Shown here: in pieces, positions 1-31,701 of the stretch
How the letters are laid out: each line of letters starts with the position of its first letter
Numbering within the stretch: position 1 is the stretch's first letter
Assembly: GCA_038061545.1 (NCBI GenBank)
Contig: JBBTZE010000087.1
Location: 1-31,701, forward strand
From: Patescibacteria group bacterium
GTDB taxonomy: Bacteria > Patescibacteriota > Microgenomatia > UBA8517
Length of the DNA: 31,701 nt
Direction of reading: 5' to 3'
Made by a program: the position numbers and the translations under genes
Notes under the pieces: generated by a model
The model's input: the letters and a program-made list of their open reading frames with translations, nothing else
Database searches by the model: none
Told to the model about the DNA's origin: nothing

Positions 1-49
1 GTTTGAGGAAATTTTTCTCTGCAGCTTTTGTAATCTCAACTTTAACCAT
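1..49 (-). CDS. N-terminus of probable RelE/ParE-family toxin (runs off window edge)
   Basis: ATG at 49 on the minus strand, 6 nt after the antitoxin stop. Reads MVKVEITKAAEKNFLK, typical of the RelE beta1-alpha1 start. Confidence 0.55.
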   Translation of the reverse strand, partial: MVKVEITKAAEKNFLK

Positions 50-55
50 TTCACT

Positions 56-337
56 TTAAAGATCGTACTTTTTAATTAAGCTGTCAAGAGAAATAGCTTT
101 GCCTTCCTTAATTTCTTTTCTGGCTTGGGAGAGGTCCTTCAATATTTCTGGATTCTCAGAGATAACATCAAGTGTTTCTTGCCAGCTTTCAAGTTCGTCG
201 ATGGGCATAACAACAGCACGGGCCTTGCCACGGTGGGTGATAACGAATCTGCGTAAATTGTCGCCAACCTCATCAAGTAATTTGTAGAAGTTGGTTCTTG
301 CCTCATTTGCGGGTAATGTAGATGCTAAATTTGCCAT
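56..337 (-). CDS. Phd/YefM-family type II antitoxin
   Basis: ANEARTNFYKLLDEV...FVITHRGKARAVVMPIDELESWQETL matches the Phd/YefM pattern. ATG at 337 preferred over TTG at 343. Confidence 0.85.
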   Translation of the reverse strand: MANLASTLPANEARTNFYKLLDEVGDNLRRFVITHRGKARAVVMPIDELESWQETLDVISENPEILKDLSQARKEIKEGKAISLDSLIKKYDL

Positions 338-340
338 ACT

Positions 341-372
341 CAAATAGTACTATCAGTCGTACTATTTGTCAA
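341..372 (-). promoter_or_regulatory. Sigma70 promoter of the TA operon with overlapping palindromic operator
   Basis: Minus strand TTGACA (372-367), 17 bp, TACTAT (349-344), 6 nt, ATG. Inverted repeat CAAATAGTAC-N8-GTACTATTTG at 341-368. Confidence 0.75.
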
Positions 373-391
373 TACTCGAAACCCATGGGGG

Positions 392-602
392 TTAACTTCG
401 GAAATGTAATGCTTGGGCAAATTGTCTCAGGTCTAGCTTAGGAAGTTTATCTAATTCAACATTGTAAACATTCAAATCAATTTTTTTCTGTAAGATAATC
501 GGCCGTGAGCTCTCTCAATTTTAGTTCACCAGCTTCCAGTTCTTCTATTGTTACTTTATGTTTTAATATACCCATTCGTTCTAAAAATCTTTCCGACTTC
601 AT
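392..602 (-). pseudogene. Possible small ORF split by a frameshift in an A7 run
   Basis: MKSERFLER...LTEK (602-) stops at 477. Removing one A at 481-487 extends it with IDLNVYNVELDKLPKLDLRQFAQALHFRS to a stop at 392. No family recognised. Confidence 0.3.
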
Positions 603-644
603 AGCTGATTCTAACACAAGCTGGATTGCAGTCAAATTAGAGGA

Positions 645-650
645 TATAAT
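645..650 (+). promoter_or_regulatory. -10 box of alaS (leaderless geometry)
   Basis: TATAAT followed by 6 nt and the ATG at 657. No good -35. Confidence 0.5.
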
Positions 651-656
651 TTGAGC

Positions 657-2474
657 ATGACGACTGCAGAAATCAGGAAAAAATATATTCAGTTTTTCGT
701 AAACAAAAAACATAAGGAAATCGCCGCTTCCCCGCTCGTTTTGGAAAACGACCCGACAACCCTTTTTACTTCGGCCGGGATGCAGCCTCTGATACCTTTT
801 CTTAAAGGGGAAAAACATCCAAAAGGAAAGCGTTTGGTTGACTCGCAGCCTTCATTAAGGCTTCAGGATATTGAAGAAGTTGGGGATAATCGTCATACAA
901 CTTTTTTCGAAATGCTTGGAAATTGGTCTCTGGGAGACTATTTTAAAAAAGATCAGCTTGGCTGGTGTTTAGATTTTTTTGTTAAAGAACTTGGACTTCC
1001 AAAAGAGAAACTTTATGTAAGTGTTTTTGAGGGAACGATGGGGGTGCCTAAAGATAATGAATCTTTCGAAATATGGAAAAGCCTTGGAATTCCTGAAAGC
1101 AGAATTTTCTTTTATGGGGAAAAGAAAAACTGGTGGTCAAATTCTGGGACTCCTGATCAAATGCTGGCGGGTGATATTGGAGGGCCGGATTCAGAAGTTT
1201 TTTTTGAATTTGATGTCCCTCACGATCCTAAATTTGGAAAAGAATGTCACCCAAATTGCAACTGCGGAAAGTTTTTGGAAATCGGGAATTCGGTTTTTAT
1301 CCAATATAAAAAAGACGGCCACCGGCTTACCGAACTTTCGCAAAAAAATGTTGATTTTGGAGGGGGACTTGAGCGAATTGCGGCTGCAGTTGGGAATGAT
1401 CCGGATGTATTCAAAATCGACATGTTCGCCTCGATTATTCAGAAAATAGAAAGTGAAGTTGGTATTAATTACAATGCCGATGCCAAAAAAGACATAAGTT
1501 TCAGGATTGTTGCAGACCATTTAAGGGCCTCTTGCAATATTTTAGCAGAGGGAATTTTGCCATCAAACAAACTTCAAGGTTATGCACTAAGAAAGCTTAT
1601 TCGCCGTGCAATGTTTCATATTCATTTGTTGGGATCTGGGATTTCCGGTTCCTCCGTTTCCCATATTGCTGAGGACTTGAAAAATCACTATTCCAACATT
1701 GATAAAAACTGGGCAAATATTACCGAAAACCTAAATGCGGAAGCCACAAGATTTGAGTCGGCACTTAAACGGGGGCTTGCCAAACTAACAAAAGCAGTTT
1801 CTGATGGCATTCAAATAGATGGTAAATTTGCTTTTGATCTTTTCCAAAATGATGGATTTCCGCTTGAACTTACAATGGAAATTTTGTCGCAAAATGGAAT
1901 GGCTTTCTCGCAAGACGAAAAAGACTCATTTTCAGCCGAGTTTGAGAAACACAAAGAGCAAAGTAGAAGTATGTCAGCGGGACTTTTTAAAGGTGGACTT
2001 GAAAGTAAATCTGATGAAACTATTACAAAACTTCATACTGCAACACATCTACTCCACACCTCCTTAAGGAAAATTTTAGGTGAACACGTTTCTCAAAAAG
2101 GATCGCACATTACAAGTGAGAGGCTAAGATTTGATTTTTCTCACCCCAATAAACTAACCGAAAATGAACTTAAACAAGTTGAAGATCTTGTAAACGTTCA
2201 AATTAAAAAAGATTTAGCAGTCTCTTTTGAAACAACAACACTTGAGGACGCAATCAAAAAGGGTGCGCTTCACTTTTTTGCAGAAAAATATGGCAATGAA
2301 GTTAAAGTTTACTCAATAGGAAATCCTTCGACAAGCTCAAGACCTCCTTTCAGTCGGGAAGTTTGCGGCGGGCCCCACGTTGAGCACACTGGCGTGATCG
2401 GACATGTTAAGATTATTAAGCAAGAGAAGATTGGGGCAGGAATTATCCGAATCTATATTGCATTAACGTCATGA
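657..2474 (+). CDS. alaS: Alanine--tRNA ligase, compact form without C-Ala domain
   Basis: DPTTLFTSAGMQ, HTTFFEMLGNWS, DFGGGLER, editing motifs HTATH and EVCGGPH. ATG at 657. Confidence 0.97.
   Translation: MTTAEIRKKYIQFFVNKKHKEIAASPLVLENDPTTLFTSAGMQPLIPFLKGEKHPKGKRLVDSQPSLRLQDIEEVGDNRHTTFFEMLGNWSLGDYFKKDQLGWCLDFFVKELGLPKEKLYVSVFEGTMGVPKDNESFEIWKSLGIPESRIFFYGEKKNWWSNSGTPDQMLAGDIGGPDSEVFFEFDVPHDPKFGKECHPNCNCGKFLEIGNSVFIQYKKDGHRLTELSQKNVDFGGGLERIAAAVGNDPDVFKIDMFASIIQKIESEVGINYNADAKKDISFRIVADHLRASCNILAEGILPSNKLQGYALRKLIRRAMFHIHLLGSGISGSSVSHIAEDLKNHYSNIDKNWANITENLNAEATRFESALKRGLAKLTKAVSDGIQIDGKFAFDLFQNDGFPLELTMEILSQNGMAFSQDEKDSFSAEFEKHKEQSRSMSAGLFKGGLESKSDETITKLHTATHLLHTSLRKILGEHVSQKGSHITSERLRFDFSHPNKLTENELKQVEDLVNVQIKKDLAVSFETTTLEDAIKKGALHFFAEKYGNEVKVYSIGNPSTSSRPPFSREVCGGPHVEHTGVIGHVKIIKQEKIGAGIIRIYIALTS
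2325..2343 (+). repeat. REP-like hairpin family A unit inside alaS
   Basis: CCTTCGACAAGCTCAAGAC resembles intergenic CCTTCGACTTCGCTCAGGA at 16346-16364. Translates as the extra NPSTSSRP segment. Confidence 0.55.
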
Positions 2475-2491
2475 ATATAAGCGAAGCTTGA
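2474..2491 (+). repeat. 18-bp repeat with GCGAAGC mini-hairpin, copy 1
   Basis: AATATAAGCGAAGCTTGA, identical to 28119-28136. Confidence 0.7.
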
Positions 2492-2514
2492 GTTATGAAC
2501 ATCGAGGGCAAGTT

Positions 2515-4623
2515 ATGAACATAAAAGATTTTTTAACAAACAGAGAATCGCCTCCGGAACACTTCTGGTCGCTTGTATTGGAACCTGGTTGGGTTCAAGC
2601 GGGACTTTGGTATATAAAAGACGATATTGCGGAAGTTGTGAGCGTGGGGCCTGCCTCTCCTTGGAATAACGAAGAAGATTTAATTACAGCGTCAGATGCG
2701 GCACTTTCTTCTACTATCCAGAAACTTTCAGATGACGGAGTTGAACCCACAAAAACCGTTTTTGGCGTTTCTTCCGCTTGGGTAAAAGGTGGGGAAATAA
2801 AAGAAGAGTTTCTGGTGACAATCAAAAAAGTTTGTACAAAGCTTTCACTTAATCCCGTTGGTTTTGTTGTTCTCCCCGAGGCAATCGCCCATCTTTATAA
2901 ATCTGAAGAAGGCTCGCCCGTTAGCGCGATAATTTTGGGACTTGGAAAAGAATTTTTGGAATTATCCGTTTTTCAGCTTGGAAATTTGATAGGAACTACT
3001 CAGGTCGCAAAAAGTGTTTCACTCGTGGACGATGTTACAGAAGGTCTCTCCAGATTTGAAAATGCAGCCCCAATGCCTTCCAGGTTTATTGTTTATGACG
3101 GCCGTGAGGGAGAAGTAGAGGAGGCAAAAGATACTCTTTCGGAAGCCTCTTGGAGTGACGTAACCACTAAGAGTGTCAAATTTTTACATGCTCCAAAAGT
3201 TGAGATGTTAACGGTTGACAGGAAAGTTTTGGCGGTTTCACTGGCCGGGGCAAATGAAATCGGAAATGCATTACATGTTATAAAAAAGGAGGAAACTGTT
3301 GATACACTGCCAAAAGAAGAAGATGTAAATGTTTCTGAACCGCTTAATACAAAATTAGCCTCTGAACTTGGATTTGTTGTGGGGAAGGATGTATCAGAAA
3401 GCTTGCCAAAGGTAATGCCTTCTGTTGAGTACATTCAACCAAATTATTTGGCTAAAACCAAAAGTATGCTTCAAAATTTGTTTTTCTCCGGCGGCAGAAA
3501 TAAGCTCGCCATACTTTTGGCGTCAGTTGCAGGACTTTTAATTCTGGGATTCGCGGCTTGGTGGTTTATGCCAACCGCAACTGTTTCAATTTATGTTGCC
3601 CCAAGGCAGTTTAGCCAAGATTCAGAAATTGTTATTTCAACAGACGGCACAAATGATTTAGCAAATGGAATTATTGCAGGTAACGTACTTTCCTCGAAAG
3701 CCTCAGGTGAAAAAAATGCAAAAACAACCGGAAGTAAACAAGTTGGAGATAAATCAAAAGGATCGGTAAATATTAGAAATGGAACAGCAAATAGTATTAA
3801 TCTTTCCCAAGGTGCGCTAGTTGTATCCTCCGGGGACTTAGGTTTTACCCTGGACTCATCAGCCTCTGTTTCGGCGGCACTATCCCCCAGCTCACCAGGA
3901 ACGTCTACAGTTTCTGTCACCGCCTCCTCAATCGGAGCAGAATATAACTTGGCAAAAGATGAAACTTTTAAAGTGGGCAACTTTAGTAAGTCGGTTGTTG
4001 ATGCTGTATCAATAGCCGATTTTTCCGGAGGCTCCAGCCGTCAAATTTCTGCAGTTTCAAAAGAAGACCAGACTAATTTGGAAAAAAGCCTAATGGAAGA
4101 ATTATCTCAAAAAACGGTTAACGACATGGGAAGCCAAACTTCAGAAGATGAACTACTGGCGGGAGAGGCGGTTTCTATTACAAAGTCTTCGGATTTATTT
4201 AGCGCCAAAGTGGGAGATGAGGCTGAAAACTTAAAATTAAGCTTGGATGTAACGGCAAAAGGGGTTACGGTTGACCGCGTAAAACTTCTTGAATATGCAA
4301 AAATAATTTTGAAAGATAAAGTCCCGGGAGGGTATATACTTCGGGACGATCAAATTGGTTTTGAATTTGAATTTTTGAGTGAAGATGGCGACGAGTTTAA
4401 ATTTAAAGTTGGATTTTCTGCGAACTTTTTACCACAAATAAAGTCCGATGAGATAGTCGCAAAAATTGCCGGCAGAACGCCAGAAGTTGTAGAAAACTAC
4501 CTCATTGGTGTTGCAGGCTACTCAAGGGCCGAAATAACCATAAAGCCAAAACTTCCATCATTCCTAAAAGTATTGCCCCATGTTAAGAAAAACATCAATT
4601 TGGAAATTTCTGCAGACAGATAG
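2515..4623 (+). CDS. Large single-pass membrane protein; N-terminal FtsA/PilM-like fold and extracellular baseplate-J-like region (both tentative)
   Basis: Long ORF with a hydrophobic helix LAILLASVAGLLILGFAAWWF in the middle and a Ser/Thr-rich beta region after it. Domain calls are by pattern recognition only. Confidence 0.6.
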   Translation: MNIKDFLTNRESPPEHFWSLVLEPGWVQAGLWYIKDDIAEVVSVGPASPWNNEEDLITASDAALSSTIQKLSDDGVEPTKTVFGVSSAWVKGGEIKEEFLVTIKKVCTKLSLNPVGFVVLPEAIAHLYKSEEGSPVSAIILGLGKEFLELSVFQLGNLIGTTQVAKSVSLVDDVTEGLSRFENAAPMPSRFIVYDGREGEVEEAKDTLSEASWSDVTTKSVKFLHAPKVEMLTVDRKVLAVSLAGANEIGNALHVIKKEETVDTLPKEEDVNVSEPLNTKLASELGFVVGKDVSESLPKVMPSVEYIQPNYLAKTKSMLQNLFFSGGRNKLAILLASVAGLLILGFAAWWFMPTATVSIYVAPRQFSQDSEIVISTDGTNDLANGIIAGNVLSSKASGEKNAKTTGSKQVGDKSKGSVNIRNGTANSINLSQGALVVSSGDLGFTLDSSASVSAALSPSSPGTSTVSVTASSIGAEYNLAKDETFKVGNFSKSVVDAVSIADFSGGSSRQISAVSKEDQTNLEKSLMEELSQKTVNDMGSQTSEDELLAGEAVSITKSSDLFSAKVGDEAENLKLSLDVTAKGVTVDRVKLLEYAKIILKDKVPGGYILRDDQIGFEFEFLSEDGDEFKFKVGFSANFLPQIKSDEIVAKIAGRTPEVVENYLIGVAGYSRAEITIKPKLPSFLKVLPHVKKNINLEISADR

Positions 4624-4650
4624 TTGGGCGTGTAGTATATTATTCTCAAG

Positions 4651-5316
4651 ATGGACAGGAAAGTAATTTTACGAATTGCAGCCGCAATTTCTGGCATTTC
4701 AGGAATAATCATTTTGATTGGAGTTTTTTACCCCATTCTTTCCTATAACTCAACCTATTCCTCAAAGTATAATCAACTTCTGTCTCCTATTTCTGAAAAA
4801 AGTTTGGGCGCAGAAACTTCCCCCCTTGATTACACGCAGGCTAGTAACTGGTTTCAGGGAGGTGCAACAAAGGCTGACTTTAGTACTTCGAAGGTTGAAT
4901 ATTTCACTATCAGTATTCCAAAACTTAAAATTGACAAGGCAACGGTGGCAATAGGTGGGGAAGATTTGAGCGAGCACATTATTCAATATCCGGGAACTGC
5001 CCTTCCGGGGAAGCGCGGCAACTCTGTTTTATTTGGCCATTCAATATTGCCGATTTTTTATAACCCAAAAAACTACCTTTCAATTTTTTCCCTTCTCCCA
5101 ACACTTAACATTGGAGACGAGATCGATGTTGATTATGACGGCGTGTCTTATAAATTTAAAGTTGAAACAATGTTTGAGGTTAGGCCCACAGATTTGCAGG
5201 TTCTTGACCAAGACTCCTCCGATTCATTTTTGACGCTTGTTACTTGCACGCCTCCGGGCGACCCCGGAAAACCAAAAAGATTGATTGTAAGAGCTAGAAT
5301 AGTGATACCACAATGA
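4651..5316 (+). CDS. Sortase
   Basis: N-terminal TM helix and catalytic His (FGHS), Cys (TLVTC) and Arg (RLIVRA). Confidence 0.9.
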   Translation: MDRKVILRIAAAISGISGIIILIGVFYPILSYNSTYSSKYNQLLSPISEKSLGAETSPLDYTQASNWFQGGATKADFSTSKVEYFTISIPKLKIDKATVAIGGEDLSEHIIQYPGTALPGKRGNSVLFGHSILPIFYNPKNYLSIFSLLPTLNIGDEIDVDYDGVSYKFKVETMFEVRPTDLQVLDQDSSDSFLTLVTCTPPGDPGKPKRLIVRARIVIPQ

Positions 5317-5681
5317 AAACATTAGGAATTGATTACGGCAGAAGTAAGATCGGGTTGGCTATTAGTGAAGGTACTTTAGCTGAACCTTGGAAGGTGATTC
5401 GTGTTGATTCGTTTGAAGATGCTGTCGGAAAAGTAATGCAAGTAATAAAAGTAGAACAAGTAGAAAAGGTTGTAGTCGGAATTTCGGAAGGAAAAATGGG
5501 AGAAGAGTCCAAAAAGTTTGCAGAAAAAATCGGCGCAGAAACCTTTGACGAAACTTTAACCTCCCTTGATGCCCAAACTCTTTCGAGAGAAGCCGGAATC
5601 GGGCAAAAGAAAAGGCGAGAAATGGAAGACGCCTACGCCGCTTCAATTATGCTCCAGAATTATTTGGATCAAAATAGCTAA
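5313..5681 (+). CDS. yqgF: RuvX/YqgF-family RNase H-fold nuclease
   Basis: LGIDYGRSKIGLA, VVVG, FDETLTS, DAYAASIMLQNYLD. Confidence 0.88.
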   Translation: MKTLGIDYGRSKIGLAISEGTLAEPWKVIRVDSFEDAVGKVMQVIKVEQVEKVVVGISEGKMGEESKKFAEKIGAETFDETLTSLDAQTLSREAGIGQKKRREMEDAYAASIMLQNYLDQNS

Positions 5682-5682
5682 C

Positions 5683-5709
5683 TTGACCTCAAGCCTTTCA
5701 TGGTATAAT
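5683..5709 (+). promoter_or_regulatory. Sigma70 promoter with extended -10
   Basis: TTGACC, 15 bp, TATAAT preceded by TG-N. ATG 8 nt downstream. Confidence 0.65.
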
Positions 5710-5717
5710 TTGACTAC

Positions 5718-5909
5718 ATGTTCAAGAATGCAATTGCTCCCATCCAGGCTTGGCTTCTTTCTCAAGGTCGCTGTGTTGGTTGCGGAACGCCCCTTTCCCA
5801 AGGGAAAAGTAAAAAGACTAAGTTTGGAGAACAAGTAATCTGCAAGTGCGGACGCATTTACGTTAAAAAAGACGGAAAATTCCGTCGCGCTCTTTTGGAA
5901 GAAGTCTAG
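5718..5909 (+). CDS. Small zinc-ribbon-like hypothetical protein
   Basis: 63 aa with CVGC and CKC motifs, own promoter, fills the gap before mltG. Confidence 0.6.
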   Translation: MFKNAIAPIQAWLLSQGRCVGCGTPLSQGKSKKTKFGEQVICKCGRIYVKKDGKFRRALLEEV

Positions 5910-5914
5910 ACTTC

Positions 5915-6871
5915 ATGCTCAAAAAACTAATATTACTACCACTTCTTGCAACGTTAATCGTCGCCCTTGGAATTTTTTGGTTTTACAGTAACACAAAAGC
6001 TCCATCAAATGACTCAAAATTCAGTGATTTTTTGATTACCAAAGGAACCTCCGCCATGCAGGTTGGGAATAATCTTTATAAAGCGGGTCTTATTAAAAGC
6101 CCGCTTGCATATAAAATTTACATTCAATTTACAGGTAAATCAGGCAAAATCCCTGCAGGAGAATTCAGAATTGCATCAAATATGAACCTTTTCCAGGTGG
6201 TTGAATCGCTTCTAAAGGGACCCATTGAGCTTTGGGTTACGGTTCCGGAGGGGCTAAGACGCGAGGAAATCGCCGCAAAATTTACAGCCGGACTTGACCG
6301 CGATCAAACATTTACCGATGAATTTTTGGTAGCTTCAAAAGGCAAAGAAGGAACACTTTTCCCTGATACTTATCTTTTTCCCAAAGATGCATCAGCATCC
6401 GCAATAGTCGCCAAAATGACTTCAACTTTCAAATCCAAAACCGCGTCCTTGGATAGTAGCGGTAGCCCACTTTCTTTTCAGGAAAAGTTAATTTTAGCTT
6501 CCATTATCGAAAGAGAAACAAAAAAAGATGAAGAACGTCCCATTGTCGCGGGGGTGTTGATGAACAGACTTAACATTGGCATGGCTCTGCAAGTTGATGC
6601 CGCGGTCCAATATGCGGTAGGTACTCCAAAGAATTGGTGGCCGATTCTAACCAGAGATGATTTGACATCTGTCTCAAAATTTAATACTTACAAATATGCC
6701 GGGCTTCCTCCTTCTCCAATTGCAAATCCGGGAATTTCATCAATAAAAGCGGCCTATGCGCCAAAAGATAGTGACTATTGGTATTACATTCATGATCCGA
6801 AAGGGTTAATCCATTATGCCAAGACTTTGTCCGAACATAACGCAAATGTATCCAAATACCTGGAAAAATAG
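5915..6871 (+). CDS. mltG: Endolytic transglycosylase MltG (YceG)
   Basis: N-terminal TM, EGTLFPDTY, ILASIIERE, LQVDAAVQY, FNTYKYAGLPPSPIANPG. Confidence 0.93.
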   Translation: MLKKLILLPLLATLIVALGIFWFYSNTKAPSNDSKFSDFLITKGTSAMQVGNNLYKAGLIKSPLAYKIYIQFTGKSGKIPAGEFRIASNMNLFQVVESLLKGPIELWVTVPEGLRREEIAAKFTAGLDRDQTFTDEFLVASKGKEGTLFPDTYLFPKDASASAIVAKMTSTFKSKTASLDSSGSPLSFQEKLILASIIERETKKDEERPIVAGVLMNRLNIGMALQVDAAVQYAVGTPKNWWPILTRDDLTSVSKFNTYKYAGLPPSPIANPGISSIKAAYAPKDSDYWYYIHDPKGLIHYAKTLSEHNANVSKYLEK

Positions 6872-6882
6872 CAATTTAATCC

Positions 6883-6910
6883 TTGACATTAACAAATATC
6901 CTCATATAAT
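6883..6910 (+). promoter_or_regulatory. Consensus sigma70 promoter of rpoBC
   Basis: TTGACA, 16 bp, TATAAT. Confidence 0.85.
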
Positions 6911-6920
6911 CCGATCTTAG

Positions 6921-6966
6921 GCGTACATCGATGGTACGCACGTCCCGCATCTACTGTGCGGGTTTT
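6921..6966 (+). promoter_or_regulatory. Structured rpoB 5' leader: two hairpins, the second terminator-like
   Basis: GCGTAC-N7-GTACGC, then CCCGCA-N7-TGCGGG followed by TTTT. Confidence 0.55.
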
Positions 6967-6986
6967 GGTGTTTTCAAATAATAATA

Positions 6987-9900
6987 ATGAAGCCTACACA
7001 TAATCGTCGCAATTTTGGAAAAAAAGAAAAAAACTTACCTGAAATTGATTTGTCTCTCGTCCAGCGCGACTCGTGGAAATGGTTTCTCACAGAAGGCATT
7101 AAGGAAGAGCTCATCGCAATTTCTCCAATTGACGATTTTACAGGAAAAAACTGGCAGCTTTCCCTTGGGGAGCATTCACTTGGGCAGCCTTCAATTACCC
7201 CCAGACATGCGCAGTTTAAGGGCCTCACTTTCTCTTCTCCATTAAAAATTAGAGCTACACTAACAAACAAAAAAACAGGAAAACAAGTTGATCAGGAAGT
7301 ATTTTTGGGAGATATTCCTCAAATGACCTCAAGAGGAACATTTATTGTCAATGGAATTGAGCGCGCCGTTATTAATCAAATTGTAAGGTCCCCAGGAGCT
7401 TATTTTTCGGGGGAACTTGATGCCTCTTCGGGACGAATTCTCTATAAAGCAGAAGTCAGGCCCCTTCACGGAAGCTGGTTGGAGTTTGAAGTTACTCGCG
7501 GGGACCTAATATACGCCAGAATTGATAGAAGAAGGAAAGTTTTGGCCACAGTGCTTCTGCGGGCAATGGGAGTTGAGGCGGAAAGTGAATTTACTTCACT
7601 TTTTTCGGAGGTAGATAAAAGTGAAAATCATAAATATATAAGCACTACTCTTGCAAAGGATTCAACAAAATCCCGTGAAGACGCCTTGATTGAAGTTTAT
7701 AGAAAAATGCGCCCAGGCGAGCCTGCTGTATTGGACAATGCAGAAACCCTTTTTGCAAGTCTCTTTACGGACGGTAGAAGGTACGACCTCGGTAAAGTTG
7801 GAAGATTCAAAATCAATAAAAGGCTTGGTCTCACTATGCCGAATGAGAAAGCAACTTGGGTCCTGACCAAACAGGATGTAATAGCTGCTATTAAATACTT
7901 GATTGGTCTTCAAAATGGTGCAGGCAGACTGGATGACATTGATCATTTGGCAAATAGAAGGCTCCGAAGAGTTGGAGAGCTTGTTGCTGTTAATGCATTC
8001 AGAGTTGGACTTTTGAGGCTTGAGCGAAGTGTAAAGGAGAAAATGAGCTTGATTTCGGCGGATGATAATCCACTTCCGGCCAACTTAATTAATGCGAGGC
8101 CGCTTATTGCTTCACTTAATGAATTTTTTAGAAGCAACCAGCTTTCTACAATTTTGGATGACACAAACCCTCTTTCGGAGGTTGATAATCTTAGACGTGT
8201 TTCGGTTTTGGGACCGGGTGGAATTAACCGTGAACGCGCCTCCTTCTCAATCCGTGATGTTAATGCATCTCAATACGGCCGAATCGATCCTGTCAGATCT
8301 CCCGAAGGACCAAATATTGGACTTGTTACTTACCTTGCGCTTTATGCCAGAATAAACGAGTTTGGATTTATTGAGGCCCCTTATAGAAAAGTTGAAAAAG
8401 TCAAAAAAGATTCAAAAGTTATAGCTAAGGTATCCGATGAAATCGTTTATCTTACAGCCGATGATGAAGAGGAGTTTCACTTAACTCACTCAGGGGTTAA
8501 TGTTGATGCGGACGGATTTATCATCGACAAACGCGTACCGCTTAGGTATAAAGCAAAGTTTATAGAGGGACCTTCCGAGCTGGTTGATTTTATTGACGTA
8601 ACTCCAAGACAGGTTGTTGGGACATCGGCCTCTTTAATCCCATTCCTGGCAAATGATGAGGGAAACCGCGCTCTTATGGGATCAAACATGCAATGCCAGG
8701 CGGTTCCTCTGGTCAATCCTGAATCTCCTATTATAGGAACAGGTATGGAAGAGGTAATTGCAGCCGGAATGAAAAGAGTTCTAAGGGCCATTCATGTGGG
8801 TGTTGTTGAGGAAATAAAACCCGACAGAGTTATTGTACGGCTCGACAAAAAGGCAGATCCAGCGGAAATTACATCAGAAGATATTGAATTGACAGATAGC
8901 GGAAAGAAAGAAATTTACCACTTAACTAAATTCAAAAGAACCGCACATTCAACTTGCTACAACCAAAAAGTTGTTGTGACTTCTGGTCAAAAACTCAAAA
9001 CGGGTGACTTGATTGTTGATGGCCCAGCTTCCGATAATGGAGAACTAGCCTTGGGACGCAATTTAACAGTTGCCTACACTAGCTTTGGAGGTTACGGATT
9101 TGAAGATGCAATTTTAGTTTCTGATAGACTTGTTAAAGAAGACTTACTAACTTCAATTCACATTGAAGAATATGACGCAGAAGTTGTAGACACCAAATTG
9201 GGTCCCGAGGAGTTGACCCGCGATATTCCAAATGTAGCTGAGGCGGAGTTAGCCAATTTGGCATCTGACGGAATTGTGGTAATCGGGGCAGAGGTTGGTC
9301 CAAATGATATTTTGGTAGGTAAAATTGCTCCGAAGGGGGAAACTGAGTTGACTTCAGAAGAGCGTTTACTCCGCGCAATCTTTGGTGAAAAGGCCAGAGA
9401 AGTTAGGGATACCAGTCTCCGCGTTCCTCATGGAGAAAAAGGAATAGTGGTTGATGTTCAAATGCTTGACCGTGAGGGTGGGGACGAGCTTGGGCCGGGA
9501 GTAATCAAAAAAGTTATTGTCAAAGTAGCTCAGATTAGGAAAGTTACAGTGGGGGACAAGGTTGCAGGGCGTCATGGAAATAAAGGAGTTGTATCCCGAA
9601 TTCTCCCTGTTGCTGATATGCCCTACCTTGCAGATGGAACTAGCGTGGATATAATAATTTCTCCTTTGTCGGTTCTATCACGTATGAACCTTGGGCAGTT
9701 GATGGAGGCGCATTTGGGTTGGGCAATTCAAACAAGCGGGGAAAAAGCGGCCCTTCCTGTTTTTGATAAACTTGGCGAAGATACACTTTCTGAAGAGCTC
9801 AAAAAAGCCGGACTTCCGGTAACAGGTAAAGCAAGGCTTTACGATGGAAGAAGCGGAGAAGCATTTAAGGAAGATACTGTTGTTGGAGTTGCCTACATCA

Positions 9901-10370
9901 TGAAGCTTATACATATGGTGGAGGATAAAACCCACGCCCGCTCAACCGGCCCATACTCGCTTGTTACTCAACAGCCACTGGGCGGTAAAGCACAAATGGG
10001 AGGCCAAAGACTTGGAGAGATGGAAGTCTGGGCGCTTGAAGCACATAGAGCCTCCTACACCCTACAGGAAATGCTTACAATTAAGTCCGACGACGTTTTG
10101 GGACGCGCCAAAGCATTTGAGGCAATTGTCAAAGGAACAGATATTCCTGAGGCTACAATTCCTGAATCATTCAGAGTTTTGGTACGAGAATTAAATTCAC
10201 TGGGACTTTCAATTGAGCCAAAGGGTGTAAGCTACGCTAAAGCCGATGAAGGCTCAGTTCTCGAAGGAGAAGAGTTGGCCAAAGCGGCAGGTGCTGAGAT
10301 AATTGCAACAGATGAACTGATTGCAAAAGAAGGCACAATGGAAATTGTAGAAGTAGTACAACCCAACTAA
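6987..10370 (+). CDS. rpoB: RNA polymerase beta subunit
   Basis: FIVNGIERAVINQ, SPEGPNIGL, GSNMQCQA, GDKVAGRHGNKG, GGQRLGEMEVWALEA. Confidence 0.99.
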   Translation: MKPTHNRRNFGKKEKNLPEIDLSLVQRDSWKWFLTEGIKEELIAISPIDDFTGKNWQLSLGEHSLGQPSITPRHAQFKGLTFSSPLKIRATLTNKKTGKQVDQEVFLGDIPQMTSRGTFIVNGIERAVINQIVRSPGAYFSGELDASSGRILYKAEVRPLHGSWLEFEVTRGDLIYARIDRRRKVLATVLLRAMGVEAESEFTSLFSEVDKSENHKYISTTLAKDSTKSREDALIEVYRKMRPGEPAVLDNAETLFASLFTDGRRYDLGKVGRFKINKRLGLTMPNEKATWVLTKQDVIAAIKYLIGLQNGAGRLDDIDHLANRRLRRVGELVAVNAFRVGLLRLERSVKEKMSLISADDNPLPANLINARPLIASLNEFFRSNQLSTILDDTNPLSEVDNLRRVSVLGPGGINRERASFSIRDVNASQYGRIDPVRSPEGPNIGLVTYLALYARINEFGFIEAPYRKVEKVKKDSKVIAKVSDEIVYLTADDEEEFHLTHSGVNVDADGFIIDKRVPLRYKAKFIEGPSELVDFIDVTPRQVVGTSASLIPFLANDEGNRALMGSNMQCQAVPLVNPESPIIGTGMEEVIAAGMKRVLRAIHVGVVEEIKPDRVIVRLDKKADPAEITSEDIELTDSGKKEIYHLTKFKRTAHSTCYNQKVVVTSGQKLKTGDLIVDGPASDNGELALGRNLTVAYTSFGGYGFEDAILVSDRLVKEDLLTSIHIEEYDAEVVDTKLGPEELTRDIPNVAEAELANLASDGIVVIGAEVGPNDILVGKIAPKGETELTSEERLLRAIFGEKAREVRDTSLRVPHGEKGIVVDVQMLDREGGDELGPGVIKKVIVKVAQIRKVTVGDKVAGRHGNKGVVSRILPVADMPYLADGTSVDIIISPLSVLSRMNLGQLMEAHLGWAIQTSGEKAALPVFDKLGEDTLSEELKKAGLPVTGKARLYDGRSGEAFKEDTVVGVAYIMKLIHMVEDKTHARSTGPYSLVTQQPLGGKAQMGGQRLGEMEVWALEAHRASYTLQEMLTIKSDDVLGRAKAFEAIVKGTDIPEATIPESFRVLVRELNSLGLSIEPKGVSYAKADEGSVLEGEELAKAAGAEIIATDELIAKEGTMEIVEVVQPN

Positions 10371-10371
10371 T

Positions 10372-13300
10372 ATGGACACACAAACTGTTACAAACGACCT
10401 TAAAGACTTGGCGGATTTCAAAAGTTTGTCAGTAAAGTTGGCCTCACCCGATGAAATCAGGCGCTGGTCAAGGGGCGAAGTCACAAAACCGGAAACAATT
10501 AATTATAGAACCCTAAAGCCGGAAAAAGATGGACTTTTTGACGAGCGAATCTTTGGCCCCACCAAAGATTGGGAATGTTACTGCGGGAAGTACAAAAGAA
10601 TCAGATATAAGGGTGTAATTTGCGACAAATGCGGAGTCGAAGTTACCCAGGCAAGAGTCAGGCGTGAGCGAATGGGGCATATTACCCTCGCCACCCCAAC
10701 TGCACACGTTTGGTTTTTTAAAGGAGCACCTTCAAAAATCTCACTTATTTTGGGAGTTGCGCCAAGGGGACTCGAGCAAGTAATTTATTTTGCCAGATAT
10801 TTGGTAATTGATATTAATGAAGACTTGCGAGTCGATGCTGTCAAAAATATTCAAAAAGCTCAAGACGCCAGGCTTATTGATGTGGTGGAATCATTCAAGG
10901 TAAGACGCGATGCGTTGGGACTTGAGGCAAAAGATGCAGGAGCCAAAATTTCTGAAAAAATTAAAGATAAGGAGCAGGCAACGCTTGCAATTTCAGAAAT
11001 TGAGCTAGACCTCAGGAAAAAAGAAACAGCGATTAGCGAGGAAGAAAAATCCACAATCGAAAAAACTGAACAACTTTTTGGGAACCTAATGTCTGTTATA
11101 AAAGGACTTAAACCTTTAAGTATTCTTTCTGAGGAGGAATACGACGAACTTTCAGAGCACAATGCGGCCTCTTTCTTTACAGTAAAAATGGGTGCGGATG
11201 CAGCCCTTTCCGCACTGGAAAAGATTAATTTGGAAGAAATTTCAAAAGAAATCAAGAAAGAAATAGTCACAATAAAGGGCGGGAGCTCAAGATATATTAA
11301 AATCGTTAAAAGACTCAAACTTGTTGATGGCCTCCGTCGCGCAAAGGTTAATCCTGCCTGGATGGTTATTAAAGTTCTCCCGGTACTTCCTCCCGACCTT
11401 CGTCCCATGGTTCAACTTTCAGGAGGTAGGTTCGCAACAAGCGACTTAAACGATCTTTATAGGCGTGTAATTAACCGAAATAATCGCCTTAAGCATTTAA
11501 TCGGTCTTGGGGCTCCTGAAATAATTCTTAGAAATGAAAAAAGAATGTTGCAGGAAGCGGTTGACTCTTTGATTGACCAATCCCAAAGGAAAGCAACAAG
11601 AAAGTCACGTGGCCGTCAACCATTAAGATCGTTATCCGACATGCTTCGCGGAAAACAGGGTAGATTTAGACAAAACCTTCTTGGAAAACGTGTCGACTAT
11701 TCTGGTAGGAGCGTCATTATAGTTGGACCTGAGCTAAAACTTACTCAGTGCGGACTTCCAAAAGATATGGCACTTGAGATGTTTAAGCCGTTCGTTCTTC
11801 GGGAAATGATTGCCAGGGGAATCGCACCAAACGTTAAAAGCGCCAAAAACATGCTTGATAAACGTCCGCCTGAAGTTTTTGACATTTTAGAGGAAATTAC
11901 AAAAGATCATCCAATTCTTTTGAACCGCGCCCCAACCCTACATAAACTTTCTATTCAAGCTTTTTATCCAATACTCATTGAAGGAAGCGCAATTCGTCTT
12001 CACCCTGCGGTTTGTGCGGGCTTTGGTGCTGACTTTGATGGAGATCAAATGGCTGTTCATATCCCTCTTTCCACTCAATCAATTGAAGAGGCAAAAACCC
12101 TCATGCTTCCTACAAATAATTTACTAAGATCCTCAGACGGGGCTCCTGTTGCAACACCATCATCAAAAGAAATGGCGCTTGGGGTTTACTACCTCACAAG
12201 TGAGGATACAAGACTTCCCGTTTTTAACACTGTTTTTGGAGACCGCGAAGAAGCAGTTACTGCTTATCAATCGGGACTTGTTGAACCAAGACAAAAAGTT
12301 TTGGTTAGAACCGGCGGAAAAATAATTGAGACAACTGTCGGAAGAATTCTCTTTAACGAAGTCTTACCTGAAAATTTTGAATTTGTAAATGAAGGCGCAA
12401 CATCGTCAATTATCAAAAGCCTTTTTGTTAAAGCTTACGCGGTGGTATCAAAAGATAGGGTTGTTCAAATGGTTGACGATATTAAGGATCTTGGATTCTT
12501 TGGAGGAACCATGTCTGGCCTTTCATTCGGAATTTTTGACGCAAAACTTTATCCGGGGAAGTCGGCTGTTTTGGCGGAGGCAGACAAAAGAGCCTCGGAT
12601 ATTGACGATAACTTTGGCCAGGGCTTAATTACCGCTGAGGAAAAAAGAAGGCTTACACAAGAAGTTTGGATTGAAGTTTCAGAAGATTTGGCCGACAAAA
12701 CCTGGGCCGAGCTTGAGCCAACTAATCCAATAAGACTTGTAATTGATGCAAAAGTAGGGCGCGCCTCAAGAGATCAAGTTAAACAGCTTTCCGCTATCCG
12801 CGGACTTGTTGTTGATCCATTGGGAAAAATAGTTGAACTTCCGATTAAAAGTAATTTCAGAGAAGGGCTTTCCATTTTTGAATATGTCACTTCCAGCCGC
12901 GGTTCCAGAAAAGGACTAACAGATACTGCAATTAAAACTGCCGATGCCGGATATTTGACAAGAAGGCTGGTTGACGTTGCCCACGATGTTTTGATCAGAA
13001 TTGAAGACTGCGGATCAAAAGAGGGCCTGTTAATTTCAAAATCGGTAAGGCCAAACATATTTAATTCAAGAATACTGGGGAGAATTGCCGCATCGGATGT
13101 TTCCGGTAAAAAGAAGAGTGTAATTGTTGCAAGCGGTGACATTATTGATGAGGAAATAATTAAAAAGATTGAAGAATCGGGAATTTCCGAAGTTACTGTC
13201 CGTTCCCCACTTACTTGTCAGGCAAGATATGGAATGTGTGCAAAGTGCTACGGGCTCGATTTGGGAACCAAGATGGTTGTTGATCTTGGAACTCCTGTTG

Positions 13301-14121
13301 GCGTAATTGCCGCCCAGTCAATCGGTGAGCCGGGAACTCAGCTTACTCTTCGTACCAAGCACGCAGCCGGAGTTGCAGGTGTAGTTGACGTTACTCAAGG
13401 ACTTCCAAGAGTGGAGGAACTATTTGAAAGCAGAACCCCTAAAGTACTATCTGCACTTTCAGAAATTCCAGGAAAAGTCACAGTTTCAGAGGGTGAGGAA
13501 GGTTGGAAAGTGACAGTTACAGCCAAGGGTACGCCAAAGGAGGAAAGGGAATATATTATTCCAAAAACACTGCAGCTTGCAGTTACCGATGGCCAGTTGA
13601 TCGATTCAGGAGTCGCTCTTGCACATGGGCCACTGGACCTCAAAGAAATTCTTTCAATAAAAGGCCTAAAAGCAGCGCAGGAATATTTGGTTTCAGAAGT
13701 TCAAAAAGTCTATGAATCTCAGGGAATTCCAATAAATGATAAGCACATTGAAGTAATTGTCAGAAAGATGAGTGATGAGGTAAGAGTTGTGACTCCGGGC
13801 GACACTCCTTTCCTTCCTGGAGACGTTGCAAGTAGGGCATCATTTGAAGAGGAAAACGAGAAAGTATTGGCAGCAGGAGGCGAGCCGGTTTCCGCCCAGC
13901 AAGTAATTCTTGGAATTACAAGACGCTCACTTTATACTGAAAGCTGGCTTTCAGCTGCATCATTTGAGCAGACAACAGATATTTTGACCGAGGCTTCCCT
14001 TTTGGGACGTGAAGACAGATTATTGGGACTAAAAGAGAATGTCATTATTGGAAGATTAATCCCGGTATCTGCAGAAAGAGCTGCAATGCCCCAAAGTGTA
14101 GCTCCAAACAAAGTCAACTAA
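10372..14121 (+). CDS. rpoC: RNA polymerase beta' subunit
   Basis: KPETINYRT, two Zn sites, [10 protein letters not shown], catalytic [17 protein letters not shown]. Confidence 0.99.
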
Positions 14122-14122
14122 T

Positions 14123-14548
14123 ATGCCAACAATTAATCAATTAACCAAAAAAGGCAGAGGCAGAATCAGAAAAAAGGCAAAAACAGCCTCACTTAAGCGT
14201 TGGTTTAATGCAAAAGACAGAATTTTTGGTGAAAATGCTTCTCCTTTCAAAAGAGGGGTAGTCCTGGCCGTTCGTACAATGACTCCAAGAAAGCCAAACT
14301 CGGCTCTTCGTAAGGTTGCAAGAGTCAGACTTTCCAATAAACAAGAAATTACAGCCTACATTCCGGGAGAGGGACACGAGCTTGCCGAACACTCTATCGT
14401 AATGGTCAGAGGGGGTCGCGTTAAAGACTTGCCAGGTGTAAGATACAAAGTTGTCAGAGGAAAGTTTGACACTACCGCAGTCGTGGGAAGACAAAACGGA
14501 AGAAGTAAATATGGAGCCAAAAAAGGGCAAGCTGTGACAGCAAAATAA
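14123..14548 (+). CDS. rpsL: 30S ribosomal protein S12
   Basis: [25 protein letters not shown]. Confidence 0.98.
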
Positions 14549-14552
14549 TGTC

Positions 14553-14602
14553 AAATGATAAAAAGACAAATGCTAAATTTATCATTTAGTTTTTTAGCAT
14601 TT
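14553..14602. repeat. AT-rich imperfect palindrome built from 10-bp units
   Basis: AAATGATAAA and AAATGCTAAA followed by their exact complements TTTATCATTT and TTTAGCATTT, each pair at 15-bp spacing. Confidence 0.6.
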
Positions 14603-14616
14603 AGAATTTAATAGAT

Positions 14617-15096
14617 ATGGCAAGAAAAGGAACAACAAAACAAAGAAAAACTGAACAAGATCCTATTTATGGGAGCGTGTTTATTACAAAGCTTATCAAT
14701 AGGAGTATGTATGATGGCAAAAAATCAGTTGCCCAAAAAGAAGTTTACGGGGCACTCGACCTCATTAAAGAAAAAACCAAAGAGGACCCAATAAAAGTTT
14801 TTGACAGAGCGCTTGAGAATATTAAGCCAACAATGGAAGTCAGGGCCAAGCGTGTTGGAGGAGCTGCCTACCAGGTCCCGCAAGCGGTAAGGGGCGCCAG
14901 AAAAGATTCACTCGCCATTCGTTGGTTAGTTGAAATTTCCAACAAAAGATCAAATTCAGAATTTCATACTTATGCAGAAAAGCTGGCGGCTGAGATTATT
15001 GATGCCGCGAGTGGCGAAGGCGGAGCGGTCAAGAAAAGACAGGAAATCGAGCGTGTAGCTGAAGCTAATAAGGCATTTTCGCATTTTAGATGGTAA
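14617..15096 (+). CDS. rpsG: 30S ribosomal protein S7
   Basis: DGKKSVA, RVGGAAYQVP, AEANKAFSHFRW. Confidence 0.98.
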   Translation: MARKGTTKQRKTEQDPIYGSVFITKLINRSMYDGKKSVAQKEVYGALDLIKEKTKEDPIKVFDRALENIKPTMEVRAKRVGGAAYQVPQAVRGARKDSLAIRWLVEISNKRSNSEFHTYAEKLAAEIIDAASGEGGAVKKRQEIERVAEANKAFSHFRW

Positions 15097-15105
15097 AAAA
15101 TCAAT

Positions 15106-15360
15106 ATGGCAGAAAGATACACTATTCCAATAAATAGAAAACAGGGTGCCGTTTTGTCTACACTTGGTTGTACTGTGGAAGAAAAAGCAAACAACTATTC
15201 TTATATTGGGGTAGAATTTGCAAAAGACGAAGAGAAGAAGACTGTTGAGGAATTAATAGGTAAAGGTTTATTGGTTAGAGAAGCGGATAAACTAATTCAA
15301 ACTGATTTAGGGAAAGACGTTGCATTTAAGTTCGGGGCTACGATTTTGTACGAGGATTAA
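15106..15360 (+). CDS. Small hypothetical protein, possibly winged-helix
   Basis: 84 aa directly after rpsG. ELIGKGLL...TDLGK resembles a winged-helix wing pattern. Confidence 0.55.
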   Translation: MAERYTIPINRKQGAVLSTLGCTVEEKANNYSYIGVEFAKDEEKKTVEELIGKGLLVREADKLIQTDLGKDVAFKFGATILYED

Positions 15361-15385
15361 ATAATTGAGAATCTAACAAAGAAAC

Positions 15386-15411
15386 AGTACTGTGATTCGA
15401 ATCATAGTACT
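15386..15411. promoter_or_regulatory. Palindromic site downstream of TrpR-like gene 1
   Basis: AGTACTGTGATTCGAATCATAGTACT, 23/26 identical to 15885-15910. Confidence 0.75.
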
Positions 15412-15424
15412 ACATCAGTTTAAA

Positions 15425-15868
15425 TTATAATGGCTCTTCTCGCTTCCACTTTTTTTCGCGTTTAGATTTTTTCCATTCTCCAATATTCGCTCCCTTTGGT
15501 GGAAGTGGAGTTAAAATATCGAGTAGCTCTGACAAGGCTGATTTAGCAACTTTTCTTTTAAGAATGTCTCCCAAGATTTTTTTGTATCCCTTTCCTTGCA
15601 ACGCAAAAACAGCGTGAATTTTTGCAATGGTTCCTTTGCTTACCTTTAAAGTTTTTGAAATCTGAACGTACGTGTATTTATTTTCAAGTAAAAGAAACGC
15701 AACAGCCACTCTTTTAGCCATCATTATTTTTTCAACTGGGGAAAGTAAATCATTCAAGAAATCAACTACTTCGCTTGAACTTTTTGTATTTTTAACAGAT
15801 TCGATAAAAACTCTATAAACCTTTTCTTCGATTACAGGGGACATAAAATGCTTCGAAACCTGTGTCAT
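15425..15868 (-). CDS. TrpR-like (YerC/YecD family) HTH protein, paralog 1
   Basis: FLNDLLSPVEKIMMAKRVAVAFLL...TYVQISKTLKVSKGTIAKI matches the TrpR/YerC pattern. Confidence 0.85.
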   Translation of the reverse strand: MTQVSKHFMSPVIEEKVYRVFIESVKNTKSSSEVVDFLNDLLSPVEKIMMAKRVAVAFLLLENKYTYVQISKTLKVSKGTIAKIHAVFALQGKGYKKILGDILKRKVAKSALSELLDILTPLPPKGANIGEWKKSKREKKWKREEPL

Positions 15869-15883
15869 GTCTTTATATATTTA

Positions 15884-15911
15884 TAGTACCATGATTCGAA
15901 TCATGGTACTA
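15884..15911. promoter_or_regulatory. Perfect 28-bp palindrome overlapping the promoter of TrpR-like gene 1
   Basis: TAGTACCATGATTCGAATCATGGTACTA. The minus strand contains TG-N-TACTAT as an extended -10. Confidence 0.8.
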
Positions 15912-15963
15912 ATTGAGGCTGGAAACAGCAATATCGTAAACACTTTAGATTATTATCGAATAA

Positions 15964-15992
15964 TTGATTTATGAGCAAGGAAAGAGTAATCT
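15964..15992 (+). promoter_or_regulatory. Sigma70 promoter of ORF 16002
   Basis: TTGATT, 17 bp, TAATCT, 9 nt before ATG. Confidence 0.5.
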
Positions 15993-16001
15993 TCACCCAT
16001 T

Positions 16002-16301
16002 ATGGCAAAAATTAGTGCGGAAGGAATCGTTTGTCCAGCGCTTCAGGCAGCTTACGAAAGAGCTATGAAAAAAGCGTTTGATAAAGGACGAATGCCAAAA
16101 AGTAATGTTAGATGGCCTTCCGAATATGGAAACTATGTTTCAGTCAAAGGAGCTTTGGAAGGATCTGATGCTTGTCTAGAATACGGTAAGAAGATTGAAG
16201 TTGATTTACATTTAAATCAGATTAAGGGTGCTCACGATGAGGAAAGGAATCCAATAAAAGTTTCCGGAACAGAATGTAAGAAAAAGGAAGGCAAGAAATA
16301 G
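16002..16301 (+). CDS. Hypothetical protein
   Basis: 99-aa ORF with candidate promoter. No recognised family. Confidence 0.6.
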   Translation: MAKISAEGIVCPALQAAYERAMKKAFDKGRMPKSNVRWPSEYGNYVSVKGALEGSDACLEYGKKIEVDLHLNQIKGAHDEERNPIKVSGTECKKKEGKK

Positions 16302-16307
16302 TAATCA

Positions 16308-16336
16308 TTGAATTAAGCCTCACTCCCTGCTAAAAT
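16308..16336 (+). promoter_or_regulatory. Sigma70 promoter of fusA
   Basis: TTGAAT, 17 bp, TAAAAT with TG-N extension. Confidence 0.7.
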
Positions 16337-16343
16337 CACTCTT

Positions 16344-16424
16344 GTCCTTCGACTTCGCTCAGGATTGTAACTTCTTAATTGTTTAAGATTACTATAGTGG
16401 TGAGCGAACGAAGTGAGTCGAACC
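16344..16424. repeat. Two family A REP-like units in opposite orientation in the fusA 5' UTR
   Basis: GTCCTTCGACTTCGCTCAGGAT (16344-16365) and TGAGCGAACGAAGTGAGTCGAA (16401-16422; reverse complement TTCGACTCACTTCGTTCGCTCA). Confidence 0.6.
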
Positions 16425-18593
16425 ATGGCAGAAGTAGCAAAGAAAAAAGCAAGTATAGTTGTAACGGCAACAAAGGACCGTAATGTTTCCTATGAAAAGA
16501 TCCGTAATATCGGCATTATTGCCCATATTGATGCCGGTAAAACCACAACCACAGAAAGACTTCTTTTTGAGACGGGCCGAACGTATAAGTTAGGATCCGT
16601 CGATGAAGGAACAACCGTTACCGACTGGATGGCCCAAGAAAGAGAACGTGGAATTACAATCGTTTCTGCTGCAATCACCGCTTTTTGGGACTTAAAAAAG
16701 GCCACTTCGGTCGAAGCCGGTCACTACAGAATTAATTTGATTGACACCCCCGGCCACATTGATTTTACAGCAGAAGTTGAACGATCACTCCGCGTTTTAG
16801 ATGGTGCCGTAATGGTTTTTGACGGCAGAACGGGTGTTGAATCCCAATCAGAAACCGTGTGGAGACAGGCAGACAAATATAATGTTCCAAGAATTTGTGT
16901 TCTTAACAAATTGAACCTAATTGGAGCCGATTTTGAGGGTTCATTGGTTTCTATCAAAGACAGGCTTGGTGCCAATGCAGTGCCTGTAATTTACCCAATT
17001 GGCCAGGAGCATGAACACCGTGGAGTAATTGATTTGATAACAATGAAGGCACTTACCTATAAAGATGTTGCCGATGCCGGTTTAACCGAAGGGGAAATCC
17101 CATCAGATCTTCTGGAAGTCGCCAAAAAATACAGAACCGATCTTTTGGAGCGTGCATGTGAGTTTGATGATGAGGCACTGGCCAAGTTTTTGGAAGGCCA
17201 AGAGATTGATGAAGTTACACTTAAAAAAGCAATCAGAAAAGGTGTAATTTCCGGTAAACTTTTCCCAATTTTTGGCGGAGATAATAGAACCGCAGAAGCT
17301 CAGCTTCTTTTGAACGGCGTTGTTGAATATTTGCCTTCCCCAAATGATTTGCCGCCAGTCGAAGGAATTGATCAAAAAACTGGAGAAAAAACTACCCGTG
17401 AGCGCAAAAACGAGGCTCCTTTTTCAGGTTTGGCATTTAAAATCATGACCGATCCGCACGTAGGACGCTTGGTTTATGTCCGTGTTTATTCGGGAAAACT
17501 TTCGGCAGGACAGCAGGTTTATAACTCCACCAAGCAAAAATACGAAAGAATTGGAAAGCTTATTCTTCTTCACGCGGATCAACGTGAGCTTATCGAAGAA
17601 GCCTATGCAGGAGAAATTGTGGCTGTGGTAGGAATTAAAGACACTTCAACCGGGGACACCTTGTGTGATCCTGATCACCAACTTAACCTGGAATCAATCA
17701 GCTTCCCGGAACCTGTTATTTCACTGGCCATTGAACCTGCAACCAAGAGCGACCAGGAGAAAATGGGACTGGCACTTGGCAAGCTTTCCGATGAGGATCC
17801 AACCTTCAGAATTAAGAGTAACCCGGAAACCGGCCAAACCATTATTAGTGGTATGGGGGAACTGCAACTTGAAGTGCTCGTAGACCGCATGAAACGTGAA
17901 TTTGGGGTCGTTGCCACAACCGGAGCACCACAAGTAGCCTACAAAGAAACTATCAAGAAAGAGGGCGTTGGTGAAGGTAAATACATCAGGCAAACCGGAG
18001 GTCGTGGTCAGTACGGACATTGTTTACTTAGGATCGAGCCAATGGGCAGGGGTGAGGGATTTGAATTTAAAAGCGAAATCAAGGGCGGTGCCATTCCACA
18101 GGAATACATTAACCCAATCGAAAAAGGTGTCAAAGAAAAAATGGAGAATGGAATTTTGGCAGGGTTTCCTATCGTTGACATGAAGGTCGCGGTTTACGAT
18201 GGAAGCTATCACGACGTCGATTCTTCAGAAATTGCGTTTAAGATCGCAGGAAGCATGGCCTTGACCGACGCTTTTGGAAAGTCCAGCCCGATTCTTCTTG
18301 AGCCTATCATGAAAGTTGAAGTTTCAACTCCCGACGAATTTATGGGAGACGTGATTGGGGACTTGTCCAGTAAACGCGCCCAAATTTCCGGAAGTGAGAA
18401 GAAGGGAACAATGACAATTATTAATGCTACAACCCCACTTGCTGAGCTTTCAGGATATGCAACCAAATTGAGATCTCTTACTCAAGGGCGTGCATCATAT
18501 TACATGGAGCCATCCCACTACGAAGAAGTTCCAAACAACATTACTCAGGCAATTATTGCCAAAGCAGGCAAGATTGAAATGCCTCGCGGCTAA
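16425..18593 (+). CDS. fusA: Elongation factor G
   Basis: AHIDAGKTT, ERGITI, DTPGHIDF, YHDVDSSE. ATG at 16425 preferred over the GTG inside the repeat. Confidence 0.98.
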   Translation: MAEVAKKKASIVVTATKDRNVSYEKIRNIGIIAHIDAGKTTTTERLLFETGRTYKLGSVDEGTTVTDWMAQERERGITIVSAAITAFWDLKKATSVEAGHYRINLIDTPGHIDFTAEVERSLRVLDGAVMVFDGRTGVESQSETVWRQADKYNVPRICVLNKLNLIGADFEGSLVSIKDRLGANAVPVIYPIGQEHEHRGVIDLITMKALTYKDVADAGLTEGEIPSDLLEVAKKYRTDLLERACEFDDEALAKFLEGQEIDEVTLKKAIRKGVISGKLFPIFGGDNRTAEAQLLLNGVVEYLPSPNDLPPVEGIDQKTGEKTTRERKNEAPFSGLAFKIMTDPHVGRLVYVRVYSGKLSAGQQVYNSTKQKYERIGKLILLHADQRELIEEAYAGEIVAVVGIKDTSTGDTLCDPDHQLNLESISFPEPVISLAIEPATKSDQEKMGLALGKLSDEDPTFRIKSNPETGQTIISGMGELQLEVLVDRMKREFGVVATTGAPQVAYKETIKKEGVGEGKYIRQTGGRGQYGHCLLRIEPMGRGEGFEFKSEIKGGAIPQEYINPIEKGVKEKMENGILAGFPIVDMKVAVYDGSYHDVDSSEIAFKIAGSMALTDAFGKSSPILLEPIMKVEVSTPDEFMGDVIGDLSSKRAQISGSEKKGTMTIINATTPLAELSGYATKLRSLTQGRASYYMEPSHYEEVPNNITQAIIAKAGKIEMPRG

Positions 18594-18599
18594 ACTCCT

Positions 18600-18836
18600 C
18601 TAATTTTCTCTAAATTCCTGTAAATCAGTATATTTGCTGTTTTTGAAGCTGAATTTAAATTTTTTAGTATCTTCCTTAATCCACATTTTTTCTCTCTTTG
18701 TTTTATAGTCTTTTTCATCCACAAAACAATGAGCGTAGATTTCGTTTTTACCACGCTTTTCTTCAAAATAAACTTCGGCCAGTTTTCCGTTTACTTTCCC
18801 AAAACACCACATAGCTGATTTTATCAGATGGGGCAT
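18600..18836 (-). CDS. Small hypothetical protein
   Basis: 78-aa ORF with protein-like composition (WCFGKVNGKLAEVYF...HCFV), convergent with fusA. Confidence 0.65.
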   Translation of the reverse strand: MPHLIKSAMWCFGKVNGKLAEVYFEEKRGKNEIYAHCFVDEKDYKTKREKMWIKEDTKKFKFSFKNSKYTDLQEFREN

Positions 18837-18857
18837 TATCAAGCCAAATATTCAATA

Positions 18858-18886
18858 TTGACACTCCATCTCAAAACAAGTATTTT
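18858..18886 (+). promoter_or_regulatory. Sigma70 promoter, leaderless geometry
   Basis: TTGACA, 17 bp, TATTTT, 6 nt, ATG (18893). Confidence 0.65.
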
Positions 18887-18892
18887 GGCGTA

Positions 18893-19108
18893 ATGGCAGA
18901 TTTAGATTTATCAAATATTACATTCCAAGAACTTAACGAATTATTAGAAAACGGCACCATTACTATGGTACGAGAGGTAGGAACCTCATGGTCTTTGAAG
19001 GCGGGTGAAAAAACAGTAGGCATGGTTAATGCTGATACACTGTTAGGCGAGGCGGTAGTTTCTGTCGGCGGGAGGGAATTGGGTAGATTTGATCCAAATG
19101 AGCGATGA
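18893..19108 (+). CDS. Small hypothetical protein
   Basis: 71-aa ORF with own promoter. No recognised family. Confidence 0.6.
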   Translation: MADLDLSNITFQELNELLENGTITMVREVGTSWSLKAGEKTVGMVNADTLLGEAVVSVGGRELGRFDPNER

Positions 19109-19119
19109 TTGGTATTGTC

Positions 19120-19150
19120 CCCACTTCGCCCAAGGCTTCGCGGGGCAGGC
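19120..19150 (+). repeat. REP-like hairpin family B unit (intergenic)
   Basis: CCCACTTCGCCCAAGGCTTCGCGGGGCAGGC shares the CGCC-(C)AAGGCT core and GGCA(A/G)G tail with the unit at 22508-22537. Confidence 0.55.
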
Positions 19151-19165
19151 ACTCCTTAGTGACTA

Positions 19166-19195
19166 TTGACATAGTCAATTAGCCTCGAATATAAT
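19166..19195 (+). promoter_or_regulatory. Sigma70 promoter of tuf-rpsJ
   Basis: TTGACA, 18 bp, TATAAT. The -35 is overlapped by the palindrome TTGAC-ATA-GTCAA. Confidence 0.8.
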
Positions 19196-19294
19196 ACACT
19201 TACTTGGGGCAGATGGTGCCTCTTGTTTTTTGAGAGTCGAGTTTGTATAATTGCCTCTCTAGTATCTAATATCTGGTCACTAATATCTAATAAT

Positions 19295-20491
19295 ATGGCA
19301 GACGCAAAACAAAAATTTGATAGAACAAAGCCACACGTAAACATTGGTACTATTGGTCACGTTGACCATGGTAAGACCACTTTGACTGCTGCAATTTCTA
19401 CAGTTTTGTCCAAACAACCGGGAAACACCTCAAAAGCTTACAAATTTGACGAGATCGATAATGCTCCTGAGGAAAAAGAAAGAGGAGTTACAATCAACAT
19501 CTCCCACATTGAGTACGAAACCGCAAAAAGACATTATGCCCATATTGACGCCCCGGGGCACGCCGACTACATCAAAAACATGATTACAGGTGCTGCACAA
19601 ATGGACGGTGCAATTCTTGTCATCTCGGCAGCTGATGGGCCCATGCCACAAACCCGTGAGCACGTTATTTTGGCCAGACAGGTCAATGTTCCTTCCATTA
19701 TCGTTTTCCTCAATAAATGCGACACAGTTGATGACCCGGAAATCATTGATTTGGTTGAGGCAGATGTCAGAGAACTCCTTAAGAAATACCAATATCCGGG
19801 AGATGAAGTTCCTGTTATCAGAGGCAGTGCTCTTAAGGCTATGGAAGGCGATGCTGATGCAGAAAAGAAAATCATGGAACTTATGGATGCGGTTGATACA
19901 TACATTCCAACCCCAGTCAGAGACACAGAAAAGCCGTTCCTTATGCCAGTTGAAGATGTATTTACAATCTCCGGACGCGGAACAGTTGTTACAGGTAGGG
20001 TTGAGCGCGGAATAGTTAAGCTTAATGAGGAGCTTGAGATAATTGGACTTAAGGATACTCAAAAAACAGTCGTAACCGGCCTTGAAATGTTCAGAAAGCT
20101 TCTTGATGATGCTCAAGCCGGAGACAATGTTGGAGTACTTATCAGAGGAATTGAGAAAAACCAAGTTGAGCGCGGACAAGTTCTTGCAAAAATAGGAACA
20201 GTCAAAGCTCACACAGAATTTGACGCGGAAGTCTATATTCTTAGCAAAGAAGAGGGTGGGCGTCATACTCCATTCTTCACAGGTTATAAGCCTCAGTTCT
20301 ACATTAGAACTGCAGACGTAACAGGAGAAGCAACTCTTCCTGAGGGAATCGAAATGGTTATGCCTGGGGACAATGCCAAGATGAAAGTTAAGCTTATTGC
20401 CCCGGTGGCCTTGGAAGAAGGACTTAGATTTGCAATCAGAGAAGGCGGGCACACAGTTGGAGCAGGCGTCATTACTAAAGTAACAGCATAA
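19295..20491 (+). CDS. tuf: Elongation factor Tu
   Basis: [27 protein letters not shown]. Start set to ATG at 19295. Confidence 0.99.
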
Positions 20492-20509
20492 TAGGAAAGC
20501 ACATTAAAG

Positions 20510-20818
20510 ATGGCTACAGGAAGACTTAGAGTCAAACTCAAAAGCTACGATCACCGTGTGATCGATGAAGCGGCAGCGAAGATAGTCGATACTGCTTTGG
20601 CTTCCGGTGCAAAAATTATTGGTCCGATTCCTCTCCCCACAAAAAGAACCCTAATGGCAGTCAAAGAAGGTCCTTTTGTAGACAAAGACGCCCAGGAGCA
20701 TTTTGAAATTCTGGTTCATAAACGCCTAATCGATATCATCGACCCCTCCCCCCGCACAGTCGATTCCCTTGGGAATCTAGACCTTCCTGCAGGCGTGTCA
20801 ATCGAAATAAAAATGTAA
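20510..20818 (+). CDS. rpsJ: 30S ribosomal protein S10
   Basis: LRVKLKSYDHR, GPIPLPT, HKRLIDI, LPAGVSIEIKM. Confidence 0.98.
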   Translation: MATGRLRVKLKSYDHRVIDEAAAKIVDTALASGAKIIGPIPLPTKRTLMAVKEGPFVDKDAQEHFEILVHKRLIDIIDPSPRTVDSLGNLDLPAGVSIEIKM

Positions 20819-20947
20819 CGCAAGTTACATTTACTTCTACGCCGAGTGCCCCGTCAAAATCGCTCTTTGAGCCGTGAACGAATAGTTCCCAAAAGGTGAA
20901 AGGTAAGATTGACTGGGGCTGGAGTCAGTATTGAGATTAAGATGTAA
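20789..20947 (+). mobile_element. Putative 129-bp insertion or scar in the rpsJ 3' end with a synonymously recoded duplicate tail
   Basis: 20789-20818 and 20918-20947 both encode AGVSIEIKM-stop in the same frame, at 20/30 nt identity. The spacer is structured. Confidence 0.6.
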
Positions 20948-21067
20948 TTATCCTATAACTCTTGACTTCTTCTTCTTCTTCTTCTGTTAGGATTCCCCCA
21001 GCTTGCACATTTTGGCTTAAAAAGACAAATTTTTCTATTCTAACGATGATGATGAAGAGGAGATAAA

Positions 21068-21406
21068 ATGAACCGTTTAATTCGTGTTGAAAGCCATCCG
21101 AACAGCCGTGTTCGTGATTTTCATATCAACCGCGTGGTTTCTCAGTCAGTAATTGAACATTTCATGCGCCCTTTGCGGGATAGCTCAGAGAGCTATCTTA
21201 CAAAAGTTGGTGATCCAGGCGCAGAAGTTGTCCGTTCACTTATGCGTCTTCCGGGCGTCACTGAGATTTTCATCAAACCCTATGAGATAGGTGTTCATAT
21301 CTCTGAGGTTCATGACTGGGATTCTCTGGAGCCGAGCGTACTTCGGGTACTTTGCACCAAAGTGTTCGGCACAGATCCCGACGACGTTCAGATCGAACAC
21401 AAGTAA
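21068..21406 (+). CDS. Stand-alone NifU/Nfu N-terminal-like domain protein
   Basis: ESHPN...LMRLPGVTEIFIKPYEIGV...DWDSLEPSV resembles the Nfu_N pattern. GAGGAG RBS upstream. Confidence 0.65.
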   Translation: MNRLIRVESHPNSRVRDFHINRVVSQSVIEHFMRPLRDSSESYLTKVGDPGAEVVRSLMRLPGVTEIFIKPYEIGVHISEVHDWDSLEPSVLRVLCTKVFGTDPDDVQIEHK

Positions 21407-21427
21407 AGAGCCTTTGCCAAAATGCGC

Positions 21428-21490
21428 AAGACTGGCCTAGCGCTAATGATAATAGAGGATTTCCTCTTTTTGAAATTAGTGCTAGGTCTT
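21428..21490 (+). terminator. Long hairpin after the Nfu_N-like gene
   Basis: CCTAGCGCTAAT pairs with ATTAGTGCTAGG around an inner AGAGG/CCTCT stem. T-rich tail. Confidence 0.5.
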
Positions 21491-21509
21491 TCTTGTTTTA
21501 TGAGGCTGA

Positions 21510-21538
21510 TTGACCTTGTTGCAATATTAAGATATAAT
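21510..21538 (+). promoter_or_regulatory. Sigma70 promoter of the rplC operon
   Basis: TTGACC, 17 bp, TATAAT. Confidence 0.85.
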
Positions 21539-21544
21539 GCGTCT

Positions 21545-21681
21545 ATGACATCCAATGTGGATGGCTGTCAGCGCGTAAGCGCTGTCATAACAAGAAGTGG
21601 ATAGACTAAAAACAACTACCACAATTAGTAGTCTTTGAAGGAATCTTCTTTTTGAAGCGCCTTTCAGAGGCGCTTTTTTTT
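21545..21681 (+). promoter_or_regulatory. Structured rplC leader ending in an intrinsic terminator (attenuator candidate)
   Basis: Stems CATCCA/TGGATG, CAGCGC-GTAA-GCGCTG, GACTA/TAGTC, then AAGCGCCT-TTCAG-AGGCGCTT plus a T run before rplC. Confidence 0.65.
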
Positions 21682-21688
21682 GTTTAAT

Positions 21689-21720
21689 GTCCCTCGACTC
21701 TTTTGAGATCGTTCGGGATC
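21689..21720 (+). repeat. Degenerate family A-like hairpin
   Basis: GTCCCTCGACTCTTTTGAGATCGTTCGGGATC; TCGAC core with a TCCC/GGGA closing stem. Confidence 0.4.
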
Positions 21721-21730
21721 CAGAACAAAT

Positions 21731-22573
21731 ATGAATTTAAATACAATACTCGGTTCAAAAAGTGGCATCAGCCAGACCTTCGTCAATGGTTTACGGATTC
21801 CGTCCACCAAAGTTGTGGCTGGTCCATGCGTGGTCACAGGAATTAAAAGTATGGATAAGGACGGTTACTGGGCAATTCAGTTAGGTTTCGGGAGTAGAAC
21901 TTCAAAAAATATTTCAAGAGCTGTAAAAGGTCATTTAAAACACTTTCTGGCAAAGCCAGATCCTGCTCTGTCTGGCACAGCCAGACCTAGCTCTGCAAGG
22001 CAGGACAAAAGCACTCAGCTTCAAAATTACCCCAAGCATATACGCGAAATTAGAGTCGATTCTGCGCCAGAGTTCAAAGTCGGAGACGTAATTACACTCT
22101 CCGATATTTTTTCTGTTGGAGATCTTATTTCAGTAACTGGGATCAGTAAAGGAAAAGGCCATGCCGGAGTTGTTAAAAGACATCACTTTAGGGGGGGACC
22201 AAAGACTCACGGACAATCAGATCGCCACAGAGCTCCAGGATCAATCGGACAAACAACAACTCCGGGACGCGTTTACAAAGGGAAAAGGATGGCAGGAAGA
22301 ATGGGTGGGGAAACCGTGACAATCAAAAATGTCCATGTAATTGGAATCGATAAAGAAAAAAACGAAATGTTAATTTCTTCACCAATTCCGGGAGCCCCAA
22401 ACGCAATTTTGACAATAATTAAGCTTGCCGCAGGGTCTTTGGCCGACCTTGAACACGAAGTTGAGGCAGTAGTAATTGAAGAGGCACCGGCAGAACCAGC
22501 CTCCGCTCCAGCCGACGCCAAGGCTATGGCTGGCAAGGAAGCTACGGCGAACCAAGGGGAAGTTAAAGAATAA
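21731..22573 (+). CDS. rplC: 50S ribosomal protein L3 with two hairpin-derived insertions
   Basis: GYWAIQLGFG, SKGKGHAGVVKRH, THGQSDRHRAPGSIG, KRMAGRMG. Confidence 0.97.
   Translation: MNLNTILGSKSGISQTFVNGLRIPSTKVVAGPCVVTGIKSMDKDGYWAIQLGFGSRTSKNISRAVKGHLKHFLAKPDPALSGTARPSSARQDKSTQLQNYPKHIREIRVDSAPEFKVGDVITLSDIFSVGDLISVTGISKGKGHAGVVKRHHFRGGPKTHGQSDRHRAPGSIGQTTTPGRVYKGKRMAGRMGGETVTIKNVHVIGIDKEKNEMLISSPIPGAPNAILTIIKLAAGSLADLEHEVEAVVIEEAPAEPASAPADAKAMAGKEATANQGEVKE
21955..22005 (+). repeat. In-frame tandem/hairpin insertion in rplC
   Basis: Two 25-bp units (17/25 identical) containing the hairpin GTCTGGC-ACA-GCCAGAC. Confidence 0.55.
22497..22556 (+). repeat. Nested family B hairpins in the rplC 3' extension
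   Basis: Outer GCCTCCGCT...GAAGCTACGGCG interrupted by the 30-bp inner CCAGCCGACGCCAAGGCTATGGCTGGCAAG. Confidence 0.65.
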
Positions 22574-22575
22574 TC

Positions 22576-23184
22576 ATGACAAAAATAAATACATACAGCT
22601 TAAAAGGAACAAAAACAGAGGACACAAACCTTCCAAAGGAATTATCCCAAAAAGTTAAGCTTGGCGTTCTGGCACAAGCTATCCATATTTATGAAGCCAG
22701 AAGCCACATCGGATTTTCCAAAGTTAAAACCAGAGCAGAGGTCAATAGAACCACCAAAAAAGTTTATAAACAAAAAGGAACCGGTGGCGCCAGACACGGA
22801 AGCAGGCGCGCTCCAATCTACGTTGGTGGAGGAGTTGCCCACGGACCAAAGATAGAAAAAAGAGCAGTCGGAATTACCAAGGCTTTTAGGGCCTTGACCA
22901 AAAATATGGCAATTTCCCAAAAAGTGGGAAGAGGTGAAGTTGTAGCCGTATCTGGGGTCGCAAAAGCTGCAAAAACAAAAGATTTTGGGCAACTTTTAAA
23001 AGTTTTTGCCAAGGAATTTCCAAAGGCCAAAAAGTTTTCCTTTGCATTTGCAAAAGAAAATGCAGATATTAGAAAAGTCGTCTCAAACATTAAAAATGTC
23101 GGAGTTCACCAATTTTCAGACATAAACGTTTTGGATATTTATAGAGGCGGAGTTTTGGTTTTGGACAAGGACATATTCTTATGA
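22576..23184 (+). CDS. rplD: 50S ribosomal protein L4
   Basis: KTRAEV, KQKGTGGARHGSRRAPIYVGGG. Confidence 0.96.
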   Translation: MTKINTYSLKGTKTEDTNLPKELSQKVKLGVLAQAIHIYEARSHIGFSKVKTRAEVNRTTKKVYKQKGTGGARHGSRRAPIYVGGGVAHGPKIEKRAVGITKAFRALTKNMAISQKVGRGEVVAVSGVAKAAKTKDFGQLLKVFAKEFPKAKKFSFAFAKENADIRKVVSNIKNVGVHQFSDINVLDIYRGGVLVLDKDIFL

Positions 23185-23465
23185 AATTAATTCCAATTTA
23201 CACAGAAAAAAGCACAATCTTAGCAAAGCAGGGAAAATACACTTTCTCGGTGGATTTGACTGCAGGGAAAATTGCCATCAAAAAGGCAGTTTTGGATGTT
23301 TTTGGGGTACACGCAGTCGATGTTCGCACAATAAGGACTTATGTCGAGCACAAAAGAAACGCCAGAGGCACAAAAATGAAAGTAAGAGCTGTCAAAAAGG
23401 CAATTATTACAATAAAAGAAGGCGAGAAGATGGATTTATTTGAAGAAAGGAAGAAGTCCCGGTGA
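23181..23465 (+). CDS. rplW: 50S ribosomal protein L23
   Basis: PIYTEKS, KYTFSV, KKAIITIKEG, and operon position. Confidence 0.94.
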   Translation: MKLIPIYTEKSTILAKQGKYTFSVDLTAGKIAIKKAVLDVFGVHAVDVRTIRTYVEHKRNARGTKMKVRAVKKAIITIKEGEKMDLFEERKKSR

Positions 23466-23528
23466 GATAGCATCAGATGCATCTCACGGGATCCCGTTAG
23501 ATGCTCTGAAAGAGCTATCTAACTGGGA
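23456..23528. repeat. 73-bp double-hairpin element, copy 1
   Basis: 70/73 identical to 26573-26645. Supplies the rplW stop codon. Confidence 0.9.
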
Positions 23529-23538
23529 AAAAAATAAT

Positions 23539-24300
23539 ATGCACAAACTAAAAAGAATACTAAAAAATAAAGCCGGAAGAAGACTTGGAAGAGTCTCCGT
23601 TCGCCATCAAGGTGGCCGCGAAAAAAGGCAATTACGCTTAATCGACTTTAAAAGAAACAAGCTTGAAGTTTGGGCAAGAGTTGAGGTCATTGAATACGAT
23701 CCAAACAGAAACGCCGAGATTGCGTTAGTCGTATACGTTGACGGAGAAAGAAGGTATATTTTAGCCCCCGTTGGGCTTAAAATGGGAGATCGCGTGGTGA
23801 GCTCTGAAAGCGCGCCAATTGAGCCCGGTAACACCCTTCCCTTGAGCGCGATTCCGGTTGGAACTCAAATTCATAATATTGAAATTAGGCTCGGAAAAGG
23901 TGGACAGGTAGTTAAAAGCGCAGGCTCATTTGCAGTTATTTTTGGAAGAGAAGAAGAATACGTTTTGGTTAAACTTCCATCAGGGGAAATTAGGAGATTT
24001 AATCCAAAGGCCTATGCCTCAATCGGACAAGTTGGCAATGTTGAGCATAAAAATGAAATTATCGGAAAAGCCGGAAGAAGAAGGCACATGGGAGTGCGTC
24101 CAACTGTAAGAGGAGTTGCCCAACATCCTGATTCCCATCCACACGGTGGAGGAGAAGGCAGATCTGGAGTCGGTATGAAGCATCCAAAGACTGTTTACGG
24201 TAAAAGTGCCGTTGGAAACACCCGAAACAAAATGAAATATTCCAATCGCTTGATTGCTCAAAAAAGAAAGGGAGCAAAAGGAGTAGTAGCCAGTAAATAA
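23539..24300 (+). CDS. rplB: 50S ribosomal protein L2 (short N-terminus)
   Basis: [31 protein letters not shown]. Start moved to ATG 23539 because the upstream in-frame part is the 73-bp repeat. Confidence 0.97.
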
Positions 24301-24302
24301 AT

Positions 24303-24584
24303 ATGTCACGATCAAATAAAAAGGGACCATACGTTGACCCAATCTTAGTTAAAAAGATTGAAAAAGGTATGGGGACAAAAGAAAACCCAATCAAAACTTG
24401 GTCAAGGGGTTCCCAAATCGCGCCTAGTTTTGTGGGTAAATATTTCCAAATCCACAACGGTCGCATCTTTATTGACGTATTTATAACTGAAGATATGGTT
24501 GGTCACAGACTCGGCGAGTTTGCTGCAACCCGCACATTCAGAGGACATGGAGAAATTGTAAAGAGAACACAGGACAAGACCTAA
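24303..24584 (+). CDS. rpsS: 30S ribosomal protein S19
   Basis: [23 protein letters not shown]. Confidence 0.97.
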
Positions 24585-24588
24585 CATT

Positions 24589-24951
24589 ATGGAAAAAACA
24601 TACATCAGTACACAAAAATATTTGATAACAAGCCCAAGAAAATTGAGACTAGTGGCCGTTATGGTCAAAAAGTTAAAGCCGGTAACTGCAATTGAACAAA
24701 TGCCTTTTATCGCAAAGCGCGCATCCGAGCCACTGCTTAAAGTAATTAAAACAGCAGTTGCTAATGCAAGGAATCTTGGAGCATCCGATACCGATTTAAT
24801 TTTCAAAGAAATTCAAATTGGTGAAGGACCAAGACTTAAGCGCGGAAGAGCGGCAAGCAGAGGACGCTGGCACCCATATGCAAAGAGAATGTCACACATA
24901 AGAGTAGTTCTAACAACAAAAGCAAAAATCAAAAATGGGACAAAAAGTTAA
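24589..24951 (+). CDS. rplV: 50S ribosomal protein L22
   Basis: SPRKLRLV, AVANA, GPRLKR, KRMSHI. Confidence 0.96.
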   Translation: MEKTYISTQKYLITSPRKLRLVAVMVKKLKPVTAIEQMPFIAKRASEPLLKVIKTAVANARNLGASDTDLIFKEIQIGEGPRLKRGRAASRGRWHPYAKRMSHIRVVLTTKAKIKNGTKS

Positions 24952-25591
24952 TCCAATCGGCATAAGAATAGGAACATTTTTACCTTGGAGATCAAGGTGG
25001 TTTTCCGACTCTGCAACATTTAAGGATTTCTTACTTGAGGACATTAAAATAAGACGTGGACTTACGGAAAAGCTAAAGCTTGCAGGAGTAACGGGAGTAG
25101 AAATCGAAAGACTTCCAAAAAGTTTGGTAATTGTGATTACAGTTTCAAGGCCGGGTGTGGTTATTGGTAGGGGAGGCTCAGGAATTGAAGACGTCAAAAA
25201 GTTTGTTCTTGAGATCATCAAAAAAGTCCGCGGCAAGAATCTTAAGGATGTTAAGATTGATATTCGTATTAACGAGGTCAAAAATCCCGAAATTTCGGCC
25301 CAACTTGTGGCAGAAAGAATAGTGTCCGAAATGGAAAGAAGAATTCCCCACAGACGCGCAGTTACAAAAGCGATCGAAAGAGTTATGAGCTCGGGTGCTA
25401 ATGGGATTAAAGTTACCTTAAGCGGACGCGTGGGCGGTGCCGAAACTTCAAGAACAGAAAAGTTCAAAGCAGGTTCGGTTCCAACACAAACCTTAAGAGA
25501 AAGTATCGATTATGCACAGGTTCCCGCAGCTTTAAAAAGAGGATATGTCGGAGTCAAAGTCTGGGTGCATAAGAAGGGGGAAAGCCAGTAA
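24935..25591 (+). CDS. rpsC: 30S ribosomal protein S3
   Basis: MGQKVNPIG, SRPGVVIGRGG, GIKVTLSGRVGGAE. Confidence 0.97.
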   Translation: MGQKVNPIGIRIGTFLPWRSRWFSDSATFKDFLLEDIKIRRGLTEKLKLAGVTGVEIERLPKSLVIVITVSRPGVVIGRGGSGIEDVKKFVLEIIKKVRGKNLKDVKIDIRINEVKNPEISAQLVAERIVSEMERRIPHRRAVTKAIERVMSSGANGIKVTLSGRVGGAETSRTEKFKAGSVPTQTLRESIDYAQVPAALKRGYVGVKVWVHKKGESQ

Positions 25592-25667
25592 TTAGTAAAT
25601 AGCCATTAGATATTAGTAAAAACTAATGTCTAAGCTAATAACTAACTACTAATCGCTAATTACTAAA
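25589..25667. repeat. AT-rich degenerate palindrome of ATTAG/CTAAT units
   Basis: Three ATTAG motifs followed by several CTAAT/CTAA motifs around a central ATTAGT-AAAA-ACTAAT. Confidence 0.5.
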
Positions 25668-25669
25668 CT

Positions 25670-26086
25670 ATGTTACAACCAAAAAGAAGAAAATATATAA
25701 AAGAGTTTAGAGGAAGAAGAAGGGGTTTGGCCACCCGCGGCAATACTTTGGCTTTTGGTGACTTTGGTCTTAAAGCCCAGGAAGTTGCTTGGGTGACATC
25801 GGCACAGATTGAGGCTGCCAGACGCGCAGCCACACACGCTCTTAAAAAAGGTGGAAGAGTTTGGATCAGGATTTTCCCGGATAAACCAATTACCAGCCGT
25901 CCCGCGGGAAAGCGAATGGGAAGCGGAAAAGGTGAAATTTCAACTTATGTGGCTGTTGTTAAACCGGGTGCCATTATGTTTGAGATTGCCGGGGCAACTG
26001 CGGATGTTGTCAAAATTGCATTTCATAAAGCCGCAGCAAAGTTGCCAATTGCCACCAAAATAGTAAGTAGGGAAAACAGTTCCTGA
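25670..26086 (+). CDS. rplP: 50S ribosomal protein L16
   Basis: MLQPKRRKY, QIEAARRA, WIRIFPDKP, RMGSGKG. Confidence 0.97.
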   Translation: MLQPKRRKYIKEFRGRRRGLATRGNTLAFGDFGLKAQEVAWVTSAQIEAARRAATHALKKGGRVWIRIFPDKPITSRPAGKRMGSGKGEISTYVAVVKPGAIMFEIAGATADVVKIAFHKAAAKLPIATKIVSRENSS

Positions 26087-26128
26087 AATAGGCGTAGCAT
26101 ATTGTTACGTAACAAGTTCAGGATGACA
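26081..26128. repeat. CCTGAA/TTCAGG hairpin element with internal insert
   Basis: TCCTGAAA...ACAAGTTCAGGATGAC. Contains the rplP stop and the perfect palindrome TTGTTACGTAACAA. Confidence 0.55.
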
Positions 26129-26132
26129 TAAA

Positions 26133-26333
26133 ATGAAGACAAAAGAATTTAAAGATTTAAAAGGTAAAAAAATAGAGGATTTGGCAAAGTTGATTGTAGC
26201 CAAAAAGCTTGAGCATGCCAAAGCAAAGGCCAAAATGGCACAAGGAAACGAGAAAAATCTTAAACTGGCCAAGAATTTAAGGCTGGATATTGCTAGAATA
26301 GCAACTCTGATTACAGAAAAATCATTTATATGA
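26133..26333 (+). CDS. rpmC: 50S ribosomal protein L29
   Basis: 66 aa, LRLDIARIAT, and operon position. Confidence 0.9.
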   Translation: MKTKEFKDLKGKKIEDLAKLIVAKKLEHAKAKAKMAQGNEKNLKLAKNLRLDIARIATLITEKSFI

Positions 26334-26587
26334 AAATATTTATCGGACGCGTCATTAGTACAAAACGGTTGAAAACCGCTACTGTCACAGTGGAAAATAT
26401 TGTTATTCATCCTTTATACAAGAAAAGATTCAGAAGACTAAGGAAATATTCAGTACACGACGATAAGGGGGTAAAAGTAGGGGACACGGTCAAATTCATA
26501 ACAACCAGGCCATATTCAAAAACAGTCAGATGGGCAATCACCGAGATTGTAGAGAACAAGAATAAAAAGAAAGTCCCAGTGAGATAG
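26330..26587 (+). CDS. rpsQ: 30S ribosomal protein S17
   Basis: GRVIS, HPLYKKR, VGDTV, RPYSKTVRW. Confidence 0.95.
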   Translation: MKIFIGRVISTKRLKTATVTVENIVIHPLYKKRFRRLRKYSVHDDKGVKVGDTVKFITTRPYSKTVRWAITEIVENKNKKKVPVR

Positions 26588-26645
26588 CATAAAATGCATC
26601 TCACGGGATCCCGTTAGATGCTCTGAAAGAGCTATCTAACTGGGA
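26573..26645. repeat. 73-bp double-hairpin element, copy 2
   Basis: 70/73 identical to 23456-23528. Supplies the rpsQ stop codon. Confidence 0.9.
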
Positions 26646-26667
26646 GAGGAATGATAAATAAAAAAAT

Positions 26668-27033
26668 ATGTTGCAATTAAGAAGCATGATAACGCCAGCC
26701 GATAATAGTGGAGCCAAGAAACTCATGATTATTGGTGTTCCCGGAAGAATTGGGAAAGTAGCCTCTTTGGGACAAGTAGTTCTTTGTGTAGTCAGAGGTG
26801 CCGATTCAGGAGGAGTTTTGGCGGATCACGAAAAAGTTAACGTTTTGATCGTAAGAACAAGAAAAGAAGTTGGAAGAAAAGACGGAACCTACATTCGTTT
26901 TGACGATAACGCGGGAGTTGTTATTGATAAACAAGGATTACCCCGTGGAACCCGAGTTTTGGGGCCCGTAGCCCGTGAAGTTAAAGAAGTTGGATACAAC
27001 AAAATTGCATCACTTGCCAGAGAAGTCGTGTAA
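26668..27033 (+). CDS. rplN: 50S ribosomal protein L14
   Basis: ADNSGAK, IRFDDNAGV, GTRVLGPVARE, KIASLAREV. Confidence 0.97.
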   Translation: MLQLRSMITPADNSGAKKLMIIGVPGRIGKVASLGQVVLCVVRGADSGGVLADHEKVNVLIVRTRKEVGRKDGTYIRFDDNAGVVIDKQGLPRGTRVLGPVAREVKEVGYNKIASLAREVV

Positions 27034-27037
27034 GTCA

Positions 27038-27060
27038 GATCCTGAAATGAATTCAGGAAT
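27038..27060. repeat. CCTGAA/TTCAGG hairpin element, short form
   Basis: TCCTGAA-ATGAA-TTCAGGA just after the rplN stop. Confidence 0.55.
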
Positions 27061-27066
27061 AAATAT

Positions 27067-27372
27067 ATGTTGAAATTTAAAACAGGGGACACAGTAAAAG
27101 TAACAGCAGGAAAAAGCAAAGGTTTTGAGGGTAAAATTGAAAAAATTAACCCTGAAAATATGACGGCTATTGTGCCTGGTGCCAATCTTTACAAAAGAGC
27201 CATTAAAACTCAAGGAGATGTAAAAGGCGGAATGTACGATATTCCAAGAGCGCTCTCATTTGGCAAAATTGCAGTAATTTGCCCAAAATGTAAAAAAATG
27301 ACCAGAATTGGGTTTAAATTCGCGGGTGACGAAAAGATCCGGATTTGTAGAAAGTGCGGAAAGGAAATCTAA
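27067..27372 (+). CDS. rplX: 50S ribosomal protein L24 (with CxxC/CxxC tail)
   Basis: GDTVKVTAGKSKG KOW motif, CPKC...TRIG...CRKC. Confidence 0.95.
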   Translation: MLKFKTGDTVKVTAGKSKGFEGKIEKINPENMTAIVPGANLYKRAIKTQGDVKGGMYDIPRALSFGKIAVICPKCKKMTRIGFKFAGDEKIRICRKCGKEI

Positions 27373-27376
27373 CTTT

Positions 27377-27934
27377 ATGACAAAATCAAGATTACAAGAA
27401 AAATACGAAAAAGAAATTAAAAAGACTCTGGCTTCCGAGTTTGCCATCAAAAACACAATGGCGACTCCAAAACTTGTCAAAGTTGTTATTAATATGGGAG
27501 TAGGAAATGTGGCCAAAAACGAGAAGGGTTTAGCCGATCTCAAACGTGACTTTGCACTTGTTGCGGGACAGATGCCATCCGTACGTGCCGCAAAAGTTTC
27601 AATCGCATCCTTTGGCCTTCGTGCCGGAATGCCGGTTGGATTATCCGTTACATTAAGAGGAGGACATATGTATTCGTTCCTGGACAGGCTCTTTTCTGTT
27701 ACACTTCCACGTCTCCGCGATTTCAGGGGAGTAACGGCCTCCAGCTTTGATAAACAAGGAAATTACACATTGGGCTTAACCGAGCACACGGTATTCCCTG
27801 AGATTGATATAAGCAAATCCGCCCCCGCACATGGAATGGAAATTACGGTTGTAACAACCGCCGGAAACATCGAAAGATCCAAGAGATTGCTTGAGTTACT
27901 TGGATGCCCTTTTGAGAAGGGAGAACAAAAATGA
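27377..27934 (+). CDS. rplE: 50S ribosomal protein L5
   Basis: [37 protein letters not shown] at 27377. Confidence 0.97.
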
Positions 27935-28116
27935 GCACAACAGCAAAAGAAGTAAGAGAATCAAAGAAATTAAAATTTTCGGTGCGGTACAGAAACAGAT
28001 GCCGTCTTTGCGGACGTGGCCGAGGCTACATGAGAAAATTCGGACTTTGTAGATTATGCTTTAGGGAACATGCCATGCGCGGCGAAATCCCGGGAGTTAG
28101 AAAGGCCAGTTGGTAA
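27931..28116 (+). CDS. rpsN: 30S ribosomal protein S14, zinc-binding type
   Basis: 61 aa, RCRLCGR...[16 protein letters not shown]. Confidence 0.97.
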
Positions 28117-28118
28117 TC

Positions 28119-28136
28119 AATATAAGCGAAGCTTGA
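28119..28136 (+). repeat. 18-bp repeat with GCGAAGC mini-hairpin, copy 2
   Basis: Identical to 2474-2491. Confidence 0.7.
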
Positions 28137-28146
28137 AATATACATT

Positions 28147-28539
28147 ATGAAAAAACTAACCAGAACAAATTATTCAATCGGTGACTTTTTGATAAGAATC
28201 AAAAATGCAGGCATGGCCGGAAACAAAGAGGTTGTGGCCGTTACTAACACTAAAGTTGCAGCTCTTGCCAACACCTTAAAGAAAATGAGAATTTTGGATA
28301 CTGTAGCCGTCAAGGATGGGCTTATTACAGTAACCCTAGCATTCCAAGACAAAAAGCCGGTACTAATGGACCTCCGGCTTGTAAGTAAGCCCGGACTCAG
28401 GATTTACATGACAATAGCAGATATTGAAGCCAAGCGCGGACCATCAACATTTGTGATCTCTACGCCAAAGGGCGTACTATCGTCTAAAGAAGCCAAAAAA
28501 CTAAGAGTAGGCGGAGAAGTAATCGCAGAAATCTGGTAG
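28147..28539 (+). CDS. rpsH: 30S ribosomal protein S8
   Basis: IGDFLIRIKNA, VSKPGLRIY, ISTPKGV, GGEVIAEIW. Confidence 0.96.
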   Translation: MKKLTRTNYSIGDFLIRIKNAGMAGNKEVVAVTNTKVAALANTLKKMRILDTVAVKDGLITVTLAFQDKKPVLMDLRLVSKPGLRIYMTIADIEAKRGPSTFVISTPKGVLSSKEAKKLRVGGEVIAEIW

Positions 28540-28555
28540 TTCGGTTTCACTCACT

Positions 28556-29104
28556 ATGTCAAAAATCGGAAAACAACCAATCTTAATTCCAACAGACACA
28601 ACCGTCACAGCCACCGGCCAGGAGGTTGCCGTTAAAGGGCCAAAAGGGGAGCTTGTTAGGACTTTTCCAAGAGAGGTTGAAGTAAAGGTTGAGGAGGGGA
28701 ATGTTCTAGTAACCAGAAAAGGCAATAGTAAAACCTCCCTTACAATGCACGGAACCTGGAGATCCCTGATCAATAATATGGTAATTGGAGTTAGCAAAGG
28801 CTGGGTAAAACAACTTGAGCTTGTAGGAACCGGGTTTAGGGCAGATACAACAGGAAAATCCCTAAACCTAATCGTTGGTTACTCACATACTGTCAAAATT
28901 GAGGCACCCGAGGGCATAAATTTTAAAGTAGAAAAAATGATAATTACAGTTGAGGGAATAGACAAAGAAGTAGTGGGGCAAGTGGCCTCCGACATTAGAG
29001 CAGTAAGGCCCCCTGAGCCTTATAAAGGTAAGGGAGTAAAATACACAGACGAAGTTATAAGAAGGAAAGCAGGTAAAGCAGCCGCAAAGGCAACAACAGC
29101 TTAA
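28556..29104 (+). CDS. rplF: 50S ribosomal protein L6
   Basis: [28 protein letters not shown]. Confidence 0.97.
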
Positions 29105-29130
29105 ATAATATAGAAAGGAAACAAACAACA

Positions 29131-29484
29131 GTGAAAACCGAGAACATAAAGCAAAAAAGATACGATCAAAGAAAAAGAAGAGTCAGGGCCAAGATTTCGG
29201 GTAATGCCGCTAGGCCCAGACTTTCGGTTTACAGGTCCCTAAAGCATATTTATGCTCAAATCATAGATGATGACAAAGGGATAACTTTAGTCGCATCAAG
29301 CGACCTAACGGTAAAAGGCAAAAACAAAAAATTAGATTCAGCATCTTTGGTGGGGGAAGATTTAGCCAAAAAAGCAATTACAAAGAAAATTAAAAAAGTA
29401 GCTTTTGATAAAGGCGCATCACGTTTTCATGGTAGAGTAAAAGCTTTGGCAGAAGGAGCCAGAAAAGGAGGGCTCGATTTTTAA
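29131..29484 (+). CDS. rplR: 50S ribosomal protein L18
   Basis: [36 protein letters not shown] start. Confidence 0.96.
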
Positions 29485-29497
29485 TTGATTTACTAAT

Positions 29498-30031
29498 ATG
29501 GGAAGAAATTTTAACAGACAACAAACAGGTTACACACCAGCTGTAAAGGAATTTGAGGAAACAGTTGTTCAAATCAACAGAATTACCAAAAAAACTAAAG
29601 GTGGAAATCAAATGAGATTTTCCGCTCTTGTTGTAATTGGTGACAGAAAAGGAAAAGTGGGAGTAGGAATTGAAAAAGCAAAAGATGTAAGAAGTGCTAT
29701 TCAAAAAGCAATTGCATCTGCAAAGCGTAAGATTATTACAATCACACTTTCCGGTACCACTATCCCCTACTCTGTATTCGAAAAATTCTCAGCTGCAAAA
29801 GTTATGTTAAAACCTGCTCCTCCGGGATCCGGAATTATCGCAGGGGGACCAATGAGAGTAGTACTGGAATCAGCCGGAGTTCGTGACGTTTCAGGAAAGA
29901 TTTTGGGAACCAAAAACAAAATTAGTAATGTCTATGCAACCTTAAAAGCACTTGAGACAATTACCTATATGGACAAAGTTAAAAAGGCCAGAAAATTGGA
30001 TAAGCAAAGCTTGCCATCAGATGGTAAATAA
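29498..30031 (+). CDS. rpsE: 30S ribosomal protein S5
   Basis: KTKGGNQMRFSALVVIGD, PAPPGSGIIAGG. Confidence 0.97.
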   Translation: MGRNFNRQQTGYTPAVKEFEETVVQINRITKKTKGGNQMRFSALVVIGDRKGKVGVGIEKAKDVRSAIQKAIASAKRKIITITLSGTTIPYSVFEKFSAAKVMLKPAPPGSGIIAGGPMRVVLESAGVRDVSGKILGTKNKISNVYATLKALETITYMDKVKKARKLDKQSLPSDGK

Positions 30032-30032
30032 T

Positions 30033-30440
30033 ATGAACTTACAAAAAACAGTAGCAAAAGGTAAAAAGAGATTAGGCAGAGGATACGGTTCTGGTAAAGG
30101 GGGCCACACATCTTCTCGTGGGCAAAAAGGACAAAAAGCAAGAACACATATTGGAATAATGTTTGAGGGAATGAAGATGAAAAAGTCCCTCATCAAACGC
30201 CTTCCATTCCAAAGAGGGAAAGGAAAAAATCATGCATATCCAAAGCCTTTGATTGTCAAAACGTCTAAACTTGCAGGACTTAAAGCAGAAACAAAAGTCA
30301 CAATCGATCTTTTGGTAAAAGAAGGAATAGTCGATGCCAAAATGGCCAAAATGTATGGAGTAAAAGTTTTGAAAGATGTGGAGTTAAAAAACAAATTAGT
30401 CTTCGAAGTCCCTACTTCCAAATCAGTAGTTTCCAAATAA
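30033..30440 (+). CDS. rplO: 50S ribosomal protein L15
   Basis: KRLGRGYGSGKG, RGQKGQKAR, RLPFQRG. ATG at 30033; no rpmD between rpsE and rplO. Confidence 0.95.
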   Translation: MNLQKTVAKGKKRLGRGYGSGKGGHTSSRGQKGQKARTHIGIMFEGMKMKKSLIKRLPFQRGKGKNHAYPKPLIVKTSKLAGLKAETKVTIDLLVKEGIVDAKMAKMYGVKVLKDVELKNKLVFEVPTSKSVVSK

Positions 30441-30529
30441 TTTTCCAAAAACCTCCCCACCATTTTTTGCTCCCATTCCCTTCTTTCCAGTATAAAAATA
30501 AATATAATATTTAAACCTCTTTTCAACGG

Positions 30530-30557
30530 TGCTACACTGATACATAGCACTGTAGCA
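30530..30557. promoter_or_regulatory. Palindromic site upstream of TrpR-like gene 2, overlapping its promoter
   Basis: TGCTACACTGATACATAGCACTGTAGCA. TTTAAA (30510-30515), 17 bp, TACACT (30533-30538) with TG-N. Confidence 0.75.
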
Positions 30558-30559
30558 AC

Positions 30560-31108
30560 ATGGCAAAGATAAAGGGGAGAACTTACTACGAGAGGTCAAA
30601 AAGACCTGAAAAGATTGGGAGAGATGAACAATTAGCGTTGATGTTTGATTTAATTAATGCGTTTAGTTTAGTTAAAACTCCTACAGAAACAGCACTTCTT
30701 TTGAAAGACTTGCTTACAGCCAAGGAAATTAAAAATTTATCCAAAAGATTAAGAATTGCCAAACTTTTATTAAATGAAGTTACAGAAAGAGAAATTGCAG
30801 AAGAACTACACTGCAGTTTTGCAACGATCTCAAAAGTAAATATTTGGTTAAGCGAAGGCGGAGAGGGCTTAAGGAATGTAATTTCTAAACTTCCTGCAAA
30901 ATATAAAATTCCAGTGAATTTACCGAGAGTTCCGCTTGAATTCCAAATTCCAAAATTGATTTTAACTTTAGCAACAAACTCCAAAGCTATTGATCAGAAA
31001 GAACTATTGGAAAACTTTGCCAGAGGAGTCACTTCAAAAGAGTATTCAGACAAGACTTTGCAGGAGGAGTCTGATCTTCATTATCAGTCTAAAAAGAAAC
31101 CCTCCTAA
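30560..31108 (+). CDS. TrpR-like (YerC/YecD family) HTH protein, paralog 2
   Basis: LLKDLLTAKEIKNLSKRLRIAKLL...TEREIAEELHCSFATISKV. Confidence 0.85.
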   Translation: MAKIKGRTYYERSKRPEKIGRDEQLALMFDLINAFSLVKTPTETALLLKDLLTAKEIKNLSKRLRIAKLLLNEVTEREIAEELHCSFATISKVNIWLSEGGEGLRNVISKLPAKYKIPVNLPRVPLEFQIPKLILTLATNSKAIDQKELLENFARGVTSKEYSDKTLQEESDLHYQSKKKPS

Positions 31109-31112
31109 CTTC

Positions 31113-31138
31113 GCTACAGTGATACGTAGCACTGTAGC
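31113..31138. promoter_or_regulatory. Palindromic site downstream of TrpR-like gene 2
   Basis: GCTACAGTGATACGTAGCACTGTAGC, 24/26 identical to 30531-30556 in direct orientation. Confidence 0.75.
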
Positions 31139-31202
31139 AAATAGAATTGATTTATTAATAAAATTAAGTGCGCATGGGAATTTGGTGAGATTTTGCCAAC
31201 AA

Positions 31203-31249
31203 AAAGGCGCTTTTCTATATTCACAGGTGTGAACTAGTTAAGCGCCTTT
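31203..31249. terminator. Hairpin between convergent genes (possible bidirectional terminator)
   Basis: AAAGGCGCTT...AAGCGCCTTT outer stem with inner TTCAC-AGGT-GTGAA. Confidence 0.55.
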
Positions 31250-31267
31250 CTGCACTTCAAATTTATT

Positions 31268-31594
31268 TTACATTTTTGCGACGATAATTCGTGCTATAAC
31301 CCACCAAAGCAAAACTTCGGCAGTAAGCACAACTGGCGTGAACGGATCAAGAAATATGCTGTGGTAGGTTGCCCAAACTAATATTCCGATGATCAATGTC
31401 ACAACAAAGAGTTGTAGTGGTTTGACAAACCAAGGCCGAATTGGCAACGGTTTAACTAAACCATGCCCTTCCCAGGTCATAGCCAGATCGTAATTCTTTC
31501 GATCGAGTTCAGTCATCTTCCCTGAGCGGAATAATAGTACATACTTGTCATGGTTCCGTTGTCTAGCCTTCGAGCTTAAAATTCTTGTACCCAT
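31268..31594 (-). CDS. Hypothetical membrane protein (two C-terminal TM helices)
   Basis: AGGAG RBS before ATG 31594. Two hydrophobic stretches at the C-terminus. Confidence 0.6.
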   Translation of the reverse strand: MGTRILSSKARQRNHDKYVLLFRSGKMTELDRKNYDLAMTWEGHGLVKPLPIRPWFVKPLQLFVVTLIIGILVWATYHSIFLDPFTPVVLTAEVLLWWVIARIIVAKM

Positions 31595-31701
31595 TTTTTC
31601 TCCTTTTGTGAACATGATTTGATTAAATGTGTAGCCCTTTAGGCACCAGTTGTTACTGACACCCAAGAGGCTACACACCCGCGAGGAGAAAATTGCTCCT
31701 A

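Follow-up and report, generated by a model that had tools for sequence, protein, structure and literature searches.

Most long TrpR/YerC-like genes of Microgenomatia lie between paired copies of paralog-specific palindromes and are probably self-regulating repressor-operator units

TrpR and HisR (YerC) act on palindromic operators with a lineage-specific consensus, and autoregulation is common among them (PMC9413887). The genes analysed here resemble HisR (B. subtilis YerC) and E. coli TrpR (PDB 3KOR, 3FRW, 3G1C, 1TRO) in Pfam family, fold, predicted intertwined dimer and palindromic sites, but HisR and TrpR fall short of 100-110 aa and recognize a 20-bp box that precedes amino-acid genes, whereas the long-subfamily proteins reach 143-193 aa and carry a basic C-terminal extension, their sites span 26-30 bp, and a second copy of the site lies just after the stop codon. 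Moreover, a genome encodes 7-14 paralogs, every one of which has its own site, and the genome analysed here yields no trpA or hisA/F match above cut-off. In phage lambda, the CI repressor gene lies between OR and OL, one of which overlaps its own promoter while the other is distal, and both take part in joint autoregulation. The placement of a repressor gene between two operator regions is shared with the present units, whereas lambda relies on octamers of CI and on triple operators separated by 2.3 kb; here the sites are single, with about 0.5 kb between them, no higher oligomer is predicted and the protein fold is a different one. XerCD pdif sites of Acinetobacter plasmids have common XerC and XerD arms in inverted C/D-D/C orientation, and their modules move between plasmids; the present sites are likewise about 26-28 bp long, can be parsed as arm, spacer and arm, and bound a single gene, but their arms are paralog-specific, most pairs are in direct orientation, and the units occupy syntenic positions on the chromosome. 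REP/RAYT systems (Y1/IS200-like) also combine a gene flanked by cognate palindromes with copies elsewhere and vertical inheritance, but REP sequences occur in tens to hundreds of extragenic copies, whereas here the extra copies are few and several are intragenic, the upstream copy is promoter-linked and the protein has no HUH/Y1 domain. No paper describing operator-bracketed TrpR/YerC-like genes was found.

The window, i.e., the whole stretch of 31,701 nt that was analysed, belongs to an uncultured Woesebacteria (CPR) genome (G000; 0.54 Mb (543 kb), 86% complete) and carries two such genes, designated A and B (Table 1). As described in the original prediction, each gene lies between two copies of its own palindrome, and the paralogs differ in both site arms and recognition helix (VSKGTIAKI in A and CSFATISKV in B). 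The ribosomal context was likewise borne out by NCBIfam (A between rpsG and fusA, B directly after rplO), no tyrosine recombinase was detected in the window, and no trpA match above cut-off was found genome-wide. The two A-type copies are identical at 23/26 positions, and the upstream one extends to a 28-bp palindrome if taken as 15884-15911; the downstream one is flanked by the convergent 3' ends of gene A and an orf at 15106-15360. The two B-type copies share 24/26 positions. Sites of the A, C51 and C12 types are symmetric through the centre, whereas B-type sites have an asymmetric centre of 4-8 nt, in the same orientation in both copies of gene B but flipped between loci L127 and L128. The true start of rplO is probably internal to the ORF listed.

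Table 1. Positions of genes A and B, their sites and the bordering genes in the window.
Feature	Coordinates	Strand	Remarks
rpsG (S7)	14617..15096	+	NCBIfam TIGR01029; synteny; upstream border of the variable rpsG-fusA slot, gene A antisense inside
Downstream A-type site, AGTACTGTGATTCGAATCATAGTACT	15386..15411	.	dyad 12/13; 13 nt past gene A stop
Gene A, TrpR/YerC-family, 147 aa	15425..15868	-	PF01371, 46.8 bits
Upstream A-type site, AGTACCATGATTC-GAATCATGGTACT	15885..15910	.	perfect 26-bp palindrome; 16 nt before gene A ATG
fusA (EF-G)	16413..18593	+	NCBIfam TIGR00484; downstream border of the slot
rplO (L15)	29952..30440	+	NCBIfam TIGR01071, 5e-19, 68.5 bits, below the 77.95-bit cut-off; last ribosomal gene before gene B
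Upstream B-type site, GCTACACTGATACATAGCACTGTAGC	30531..30556	.	ends 3 nt before gene B ATG
Gene B, TrpR/YerC-family, longer subfamily, 182 aa	30560..31108	+	PF01371, 58.9 bits
Downstream B-type site, GCTACAGTGATACGTAGCACTGTAGC	31113..31138	.	starts 4 nt after gene B stop

The generality of this layout was assessed with a matched score for the segment shared upstream and downstream of a gene, at a threshold of 15 or more. All five testable long paralogs of G000 (143-182 aa) reached it, each with a different site, as did 54 of 64 long-subfamily loci across Microgenomatia (40 relatives plus 23 additional GTDB species), compared with 6/435 control genes of G000 (1.4%; control median 8.5). The two-site layout is real and far beyond chance, and the double flanking on which the original prediction was built is the rule, not a rarity, among long-subfamily homologs. 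Among the short YerC-like genes (about 118 aa), none of 13 reached a score of 15. G000 harbors seven TrpR/YerC-like paralogs and a sister genus up to 14, and relatives of gene B were found at 32 loci in Woese-, Davies-, Levy- and Roizmanbacteria. The sites usually lie within 0-16 nt of the CDS ends, with the downstream copy separated from the stop codon by about 0-30 nt, and each site type is present in three to four copies in G000 (four each for the A and B types in 543 kb, allowing up to 6 mismatches).

All seven paralogs tested, including those on C78, C12, C51 and C26, scored above the PF01371 cut-off of 27 bits. For NCBIfam TIGR02531 (YerC/YecD; cut-off 42.2), gene A scored 28.5 and gene B 43.4, a marginal pass, and for TIGR01321 (TrpR; cut-off 67.25) both were below (23.5 and 33.3, respectively). 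As A fails both equivalog cut-offs and B is marginal on YerC/YecD, they were treated as relatives rather than confident equivalogs; A and B are members of a lineage-specific TrpR/YerC expansion. Profile matches of gene A in the PDB were 3G1C, 3FRW, 3KOR and TrpR, and its AF2 model (pLDDT 80) has seven helices in a TrpR fold with a helix-turn-helix (HTH), for which the top 42 Foldseek matches in the PDB were all TrpR or YerC-like (TMt 0.62-0.81). A (K/Q)R motif is conserved, and its Arg aligns with YerC-like structures. In gene A, the TrpR-like helical core (residues about 9-107) is followed by the basic extension of about 40 aa, which in gene B reaches about 70 aa. A TrpR-type intertwined homodimer was predicted for gene A (ipSAE 0.76 versus 0.03 for the best control), which may reflect memory of solved TrpR dimers, with an interface formed by residues 6-58, 73-75 and 87-102. 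Folding of four copies gave the dimer interface alone, with no C-terminal or tetramer contact, so that looping gains no structural support from it, although this is no evidence against bridging.

Among the ten closest homologues of gene A that were examined, eight lie antisense between rpsG and fusA, and the identities of these syntenic orthologues fall from 90, 80, 78 and 77% to 64, 63, 60 and 42%. Gene A is inherited vertically, and the loci are largely vertical. The neighbourhood of gene B, directly 3' of rplO, is kept in three genomes, and secY follows the B unit in G019 and at L109. An additional unit, consisting of one B-type site and ksgA, is found between rplO and B in G019 but is absent in G000 and at L109, and it looks cassette-like. 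Furthermore, unrelated genes carry the sites as well: one or two extra copies per paralog were located in front of comM, between dtd and the gene that follows it, and inside recX, uvrC and metG. Half of these solo copies in G000 lie within coding regions, where they were built by substitution; in recX, codons were swapped one for one without any indel. Between two genera, 9/9 codons of the recX copy are identical, compared with 59% codon identity elsewhere at conserved residues, and 8/9 codons of the uvrC copy, compared with 52%. These two of the three intragenic copies are conserved at the DNA level and under selection, whereas the intergenic solo sites (comM, alaS) differ between genera.

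Protein and site diverge together, in agreement with the predicted covariation of helix and site. Site similarity correlated with HTH similarity (rho 0.32-0.49, reached by 0/2000 label permutations), the HTH tracked site similarity better than the rest of the protein did, and all eight pairs with an HTH identity of at least 75% had a site identity of at least 79%. In the orthologue L209, the two copies are unlike in their outer arms while dyad symmetry is kept in each. The correspondence is not strict, as L045 and L048 share an identical recognition-helix core (SFATISKV) but have different sites, and a near-identical half-site is common to proteins with 32-36% HTH identity.

These observations are probably best explained by self-regulating repressor-operator units, in which dimeric TrpR/YerC-family repressors act on private sites and a second, auxiliary operator is present. 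Each paralog would recognize its own dyad-symmetric site of 26-30 bp, and the A and B proteins would each bind their own palindromes. One copy would lie over or just downstream of the gene's own promoter, where binding would cause repression and negative autoregulation, and the upstream A-type copy is presumed to be such an autoregulatory operator. The original prediction had placed the first site over the promoter. A consensus promoter scan of the gene strand detected no promoter at either upstream site of the window, and it is homologous loci that support such a placement: a -35-like TTGAC[AT] is found in the 22 nt preceding the upstream site in 11/41 cases and in those preceding the downstream site in 0/41. 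A spacer of 17-18 nt after TTGACA would place the -10 element inside the palindrome (L055, L056, L111, L127, L128), and it is from homologous loci that promoter overlap is inferred for the upstream A-type site. The second copy, of equal quality and near the stop codon, could serve as an auxiliary operator through looping, roadblock or insulation: it may raise local repressor occupancy, through cooperativity or loop formation across about 460-660 bp, and may block RNA polymerase coming from outside, which would shield a small gene in a highly compact genome from read-through as well as from convergent transcription. Further copies at other genes would make up a small regulon or act as roadblocks, and the repressor may depend on a ligand. 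Consistent with the view that these are not amino-acid regulators, A and B are not trp or his regulators, because no trpA or hisA/F match above cut-off was found in the 86%-complete genome.

The original prediction had instead viewed the units as minimal selfish cassettes, in which a trans-acting tyrosine recombinase moves site and gene together at dif/pdif- or attC-type sites and the solo copies are empty attachment sites. This is quite unlikely, even though the sites sit tightly against the CDS on both sides, solo copies occur elsewhere, paralog numbers range from 1 to 14, tyrosine recombinases are encoded in G000 on C54 and C62, and several loci have changed: the closest A homologues of G019 and G002 lie at other loci, the rpsG-fusA slot holds a PIN toxin-antitoxin pair in G024, and the ksgA unit occupies the rplO-B junction of G019. 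Six paralogs in G000 have six different arm sequences, so no single recombinase or XerCD pair could read all sites, and the A-type dyad runs through the centre with no asymmetric 6-bp spacer. The synteny of the eight orthologues and the in-register, cross-genus conserved recX and uvrC copies also oppose mobile insertion and empty attachment sites, and the flanked protein is an all-helical HTH protein for which Pfam, the AF2 model and Foldseek revealed no catalytic domain. No reproducible target duplication was found, as an 8-bp direct repeat outside the unit was reached by 19/300 shuffles and is absent at orthologous loci. Contigs of four groundwater studies, a weak test since it covered contigs alone, yielded the occupied form but no credible excision joint (the sole skipping joint, with sides of 26 nt, is compatible with other organisms), and no relatives of the units were found in viral contigs. 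Of the predicted orthogonal repressor-operator modules, what stands is thus the paralogous regulator modules with private sites on both flanks, and not the Xer-type spread. Of the three findings that the original prediction had named as refuting it, two were observed, namely largely vertical inheritance and occurrence of the sites at unrelated genes, whereas double flanking is not rare. Nevertheless, among asymmetric sites direct orientation strongly predominates (about 17 loci versus 5 inverted, counting those with a clear margin), which a symmetric dimer does not require and which hints at gene conversion or recombination between copies. With two direct copies per gene and copies elsewhere, the palindromes may be recombination or gene-conversion points at which units of site and gene are gained, lost or moved, with the TrpR-like protein giving site specificity to host recombination. 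This reading is unlikely; if true, CPR genomes would contain a novel type of gene cassette with operators as its boundaries. Examples to which it would apply are the ksgA unit and the relocated A homologue, both in G019, and the flipped centres of L127 and L128.

It is very unlikely that the palindromes are REP-like selfish or domesticated repeats, maintained or spread by the flanked gene product as a dedicated binding protein. G000 does harbor true RAYT-like Y1 transposase genes (C67, C96; matching PF01797), which are flanked by their own REP-like palindrome with at least 7 dispersed copies and are picked up by the very score that detects the TrpR-like units, and each TrpR paralog similarly has its own palindrome family with copies elsewhere. 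However, those extra copies are limited to one or two per type, half of them arose by substitution within coding regions, the upstream copy is linked to promoter elements, and the TrpR-like protein of gene A lacks an HUH/Y1 nuclease fold. The least probable explanation, which we regard as extremely unlikely, is that the palindromes act as RNA hairpins rather than DNA operators, the 5' stem masking the start codon and the 3' stem terminating or stabilising the transcript. It would fit the B subfamily, in which the upstream copy adjoins the start codon or extends into it (L051, L058), and the T-rich run that follows the downstream A-type copy on the gene strand. Against it, sense-strand G.T and A.C mismatches revealed no RNA signature and no surplus of G.U-compatible pairs (12 versus 14 upstream, 19 versus 20 downstream), no terminator was detected by scanning the four window sites, symmetry extends to the site centre although the central 4-6 nt could not pair in a hairpin, and a generic hairpin needs no paralog-specific sequence. 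Moreover, where TTGACA is present, transcription is predicted to begin within the palindrome, and the transcript would therefore contain an incomplete 5' stem.

Transcriptional control in CPR/Patescibacteria is very poorly understood, and the TrpR/YerC-like family, through its expansion, seems to account for a considerable fraction of the regulators in genomes of 0.5-1.2 Mb. If the units are self-regulating repressors, the binding site of a regulator would be readable from both ends of its own gene, and dozens of natural variants would provide ready-made pairs of protein and cognate site for regulon mapping in uncultured bacteria, for the study of HTH specificity divergence after duplication, and as orthogonal repressor-operator parts. 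In addition, the stop-codon operator and the operators inside the essential genes recX, uvrC and metG point to roadblock or looping regulation, a mode that may be typical of very compact genomes.

Genes A and B lie on one whole contig (C87) of the G000 assembly (543 kb, 105 contigs, 86% complete), and each is bracketed by two copies of its own 26-bp palindrome, as listed in the table below. Both peptides and both arm sequences quoted in the original prediction were found where it had placed them. According to NCBIfam assignments, gene A is bordered by rpsG and fusA, to which it is antisense, and gene B lies directly 3' of rplO. Over residues 9-107, the A-subfamily profile matched E. coli TrpR at E 3e-4 and, more strongly, the YerC-like structures 3G1C, 3FRW and 3KOR at E 5e-14 to 3e-12; residues 108-147 of gene A form an additional basic, helical tail. 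The AF2 model of gene A (pLDDT 80) consists entirely of helices, with TrpR and YerC-like proteins as its best PDB neighbours (TMt 0.7-0.8). Folding of four copies predicted a confident TrpR-type dimer interface (0.76 vs 0.03 for the best control); it predicted no tail contact and no tetramer, which does not count as evidence against a tetramer. Gene A did not reach the NCBIfam equivalog cut-off for either YerC/YecD or TrpR, and gene B barely exceeded the one for YerC/YecD; the two are thus regarded as relatives of the characterised regulators rather than as equivalogs. For HisR (YerC) and TrpR, 20-bp palindromic boxes and frequent autoregulation have been described (PMC9413887). No match to trpA or hisA/F above cut-off was obtained in the 86%-complete assembly. 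MxQVSK, a motif near the N-terminus, resembles the RVST motif of serine recombinases, but this lead was dropped, as the helices begin at residue 11 and leave no space for a catalytic domain. The window also contains two of three identical copies of another 26-bp palindrome, GCATCTCACGGGATCCCGTTAGATGC, unrelated to the TrpR-type sites; two of the three lie within the ribosomal-protein gene cluster, and about eight diverged copies occur elsewhere.

Positions of the TrpR-like genes, their sites and neighbouring observations (G000 unless another genome is named)
Feature	Location	Strand	Description
Gene A	window 15425-15868	-	147 aa; Pfam Trp_repressor 46.8 bits (cut-off 27)
A-type site, upstream of gene A	window 15885-15910		perfect 26-bp palindrome, AGTACCATGATTC followed by GAATCATGGTACT
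A-type site, downstream of gene A	window 15386-15411		13 nt past gene A stop; 23/26 identical to upstream copy
Gene B	window 30560-31108	+	182 aa; Pfam Trp_repressor 58.9 bits (cut-off 27)
B-type site, upstream of gene B	window 30531-30556		GCTACACTGATACATAGCACTGTAGC; 3 nt between site end and ATG
B-type site, downstream of gene B	window 31113-31138		4 nt past gene B stop; 24/26 identical to upstream copy
A-type solo site			40 nt upstream of comM-like ATPase gene
A-type solo site			within tRNA-synthetase-like CDS (probably metG)
B-type solo site			overlaps dtd stop
B-type solo site			between divergent methyltransferase and AAA genes
C12-type solo site			within uvrC
C51-type solo site			within recX
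Solo sites of three paralog types	C37 (L001) 4060-4085, 11454-11479, 13523-13548		15 kb, recA-recX-rny ... comM-dtd
GCATCTCACGGGATCCCGTTAGATGC palindrome	window 23479-23504, 26596-26621; C89:6867-6892		three identical copies
IS200/Y1-type (RAYT-like) gene (L141)	C67:3351-4031	-	between REP-like palindromes
IS200/Y1-type (RAYT-like) gene (L142)	C96:2038-2724	-	between REP-like palindromes
thyX	C89:3517-4470		~25-nt direct repeats at flanks
NUDIX gene	C97:180-737		~25-nt direct repeats at flanks
PF00589 match in two parts	C62:1762-3552	-	~1.2 kb apart; one 738-aa open frame
alaS upstream region (L067)	G019:C9, 1400-1600		~110 extra bases with A-type solo site; orthologous place is window 330-380
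PIN-domain toxin and antitoxin-like pair (L080)	G024:C16, 2232-3142		antisense, in rpsG-fusA slot
ksgA (rRNA adenine dimethylase; L170)	G019:C7, 1497-2453	-	between two B-type sites

Five further paralogs were detected in G000 by tblastn. After correction of start codons, the long paralogs on contigs C12, C51 and C78 each showed a palindrome of their own at both flanks, different in each case, and the C45 paralog, truncated by the contig end, showed the downstream copy. No flanking palindrome accompanied the C26 paralog, which is 110 aa long. For each ORF of at least 90 aa, the two flanks were compared without gaps and their best match was taken as a flank score, which was 19.5-23 for the five long TrpR-like genes compared with a median of 8.5 and a 99th percentile of 16 for 435 control genes of the genome (six scoring at least 15), and 7-10 for thirteen genes of the short YerC-like subfamily (~118 aa) from relatives. 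Of 40 relatives from the same order or class, 34 carried homologues of gene A, each genome giving 1 to 14 matches, and the B subfamily occupied 32 further loci in GTDB species of Woese-, Davies-, Levy- and Roizmanbacteria. Double flanking, as proposed originally, proved to be the rule among these homologs, with a score of at least 15 in 54 of 64 long-subfamily loci (duplicates removed, flank sufficient). In the B subfamily, the distance from the end of the upstream copy to the start codon is usually 0-16 nt (the two overlap in loci L051 and L058); in the A subfamily it is 6-50 nt. Most downstream copies begin within -10 to +10 nt of the stop codon, and palindrome quality is equal in both copies.

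Two RAYT-like genes of G000 also lie between palindromes, CTTTAAAGGCC(A/T)GGCCTTTAAAG, of which at least seven dispersed copies were found (C8, C29, C34, C52, C67, C77, C96), and together these resemble a REP/RAYT system, here within a CPR genome. Both genes scored high in the first, unmatched flank scan, demonstrating that the metric detects a known system of a gene between its own palindromes in the same genome; the matched control of 435 genes leaves both out. The direct repeats flanking thyX and the NUDIX gene are not palindromes of the TrpR type.

The original prediction had the first site lying over the promoter. In the window this was not recovered, since a consensus scan of both units gave no promoter at the sites on the gene strand (nor did a terminator scan give any terminator there). 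Support came from homologous loci: of 41 loci, 11 have TTGAC[AT] no more than 22 nt 5' of the upstream copy, and none has it at such a distance 5' of the downstream copy. With a spacer of 17-18 nt from this motif, the -10 element falls within the palindrome, which is, as read from the sequences, a promoter-occlusion geometry. No indication of RNA-hairpin selection was obtained: sense-strand palindrome mismatches of the A.C and G.T kinds were about balanced (14 v 12 upstream, 20 v 19 downstream, with many transversions) and the dyad symmetry reaches the exact centre of the sites. Site similarity rose with HTH-region similarity (overall rho 0.32, with 0.45 and 0.49 inside the subfamilies; reached by 0 of 2000 permutations, which ignore relatedness), a stronger correlation than that with the remainder of the protein, and every pair with HTH identity of at least 75% had near-identical sites. 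Exceptions were a single SFATISKV helix with different sites in L045 and L048, and one A-like protein with the same half-site as B-like proteins; the proposed co-variation of helix and site is therefore statistical and not a simple code. At gene A orthologues the outer arms switch between GTACCATG and GTTC(G/A)A(T/C)G. One of them, L209, has several differences between its two copies, the upstream one being a perfect dyad (14/14) and the downstream one keeping 10/14; this pattern fits symmetric-dimer binding better than mere copying.

Where searched, each site type had two further copies in G000. Relatives carried 5-7 additional sites that keep the shared core but have other outer arms; these lie beside various unrelated genes, and some are within folD and ksgA. 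The ksgA site, in G022, keeps the shared ATGATTCGAATCAT core, its inner core being like that of A-type sites and its outer arms differing. The intergenic solo copies were not conserved between genera, and comM, dtd and AAA genes had no adjacent sites of the same type in the relatives G022, G013 and G019, giving no indication of a shared regulon. Two of the three intragenic copies, those in recX and uvrC, were conserved. In recX, alignment with 19 orthologues keeps the copy in register and contains no indel, YHISIYDS replacing VHESLFPD, which rules out an insertion. This copy is identical in G019, with 9/9 codons the same vs 59% codon identity at other conserved residues; for the uvrC copy, located in a variable-length loop, the values were 8/9 vs 52%. 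This codon-level identity indicates that both copies are maintained at the DNA level, which fits functional binding sites and not empty attachment sites. Three paralog types have solo sites within 15 kb of contig C37, and others lie in uvrC and beside an AAA (RuvB_N-like) gene; a link of the solo sites with DNA recombination or uptake genes is possible and may be due to chance. The alaS upstream region of G019 holds ~110 bases, including an A-type solo site, that are missing at the orthologous place in the window.

The original prediction interpreted these units as possible selfish cassettes moved by a Xer-type recombinase, as in pdif modules. The rpsG-fusA gap is indeed a variable slot in this order (15 bp to >1.5 kb among 30 relatives), occupied in a sister genus (G024) by a toxin-antitoxin-like pair, and tyrosine recombinases, present in most bacteria, are encoded elsewhere in G000; one PF00589 match, split on contig C62, may reflect an inserted domain or an intein. 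Nevertheless, spread by Xer/pdif recombination appears unlikely. A orthologues with 90, 80, 78, 77, 64, 63, 60 and 42% identity, from two families, are all antisense in this same slot, homologues at other loci being seen in G019 (54% identity) and G002 (46%); likewise, gene B adjoins rplO in G000, G019 and L109, with secY next after B in the latter two. The candidate target-site duplication TAATTGAG was rejected, as this 8-mer was matched by 19 of 300 shuffles and is missing at orthologous loci, and outside the unit no direct repeat proved reproducible. No relatives were found in viral contigs. Assembled (Logan) contigs from four groundwater studies contained only the occupied form, and no excision of unit A was seen in them, which does not prove its absence; the sole joint skipping the unit (14982 to 16464) has sides of 26 nt and is best explained by other organisms. 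Furthermore, each G000 paralog has site arms of its own, so that a single Xer pair could not serve them all. A recombination component is kept alive by the two copies of asymmetric sites being direct in ~17 loci vs inverted in 5, by a flipped site centre (L127 vs L128), and by an additional unit of one B-type site and ksgA between rplO and B in G019. In this sister-genus genome ksgA is placed between two B-type sites; ksgA was not found in the 86%-complete G000 assembly.

The units are best interpreted as autoregulated repressors of TrpR/YerC type that form one family, each paired with its own predicted operator, one copy of which would lie at the promoter, one at the gene end and a few more elsewhere. 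In 19 of 46 loci the TrpR-like gene runs opposite to both of its neighbours, compared with 11% of gene triplets in G000, and in 28 of 46 it converges with the downstream one, compared with 27%. This suggests, on crude ORF calling and with eight of the 46 being the same A locus, that the genes tend to be separate transcription units, with the downstream copy of the site frequently placed between convergent 3' ends. The downstream copy may act as an auxiliary operator, through cooperative occupancy or looping, and as a roadblock that shields the gene against transcription from outside. Only the subfamilies with long sites and two copies have the basic C-terminal tail, which may supply extra DNA contacts or bridging. 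A literature search on the family returned only the HisR work and nothing on CPR. Autorepressors of the TrpR family are already known, and what appears new here is the family-wide architecture of bracketing putative operators together with the strong expansion of paralogs.

What the first reader, a model, noticed from the sequence alone, without database searches (positions are those of the whole stretch)
16905..17288. EF-G with altered guanine-recognition motifs (G4 NKLN, G5 GGDNR)
Seen: the G4 position reads VLNKLNLIGADF (16905-16916 = NKLN) and the G5 region reads IFGGDNRTAEAQ, while G1 and G3 are intact and EF-Tu in this window keeps NKCD and GSAL. Established: G4 is NKxD in translational GTPases, D-to-N (EF-Tu D138N, Ras D119N) switches preference towards xanthosine nucleotides, and EF-G G5 is typically GSA. 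Inference: paired changes imply a remodelled base pocket with relaxed or changed nucleotide specificity, plausible in a nucleotide-scavenging symbiont. It may be lineage-wide.
Basis: partly seen in the sequence, partly recalled or inferred. Interest (0 to 1): 0.6.

Follow-up and report, generated by a model that had tools for sequence, protein, structure and literature searches.

The report
Mosaic EF-G with rebuilt guanine pocket
The only ribosome translocation factor (EF-G) of this ultra-small bacterium has both side chains that normally read guanine swapped, on a roughly 160-residue segment exchanged between distant lineages, so which nucleotide powers it (probably still GTP, possibly also ATP) is open and directly testable.

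Summary
Confirmed. The str-operon EF-G (16425-18593; TIGR00484) of a Woesebacteria-type Patescibacteria genome has G4 NKLN and G5 GDNR instead of NKxD and GSAL. The catalytic motifs are intact, and it is the only EF-G found. It is not a sequencing error: 8/8 family genomes and 120/120 nearest proteins share it. Across 256 EF-Gs, G4 Asn and G5 Asp are perfectly linked (56 vs 200), with an invariant Arg and a one-residue-shorter loop. It is not class-wide: 3 of 50 families carry it. The gene is a mosaic. Residues ~128-290 resemble variants from other classes, while domains II-V follow the own class (AU p=4e-51 and 0.006). Both guanine-reading side chains are swapped (Asp to Asn, Ser to Asp). Best reading (0.5): the Asp has relocated and GTP is still used. 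Main rival (0.3): ATP or dual use, as in SpoIVA. Xanthosine use is unlikely (0.05). The other GTPases keep the Asp, and NDK and Ham1 presence do not track the variant in the phylum sample. I found no paper describing this pocket. This scan noted the same pocket earlier in Saccharibacteria and Dojkabacteria. Specificity is untested.

The parts
16425..18593 (+). fusA, elongation factor G (722 aa, domains I-V), the only EF-G found in the genome
   Evidence: TIGR00484 999.8 bits vs cut-off 659.4; all five Pfam domains; no second EF-G in G000 or in 5 near-complete family genomes, three of them single-contig with only EF-Tu, EF-G and IF2
16521..16547 (+). G1/P-loop AHIDAGKTT, canonical
   Evidence: 48/48 variant EF-Gs identical
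16638..16652 (+). Switch I RGITI (G2), canonical EFG I signature
   Evidence: PMC3150367
16689..16718 (+). 10-residue insertion before G3, similar (SVEAG) to one in canonical-pocket family f17; marks the native backbone left of the exchanged segment
16743..16757 (+). G3/switch II DTPGH with the catalytic His, canonical
16806..17294 (+). Exchanged segment, residues ~128-290 (G4, G' subdomain, G5), of the variant type; borders are approximate (left between residues 86 and 128, right just after 288)
   Evidence: 19 of 22 informative columns inside are variant-type, 23 of 24 outside are own-class-type; AU tests; identity baseline
16905..16916 (+). G4 motif N161-K-L-N164 (Asp to Asn)
   Evidence: linked to G5 Asp in 56/56 cases
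17274..17288 (+). G5 loop G-G-D286-N-R288 (Ser to Asp, Leu to Arg, loop one residue shorter)
   Evidence: G285 to P307 = 23 residues in 48/48 variants, 24 in 128/128 canonical
19295..20491 (+). tuf (EF-Tu) with canonical NKCD/GSAL; internal control

Best explanation
This is the cell's housekeeping EF-G. It translocates tRNA-mRNA and recycles ribosomes through the usual P-loop, switch I and switch II chemistry (shown: sole copy found, str-operon position, intact motifs). Its base pocket was rebuilt as one unit: G4 Asp to Asn164, G5 Ser to Asp286, G5 Leu to Arg288, and a one-residue-shorter, Gly-rich loop (shown). The unit lies on a ~160-residue segment (G4, G', G5) that was exchanged by intragenic recombination between Patescibacteria lineages, so the gene is a mosaic (well supported; direction unknown). 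Inferred mechanism: Asp286 sits where the Ser that flanks the old Asp used to be and takes over as hydrogen-bond acceptor for guanine N1-H/N2-H. Asn164 supports it, Arg288 stacks on the base like the Lys of the Ras SAK motif, and Asn161 and the G5 backbone amides still read N7 and O6. GTP remains the working nucleotide, perhaps with altered affinity or weaker discrimination.
For: Perfect G4-Asn/G5-Asp linkage in 256 EF-Gs, with no N+Ser or D+Asp combination. The new residues are invariant (D286 and R288 in 48/48) and codon-degenerate, so they are selected. In solved EF-G the G4 Asp reads N1/N2, and the G5 Ser plus the +2 backbone NH read O6 (PMC8446442), so the new Asp lies inside the same pocket. 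In family f67, EF-Tu has lost the G4 Asp (NKFG/NTFG) and shows GSAL to GDAL without an indel in 3 of 4 genomes, which fixes the register and repeats the exchange in a second protein. EF-Tu, IF2, BipA and LepA of this family keep the Asp, and G000 has an NDK-family gene, so GTP is in use. The AF2 model of the G domain keeps the EF-G fold (pLDDT 84; TM 0.80-0.85 to solved EF-Gs). Mosaic.
Against: Read naively, the swap turns an acceptor/donor pair (Asp, Ser) into a donor/acceptor pair (Asn, Asp), which fits adenine's edge. Loss of the G4 Asp plus a new G5 acid is what made SpoIVA and engineered Era prefer ATP (PMC7952092). One f67 EF-Tu lacks an Asp at both sites. A neutral compensation does not by itself explain repeated spread across classes. 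With motif columns removed, FastTree groups all variants (0.945) but the careful IQ-TREE run left that grouping open.
Confidence: 0.5

Rival explanations
1. The pocket was switched or relaxed towards adenine. Asn164 donates to adenine N1 while hydrogen-bonding Asp286, Asp286 accepts from the 6-amino group, and the shortened Gly-Gly-Asp loop moves the O6-reading amides. EF-G would then run on ATP, or on ATP and GTP, sparing GTP regeneration in a host-dependent cell.
For: The donor/acceptor polarity of both base-reading side chains is inverted (positions from PMC8446442; the geometry is my inference). Precedents in the same GTPase class: SpoIVA and engineered Era (PMC7952092), YchF/OLA1 (PMC10144078), promiscuous FeoB with a variable G5 (PMC11406355). 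The same exchange arose in f67 EF-Tu, in genomes whose EF-G is already variant. Repeated spread of the segment suggests a benefit. In the own class NDK was found in 6/12 variant vs 27/28 canonical genomes.
Against: Asn161 and Lys162 of NKxD are kept, whereas SpoIVA and YchF lost the Lys. The new acid is at the Ser site, not at the SxE third position of SpoIVA, where this protein has Arg. Across the phylum NDK presence does not differ (31/36 vs 37/44), and the class-level difference rests on three related families. EF-Tu and IF2 of this family still need GTP.
Confidence: 0.3
2. GTP use is unchanged. The segment spread because it escapes something that binds or modifies the canonical G domain or G' surface (for example (p)ppGpp, a toxin, a phage protein or an antibiotic), or because it alters nucleotide exchange rate or L7/L12 coupling.
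For: The exchanged unit includes the whole G' subdomain, with many linked surface changes (residues 134-139, 198, 211-220). Close relatives within one family carry different types (f59, f62: 80-81% identical in domains II-V but 50-51% in the segment, against 76-77% for same-type pairs), a pattern that fits conflict-driven exchange.
Against: No antagonist was identified. The most strictly linked columns are the base-contact residues themselves. All 19 phage-contig EF-Gs with both motifs readable were canonical, so no viral carrier was found.
Confidence: 0.13
3. One reading: the factor prefers xanthosine or inosine nucleotides, like engineered EF-Tu D138N or Ras D119N.
For: D-to-N at this position is the documented xanthine switch (PMC7952092). 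A strong Ham1/RdgB match was not found in 8 family genomes; two had only weak matches.
Against: Those mutants keep the G5 Ser. An Asp there would face the Asn carbonyl in the xanthine-binding orientation (inference from known Ras/EF-Tu geometry). 12 of 36 other variant genomes encode a Ham1-family pyrophosphatase, the same rate as canonical ones (16/44). An essential factor would need millimolar XTP, for which I know no route.
Confidence: 0.05
4. Sequencing error, decay, or a dispensable EF-G2-like paralogue.
For: The assembly is a fragmented metagenome bin (105 contigs, 86% complete).
Against: 8/8 family genomes and 120/120 near proteins agree. It is the single copy in complete relatives. RGITI is intact, and the EF-G2 models score far below cut-off.
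Confidence: 0.01

Closest known systems
Canonical bacterial EF-G (FusA, EFG I subfamily; TIGR00484; solved: T. thermophilus 1DAR, S. aureus 2XEX, M. tuberculosis 7CDW, E. coli 7N2C)
   Same: Five-domain layout, str-operon position, G1, RGITI and DTPGH; fold TM 0.80-0.85.
   Different: G4 Asp to Asn, G5 Ser to Asp and Leu to Arg, G5 loop one residue shorter; the G4-G'-G5 segment has a different history from the rest of the gene.
EFG II / EF-G2 paralogues (PMC3150367)
   Same: Diverged EF-G family members.
   Different: EFG II relaxes G2 (RGITI) but keeps G4 NKxD and G5 gSAx, the opposite pattern. They are extra copies, whereas this is the only EF-G found.
Engineered xanthine-specific GTPases (EF-Tu D138N, Ras D119N)
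   Same: Asn in place of the G4 Asp.
   Different: They are single mutants that keep the G5 Ser; here the Ser site is Asp in every natural case.
SpoIVA, YchF/OLA1 and promiscuous FeoB (GTPase-fold proteins that use ATP)
   Same: Loss or displacement of the G4 Asp with G5 remodelling; SpoIVA gained a G5 acid.
   Different: Different families. SpoIVA and YchF also lost the G4 Lys; SpoIVA's acid is two residues after the Ser, whereas here it replaces the Ser; FeoB keeps the Asp.

Membership tests
EF-G (TIGR00484, EFG I) | Score above the curated equivalog cut-off | tested here: met
   999.8 vs 659.4 bits
EF-G (TIGR00484, EFG I) | Domains I (with G'), II, III, IV and V in order | tested here: met
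   Pfam; full-length alignment to 1DAR
EF-G (TIGR00484, EFG I) | G1 GxxxxGKT, G2 RGITI, G3 DxPGH | tested here: met
EF-G (TIGR00484, EFG I) | Position in the str cluster (rpsL-rpsG-fusA-tuf) | tested here: met
   rpsL 14123, rpsG 14617, fusA 16425, tuf 19295, with small ORFs inserted
Canonical-pocket translational GTPase | G4 NKxD | tested here: not met
   NKLN. It is an EF-G orthologue by all other criteria, so it is filed as a variant, not as canonical-pocket.
Canonical-pocket translational GTPase | G5 gSAx | tested here: not met
   GDNR, loop one residue shorter
Canonical-pocket translational GTPase | Strict GTP specificity and ribosome-stimulated GTPase activity | not testable with these tools
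   needs biochemistry
EFG II / EF-G2 | Relaxed G2 (xxxSx) and presence as a second copy | tested here: not met
   RGITI intact; sole copy; NF009377 524 vs cut-off 890
Xanthine-switched D-to-N GTPases | G4 Asn with the G5 Ser retained | tested here: not met
   0 of 56 G4-Asn EF-Gs keep Ser, Thr or Ala at that site
SpoIVA/YchF-type ATP-using GTPase folds | Loss of both Lys and Asp of NKxD (NSxR, NxxE) | tested here: not met
   Asn-Lys is retained in all variants

The most novel reading that the evidence does not exclude
A natural, essential EF-G that drives ribosomal translocation with ATP (or with ATP and GTP), whose pocket segment has been passed by intragenic recombination between classes of Patescibacteria and copied convergently by EF-Tu in one lineage.
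Probability: 0.3. Interest if true: 0.9.

Novelty: new variant of a known kind. Interest (0 to 1): 0.6.

Why it matters
NKxD is described as conserved even in the divergent EFG II paralogues (PMC3150367). An essential EF-G without it, in many CPR lineages, is a natural experiment on how a GTPase reads its base, and it makes an old question testable: must translocation be paid for in GTP? If GTP is retained, this is a clean case of a relocated recognition residue in a universal protein. If ATP is accepted, it changes the energy budget of translation in these symbionts. Separately, the mosaic structure shows that a core translation gene used as a phylogenetic marker has exchanged a ~160-residue segment across classes, so fusA trees of CPR bacteria can mislead.

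Tried and rejected
Sequencing error, pseudogene or paralogue: rejected. Class-wide trait: rejected, 12 of 90 fetched genomes in 3 of 50 families. Whole-gene common descent of the variants: rejected by the AU test on domains II-V. Link to loss of XTP/ITP clean-up (Ham1): none across the phylum, 12/36 vs 16/44. Link to loss of NDK: none across the phylum, 31/36 vs 37/44; the own-class difference (6/12 vs 27/28) rests on three related families and G000 itself has NDK, so it was not used. Phage carrier: none; viral-contig EF-Gs were canonical. Literature: five searches returned no description of this pocket; the library lacks most subscription papers. The AF2 model gave fold and confidence only, without coordinates or ligand, so pocket geometry could not be measured. 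Complex prediction was not run because it cannot score a ligand. The careful IQ-TREE run on the motif-free segment did not resolve the variants as a supported clade, so a single origin is likely but not proven. Searches failed on input errors and were corrected; the script stopped after printing the counts used and was completed.

Full report
Observation. The gene at 16425-18593 (+) encodes a 722-aa EF-G. It scores 999.8 bits on TIGR00484 (cut-off 659.4), stays far below the cut-offs of EF-G2 models, has all five domains and lies between rpsL-rpsG and tuf. Bases 16905-16916 give N161-K-L-N164 and 17274-17288 give G284-G-D286-N-R288. G1, RGITI and DTPGH are canonical.

Origin and copy number. 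The nearest named relatives (78-86% identical in the G domain) are Candidatus Woesebacteria, that is Microgenomates within Patescibacteria. No second EF-G was found in the 86%-complete own genome or in five near-complete family genomes. Three of those are single contigs with only EF-Tu, EF-G and IF2 as translational GTPases. EF-Tu, IF2, BipA and LepA, where present, keep the G4 Asp. The variant is therefore on the housekeeping factor and is specific to it in this family.

Not an error. All 8 family genomes carry NKLN and GGDNR with synonymous variation at both key codons, and the 120 closest database proteins all do.

Distribution and linkage. Among 256 EF-Gs, 56 have G4 Asn with G5 Asp and 200 have G4 Asp with Ser, Thr or Ala; no mixed case occurs. 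All 48 genome-handle variants have G-D-x-R and a loop one residue shorter than all 128 canonical ones. In the own class only families f1, f5 and f38 of 50 carry it. Elsewhere in the phylum it occurs in 22 of 63 families fetched; this sample was enriched for the variant, so it is not a frequency. Named carriers include Saccharibacteria and Dojkabacteria. The other named bacterial EF-Gs fetched and the phage-contig EF-Gs were canonical, apart from L034, labelled Gammaproteobacteria but about 80% identical to family f1, and L039, an unnamed bacterium closest to variant family f59.

The gene is a mosaic. In sliding windows the family resembles its own class everywhere except from roughly residue 100-125 to 300, where it resembles variants of other classes. 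Of the informative columns, 19 of 22 between residues 128 and 288 are variant-type and 23 of 24 outside are own-class-type (columns are not independent). In a tree of domains II-V the own class, variants included, is one clade (SH-aLRT 95), and holding all variants together is rejected (p-AU 4e-51, quick tree). In a tree of the segment with the motif columns removed, holding the own class together is rejected (p-AU 0.006). FastTree recovers all 55 variants as one clade there (0.945), but the careful run left this open, so one origin is likely, not proven. Two families contain both types: the pairs are 80-81% identical in domains II-V but 50-51% in the segment, against 76-77% for same-type pairs at that distance. 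A 10-residue insertion just left of the segment resembles one in canonical-pocket family f17. The borders fall near the conserved G3/switch II region and just after G5, which are plausible crossover sites (inference). Direction and number of exchanges are not established.

What the changes touch. In M. tuberculosis EF-G-GDP, the G4 Asp binds N1-H and N2-H, and the G5 Ser side chain plus the backbone NH two residues later bind O6 (PMC8446442); EF-Tu uses the same set of residues (PMC6144822). Here both side chains are exchanged (Asp to Asn164, Ser to Asp286) and the stacking Leu is Arg288. The register is confirmed independently: EF-Tu of family f67 lacks the G4 Asp and, in 3 of 4 genomes, reads GDAL for GSAL without an indel; the fourth lacks both. 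An AF2 model of the G domain (pLDDT 83.8; 87 over the G5 block) matches solved EF-Gs at TM 0.80-0.85, but it had no ligand and its coordinates could not be read.

Mechanism. Shown: intact catalytic machinery, sole copy found, a selected co-varying pocket, segment exchange. Inferred, best reading (0.5): Asp286 replaces the lost carboxylate as acceptor for guanine N1-H/N2-H, Asn164 buttresses it, Arg288 stacks on the base, Asn161 and the backbone amides still read N7 and O6, and GTP remains the fuel. Main rival (0.3): the inverted donor/acceptor pair fits adenine (Asn to N1, Asp to N6). SpoIVA and engineered Era became ATP-preferring through loss of the G4 Asp and gain of a G5 acid (PMC7952092); YchF and FeoB are further precedents. 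Against this, the Asn-Lys pair is kept, the acid sits at a different position than in SpoIVA, and NDK presence does not differ across the phylum. Escape from an inhibitor or altered kinetics with GTP retained (0.13) would explain the spread but has no direct support. The xanthosine reading (0.05) ignores the Ser-to-Asp change, which should disfavour the xanthine-binding orientation of the Asn (my inference from known Ras and EF-Tu geometry), and a third of variant genomes encode an XTP/ITP-removing Ham1-family enzyme.

Comparison and novelty. It is an EF-G orthologue by score, domains, catalytic motifs and gene position, but it fails the G4 and G5 consensus that even EFG II keeps (PMC3150367). 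It is not an EF-G2, not a simple D-to-N mutant and not a SpoIVA/YchF-type protein. No paper describing this pocket was found. Earlier notes of this scan report the same pocket in Saccharibacteria and Dojkabacteria, one mentioning recombination and two mentioning EF-Tu. I used them as leads and re-tested the points here. This window adds a carrier in a class that is otherwise canonical, with formal tests and approximate borders of the mosaic. Verdict: real, a new variant of a known kind, mechanism open but cheaply testable; interest 0.6.

Noticed in passing
L307-L310 (genomes G217, G240, G166, G193; family f67): EF-Tu lacks the G4 Asp (NKFG, NTFG, NKFP); three have GDAL for GSAL and one keeps GSAL, so it has neither Asp. 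G217 also lacks the G4 Lys.
   Followed up: partly
G002, G063, G085 (single-contig family genomes; L314-L326): Only three PF00009 translational GTPases were found (EF-Tu, EF-G, IF2); no LepA or BipA with this query, and IF2 is short (about 480 aa).
   Followed up: partly
window 15106-16301: The str cluster is interrupted between rpsG and fusA by an 84-aa ORF (15106-15360), a TrpR/YerC-like gene on the minus strand (15425-15868; weak match) and a 99-aa ORF (16002-16301); the two small ORFs have no Pfam or NCBIfam match.
   Followed up: partly
window 19166-19195: A perfect sigma-70 consensus promoter (TTGACA-18-TATAAT) followed by a hairpin and T-run upstream of tuf; about 700 bp separate fusA and tuf.
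   Followed up: no
window 16557-16571 (EF-G residues 45 and 49): Arg45 and Tyr49 are nearly invariant in canonical EF-Gs but variable in variant ones, although they lie outside the exchanged segment; this may reflect released contacts with the old G5 loop.
   Followed up: no
G000:C103:1897-2430 and many Patescibacteria genomes: The NDK gene matches the Pfam model in two pieces within one ~190-210-aa frame, that is an NDK with an internal insertion.
   Followed up: no
L261-L279 (viral contigs): Several contigs of 200-480 kb classed as viral encode full-length EF-G with a canonical pocket.
   Followed up: no
L034 (CAZCXV010000002.1): Record titled Gammaproteobacteria, but its EF-G is about 80% identical to this Woesebacteria-type family; probably a mislabelled bin.
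   Followed up: partly
L011-L013, L024 (family f17): G4 reads NKND (Asn at the normally hydrophobic x position) in several canonical-pocket relatives.
   Followed up: no

Follow-up and report, generated by a model that had tools for sequence, protein, structure and literature searches.

In this Patescibacteria genome, rpsJ carries two differently coded versions of its 3′ end. Cassettes of this type, which contain no gene and replace the ends of genes, form a widespread and undescribed family to which the locus belongs. Our preferred explanation, which we consider probable, is that a structure-bounded cassette without any gene, composed of a recoded gene end (tail 1), a helix (P0) and a hairpin (R1), enters gene ends at a fixed point. 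The window analyzed here is the whole 31,701-nt stretch (contig JBBTZE010000087.1, positions 1 to 31,701). It belongs to a fragmented metagenome bin of 543 kb in 105 contigs, hereafter G000 or the source genome. The features of the rpsJ locus are the following.

20510-20818, forward strand: rpsJ, ribosomal protein S10, 102 aa, whose C-terminus is tail 1 (list of open reading frames; Pfam Ribosomal_S10 on the identical protein).
20789-20818, forward strand: tail 1, the recoded and translated last nine codons of rpsJ plus the stop (sequence comparison).
20789-20917, forward strand: putative inserted cassette of 129 nt (tail 1, spacer and R1), with the same layout at rpsJ of genomes G129, G022, G080 and G118.
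20918-20947, forward strand: tail 2, in our best reading the displaced, untranslated original end of rpsJ, which starts on the last bases of R1.

The initial annotation had claimed that the end of rpsJ is repeated in frame 129 nt downstream, and we confirmed this: both tails encode AGVSIEIKM followed by a stop. Tail 1 reads GCA GGC GTG TCA ATC GAA ATA AAA ATG TAA and tail 2 reads GCT GGA GTC AGT ATT GAG ATT AAG ATG TAA. All eight degenerate codons are recoded (8/8), through 10 base differences that are all synonymous and that include a serine encoded by TCA in one copy and AGT in the other. The S10 protein is made unchanged from tail 1. The insertion point separates the Pro codon from the Ala codon close to the 3′ end of the gene, and the boundaries of the 129-nt cassette are ambiguous by a shared GC. 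The list of open reading frames of the window contains none inside 20789-20917.

That the layout results from an assembly chimera of two strains has, in our view, practically no chance of being correct. The bin is fragmented into 105 contigs, but the two-tail layout was found letter-identical in more than 10 assemblies originating from several wells, studies, years and pipelines, and one contig of 1391 nt from an independent run covers 20500-20949 with 0 differences. The same architecture was also observed in many other genomes. These assemblies and the spanning contig all carry both tails, which answers the concern about chimerism raised by the initial annotation: the layout is not an artefact. 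A minor variant contig of run X8 joins 20796 to 20948, with possible intervening letters. A genome-wide search had been proposed for the 129 bp; the whole 159 nt matched only the rpsJ locus itself. The spacer alone, searched in relatives, matched many places, and it is only this way that the repeat surfaced.

We further analyzed rpsJ across related genomes. Most relatives possess a single tail, and tail 1, R1 and tail 2 are joined at the same Ala codon in five genomes (G000, G129, G022, G080 and G118), of which G080 and G118 are not in the trees. The phylogenies of tuf and rpsJ separate G000 from G129, place G022 in a distant clade and nest G129 in a genus where each of the five remaining members carries one tail only. 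Tail 2 of the window resembles the native tails of its closest relatives (27 of 30 bases with loci L003 and L005), and tail 2 of G022 is the same as the in-gene tail of G024 over the last 21 nt. The tail 1 copies of the window and the four other genomes have GCA GG... in common, and the spacers of the cassettes share a CCGA(G)T linker. The tail offset is 128 nt rather than 129 in G129, so that the frame match is not conserved. The recurrence of the layout in five genomes and the clade-native character of the downstream tails support the earlier proposal that the gene-less insert 20789-20917 brought a recoded replacement tail. The search for pairs of empty and filled alleles, also suggested by the initial annotation, had a different outcome: look-ups with the exact protein returned only filled sites or unrelated contexts, and we obtained no pair of an empty and a filled allele that share identical flanks. 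The downstream flank of G129 presents no homology to those of its congeners, hence no clean pair there.

Genome G024 (locus L020) contains a partial second tail, GAA ATT AAG ATG TAA, located 9 nt past the rpsJ stop and preceded by ACATTTT, which matches the spacer of the window. This looks like a decayed cassette from which R1 has been deleted. The position of G024 also differs between the rpsJ tree and the tuf tree, a conflict suggestive of recombination within rpsJ or close to it.

Beyond tail 2, the region presents the following features.

20948-21406, forward strand: separate downstream module with a promoter-like TTGACT, a (CTT)n run and a 112-aa Nfu_N-like open reading frame at 21068-21406 (Pfam).
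21731-22573, forward strand: rplC (L3), 913 nt from rpsJ.

The normal neighbor of rpsJ is rplC. The downstream module was also found, from about 20950 on, behind other, unrelated genes in contig L098 and is therefore a separate movable module that is not part of the cassette. Its (CTT)n run (20961-20985) presents deletions of 6 or 9 nt in runs X8 and X2 and varies in 3-nt steps among assemblies. Across the family (L003-L031), the length of the spacer between rpsJ and rplC varies between 146 nt and more than 1.5 kb, and different genes occupy it: several genomes have a TlyA-like methyltransferase there, and contigs L084 and L087, which encode the identical S10, have TrpR-like genes. Within the S10 operon, this spacer is a hot spot for the insertion of genes. 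In G016 (L012, ~1780-2272), a 463-bp insert with a 128-aa open reading frame follows rpsJ and is flanked by near-identical 24-nt copies of the gene end (22/24 bases); this genome has no R1, and the insert is a different, probably recent insertion that duplicates the tail. Weak, sub-threshold matches to CyaR, ncS54 and similar sRNAs at 21602-21681 of the window correspond to a GC hairpin and a T run, and this segment is an ordinary terminator before rplC.

Between the two tails lies the hairpin R1, whose parts were defined by alignment A1 and model R1 and, for the element as a whole, by covariation on 38 copies.

20848-20919, forward strand: R1 element, hairpin of about 70 nt.
20848-20857 with 20909-20919, forward strand: stem P1.
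20865-20868 with 20900-20903, forward strand: stem P2.
20869-20870 with 20898-20899, forward strand: tandem G-A.
20871-20873 with 20895-20897, forward strand: stem P3.
20876-20879 with 20885-20888, forward strand: stem P4.
20880-20884, forward strand: terminal loop GAATA.

From the outside to the inside, P1 is followed by an internal loop with the near-invariant AAnCGC and UAAG, by P2, by the tandem G-A and by P3; the interior then consists of a GU / UGAAAA loop and of P4 closed by GAAUA. The pairing of GCCCCGTCAA with TTGACTGGGGC noticed in the initial annotation exists and constitutes P1, and what had been described as two short hairpins inside it is instead one continuous rod (P2, tandem G-A, P3 and P4). 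The model was built from 8 aligned copies and then assessed on 38. In these 38 copies, 91% of the pair cells are standard, 15 of the 18 pairs changed on both sides, and the covariation score reaches 0.586, whereas shuffles score 0.20 and slid controls no higher than 0.105. The covariance model recommended earlier therefore reveals strong covariation. No Rfam match was found on the forward strand over 20848-20919 at E ≤ 10. A motif that covaries this strongly and is absent from Rfam represents a new family of RNA or single-strand DNA motifs, whatever its role.

Several known classes were considered for R1. A riboswitch or ribosomal-protein leader was rejected because many copies lie before convergent genes or at the 3′ ends of genes. 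The U-G-A/G-A-A motif beside P3 resembles domain 2 of the hammerhead, but the CUGA turn is missing. R1 is not an integron attC site either: the RYYYAAC ... GTTRRRY cores are absent, and the element ends in (A/G)CCC ... GGG(T/C).

The source genome contains 7 copies of R1. Within the family, 44 of 125 genomes carry the element (1-15 copies each), as do 70 of the 151 genomes that were sampled from the whole class (up to 31 copies). Copies do not cluster by target gene (identity of 0.64 vs 0.63). Direct exact repeats of at least 7 nt around R1 are in modest excess (18 vs 4-9), and one subfamily is flanked by GTCAAG. This subfamily of G000 (contigs C11, C62, C51 and C28; L043-L046) possesses a conserved upstream hairpin, GGCCC.GTGA...TCAC.GGGCC; GTCAAG was found on both sides in C11 and C62 and only on the left in C51, and only a right-hand TCAAG was seen in C28, where the copy is near the contig end. 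It looks like a unit of about 125 nt that has spread within G000.

R1 also occupies conserved intergenic sites that lack tails, such as rplT-pheS and upstream of rplC, and R1 may therefore serve a host function as well. At one orthologous place in four genera (L041, L058, L062 and L070), R1 lies directly behind a conserved non-coding 3′ end (GAGAACCCAACGATGGCGATGCTCTTTT) and precedes radA, which is on the other strand. The stop codon of valS in G073 and G024 (L052 and L053) is located within the P1 stem of R1, and the last two valS residues are therefore encoded by R1. The valS of G000 is without R1 and ends seven codons past the same WP motif. A duplicated tail was searched for at valS of L052 and L053 and none was found.

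The duplication of gene ends was not limited to rpsJ. Among 106 R1 copies, 27 are flanked by a shared peptide of at least 5 aa that corresponds to two copies of the end of the upstream gene, and shared peptides of at least 5 residues were found at only 1-3 of the 106 loci in a flank-swap control. The other 79 copies present no detectable duplicated tail. The duplicated ends belong to rpsJ, rpmG (L33), gyrB, rpsI (S9), nusG, tRNA-Glu and several unnamed genes; in tRNA-Glu, it is the 3′ part, from the anticodon loop onward, that is duplicated. An element specific to S10, as first envisaged, is thus not what we observed: rpsI, rpmG, gyrB, nusG and a tRNA are hit by the same class-wide R1 family, and tail duplication is a property of R1 rather than of rpsJ. 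We curated 19 pairs of tails and found that they differ at 172 of 591 nt (29%), yet at only 13 of 197 residues, where random changes would be expected to alter 107 ± 5. Several pairs swap between the two codon families of Ser or Arg. This saturated synonymous divergence points to different evolutionary origins of the tails. In all 19 cases the cassette is 100-130 nt long, and tail 2 starts -1 to +2 nt from the end of R1.

A second helix, P0, connects tail 1 with the bases that precede R1.

20792-20797, forward strand: 5′ strand of P0, GGCGTG, in tail 1, which pairs with 20838-20843.
20811-20832, forward strand: inner hairpin of 9 bp with a GCAA loop over the stop codon, within the loop of P0; also in G129.
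20838-20843, forward strand: 3′ strand of P0, TACGCC, followed by the 4-nt linker GAGT (20844-20847).

The inner hairpin, which pairs 20811-20819 with 20824-20832, had been recognized in the initial annotation. P0 itself covaries among the rpsJ cassettes (GGCGT/ACGCC, GGCGTCAG/CTGACGCC, GGTGTCAG/CTGACACC and GGAGTTTCG/CGAAACTCC). In the 19 cassettes, tail 1 is the pairing partner of the 16 nt that precede R1. The helix begins at nucleotides 4-6 of tail 1, with its 5′ foot 3-5 nt from the joint, in 16 of them, and its 3′ strand is separated from R1 by 0-4 nt (mostly 2-4). For these 16 nt, tail 1 is by far the better partner, with a summed -214 kcal/mol vs -116 kcal/mol for tail 2. A hairpin directly upstream is also common for R1 copies in general (40% at -10 kcal/mol or better vs 16% of controls). 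The sequence of P0 is not conserved and varies with every target, and tail 1 is constrained twice, as coding sequence and as a helix strand. With P0 and R1, the insert is therefore a two-hairpin module whose ends meet at the insertion point. The proposed 7-bp inverted repeat GTCAATC/GATTGAC was not retained, since it is not conserved among the rpsJ cases and is missing in G129. Regarding the bases at the junctions, only half of the original description held: in the five rpsJ cases, T, G, T, G or C precedes the insert, which does end in G, always as GGG.

At several genes the cassettes are stacked. The rpsI of G080 possesses three perfect tails. The gyrB of G054 has four, of which the third carries a D to N change and the fourth has decayed and lost its stop. 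In another family, the rpsI of G156 presents three R1 units and four tails, the most distal with substitutions and without its stop. Tail 2 of rpsI in G085 contains an internal stop, and the displaced 3′ half of tRNA-Glu cannot pair with the present 5′ half. The decay of the distal tails indicates that downstream tails are relics and that the newest unit sits next to the gene; the downstream tail is best read as the displaced original end. Many second and third tails nevertheless remain codon-perfect despite about 30% base divergence from their neighbors, which would need very frequent turnover or some selection. Stacking two or three deep at the same point also contradicts the initial suggestion that recoding makes a tail immune to re-targeting: it gives no immunity.

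These stacks also bear on the possibility that tail 1, the spacer and R1 are removed from the RNA like an intron or bypassed by the ribosome, so that both tails would be translated in part of the messages. The almost exclusively synonymous differences between tails, the perfect middle tails of stacks, the two-hairpin insert that brings its own ends together and the constant terminal G of the rpsJ insert would all fit such a process. We regard it as very improbable, however, because the would-be final exon, the most distal tail, decays in G054 and G156, which also disfavors the spliced RNA mini-element evoked in the initial annotation. In addition, tail 2 of G085 carries a stop, the 128-nt offset of G129 breaks the frame match, the displaced half of the tRNA could not be used, no match to a ribozyme or intron family was obtained, and neither the 129 nt nor R1 resembles the core of group I or group II introns.

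Another explanation, which we judge unlikely, is that the layout is a scar of recombination. R1 with P0 would then be a host RNA module at the 3′ end (a stabilizer, a terminator or a protein-binding site), and these bacteria, which import DNA naturally, would often exchange the ends of conserved genes for foreign alleles; the exchange would be anchored in the gene body and end illegitimately at the foot of the stable R1, which would leave the resident tail behind. Several observations are in line with this scenario: the targets are the most conserved genes and hence ideal anchors for homology, the whole gene seems to have been replaced in the tRNA-Glu case, beyond its 3′ part, the rpsJ and tuf trees disagree for G024, the rpsJ-rplC spacer is generally prone to gaining and losing genes, R1 exists at conserved intergenic sites without tails, and no enzyme is tied to R1. 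Illegitimate joints should scatter, however, and the joint was found at the same codon in 5/5 rpsJ cases. It is likewise fixed for gyrB, rpsI and nusG, even between families and in every layer of the stacks. A random joint does not predict that the foot of P0 lies within 3-5 nt of it in 16/19 cassettes, and a homeologous tail of 30 nt is too short for a second homology arm.

Insertion of a cassette at a fixed point therefore remains the reading that we favor. At rpsJ, the cassette would land between the Pro and Ala codons and push the resident end behind R1. The unit from the foot of P0 to the foot of P1 would move whole between orthologous genes of different lineages through a factor supplied in trans, and the 3′ strand of P0 may help to find the target by partial pairing. 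Such transfer between the orthologues of different lineages would explain the saturated synonymous differences. Landings would persist solely at the end of the matching gene, the one place where the carried tail restores the protein. A free double-stranded circle of 129 nt is physically implausible, and we know of no intermediate for such cassettes. Nothing was found that shows an origin as a remnant of a larger element with a recombinase, as had been proposed. More speculatively, P0 and R1 could form a new non-autonomous mobile module of CPR organisms: structure-delimited, carrying the end of an essential gene as cargo in the P0 loop, aimed at orthologous ends with the 3′ strand of P0 possibly as a guide, inserting seamlessly and repeatedly, and moved by a single-strand DNA enzyme of the host. 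We hold this full version to be tentative and somewhat doubtful.

A weak candidate for the factor is a Y1 (IS200/RAYT-like) transposase. Y1_Tnp was found in 33 of 44 family genomes with R1 and in 33 of 81 without, counts that are confounded by relatedness. Among the 16 genomes with at least five R1 copies, which are related genomes, 15 have it. The Y1_Tnp genes are not adjacent to R1 and, in G000, where they encode Y1_Tnp-like proteins of ~228 aa (for example on contigs C96 and C67), they are on other contigs than the R1 copies. No Y1_Tnp match was found in G083, which has 7 R1 copies. Genome G104, a member of the family, presents 32 matches to IS200-type Y1 transposases and no R1 match; 17 of these matches have identical scores, which indicate a recent burst. 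A reverse transcriptase was rejected as a partner since no association was observed and RVT_1 was not found in most many-copy genomes.

If mobile, these cassettes would be the smallest known elements that insert harmlessly inside essential genes by bringing the missing piece of the gene along, and they would be a common feature, so far unannotated, across much of the bacterial tree (70/151 sampled genomes of the class). CPR organisms are thought to have streamlined, static genomes; the cassettes mark frequent exchange of gene ends between lineages, and their sites could be used to trace the history of recombination. Spare tails will mislead gene callers and pseudogene finders. To our knowledge, the mechanism of such end-replacing cassettes has been described by nobody.

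We compared the cassettes to known systems. Group I introns are characterized by a P3-P9 core, a U-G pair at the 5′ splice site and a terminal G; the cassette has no Rfam intron match at E ≤ 10, is only 129 nt long and is preceded by T, G, T, G or C. Group II introns were rejected because R1 is one continuous hairpin with no domain V/VI and RVT_1 was not found in most many-copy genomes. A diversity-generating retroelement was rejected as well, since the differences are of all kinds instead of being restricted to adenines of a template, and, at rpsJ, all synonymous, with no reverse transcriptase nearby. In homology-facilitated illegitimate recombination after natural transformation, one homologous arm anchors foreign DNA. 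The cassettes resemble this process in that a conserved gene could provide the anchor and resident sequence can remain beside the patch, but it predicts scattered joints at microhomologies, whereas the joints observed here are fixed per gene and tied to the feet of the helices.

REP/REPIN sequences with their RAYT (Y1) transposases and the IS200/IS605-derived PATEs are short, gene-less hairpin elements mobilized in trans. R1 is similarly a short, multi-copy and strand-specific hairpin without genes that is often located behind stop codons. REPs are, however, simple extragenic palindromes of 20-40 nt that do not duplicate gene ends, and IS200/IS605 elements have similar hairpins at both ends and a fixed target of 4-5 nt. 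Unlike all of these, R1 possesses internal loops with invariant bases, and its left-hand helix P0 varies by target, in contrast to the left ends of IS200/IS605 elements, whose sequence is conserved.

Elements that replace the end of their target gene are also known. The inserts of fungal mitochondria (Allomyces atp6, rps3) are mobile endonuclease reading frames with duplicated C-terminal coding ends. Like the R1 cassettes, they are located near the end of an essential gene and bring in-frame, diverged C-terminal codons, but they carry a homing-endonuclease gene that explains their mobility, whereas the R1 cassettes encode nothing. The e14 element and phage 21 in icd of E. coli, and ICEs in the ends of tRNA genes, rpsI and rplL, are mobilized by integrases and carry a replacement gene end. 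As in these integrative elements, the in-gene end would come from the insert and the original would be displaced downstream as an untranslated copy, and tandem accretion at the same site, known for those elements, was also observed. In contrast to them, the cassettes are 100-130 nt long, have neither gene nor integrase, and lack an identical att core (at least ~7 bp), with only GC or GT and scattered bases common to the junctions. They also differ in being bounded by two hairpins, including the conserved one of ~70 nt, and in that one family serves many target genes.

Follow-up and report, generated by a model that had tools for sequence, protein, structure and literature searches.

Comparative evidence for a short hairpin repeat nested in frame within another copy of its own family in the ribosomal protein L3 gene of a Woesebacteria genome

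Introduction

Bacterial genes can accommodate short repeated motifs within their coding sequence, as illustrated by the uptake sequences (USS/DUS), which are tolerated in frame at permissive positions and are often paired as hairpins. Longer repeats of this kind are the Rickettsia palindromic elements (RPEs), which lie mostly inside unrelated housekeeping open reading frames, in frame, where they add peptide at positions compatible with the function of the protein, several families of such elements coexisting (PMC10969869). The intragenic MITEs (ERIC, BOX, Correia and cyanobacterial elements) are small non-autonomous repeats that can also create in-frame fusions (PMC10969869). Bacteria of the Candidate Phyla Radiation (CPR) are considered streamlined organisms whose ribosomal proteins are shortened (PMC9297842). 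We report here on a member of this group in which the gene of ribosomal protein uL3 carries, within its final 25 codons, two short GC-rich hairpin units that by sequence comparison belong to one dispersed family, one lying in frame in the loop of the other.

Results

The rplC locus and its two nested units

The window, that is the whole stretch of 31,701 nucleotides analysed, is contig C87 of a 543-kb metagenome-assembled genome (105 contigs, 39% GC, about 86% completeness) from the uncultured lineage Candidatus Woesebacteria (Microgenomates, CPR). The features relevant to the L3 tail are the following.

21731 to 22573, forward strand: rplC, encoding ribosomal protein uL3 of 280 amino acids (ORF list; Pfam Ribosomal_L3, E 5e-15)
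22440 to 22495, forward strand: proximal part of the tail (LEHEV..VVIEE..APAE), conserved across family and order and not element-derived
22496 to 22507, forward strand: 5' half of the outer unit, assigned to family A, codons 256-259 (PASA), 11/12 identical to the unsplit unit of L058 and G116
22508 to 22537, forward strand: inner unit, assigned to family A, 30 nt, codons 260-269 (PADAKAMAGK), lying within the outer unit's apical loop (R2 model, full length, 24.7 bits, E 0.0016)
22538 to 22549, forward strand: codons 270-273 (EATA), completing the outer unit on its 3' side and matching L058 and G116 at 12/12 bases

The product carries the Pfam Ribosomal_L3 domain and its gene occupies the S10 operon slot between rpsJ and rplD, with a gap of 2 nt to the latter, as expected of uL3; orthologs were found in 41 of 41 relatives. 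The protein has in addition a C-terminal tail of about 45 residues and an internal insert. The original prediction held that the hairpin units build this tail, and that was only partly borne out: units of family A contribute 14-20 of the roughly 45 residues, while a tail is found throughout the family and order, as a conserved helix (LEHEVVAQVVEGE-like) whose C-terminal continuation, 0-45 residues long, is variable, acidic and rich in Ala, Pro and Lys. AlphaFold2 gives pLDDT values below 50 at residues 244-280 and 55-98, which are the two element-bearing segments, in a model that is poor overall (mean 57.7).

Some other features of the window deserve mention. The spacing from rpsJ to rplC is about 0.9 kb (20819-21730) and contains an Nfu_N-like ORF at 21068-21406 (Pfam E 7e-7) as well as the strongest hairpin of the window, at 21431-21490 (z of -6.4 after GC correction). 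A hairpin element of about 55-70 nt is present twice (23461-23520 and 26581-26640) and ranks high among the window's folds after GC correction, being one of the strongest.

The 30-nt hairpin that had been predicted in the L3 tail was located at 22508-22537, in frame, and the proposal of an outer hairpin around it was upheld as well, since the 21 flanking bases quoted for it are identical (21/21) to L058:1901-1936 and to G116, in which they are uninterrupted. The inner unit folds as a two-tier hairpin, with a stem of 6-7 bp enclosing an inner stem of 2-3 bp; all its pairs are standard, one of them being a compensatory change relative to the canonical stem, and its reading frame is that of the copy found in def. 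In the allele of the window, other sequence (22550-22555) stands in place of the final 6 nt of the outer unit, which the sister allele P0001 retains (GK). Read directly, the junctions 22507/22508 and 22537/22538 show neither a target-site duplication nor a terminal repeat, and they cannot be shifted.

Taken by itself, the stretch would not attract attention. Folding gives z values of -1.3 (30 nt) and -1.8 (60 nt); the 60-nt segment, being the richest in GC, comes 12th of 6329 sliding windows in raw energy, and once GC is regressed out its rank is 233-290 of 6329, about the top 4%. None of its 12-mers recurs in the genome and its 8-mers occur at chance frequency, the inner unit was reached neither by blastn-short nor by a three-seed nhmmer profile of the element at 19120, and the window gave no hit when scanned with Rfam and for tRNA genes. 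A first reading based on these statistics (fold z, k-mers, blastn-short, nhmmer, sliding minimum free energy) and on the order-wide tail took the stretch for a chance hairpin in a low-complexity tail; it was overturned by matches of a covariance model, R1, in the L3 tails of relatives. It is thus the comparative data that confirm the nesting, the folding statistics alone being unremarkable.

L3 tails with zero, one or two units

The outer unit is found unsplit in the L3 tails of L058, G116, G082, G003 (L004), L014 and L086; R1, built from 12 copies, scores 20-22 bits on the tails of L058, G003 (L004), L014 and L086 and also matches the internal L3 loop of G029 (L020). In L058 the unit encodes PASAEATAGKP, and G116 has the same unit, preceded by the same EAPAE codons. 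At the protein level, the 10-residue unit occurs in about 10 of 120 Woesebacteria L3 sequences, most having none. Interruption of the unit by PADAKAMAGK is seen exclusively in the eight members of the cluster at ≥96% identity to which the window belongs, the inner unit being absent from every L3 outside this cluster, so that the two-unit tail is confined to a species-level cluster. When PADAKAMAGK is removed from the P0001 allele, the canonical 10-residue unit of P0008, P0047, P0062, P0085 and P0102 is restored exactly. In comparisons with relatives at 77-97%, made at the protein level only, the nearest other species (81-84% identical) have no tail unit and a relative at 77% has one degenerate unit at the same tail position; in one metagenome scan the closest relative was at ≤59%. 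Tails with zero, one and two units thus all exist and differ block-wise, which is the pattern that had been proposed as a check. On the L3 tree, no fewer than 9 changes are required to explain where the unit is present, shuffled labels requiring 11-12, and its presence is therefore very patchy.

The original prediction also supposed an element that is presently active, a claim that found no backing within the cluster: its 8 assemblies are alike in having both units, and no presence/absence polymorphism was found. The extreme C-terminus of the protein (window 22550-22570) occurs in this cluster as two alleles, NQGEVKE (n=4) and GKEEAPKE (n=4), upstream of which the sequences are identical, both units included.

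A dispersed hairpin family

Family A consists of dispersed, GC-rich, imperfect-hairpin repeats of about 30-37 nt. A canonical copy in the window is the following:

19117 to 19153, forward strand: canonical member of family A in the fusA-tuf interval, outside any long open frame (R1, 53.3 bits)

This copy corresponds to the intergenic relative that had been proposed at 19120-19150, which accordingly turns out to be a genuine member of the family; it has relatives of its own in seven other genomes. The genome-wide count that had been suggested as a check gives 6-8 family-A copies for the genome of the window, and across the 61 relatives sampled 23 contain the family, at 1-12 copies per genome (E ≤ 0.001), while 71 L3 loci from CPR lineages at greater distance contain no R1 match. 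The copies stand in unrelated genomic contexts. In the genome of the window their hosts are dnaG (C4), def (C88), dnaX (C13), a GTPase gene (C44) and a glycosyltransferase gene (C19), and the hosts confirmed by Pfam are dnaG, def, dnaX, a GTPase, a GT2 and L20. Further copies of the tail-type variant are located in SecA, adjacent to a tRNA gene, and on the 5' side of another gene. Peptide segments are in this way added by the family to many proteins, among them those of dnaG, def, dnaX and the GTPase gene. Family-A units are also seen in the uL23 tail of G034 (L024:433-468, reverse strand, 37 bits) and, as a weak match of 15 bits, in the bL20 tail in the genome of the window (C23:2276-2311). 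Two inverted copies 28 nt apart form a REPIN-like doublet directly after a tRNA gene (L160, G003:C18:8542-8640).

About 41 of 51 copies (some 80%) are in sense orientation inside long open frames, with all three frames being used; of the others, three or four run antisense and about six fall within short frames. No sense frame of the family-A copies contains a stop codon. Use of the three frames together with the existence of intergenic copies rules out a conserved peptide motif. At the level of the nucleic acid the stem is maintained: in an alignment that was fitted to the model, and which therefore favours structure, 98.7% of the cells are paired and double changes are observed in 4 of 4 outer-stem pairs, a result reached by 0 of 500 shuffles, and pairing falls to 30-60% when the partner column is slid. 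The sense bias could reflect selection at the RNA level, antisense peptides that are ill tolerated, or an orientation-specific single-strand mechanism coupled to replication. A literature search, limited in coverage and hence leaving novelty unproven, returned no description of such elements in CPR bacteria.

Assignment of the inner unit to family A

R1 already returned the inner unit as its best non-self match in the window, at 8.5 bits and an E-value of 2.6. A wider model, R2, was built from 33 copies of about 20 genomes, with the inner unit left out and the L3-tail units of four relatives included. Searched over both strands of the window with filters off, it matches 22506-22541 at 24.7 bits with an E-value of 0.0016, E-values coming from a shortened calibration and GC-rich Ala-coding sequence being liable to inflate scores; the next match stands at 9.1 bits, and the inner unit is the only significant new match in the window. 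The match is full-length, with every stem pair standard. The three-seed nhmmer profile and the 12-sequence R1 were too narrow for this unit, which the 33-sequence R2 recognises. A check that uses no model comes from comparing the unsplit L058 unit with all 1,080,670 30-mers of the genome: the joint best, at 22/30, are the inner unit and the def copy, followed by one position at 20/30 and seven at 19/30, two known copies among them. The inner unit is itself 23/30 identical to its own host unit. We consider its membership of family A to be established.

Further loop inserts and a second family

The loops of resident family-A copies hold other inserts in at least three further cases. These inserts are 38 nt long in L009, where the insert is in a coding frame, 38 nt in G019:C13, where it is flanked by a 5-nt direct repeat, and a 20-nt mini-hairpin in frame in G048:C2; all are hairpins unrelated to the unit that they interrupt. 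The loops of about 80 copies amount to a few hundred bases of target in some 60 Mb searched, and three or four inserts are far above random expectation, bearing in mind that only inserts in the loop leave a unit recognisable, although any insert in the units would still be rare by chance.

A different hairpin repeat, family B, is represented in the internal part of L3:

21946 to 22006, forward strand: two in-frame family-B units in the internal loop of L3, 25 nt (21946-21970) plus a 36-nt variant (21971-22006)

The additional 30 nt of the variant (21971-22000) encode SGTARPSSAR, and the loop peptide reads LAKPDPAL, SGTARPSSAR, QDK. An exact copy of the 25 nt lies at C93:1493-1517 and 14 copies were found in 10 relatives, with compensatory changes in the stem. 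L3 has no family-B unit in P0003 and P0005, one in P0002 and P0006 and two in the cluster of the window; the alignment fits a tandem as well as a nested arrangement, and the pair can be read as either. The same internal loop carries a family-A unit in G029 (L020) and a related mini-hairpin in G022 (L009). A comparable situation is met in DnaX, where the site after the 'INC' motif and before the Cys-rich module is occupied by family A in the genome of the window (C13:1081-1116, reverse strand) and by family B in G106 (L040, C52:2961-2985), which suggests a small set of permissive or preferred insertion positions.

RAYT-like genes

Two RAYT-like Y1 genes are present in the genome of the window (C96:2041-2727 and C67:3354-4040, both on the reverse strand), and each is bracketed by its own type of REP, with about 10 loci for the C96 gene and about 7 for the C67 gene. 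REP2 copies themselves occur in frame, one inside fmt (C88:2601) and one inside the C67 RAYT-like gene. Twelve more RAYT-like genes from four relatives are flanked likewise by other types of repeat. Family A flanks none of these 14 genes, the only R1 match in these loci lying about 0.9 kb from the gene, and a transposase flanked by the family, which had been proposed as something to look for, was therefore not encountered. We rejected a RAYT link for family A on the ground that the Y1 genes of C96, of C67 and of the relatives are flanked by other hairpins; a Y1 enzyme mobilising family A in trans is a candidate, and nothing more.

Discussion

Insertion, local duplication or selection

The question arises as to how a unit of family A came to lie within another. 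We favour as the likely explanation that family-A copies are dispersed by insertion and that a second copy was placed in the loop of the unit already resident in L3. Family A would be a DNA-level, REP/MITE-like element; an older copy, encoding PASAEATAGK and common to other Woesebacteria L3 genes, would, in this species' lineage, have received in its apical loop another copy, with 73-77% identity to it, adding exactly 30 nt or 10 codons. The survivors of such events would be stop-free inserts of 3n nucleotides in disordered tails or surface loops of proteins, and their outcome would be the addition of short Ala/Pro/Gly/Lys-rich peptides to essential proteins. Beyond what is observed directly, namely the family membership of both units, their nested geometry, the block-wise presence and absence, the mostly intragenic sense location and the covariation of the stem, copies have probably spread by insertion into single-stranded (extruded) hairpin loops, and selection would have filtered frame and position.

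The serious rival, which we nevertheless regard as unlikely, is a local event without any element from elsewhere: the inner unit would derive from the resident unit by slippage, by template switching at the hairpin or by gene conversion, within a tail of low complexity that evolves fast, followed by divergence. It is true that the inner unit has its nearest match in its own host (23/30; the def copy reaches 20/30), that L3 tails often change in length, the two alleles of the cluster differing only in their last 7-8 residues, and that MAFFT prefers to align the single unit of relatives with the inner unit, which would make the outer sequences two partial copies around one diverged unit. A local copy, however, sits poorly with the order of the half-units, which is a a' b' b and not tandem, and with the lack of microhomology at the junctions. 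Moreover, the outer halves match the unit of other genera (11/12 and 12/12) while the inner unit has diverged at 7-8 positions out of 30; a recent copy made locally should show the opposite. In the remaining cases of nesting, the hairpin within the loop is an unrelated one.

A rather improbable alternative to both insertion and local duplication is that the units do not move at all and are selected RNA hairpins or peptide motifs, serving for instance in mRNA stability, processing, protein binding or as linkers, that arose or were kept independently at each site. The strong bias for the sense strand (about 41:4), the stem covariation, and synonymous positions that are more conserved within the units than in the adjacent conserved helix all speak in its favour. 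Yet the occurrence in all three frames together with intergenic and tRNA-flanking copies rules out the peptide version, the independent origin of 30-37 nt about 80% identical in unrelated genes is implausible, and the distribution is patchy across genera; a function of the RNA, for its part, is compatible with mobility and is no alternative to it. As for chance, by which the GC-rich Ala/Pro/Gly codons of a low-complexity tail would merely happen to be self-complementary, the modest fold (z of -1.3 to -1.8; rank 233-290 of 6329), the want of a k-mer or nhmmer match and the R1 E-value of 2.6 are what it would predict, but the R2 E-value of 0.0016, a place among the top 2 of 1.08 M positions and the restoration of the canonical unit when the inner one is excised from the P0001 allele leave it a very slight probability.

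Wider meaning of the insertion model

Returning to insertion as the preferred explanation, it is tempting to extend it into a more general proposal, which we put forward tentatively and hold to be doubtful in this form: Woesebacteria, and perhaps Microgenomates more widely, would harbour elements of 30-37 nt that prefer hairpin loops, those of their own kind included, settle mainly within essential genes, in sense orientation, and are mobilised without a flanking RAYT, either in trans or by a new mechanism. Whatever their origin, short hairpin repeats lie in this lineage inside uL3 (at two sites), uL23, bL20, DnaG, DnaX, Def, Fmt, SecA and a ribosome-binding GTPase. If they are mobile, they would constitute a second, independent RPE-like example, one-tenth as long and from a lineage far removed from Rickettsia, and a tractable case of sequence gain in the disordered tails and loops of essential proteins; they would also be a source of error for annotation, alignment and ribosomal-protein phylogeny in CPR genomes, and the repeated insertion of loop into loop would point to a single-strand, hairpin-directed mechanism. 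Should the general proposal prove true, ribosomal and replication proteins of supposedly minimal genomes would be receiving a steady supply of new peptide segments.

Comparison with described repeats

Family A shares traits with several described systems. Uptake sequences number about a thousand or more per genome, in contrast to the 1-12 copies of family A, which is absent from most of the relatives sampled. With the intragenic MITEs family A has in common that these are small non-autonomous repeats able to give in-frame fusions. MITEs are, however, bounded by terminal inverted repeats, duplicate their target site and usually exceed 100 bp, whereas the junctions of the inner unit display neither repeat nor duplication; one other nested family-A case (L156) does have a 5-nt direct repeat. 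The likeness to REPs and REPINs goes further, since family A is a short, imperfect, GC-rich hairpin of about 35 nt and thus within the 20-40 nt of a REP, an inverted doublet stands next to a tRNA gene (G003:C18), and RAYT-like genes exist in the genome of the window and in relatives. Y1 enzymes are moreover expected to leave no target-site duplication, as is the case at the junctions of the inner unit. REPs, however, are extragenic by definition and usually present in hundreds, while family A is about 80% intragenic and of low copy number, and it flanks no cognate RAYT among the 14 examined. By analogy of behaviour, the closest functional match to family A is the Rickettsia palindromic elements, with which it shares the condition of an in-frame palindromic repeat in unrelated ORFs. 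It is set apart from them by length and host, RPEs being elements of about 100-150 bp (35-50 amino acids) in Rickettsia and family A one of 30-37 nt (10-12 amino acids) in CPR bacteria, and also by its 1-12 copies per genome, its use of three sense frames and the repeated insertion of units into the loops of one another.
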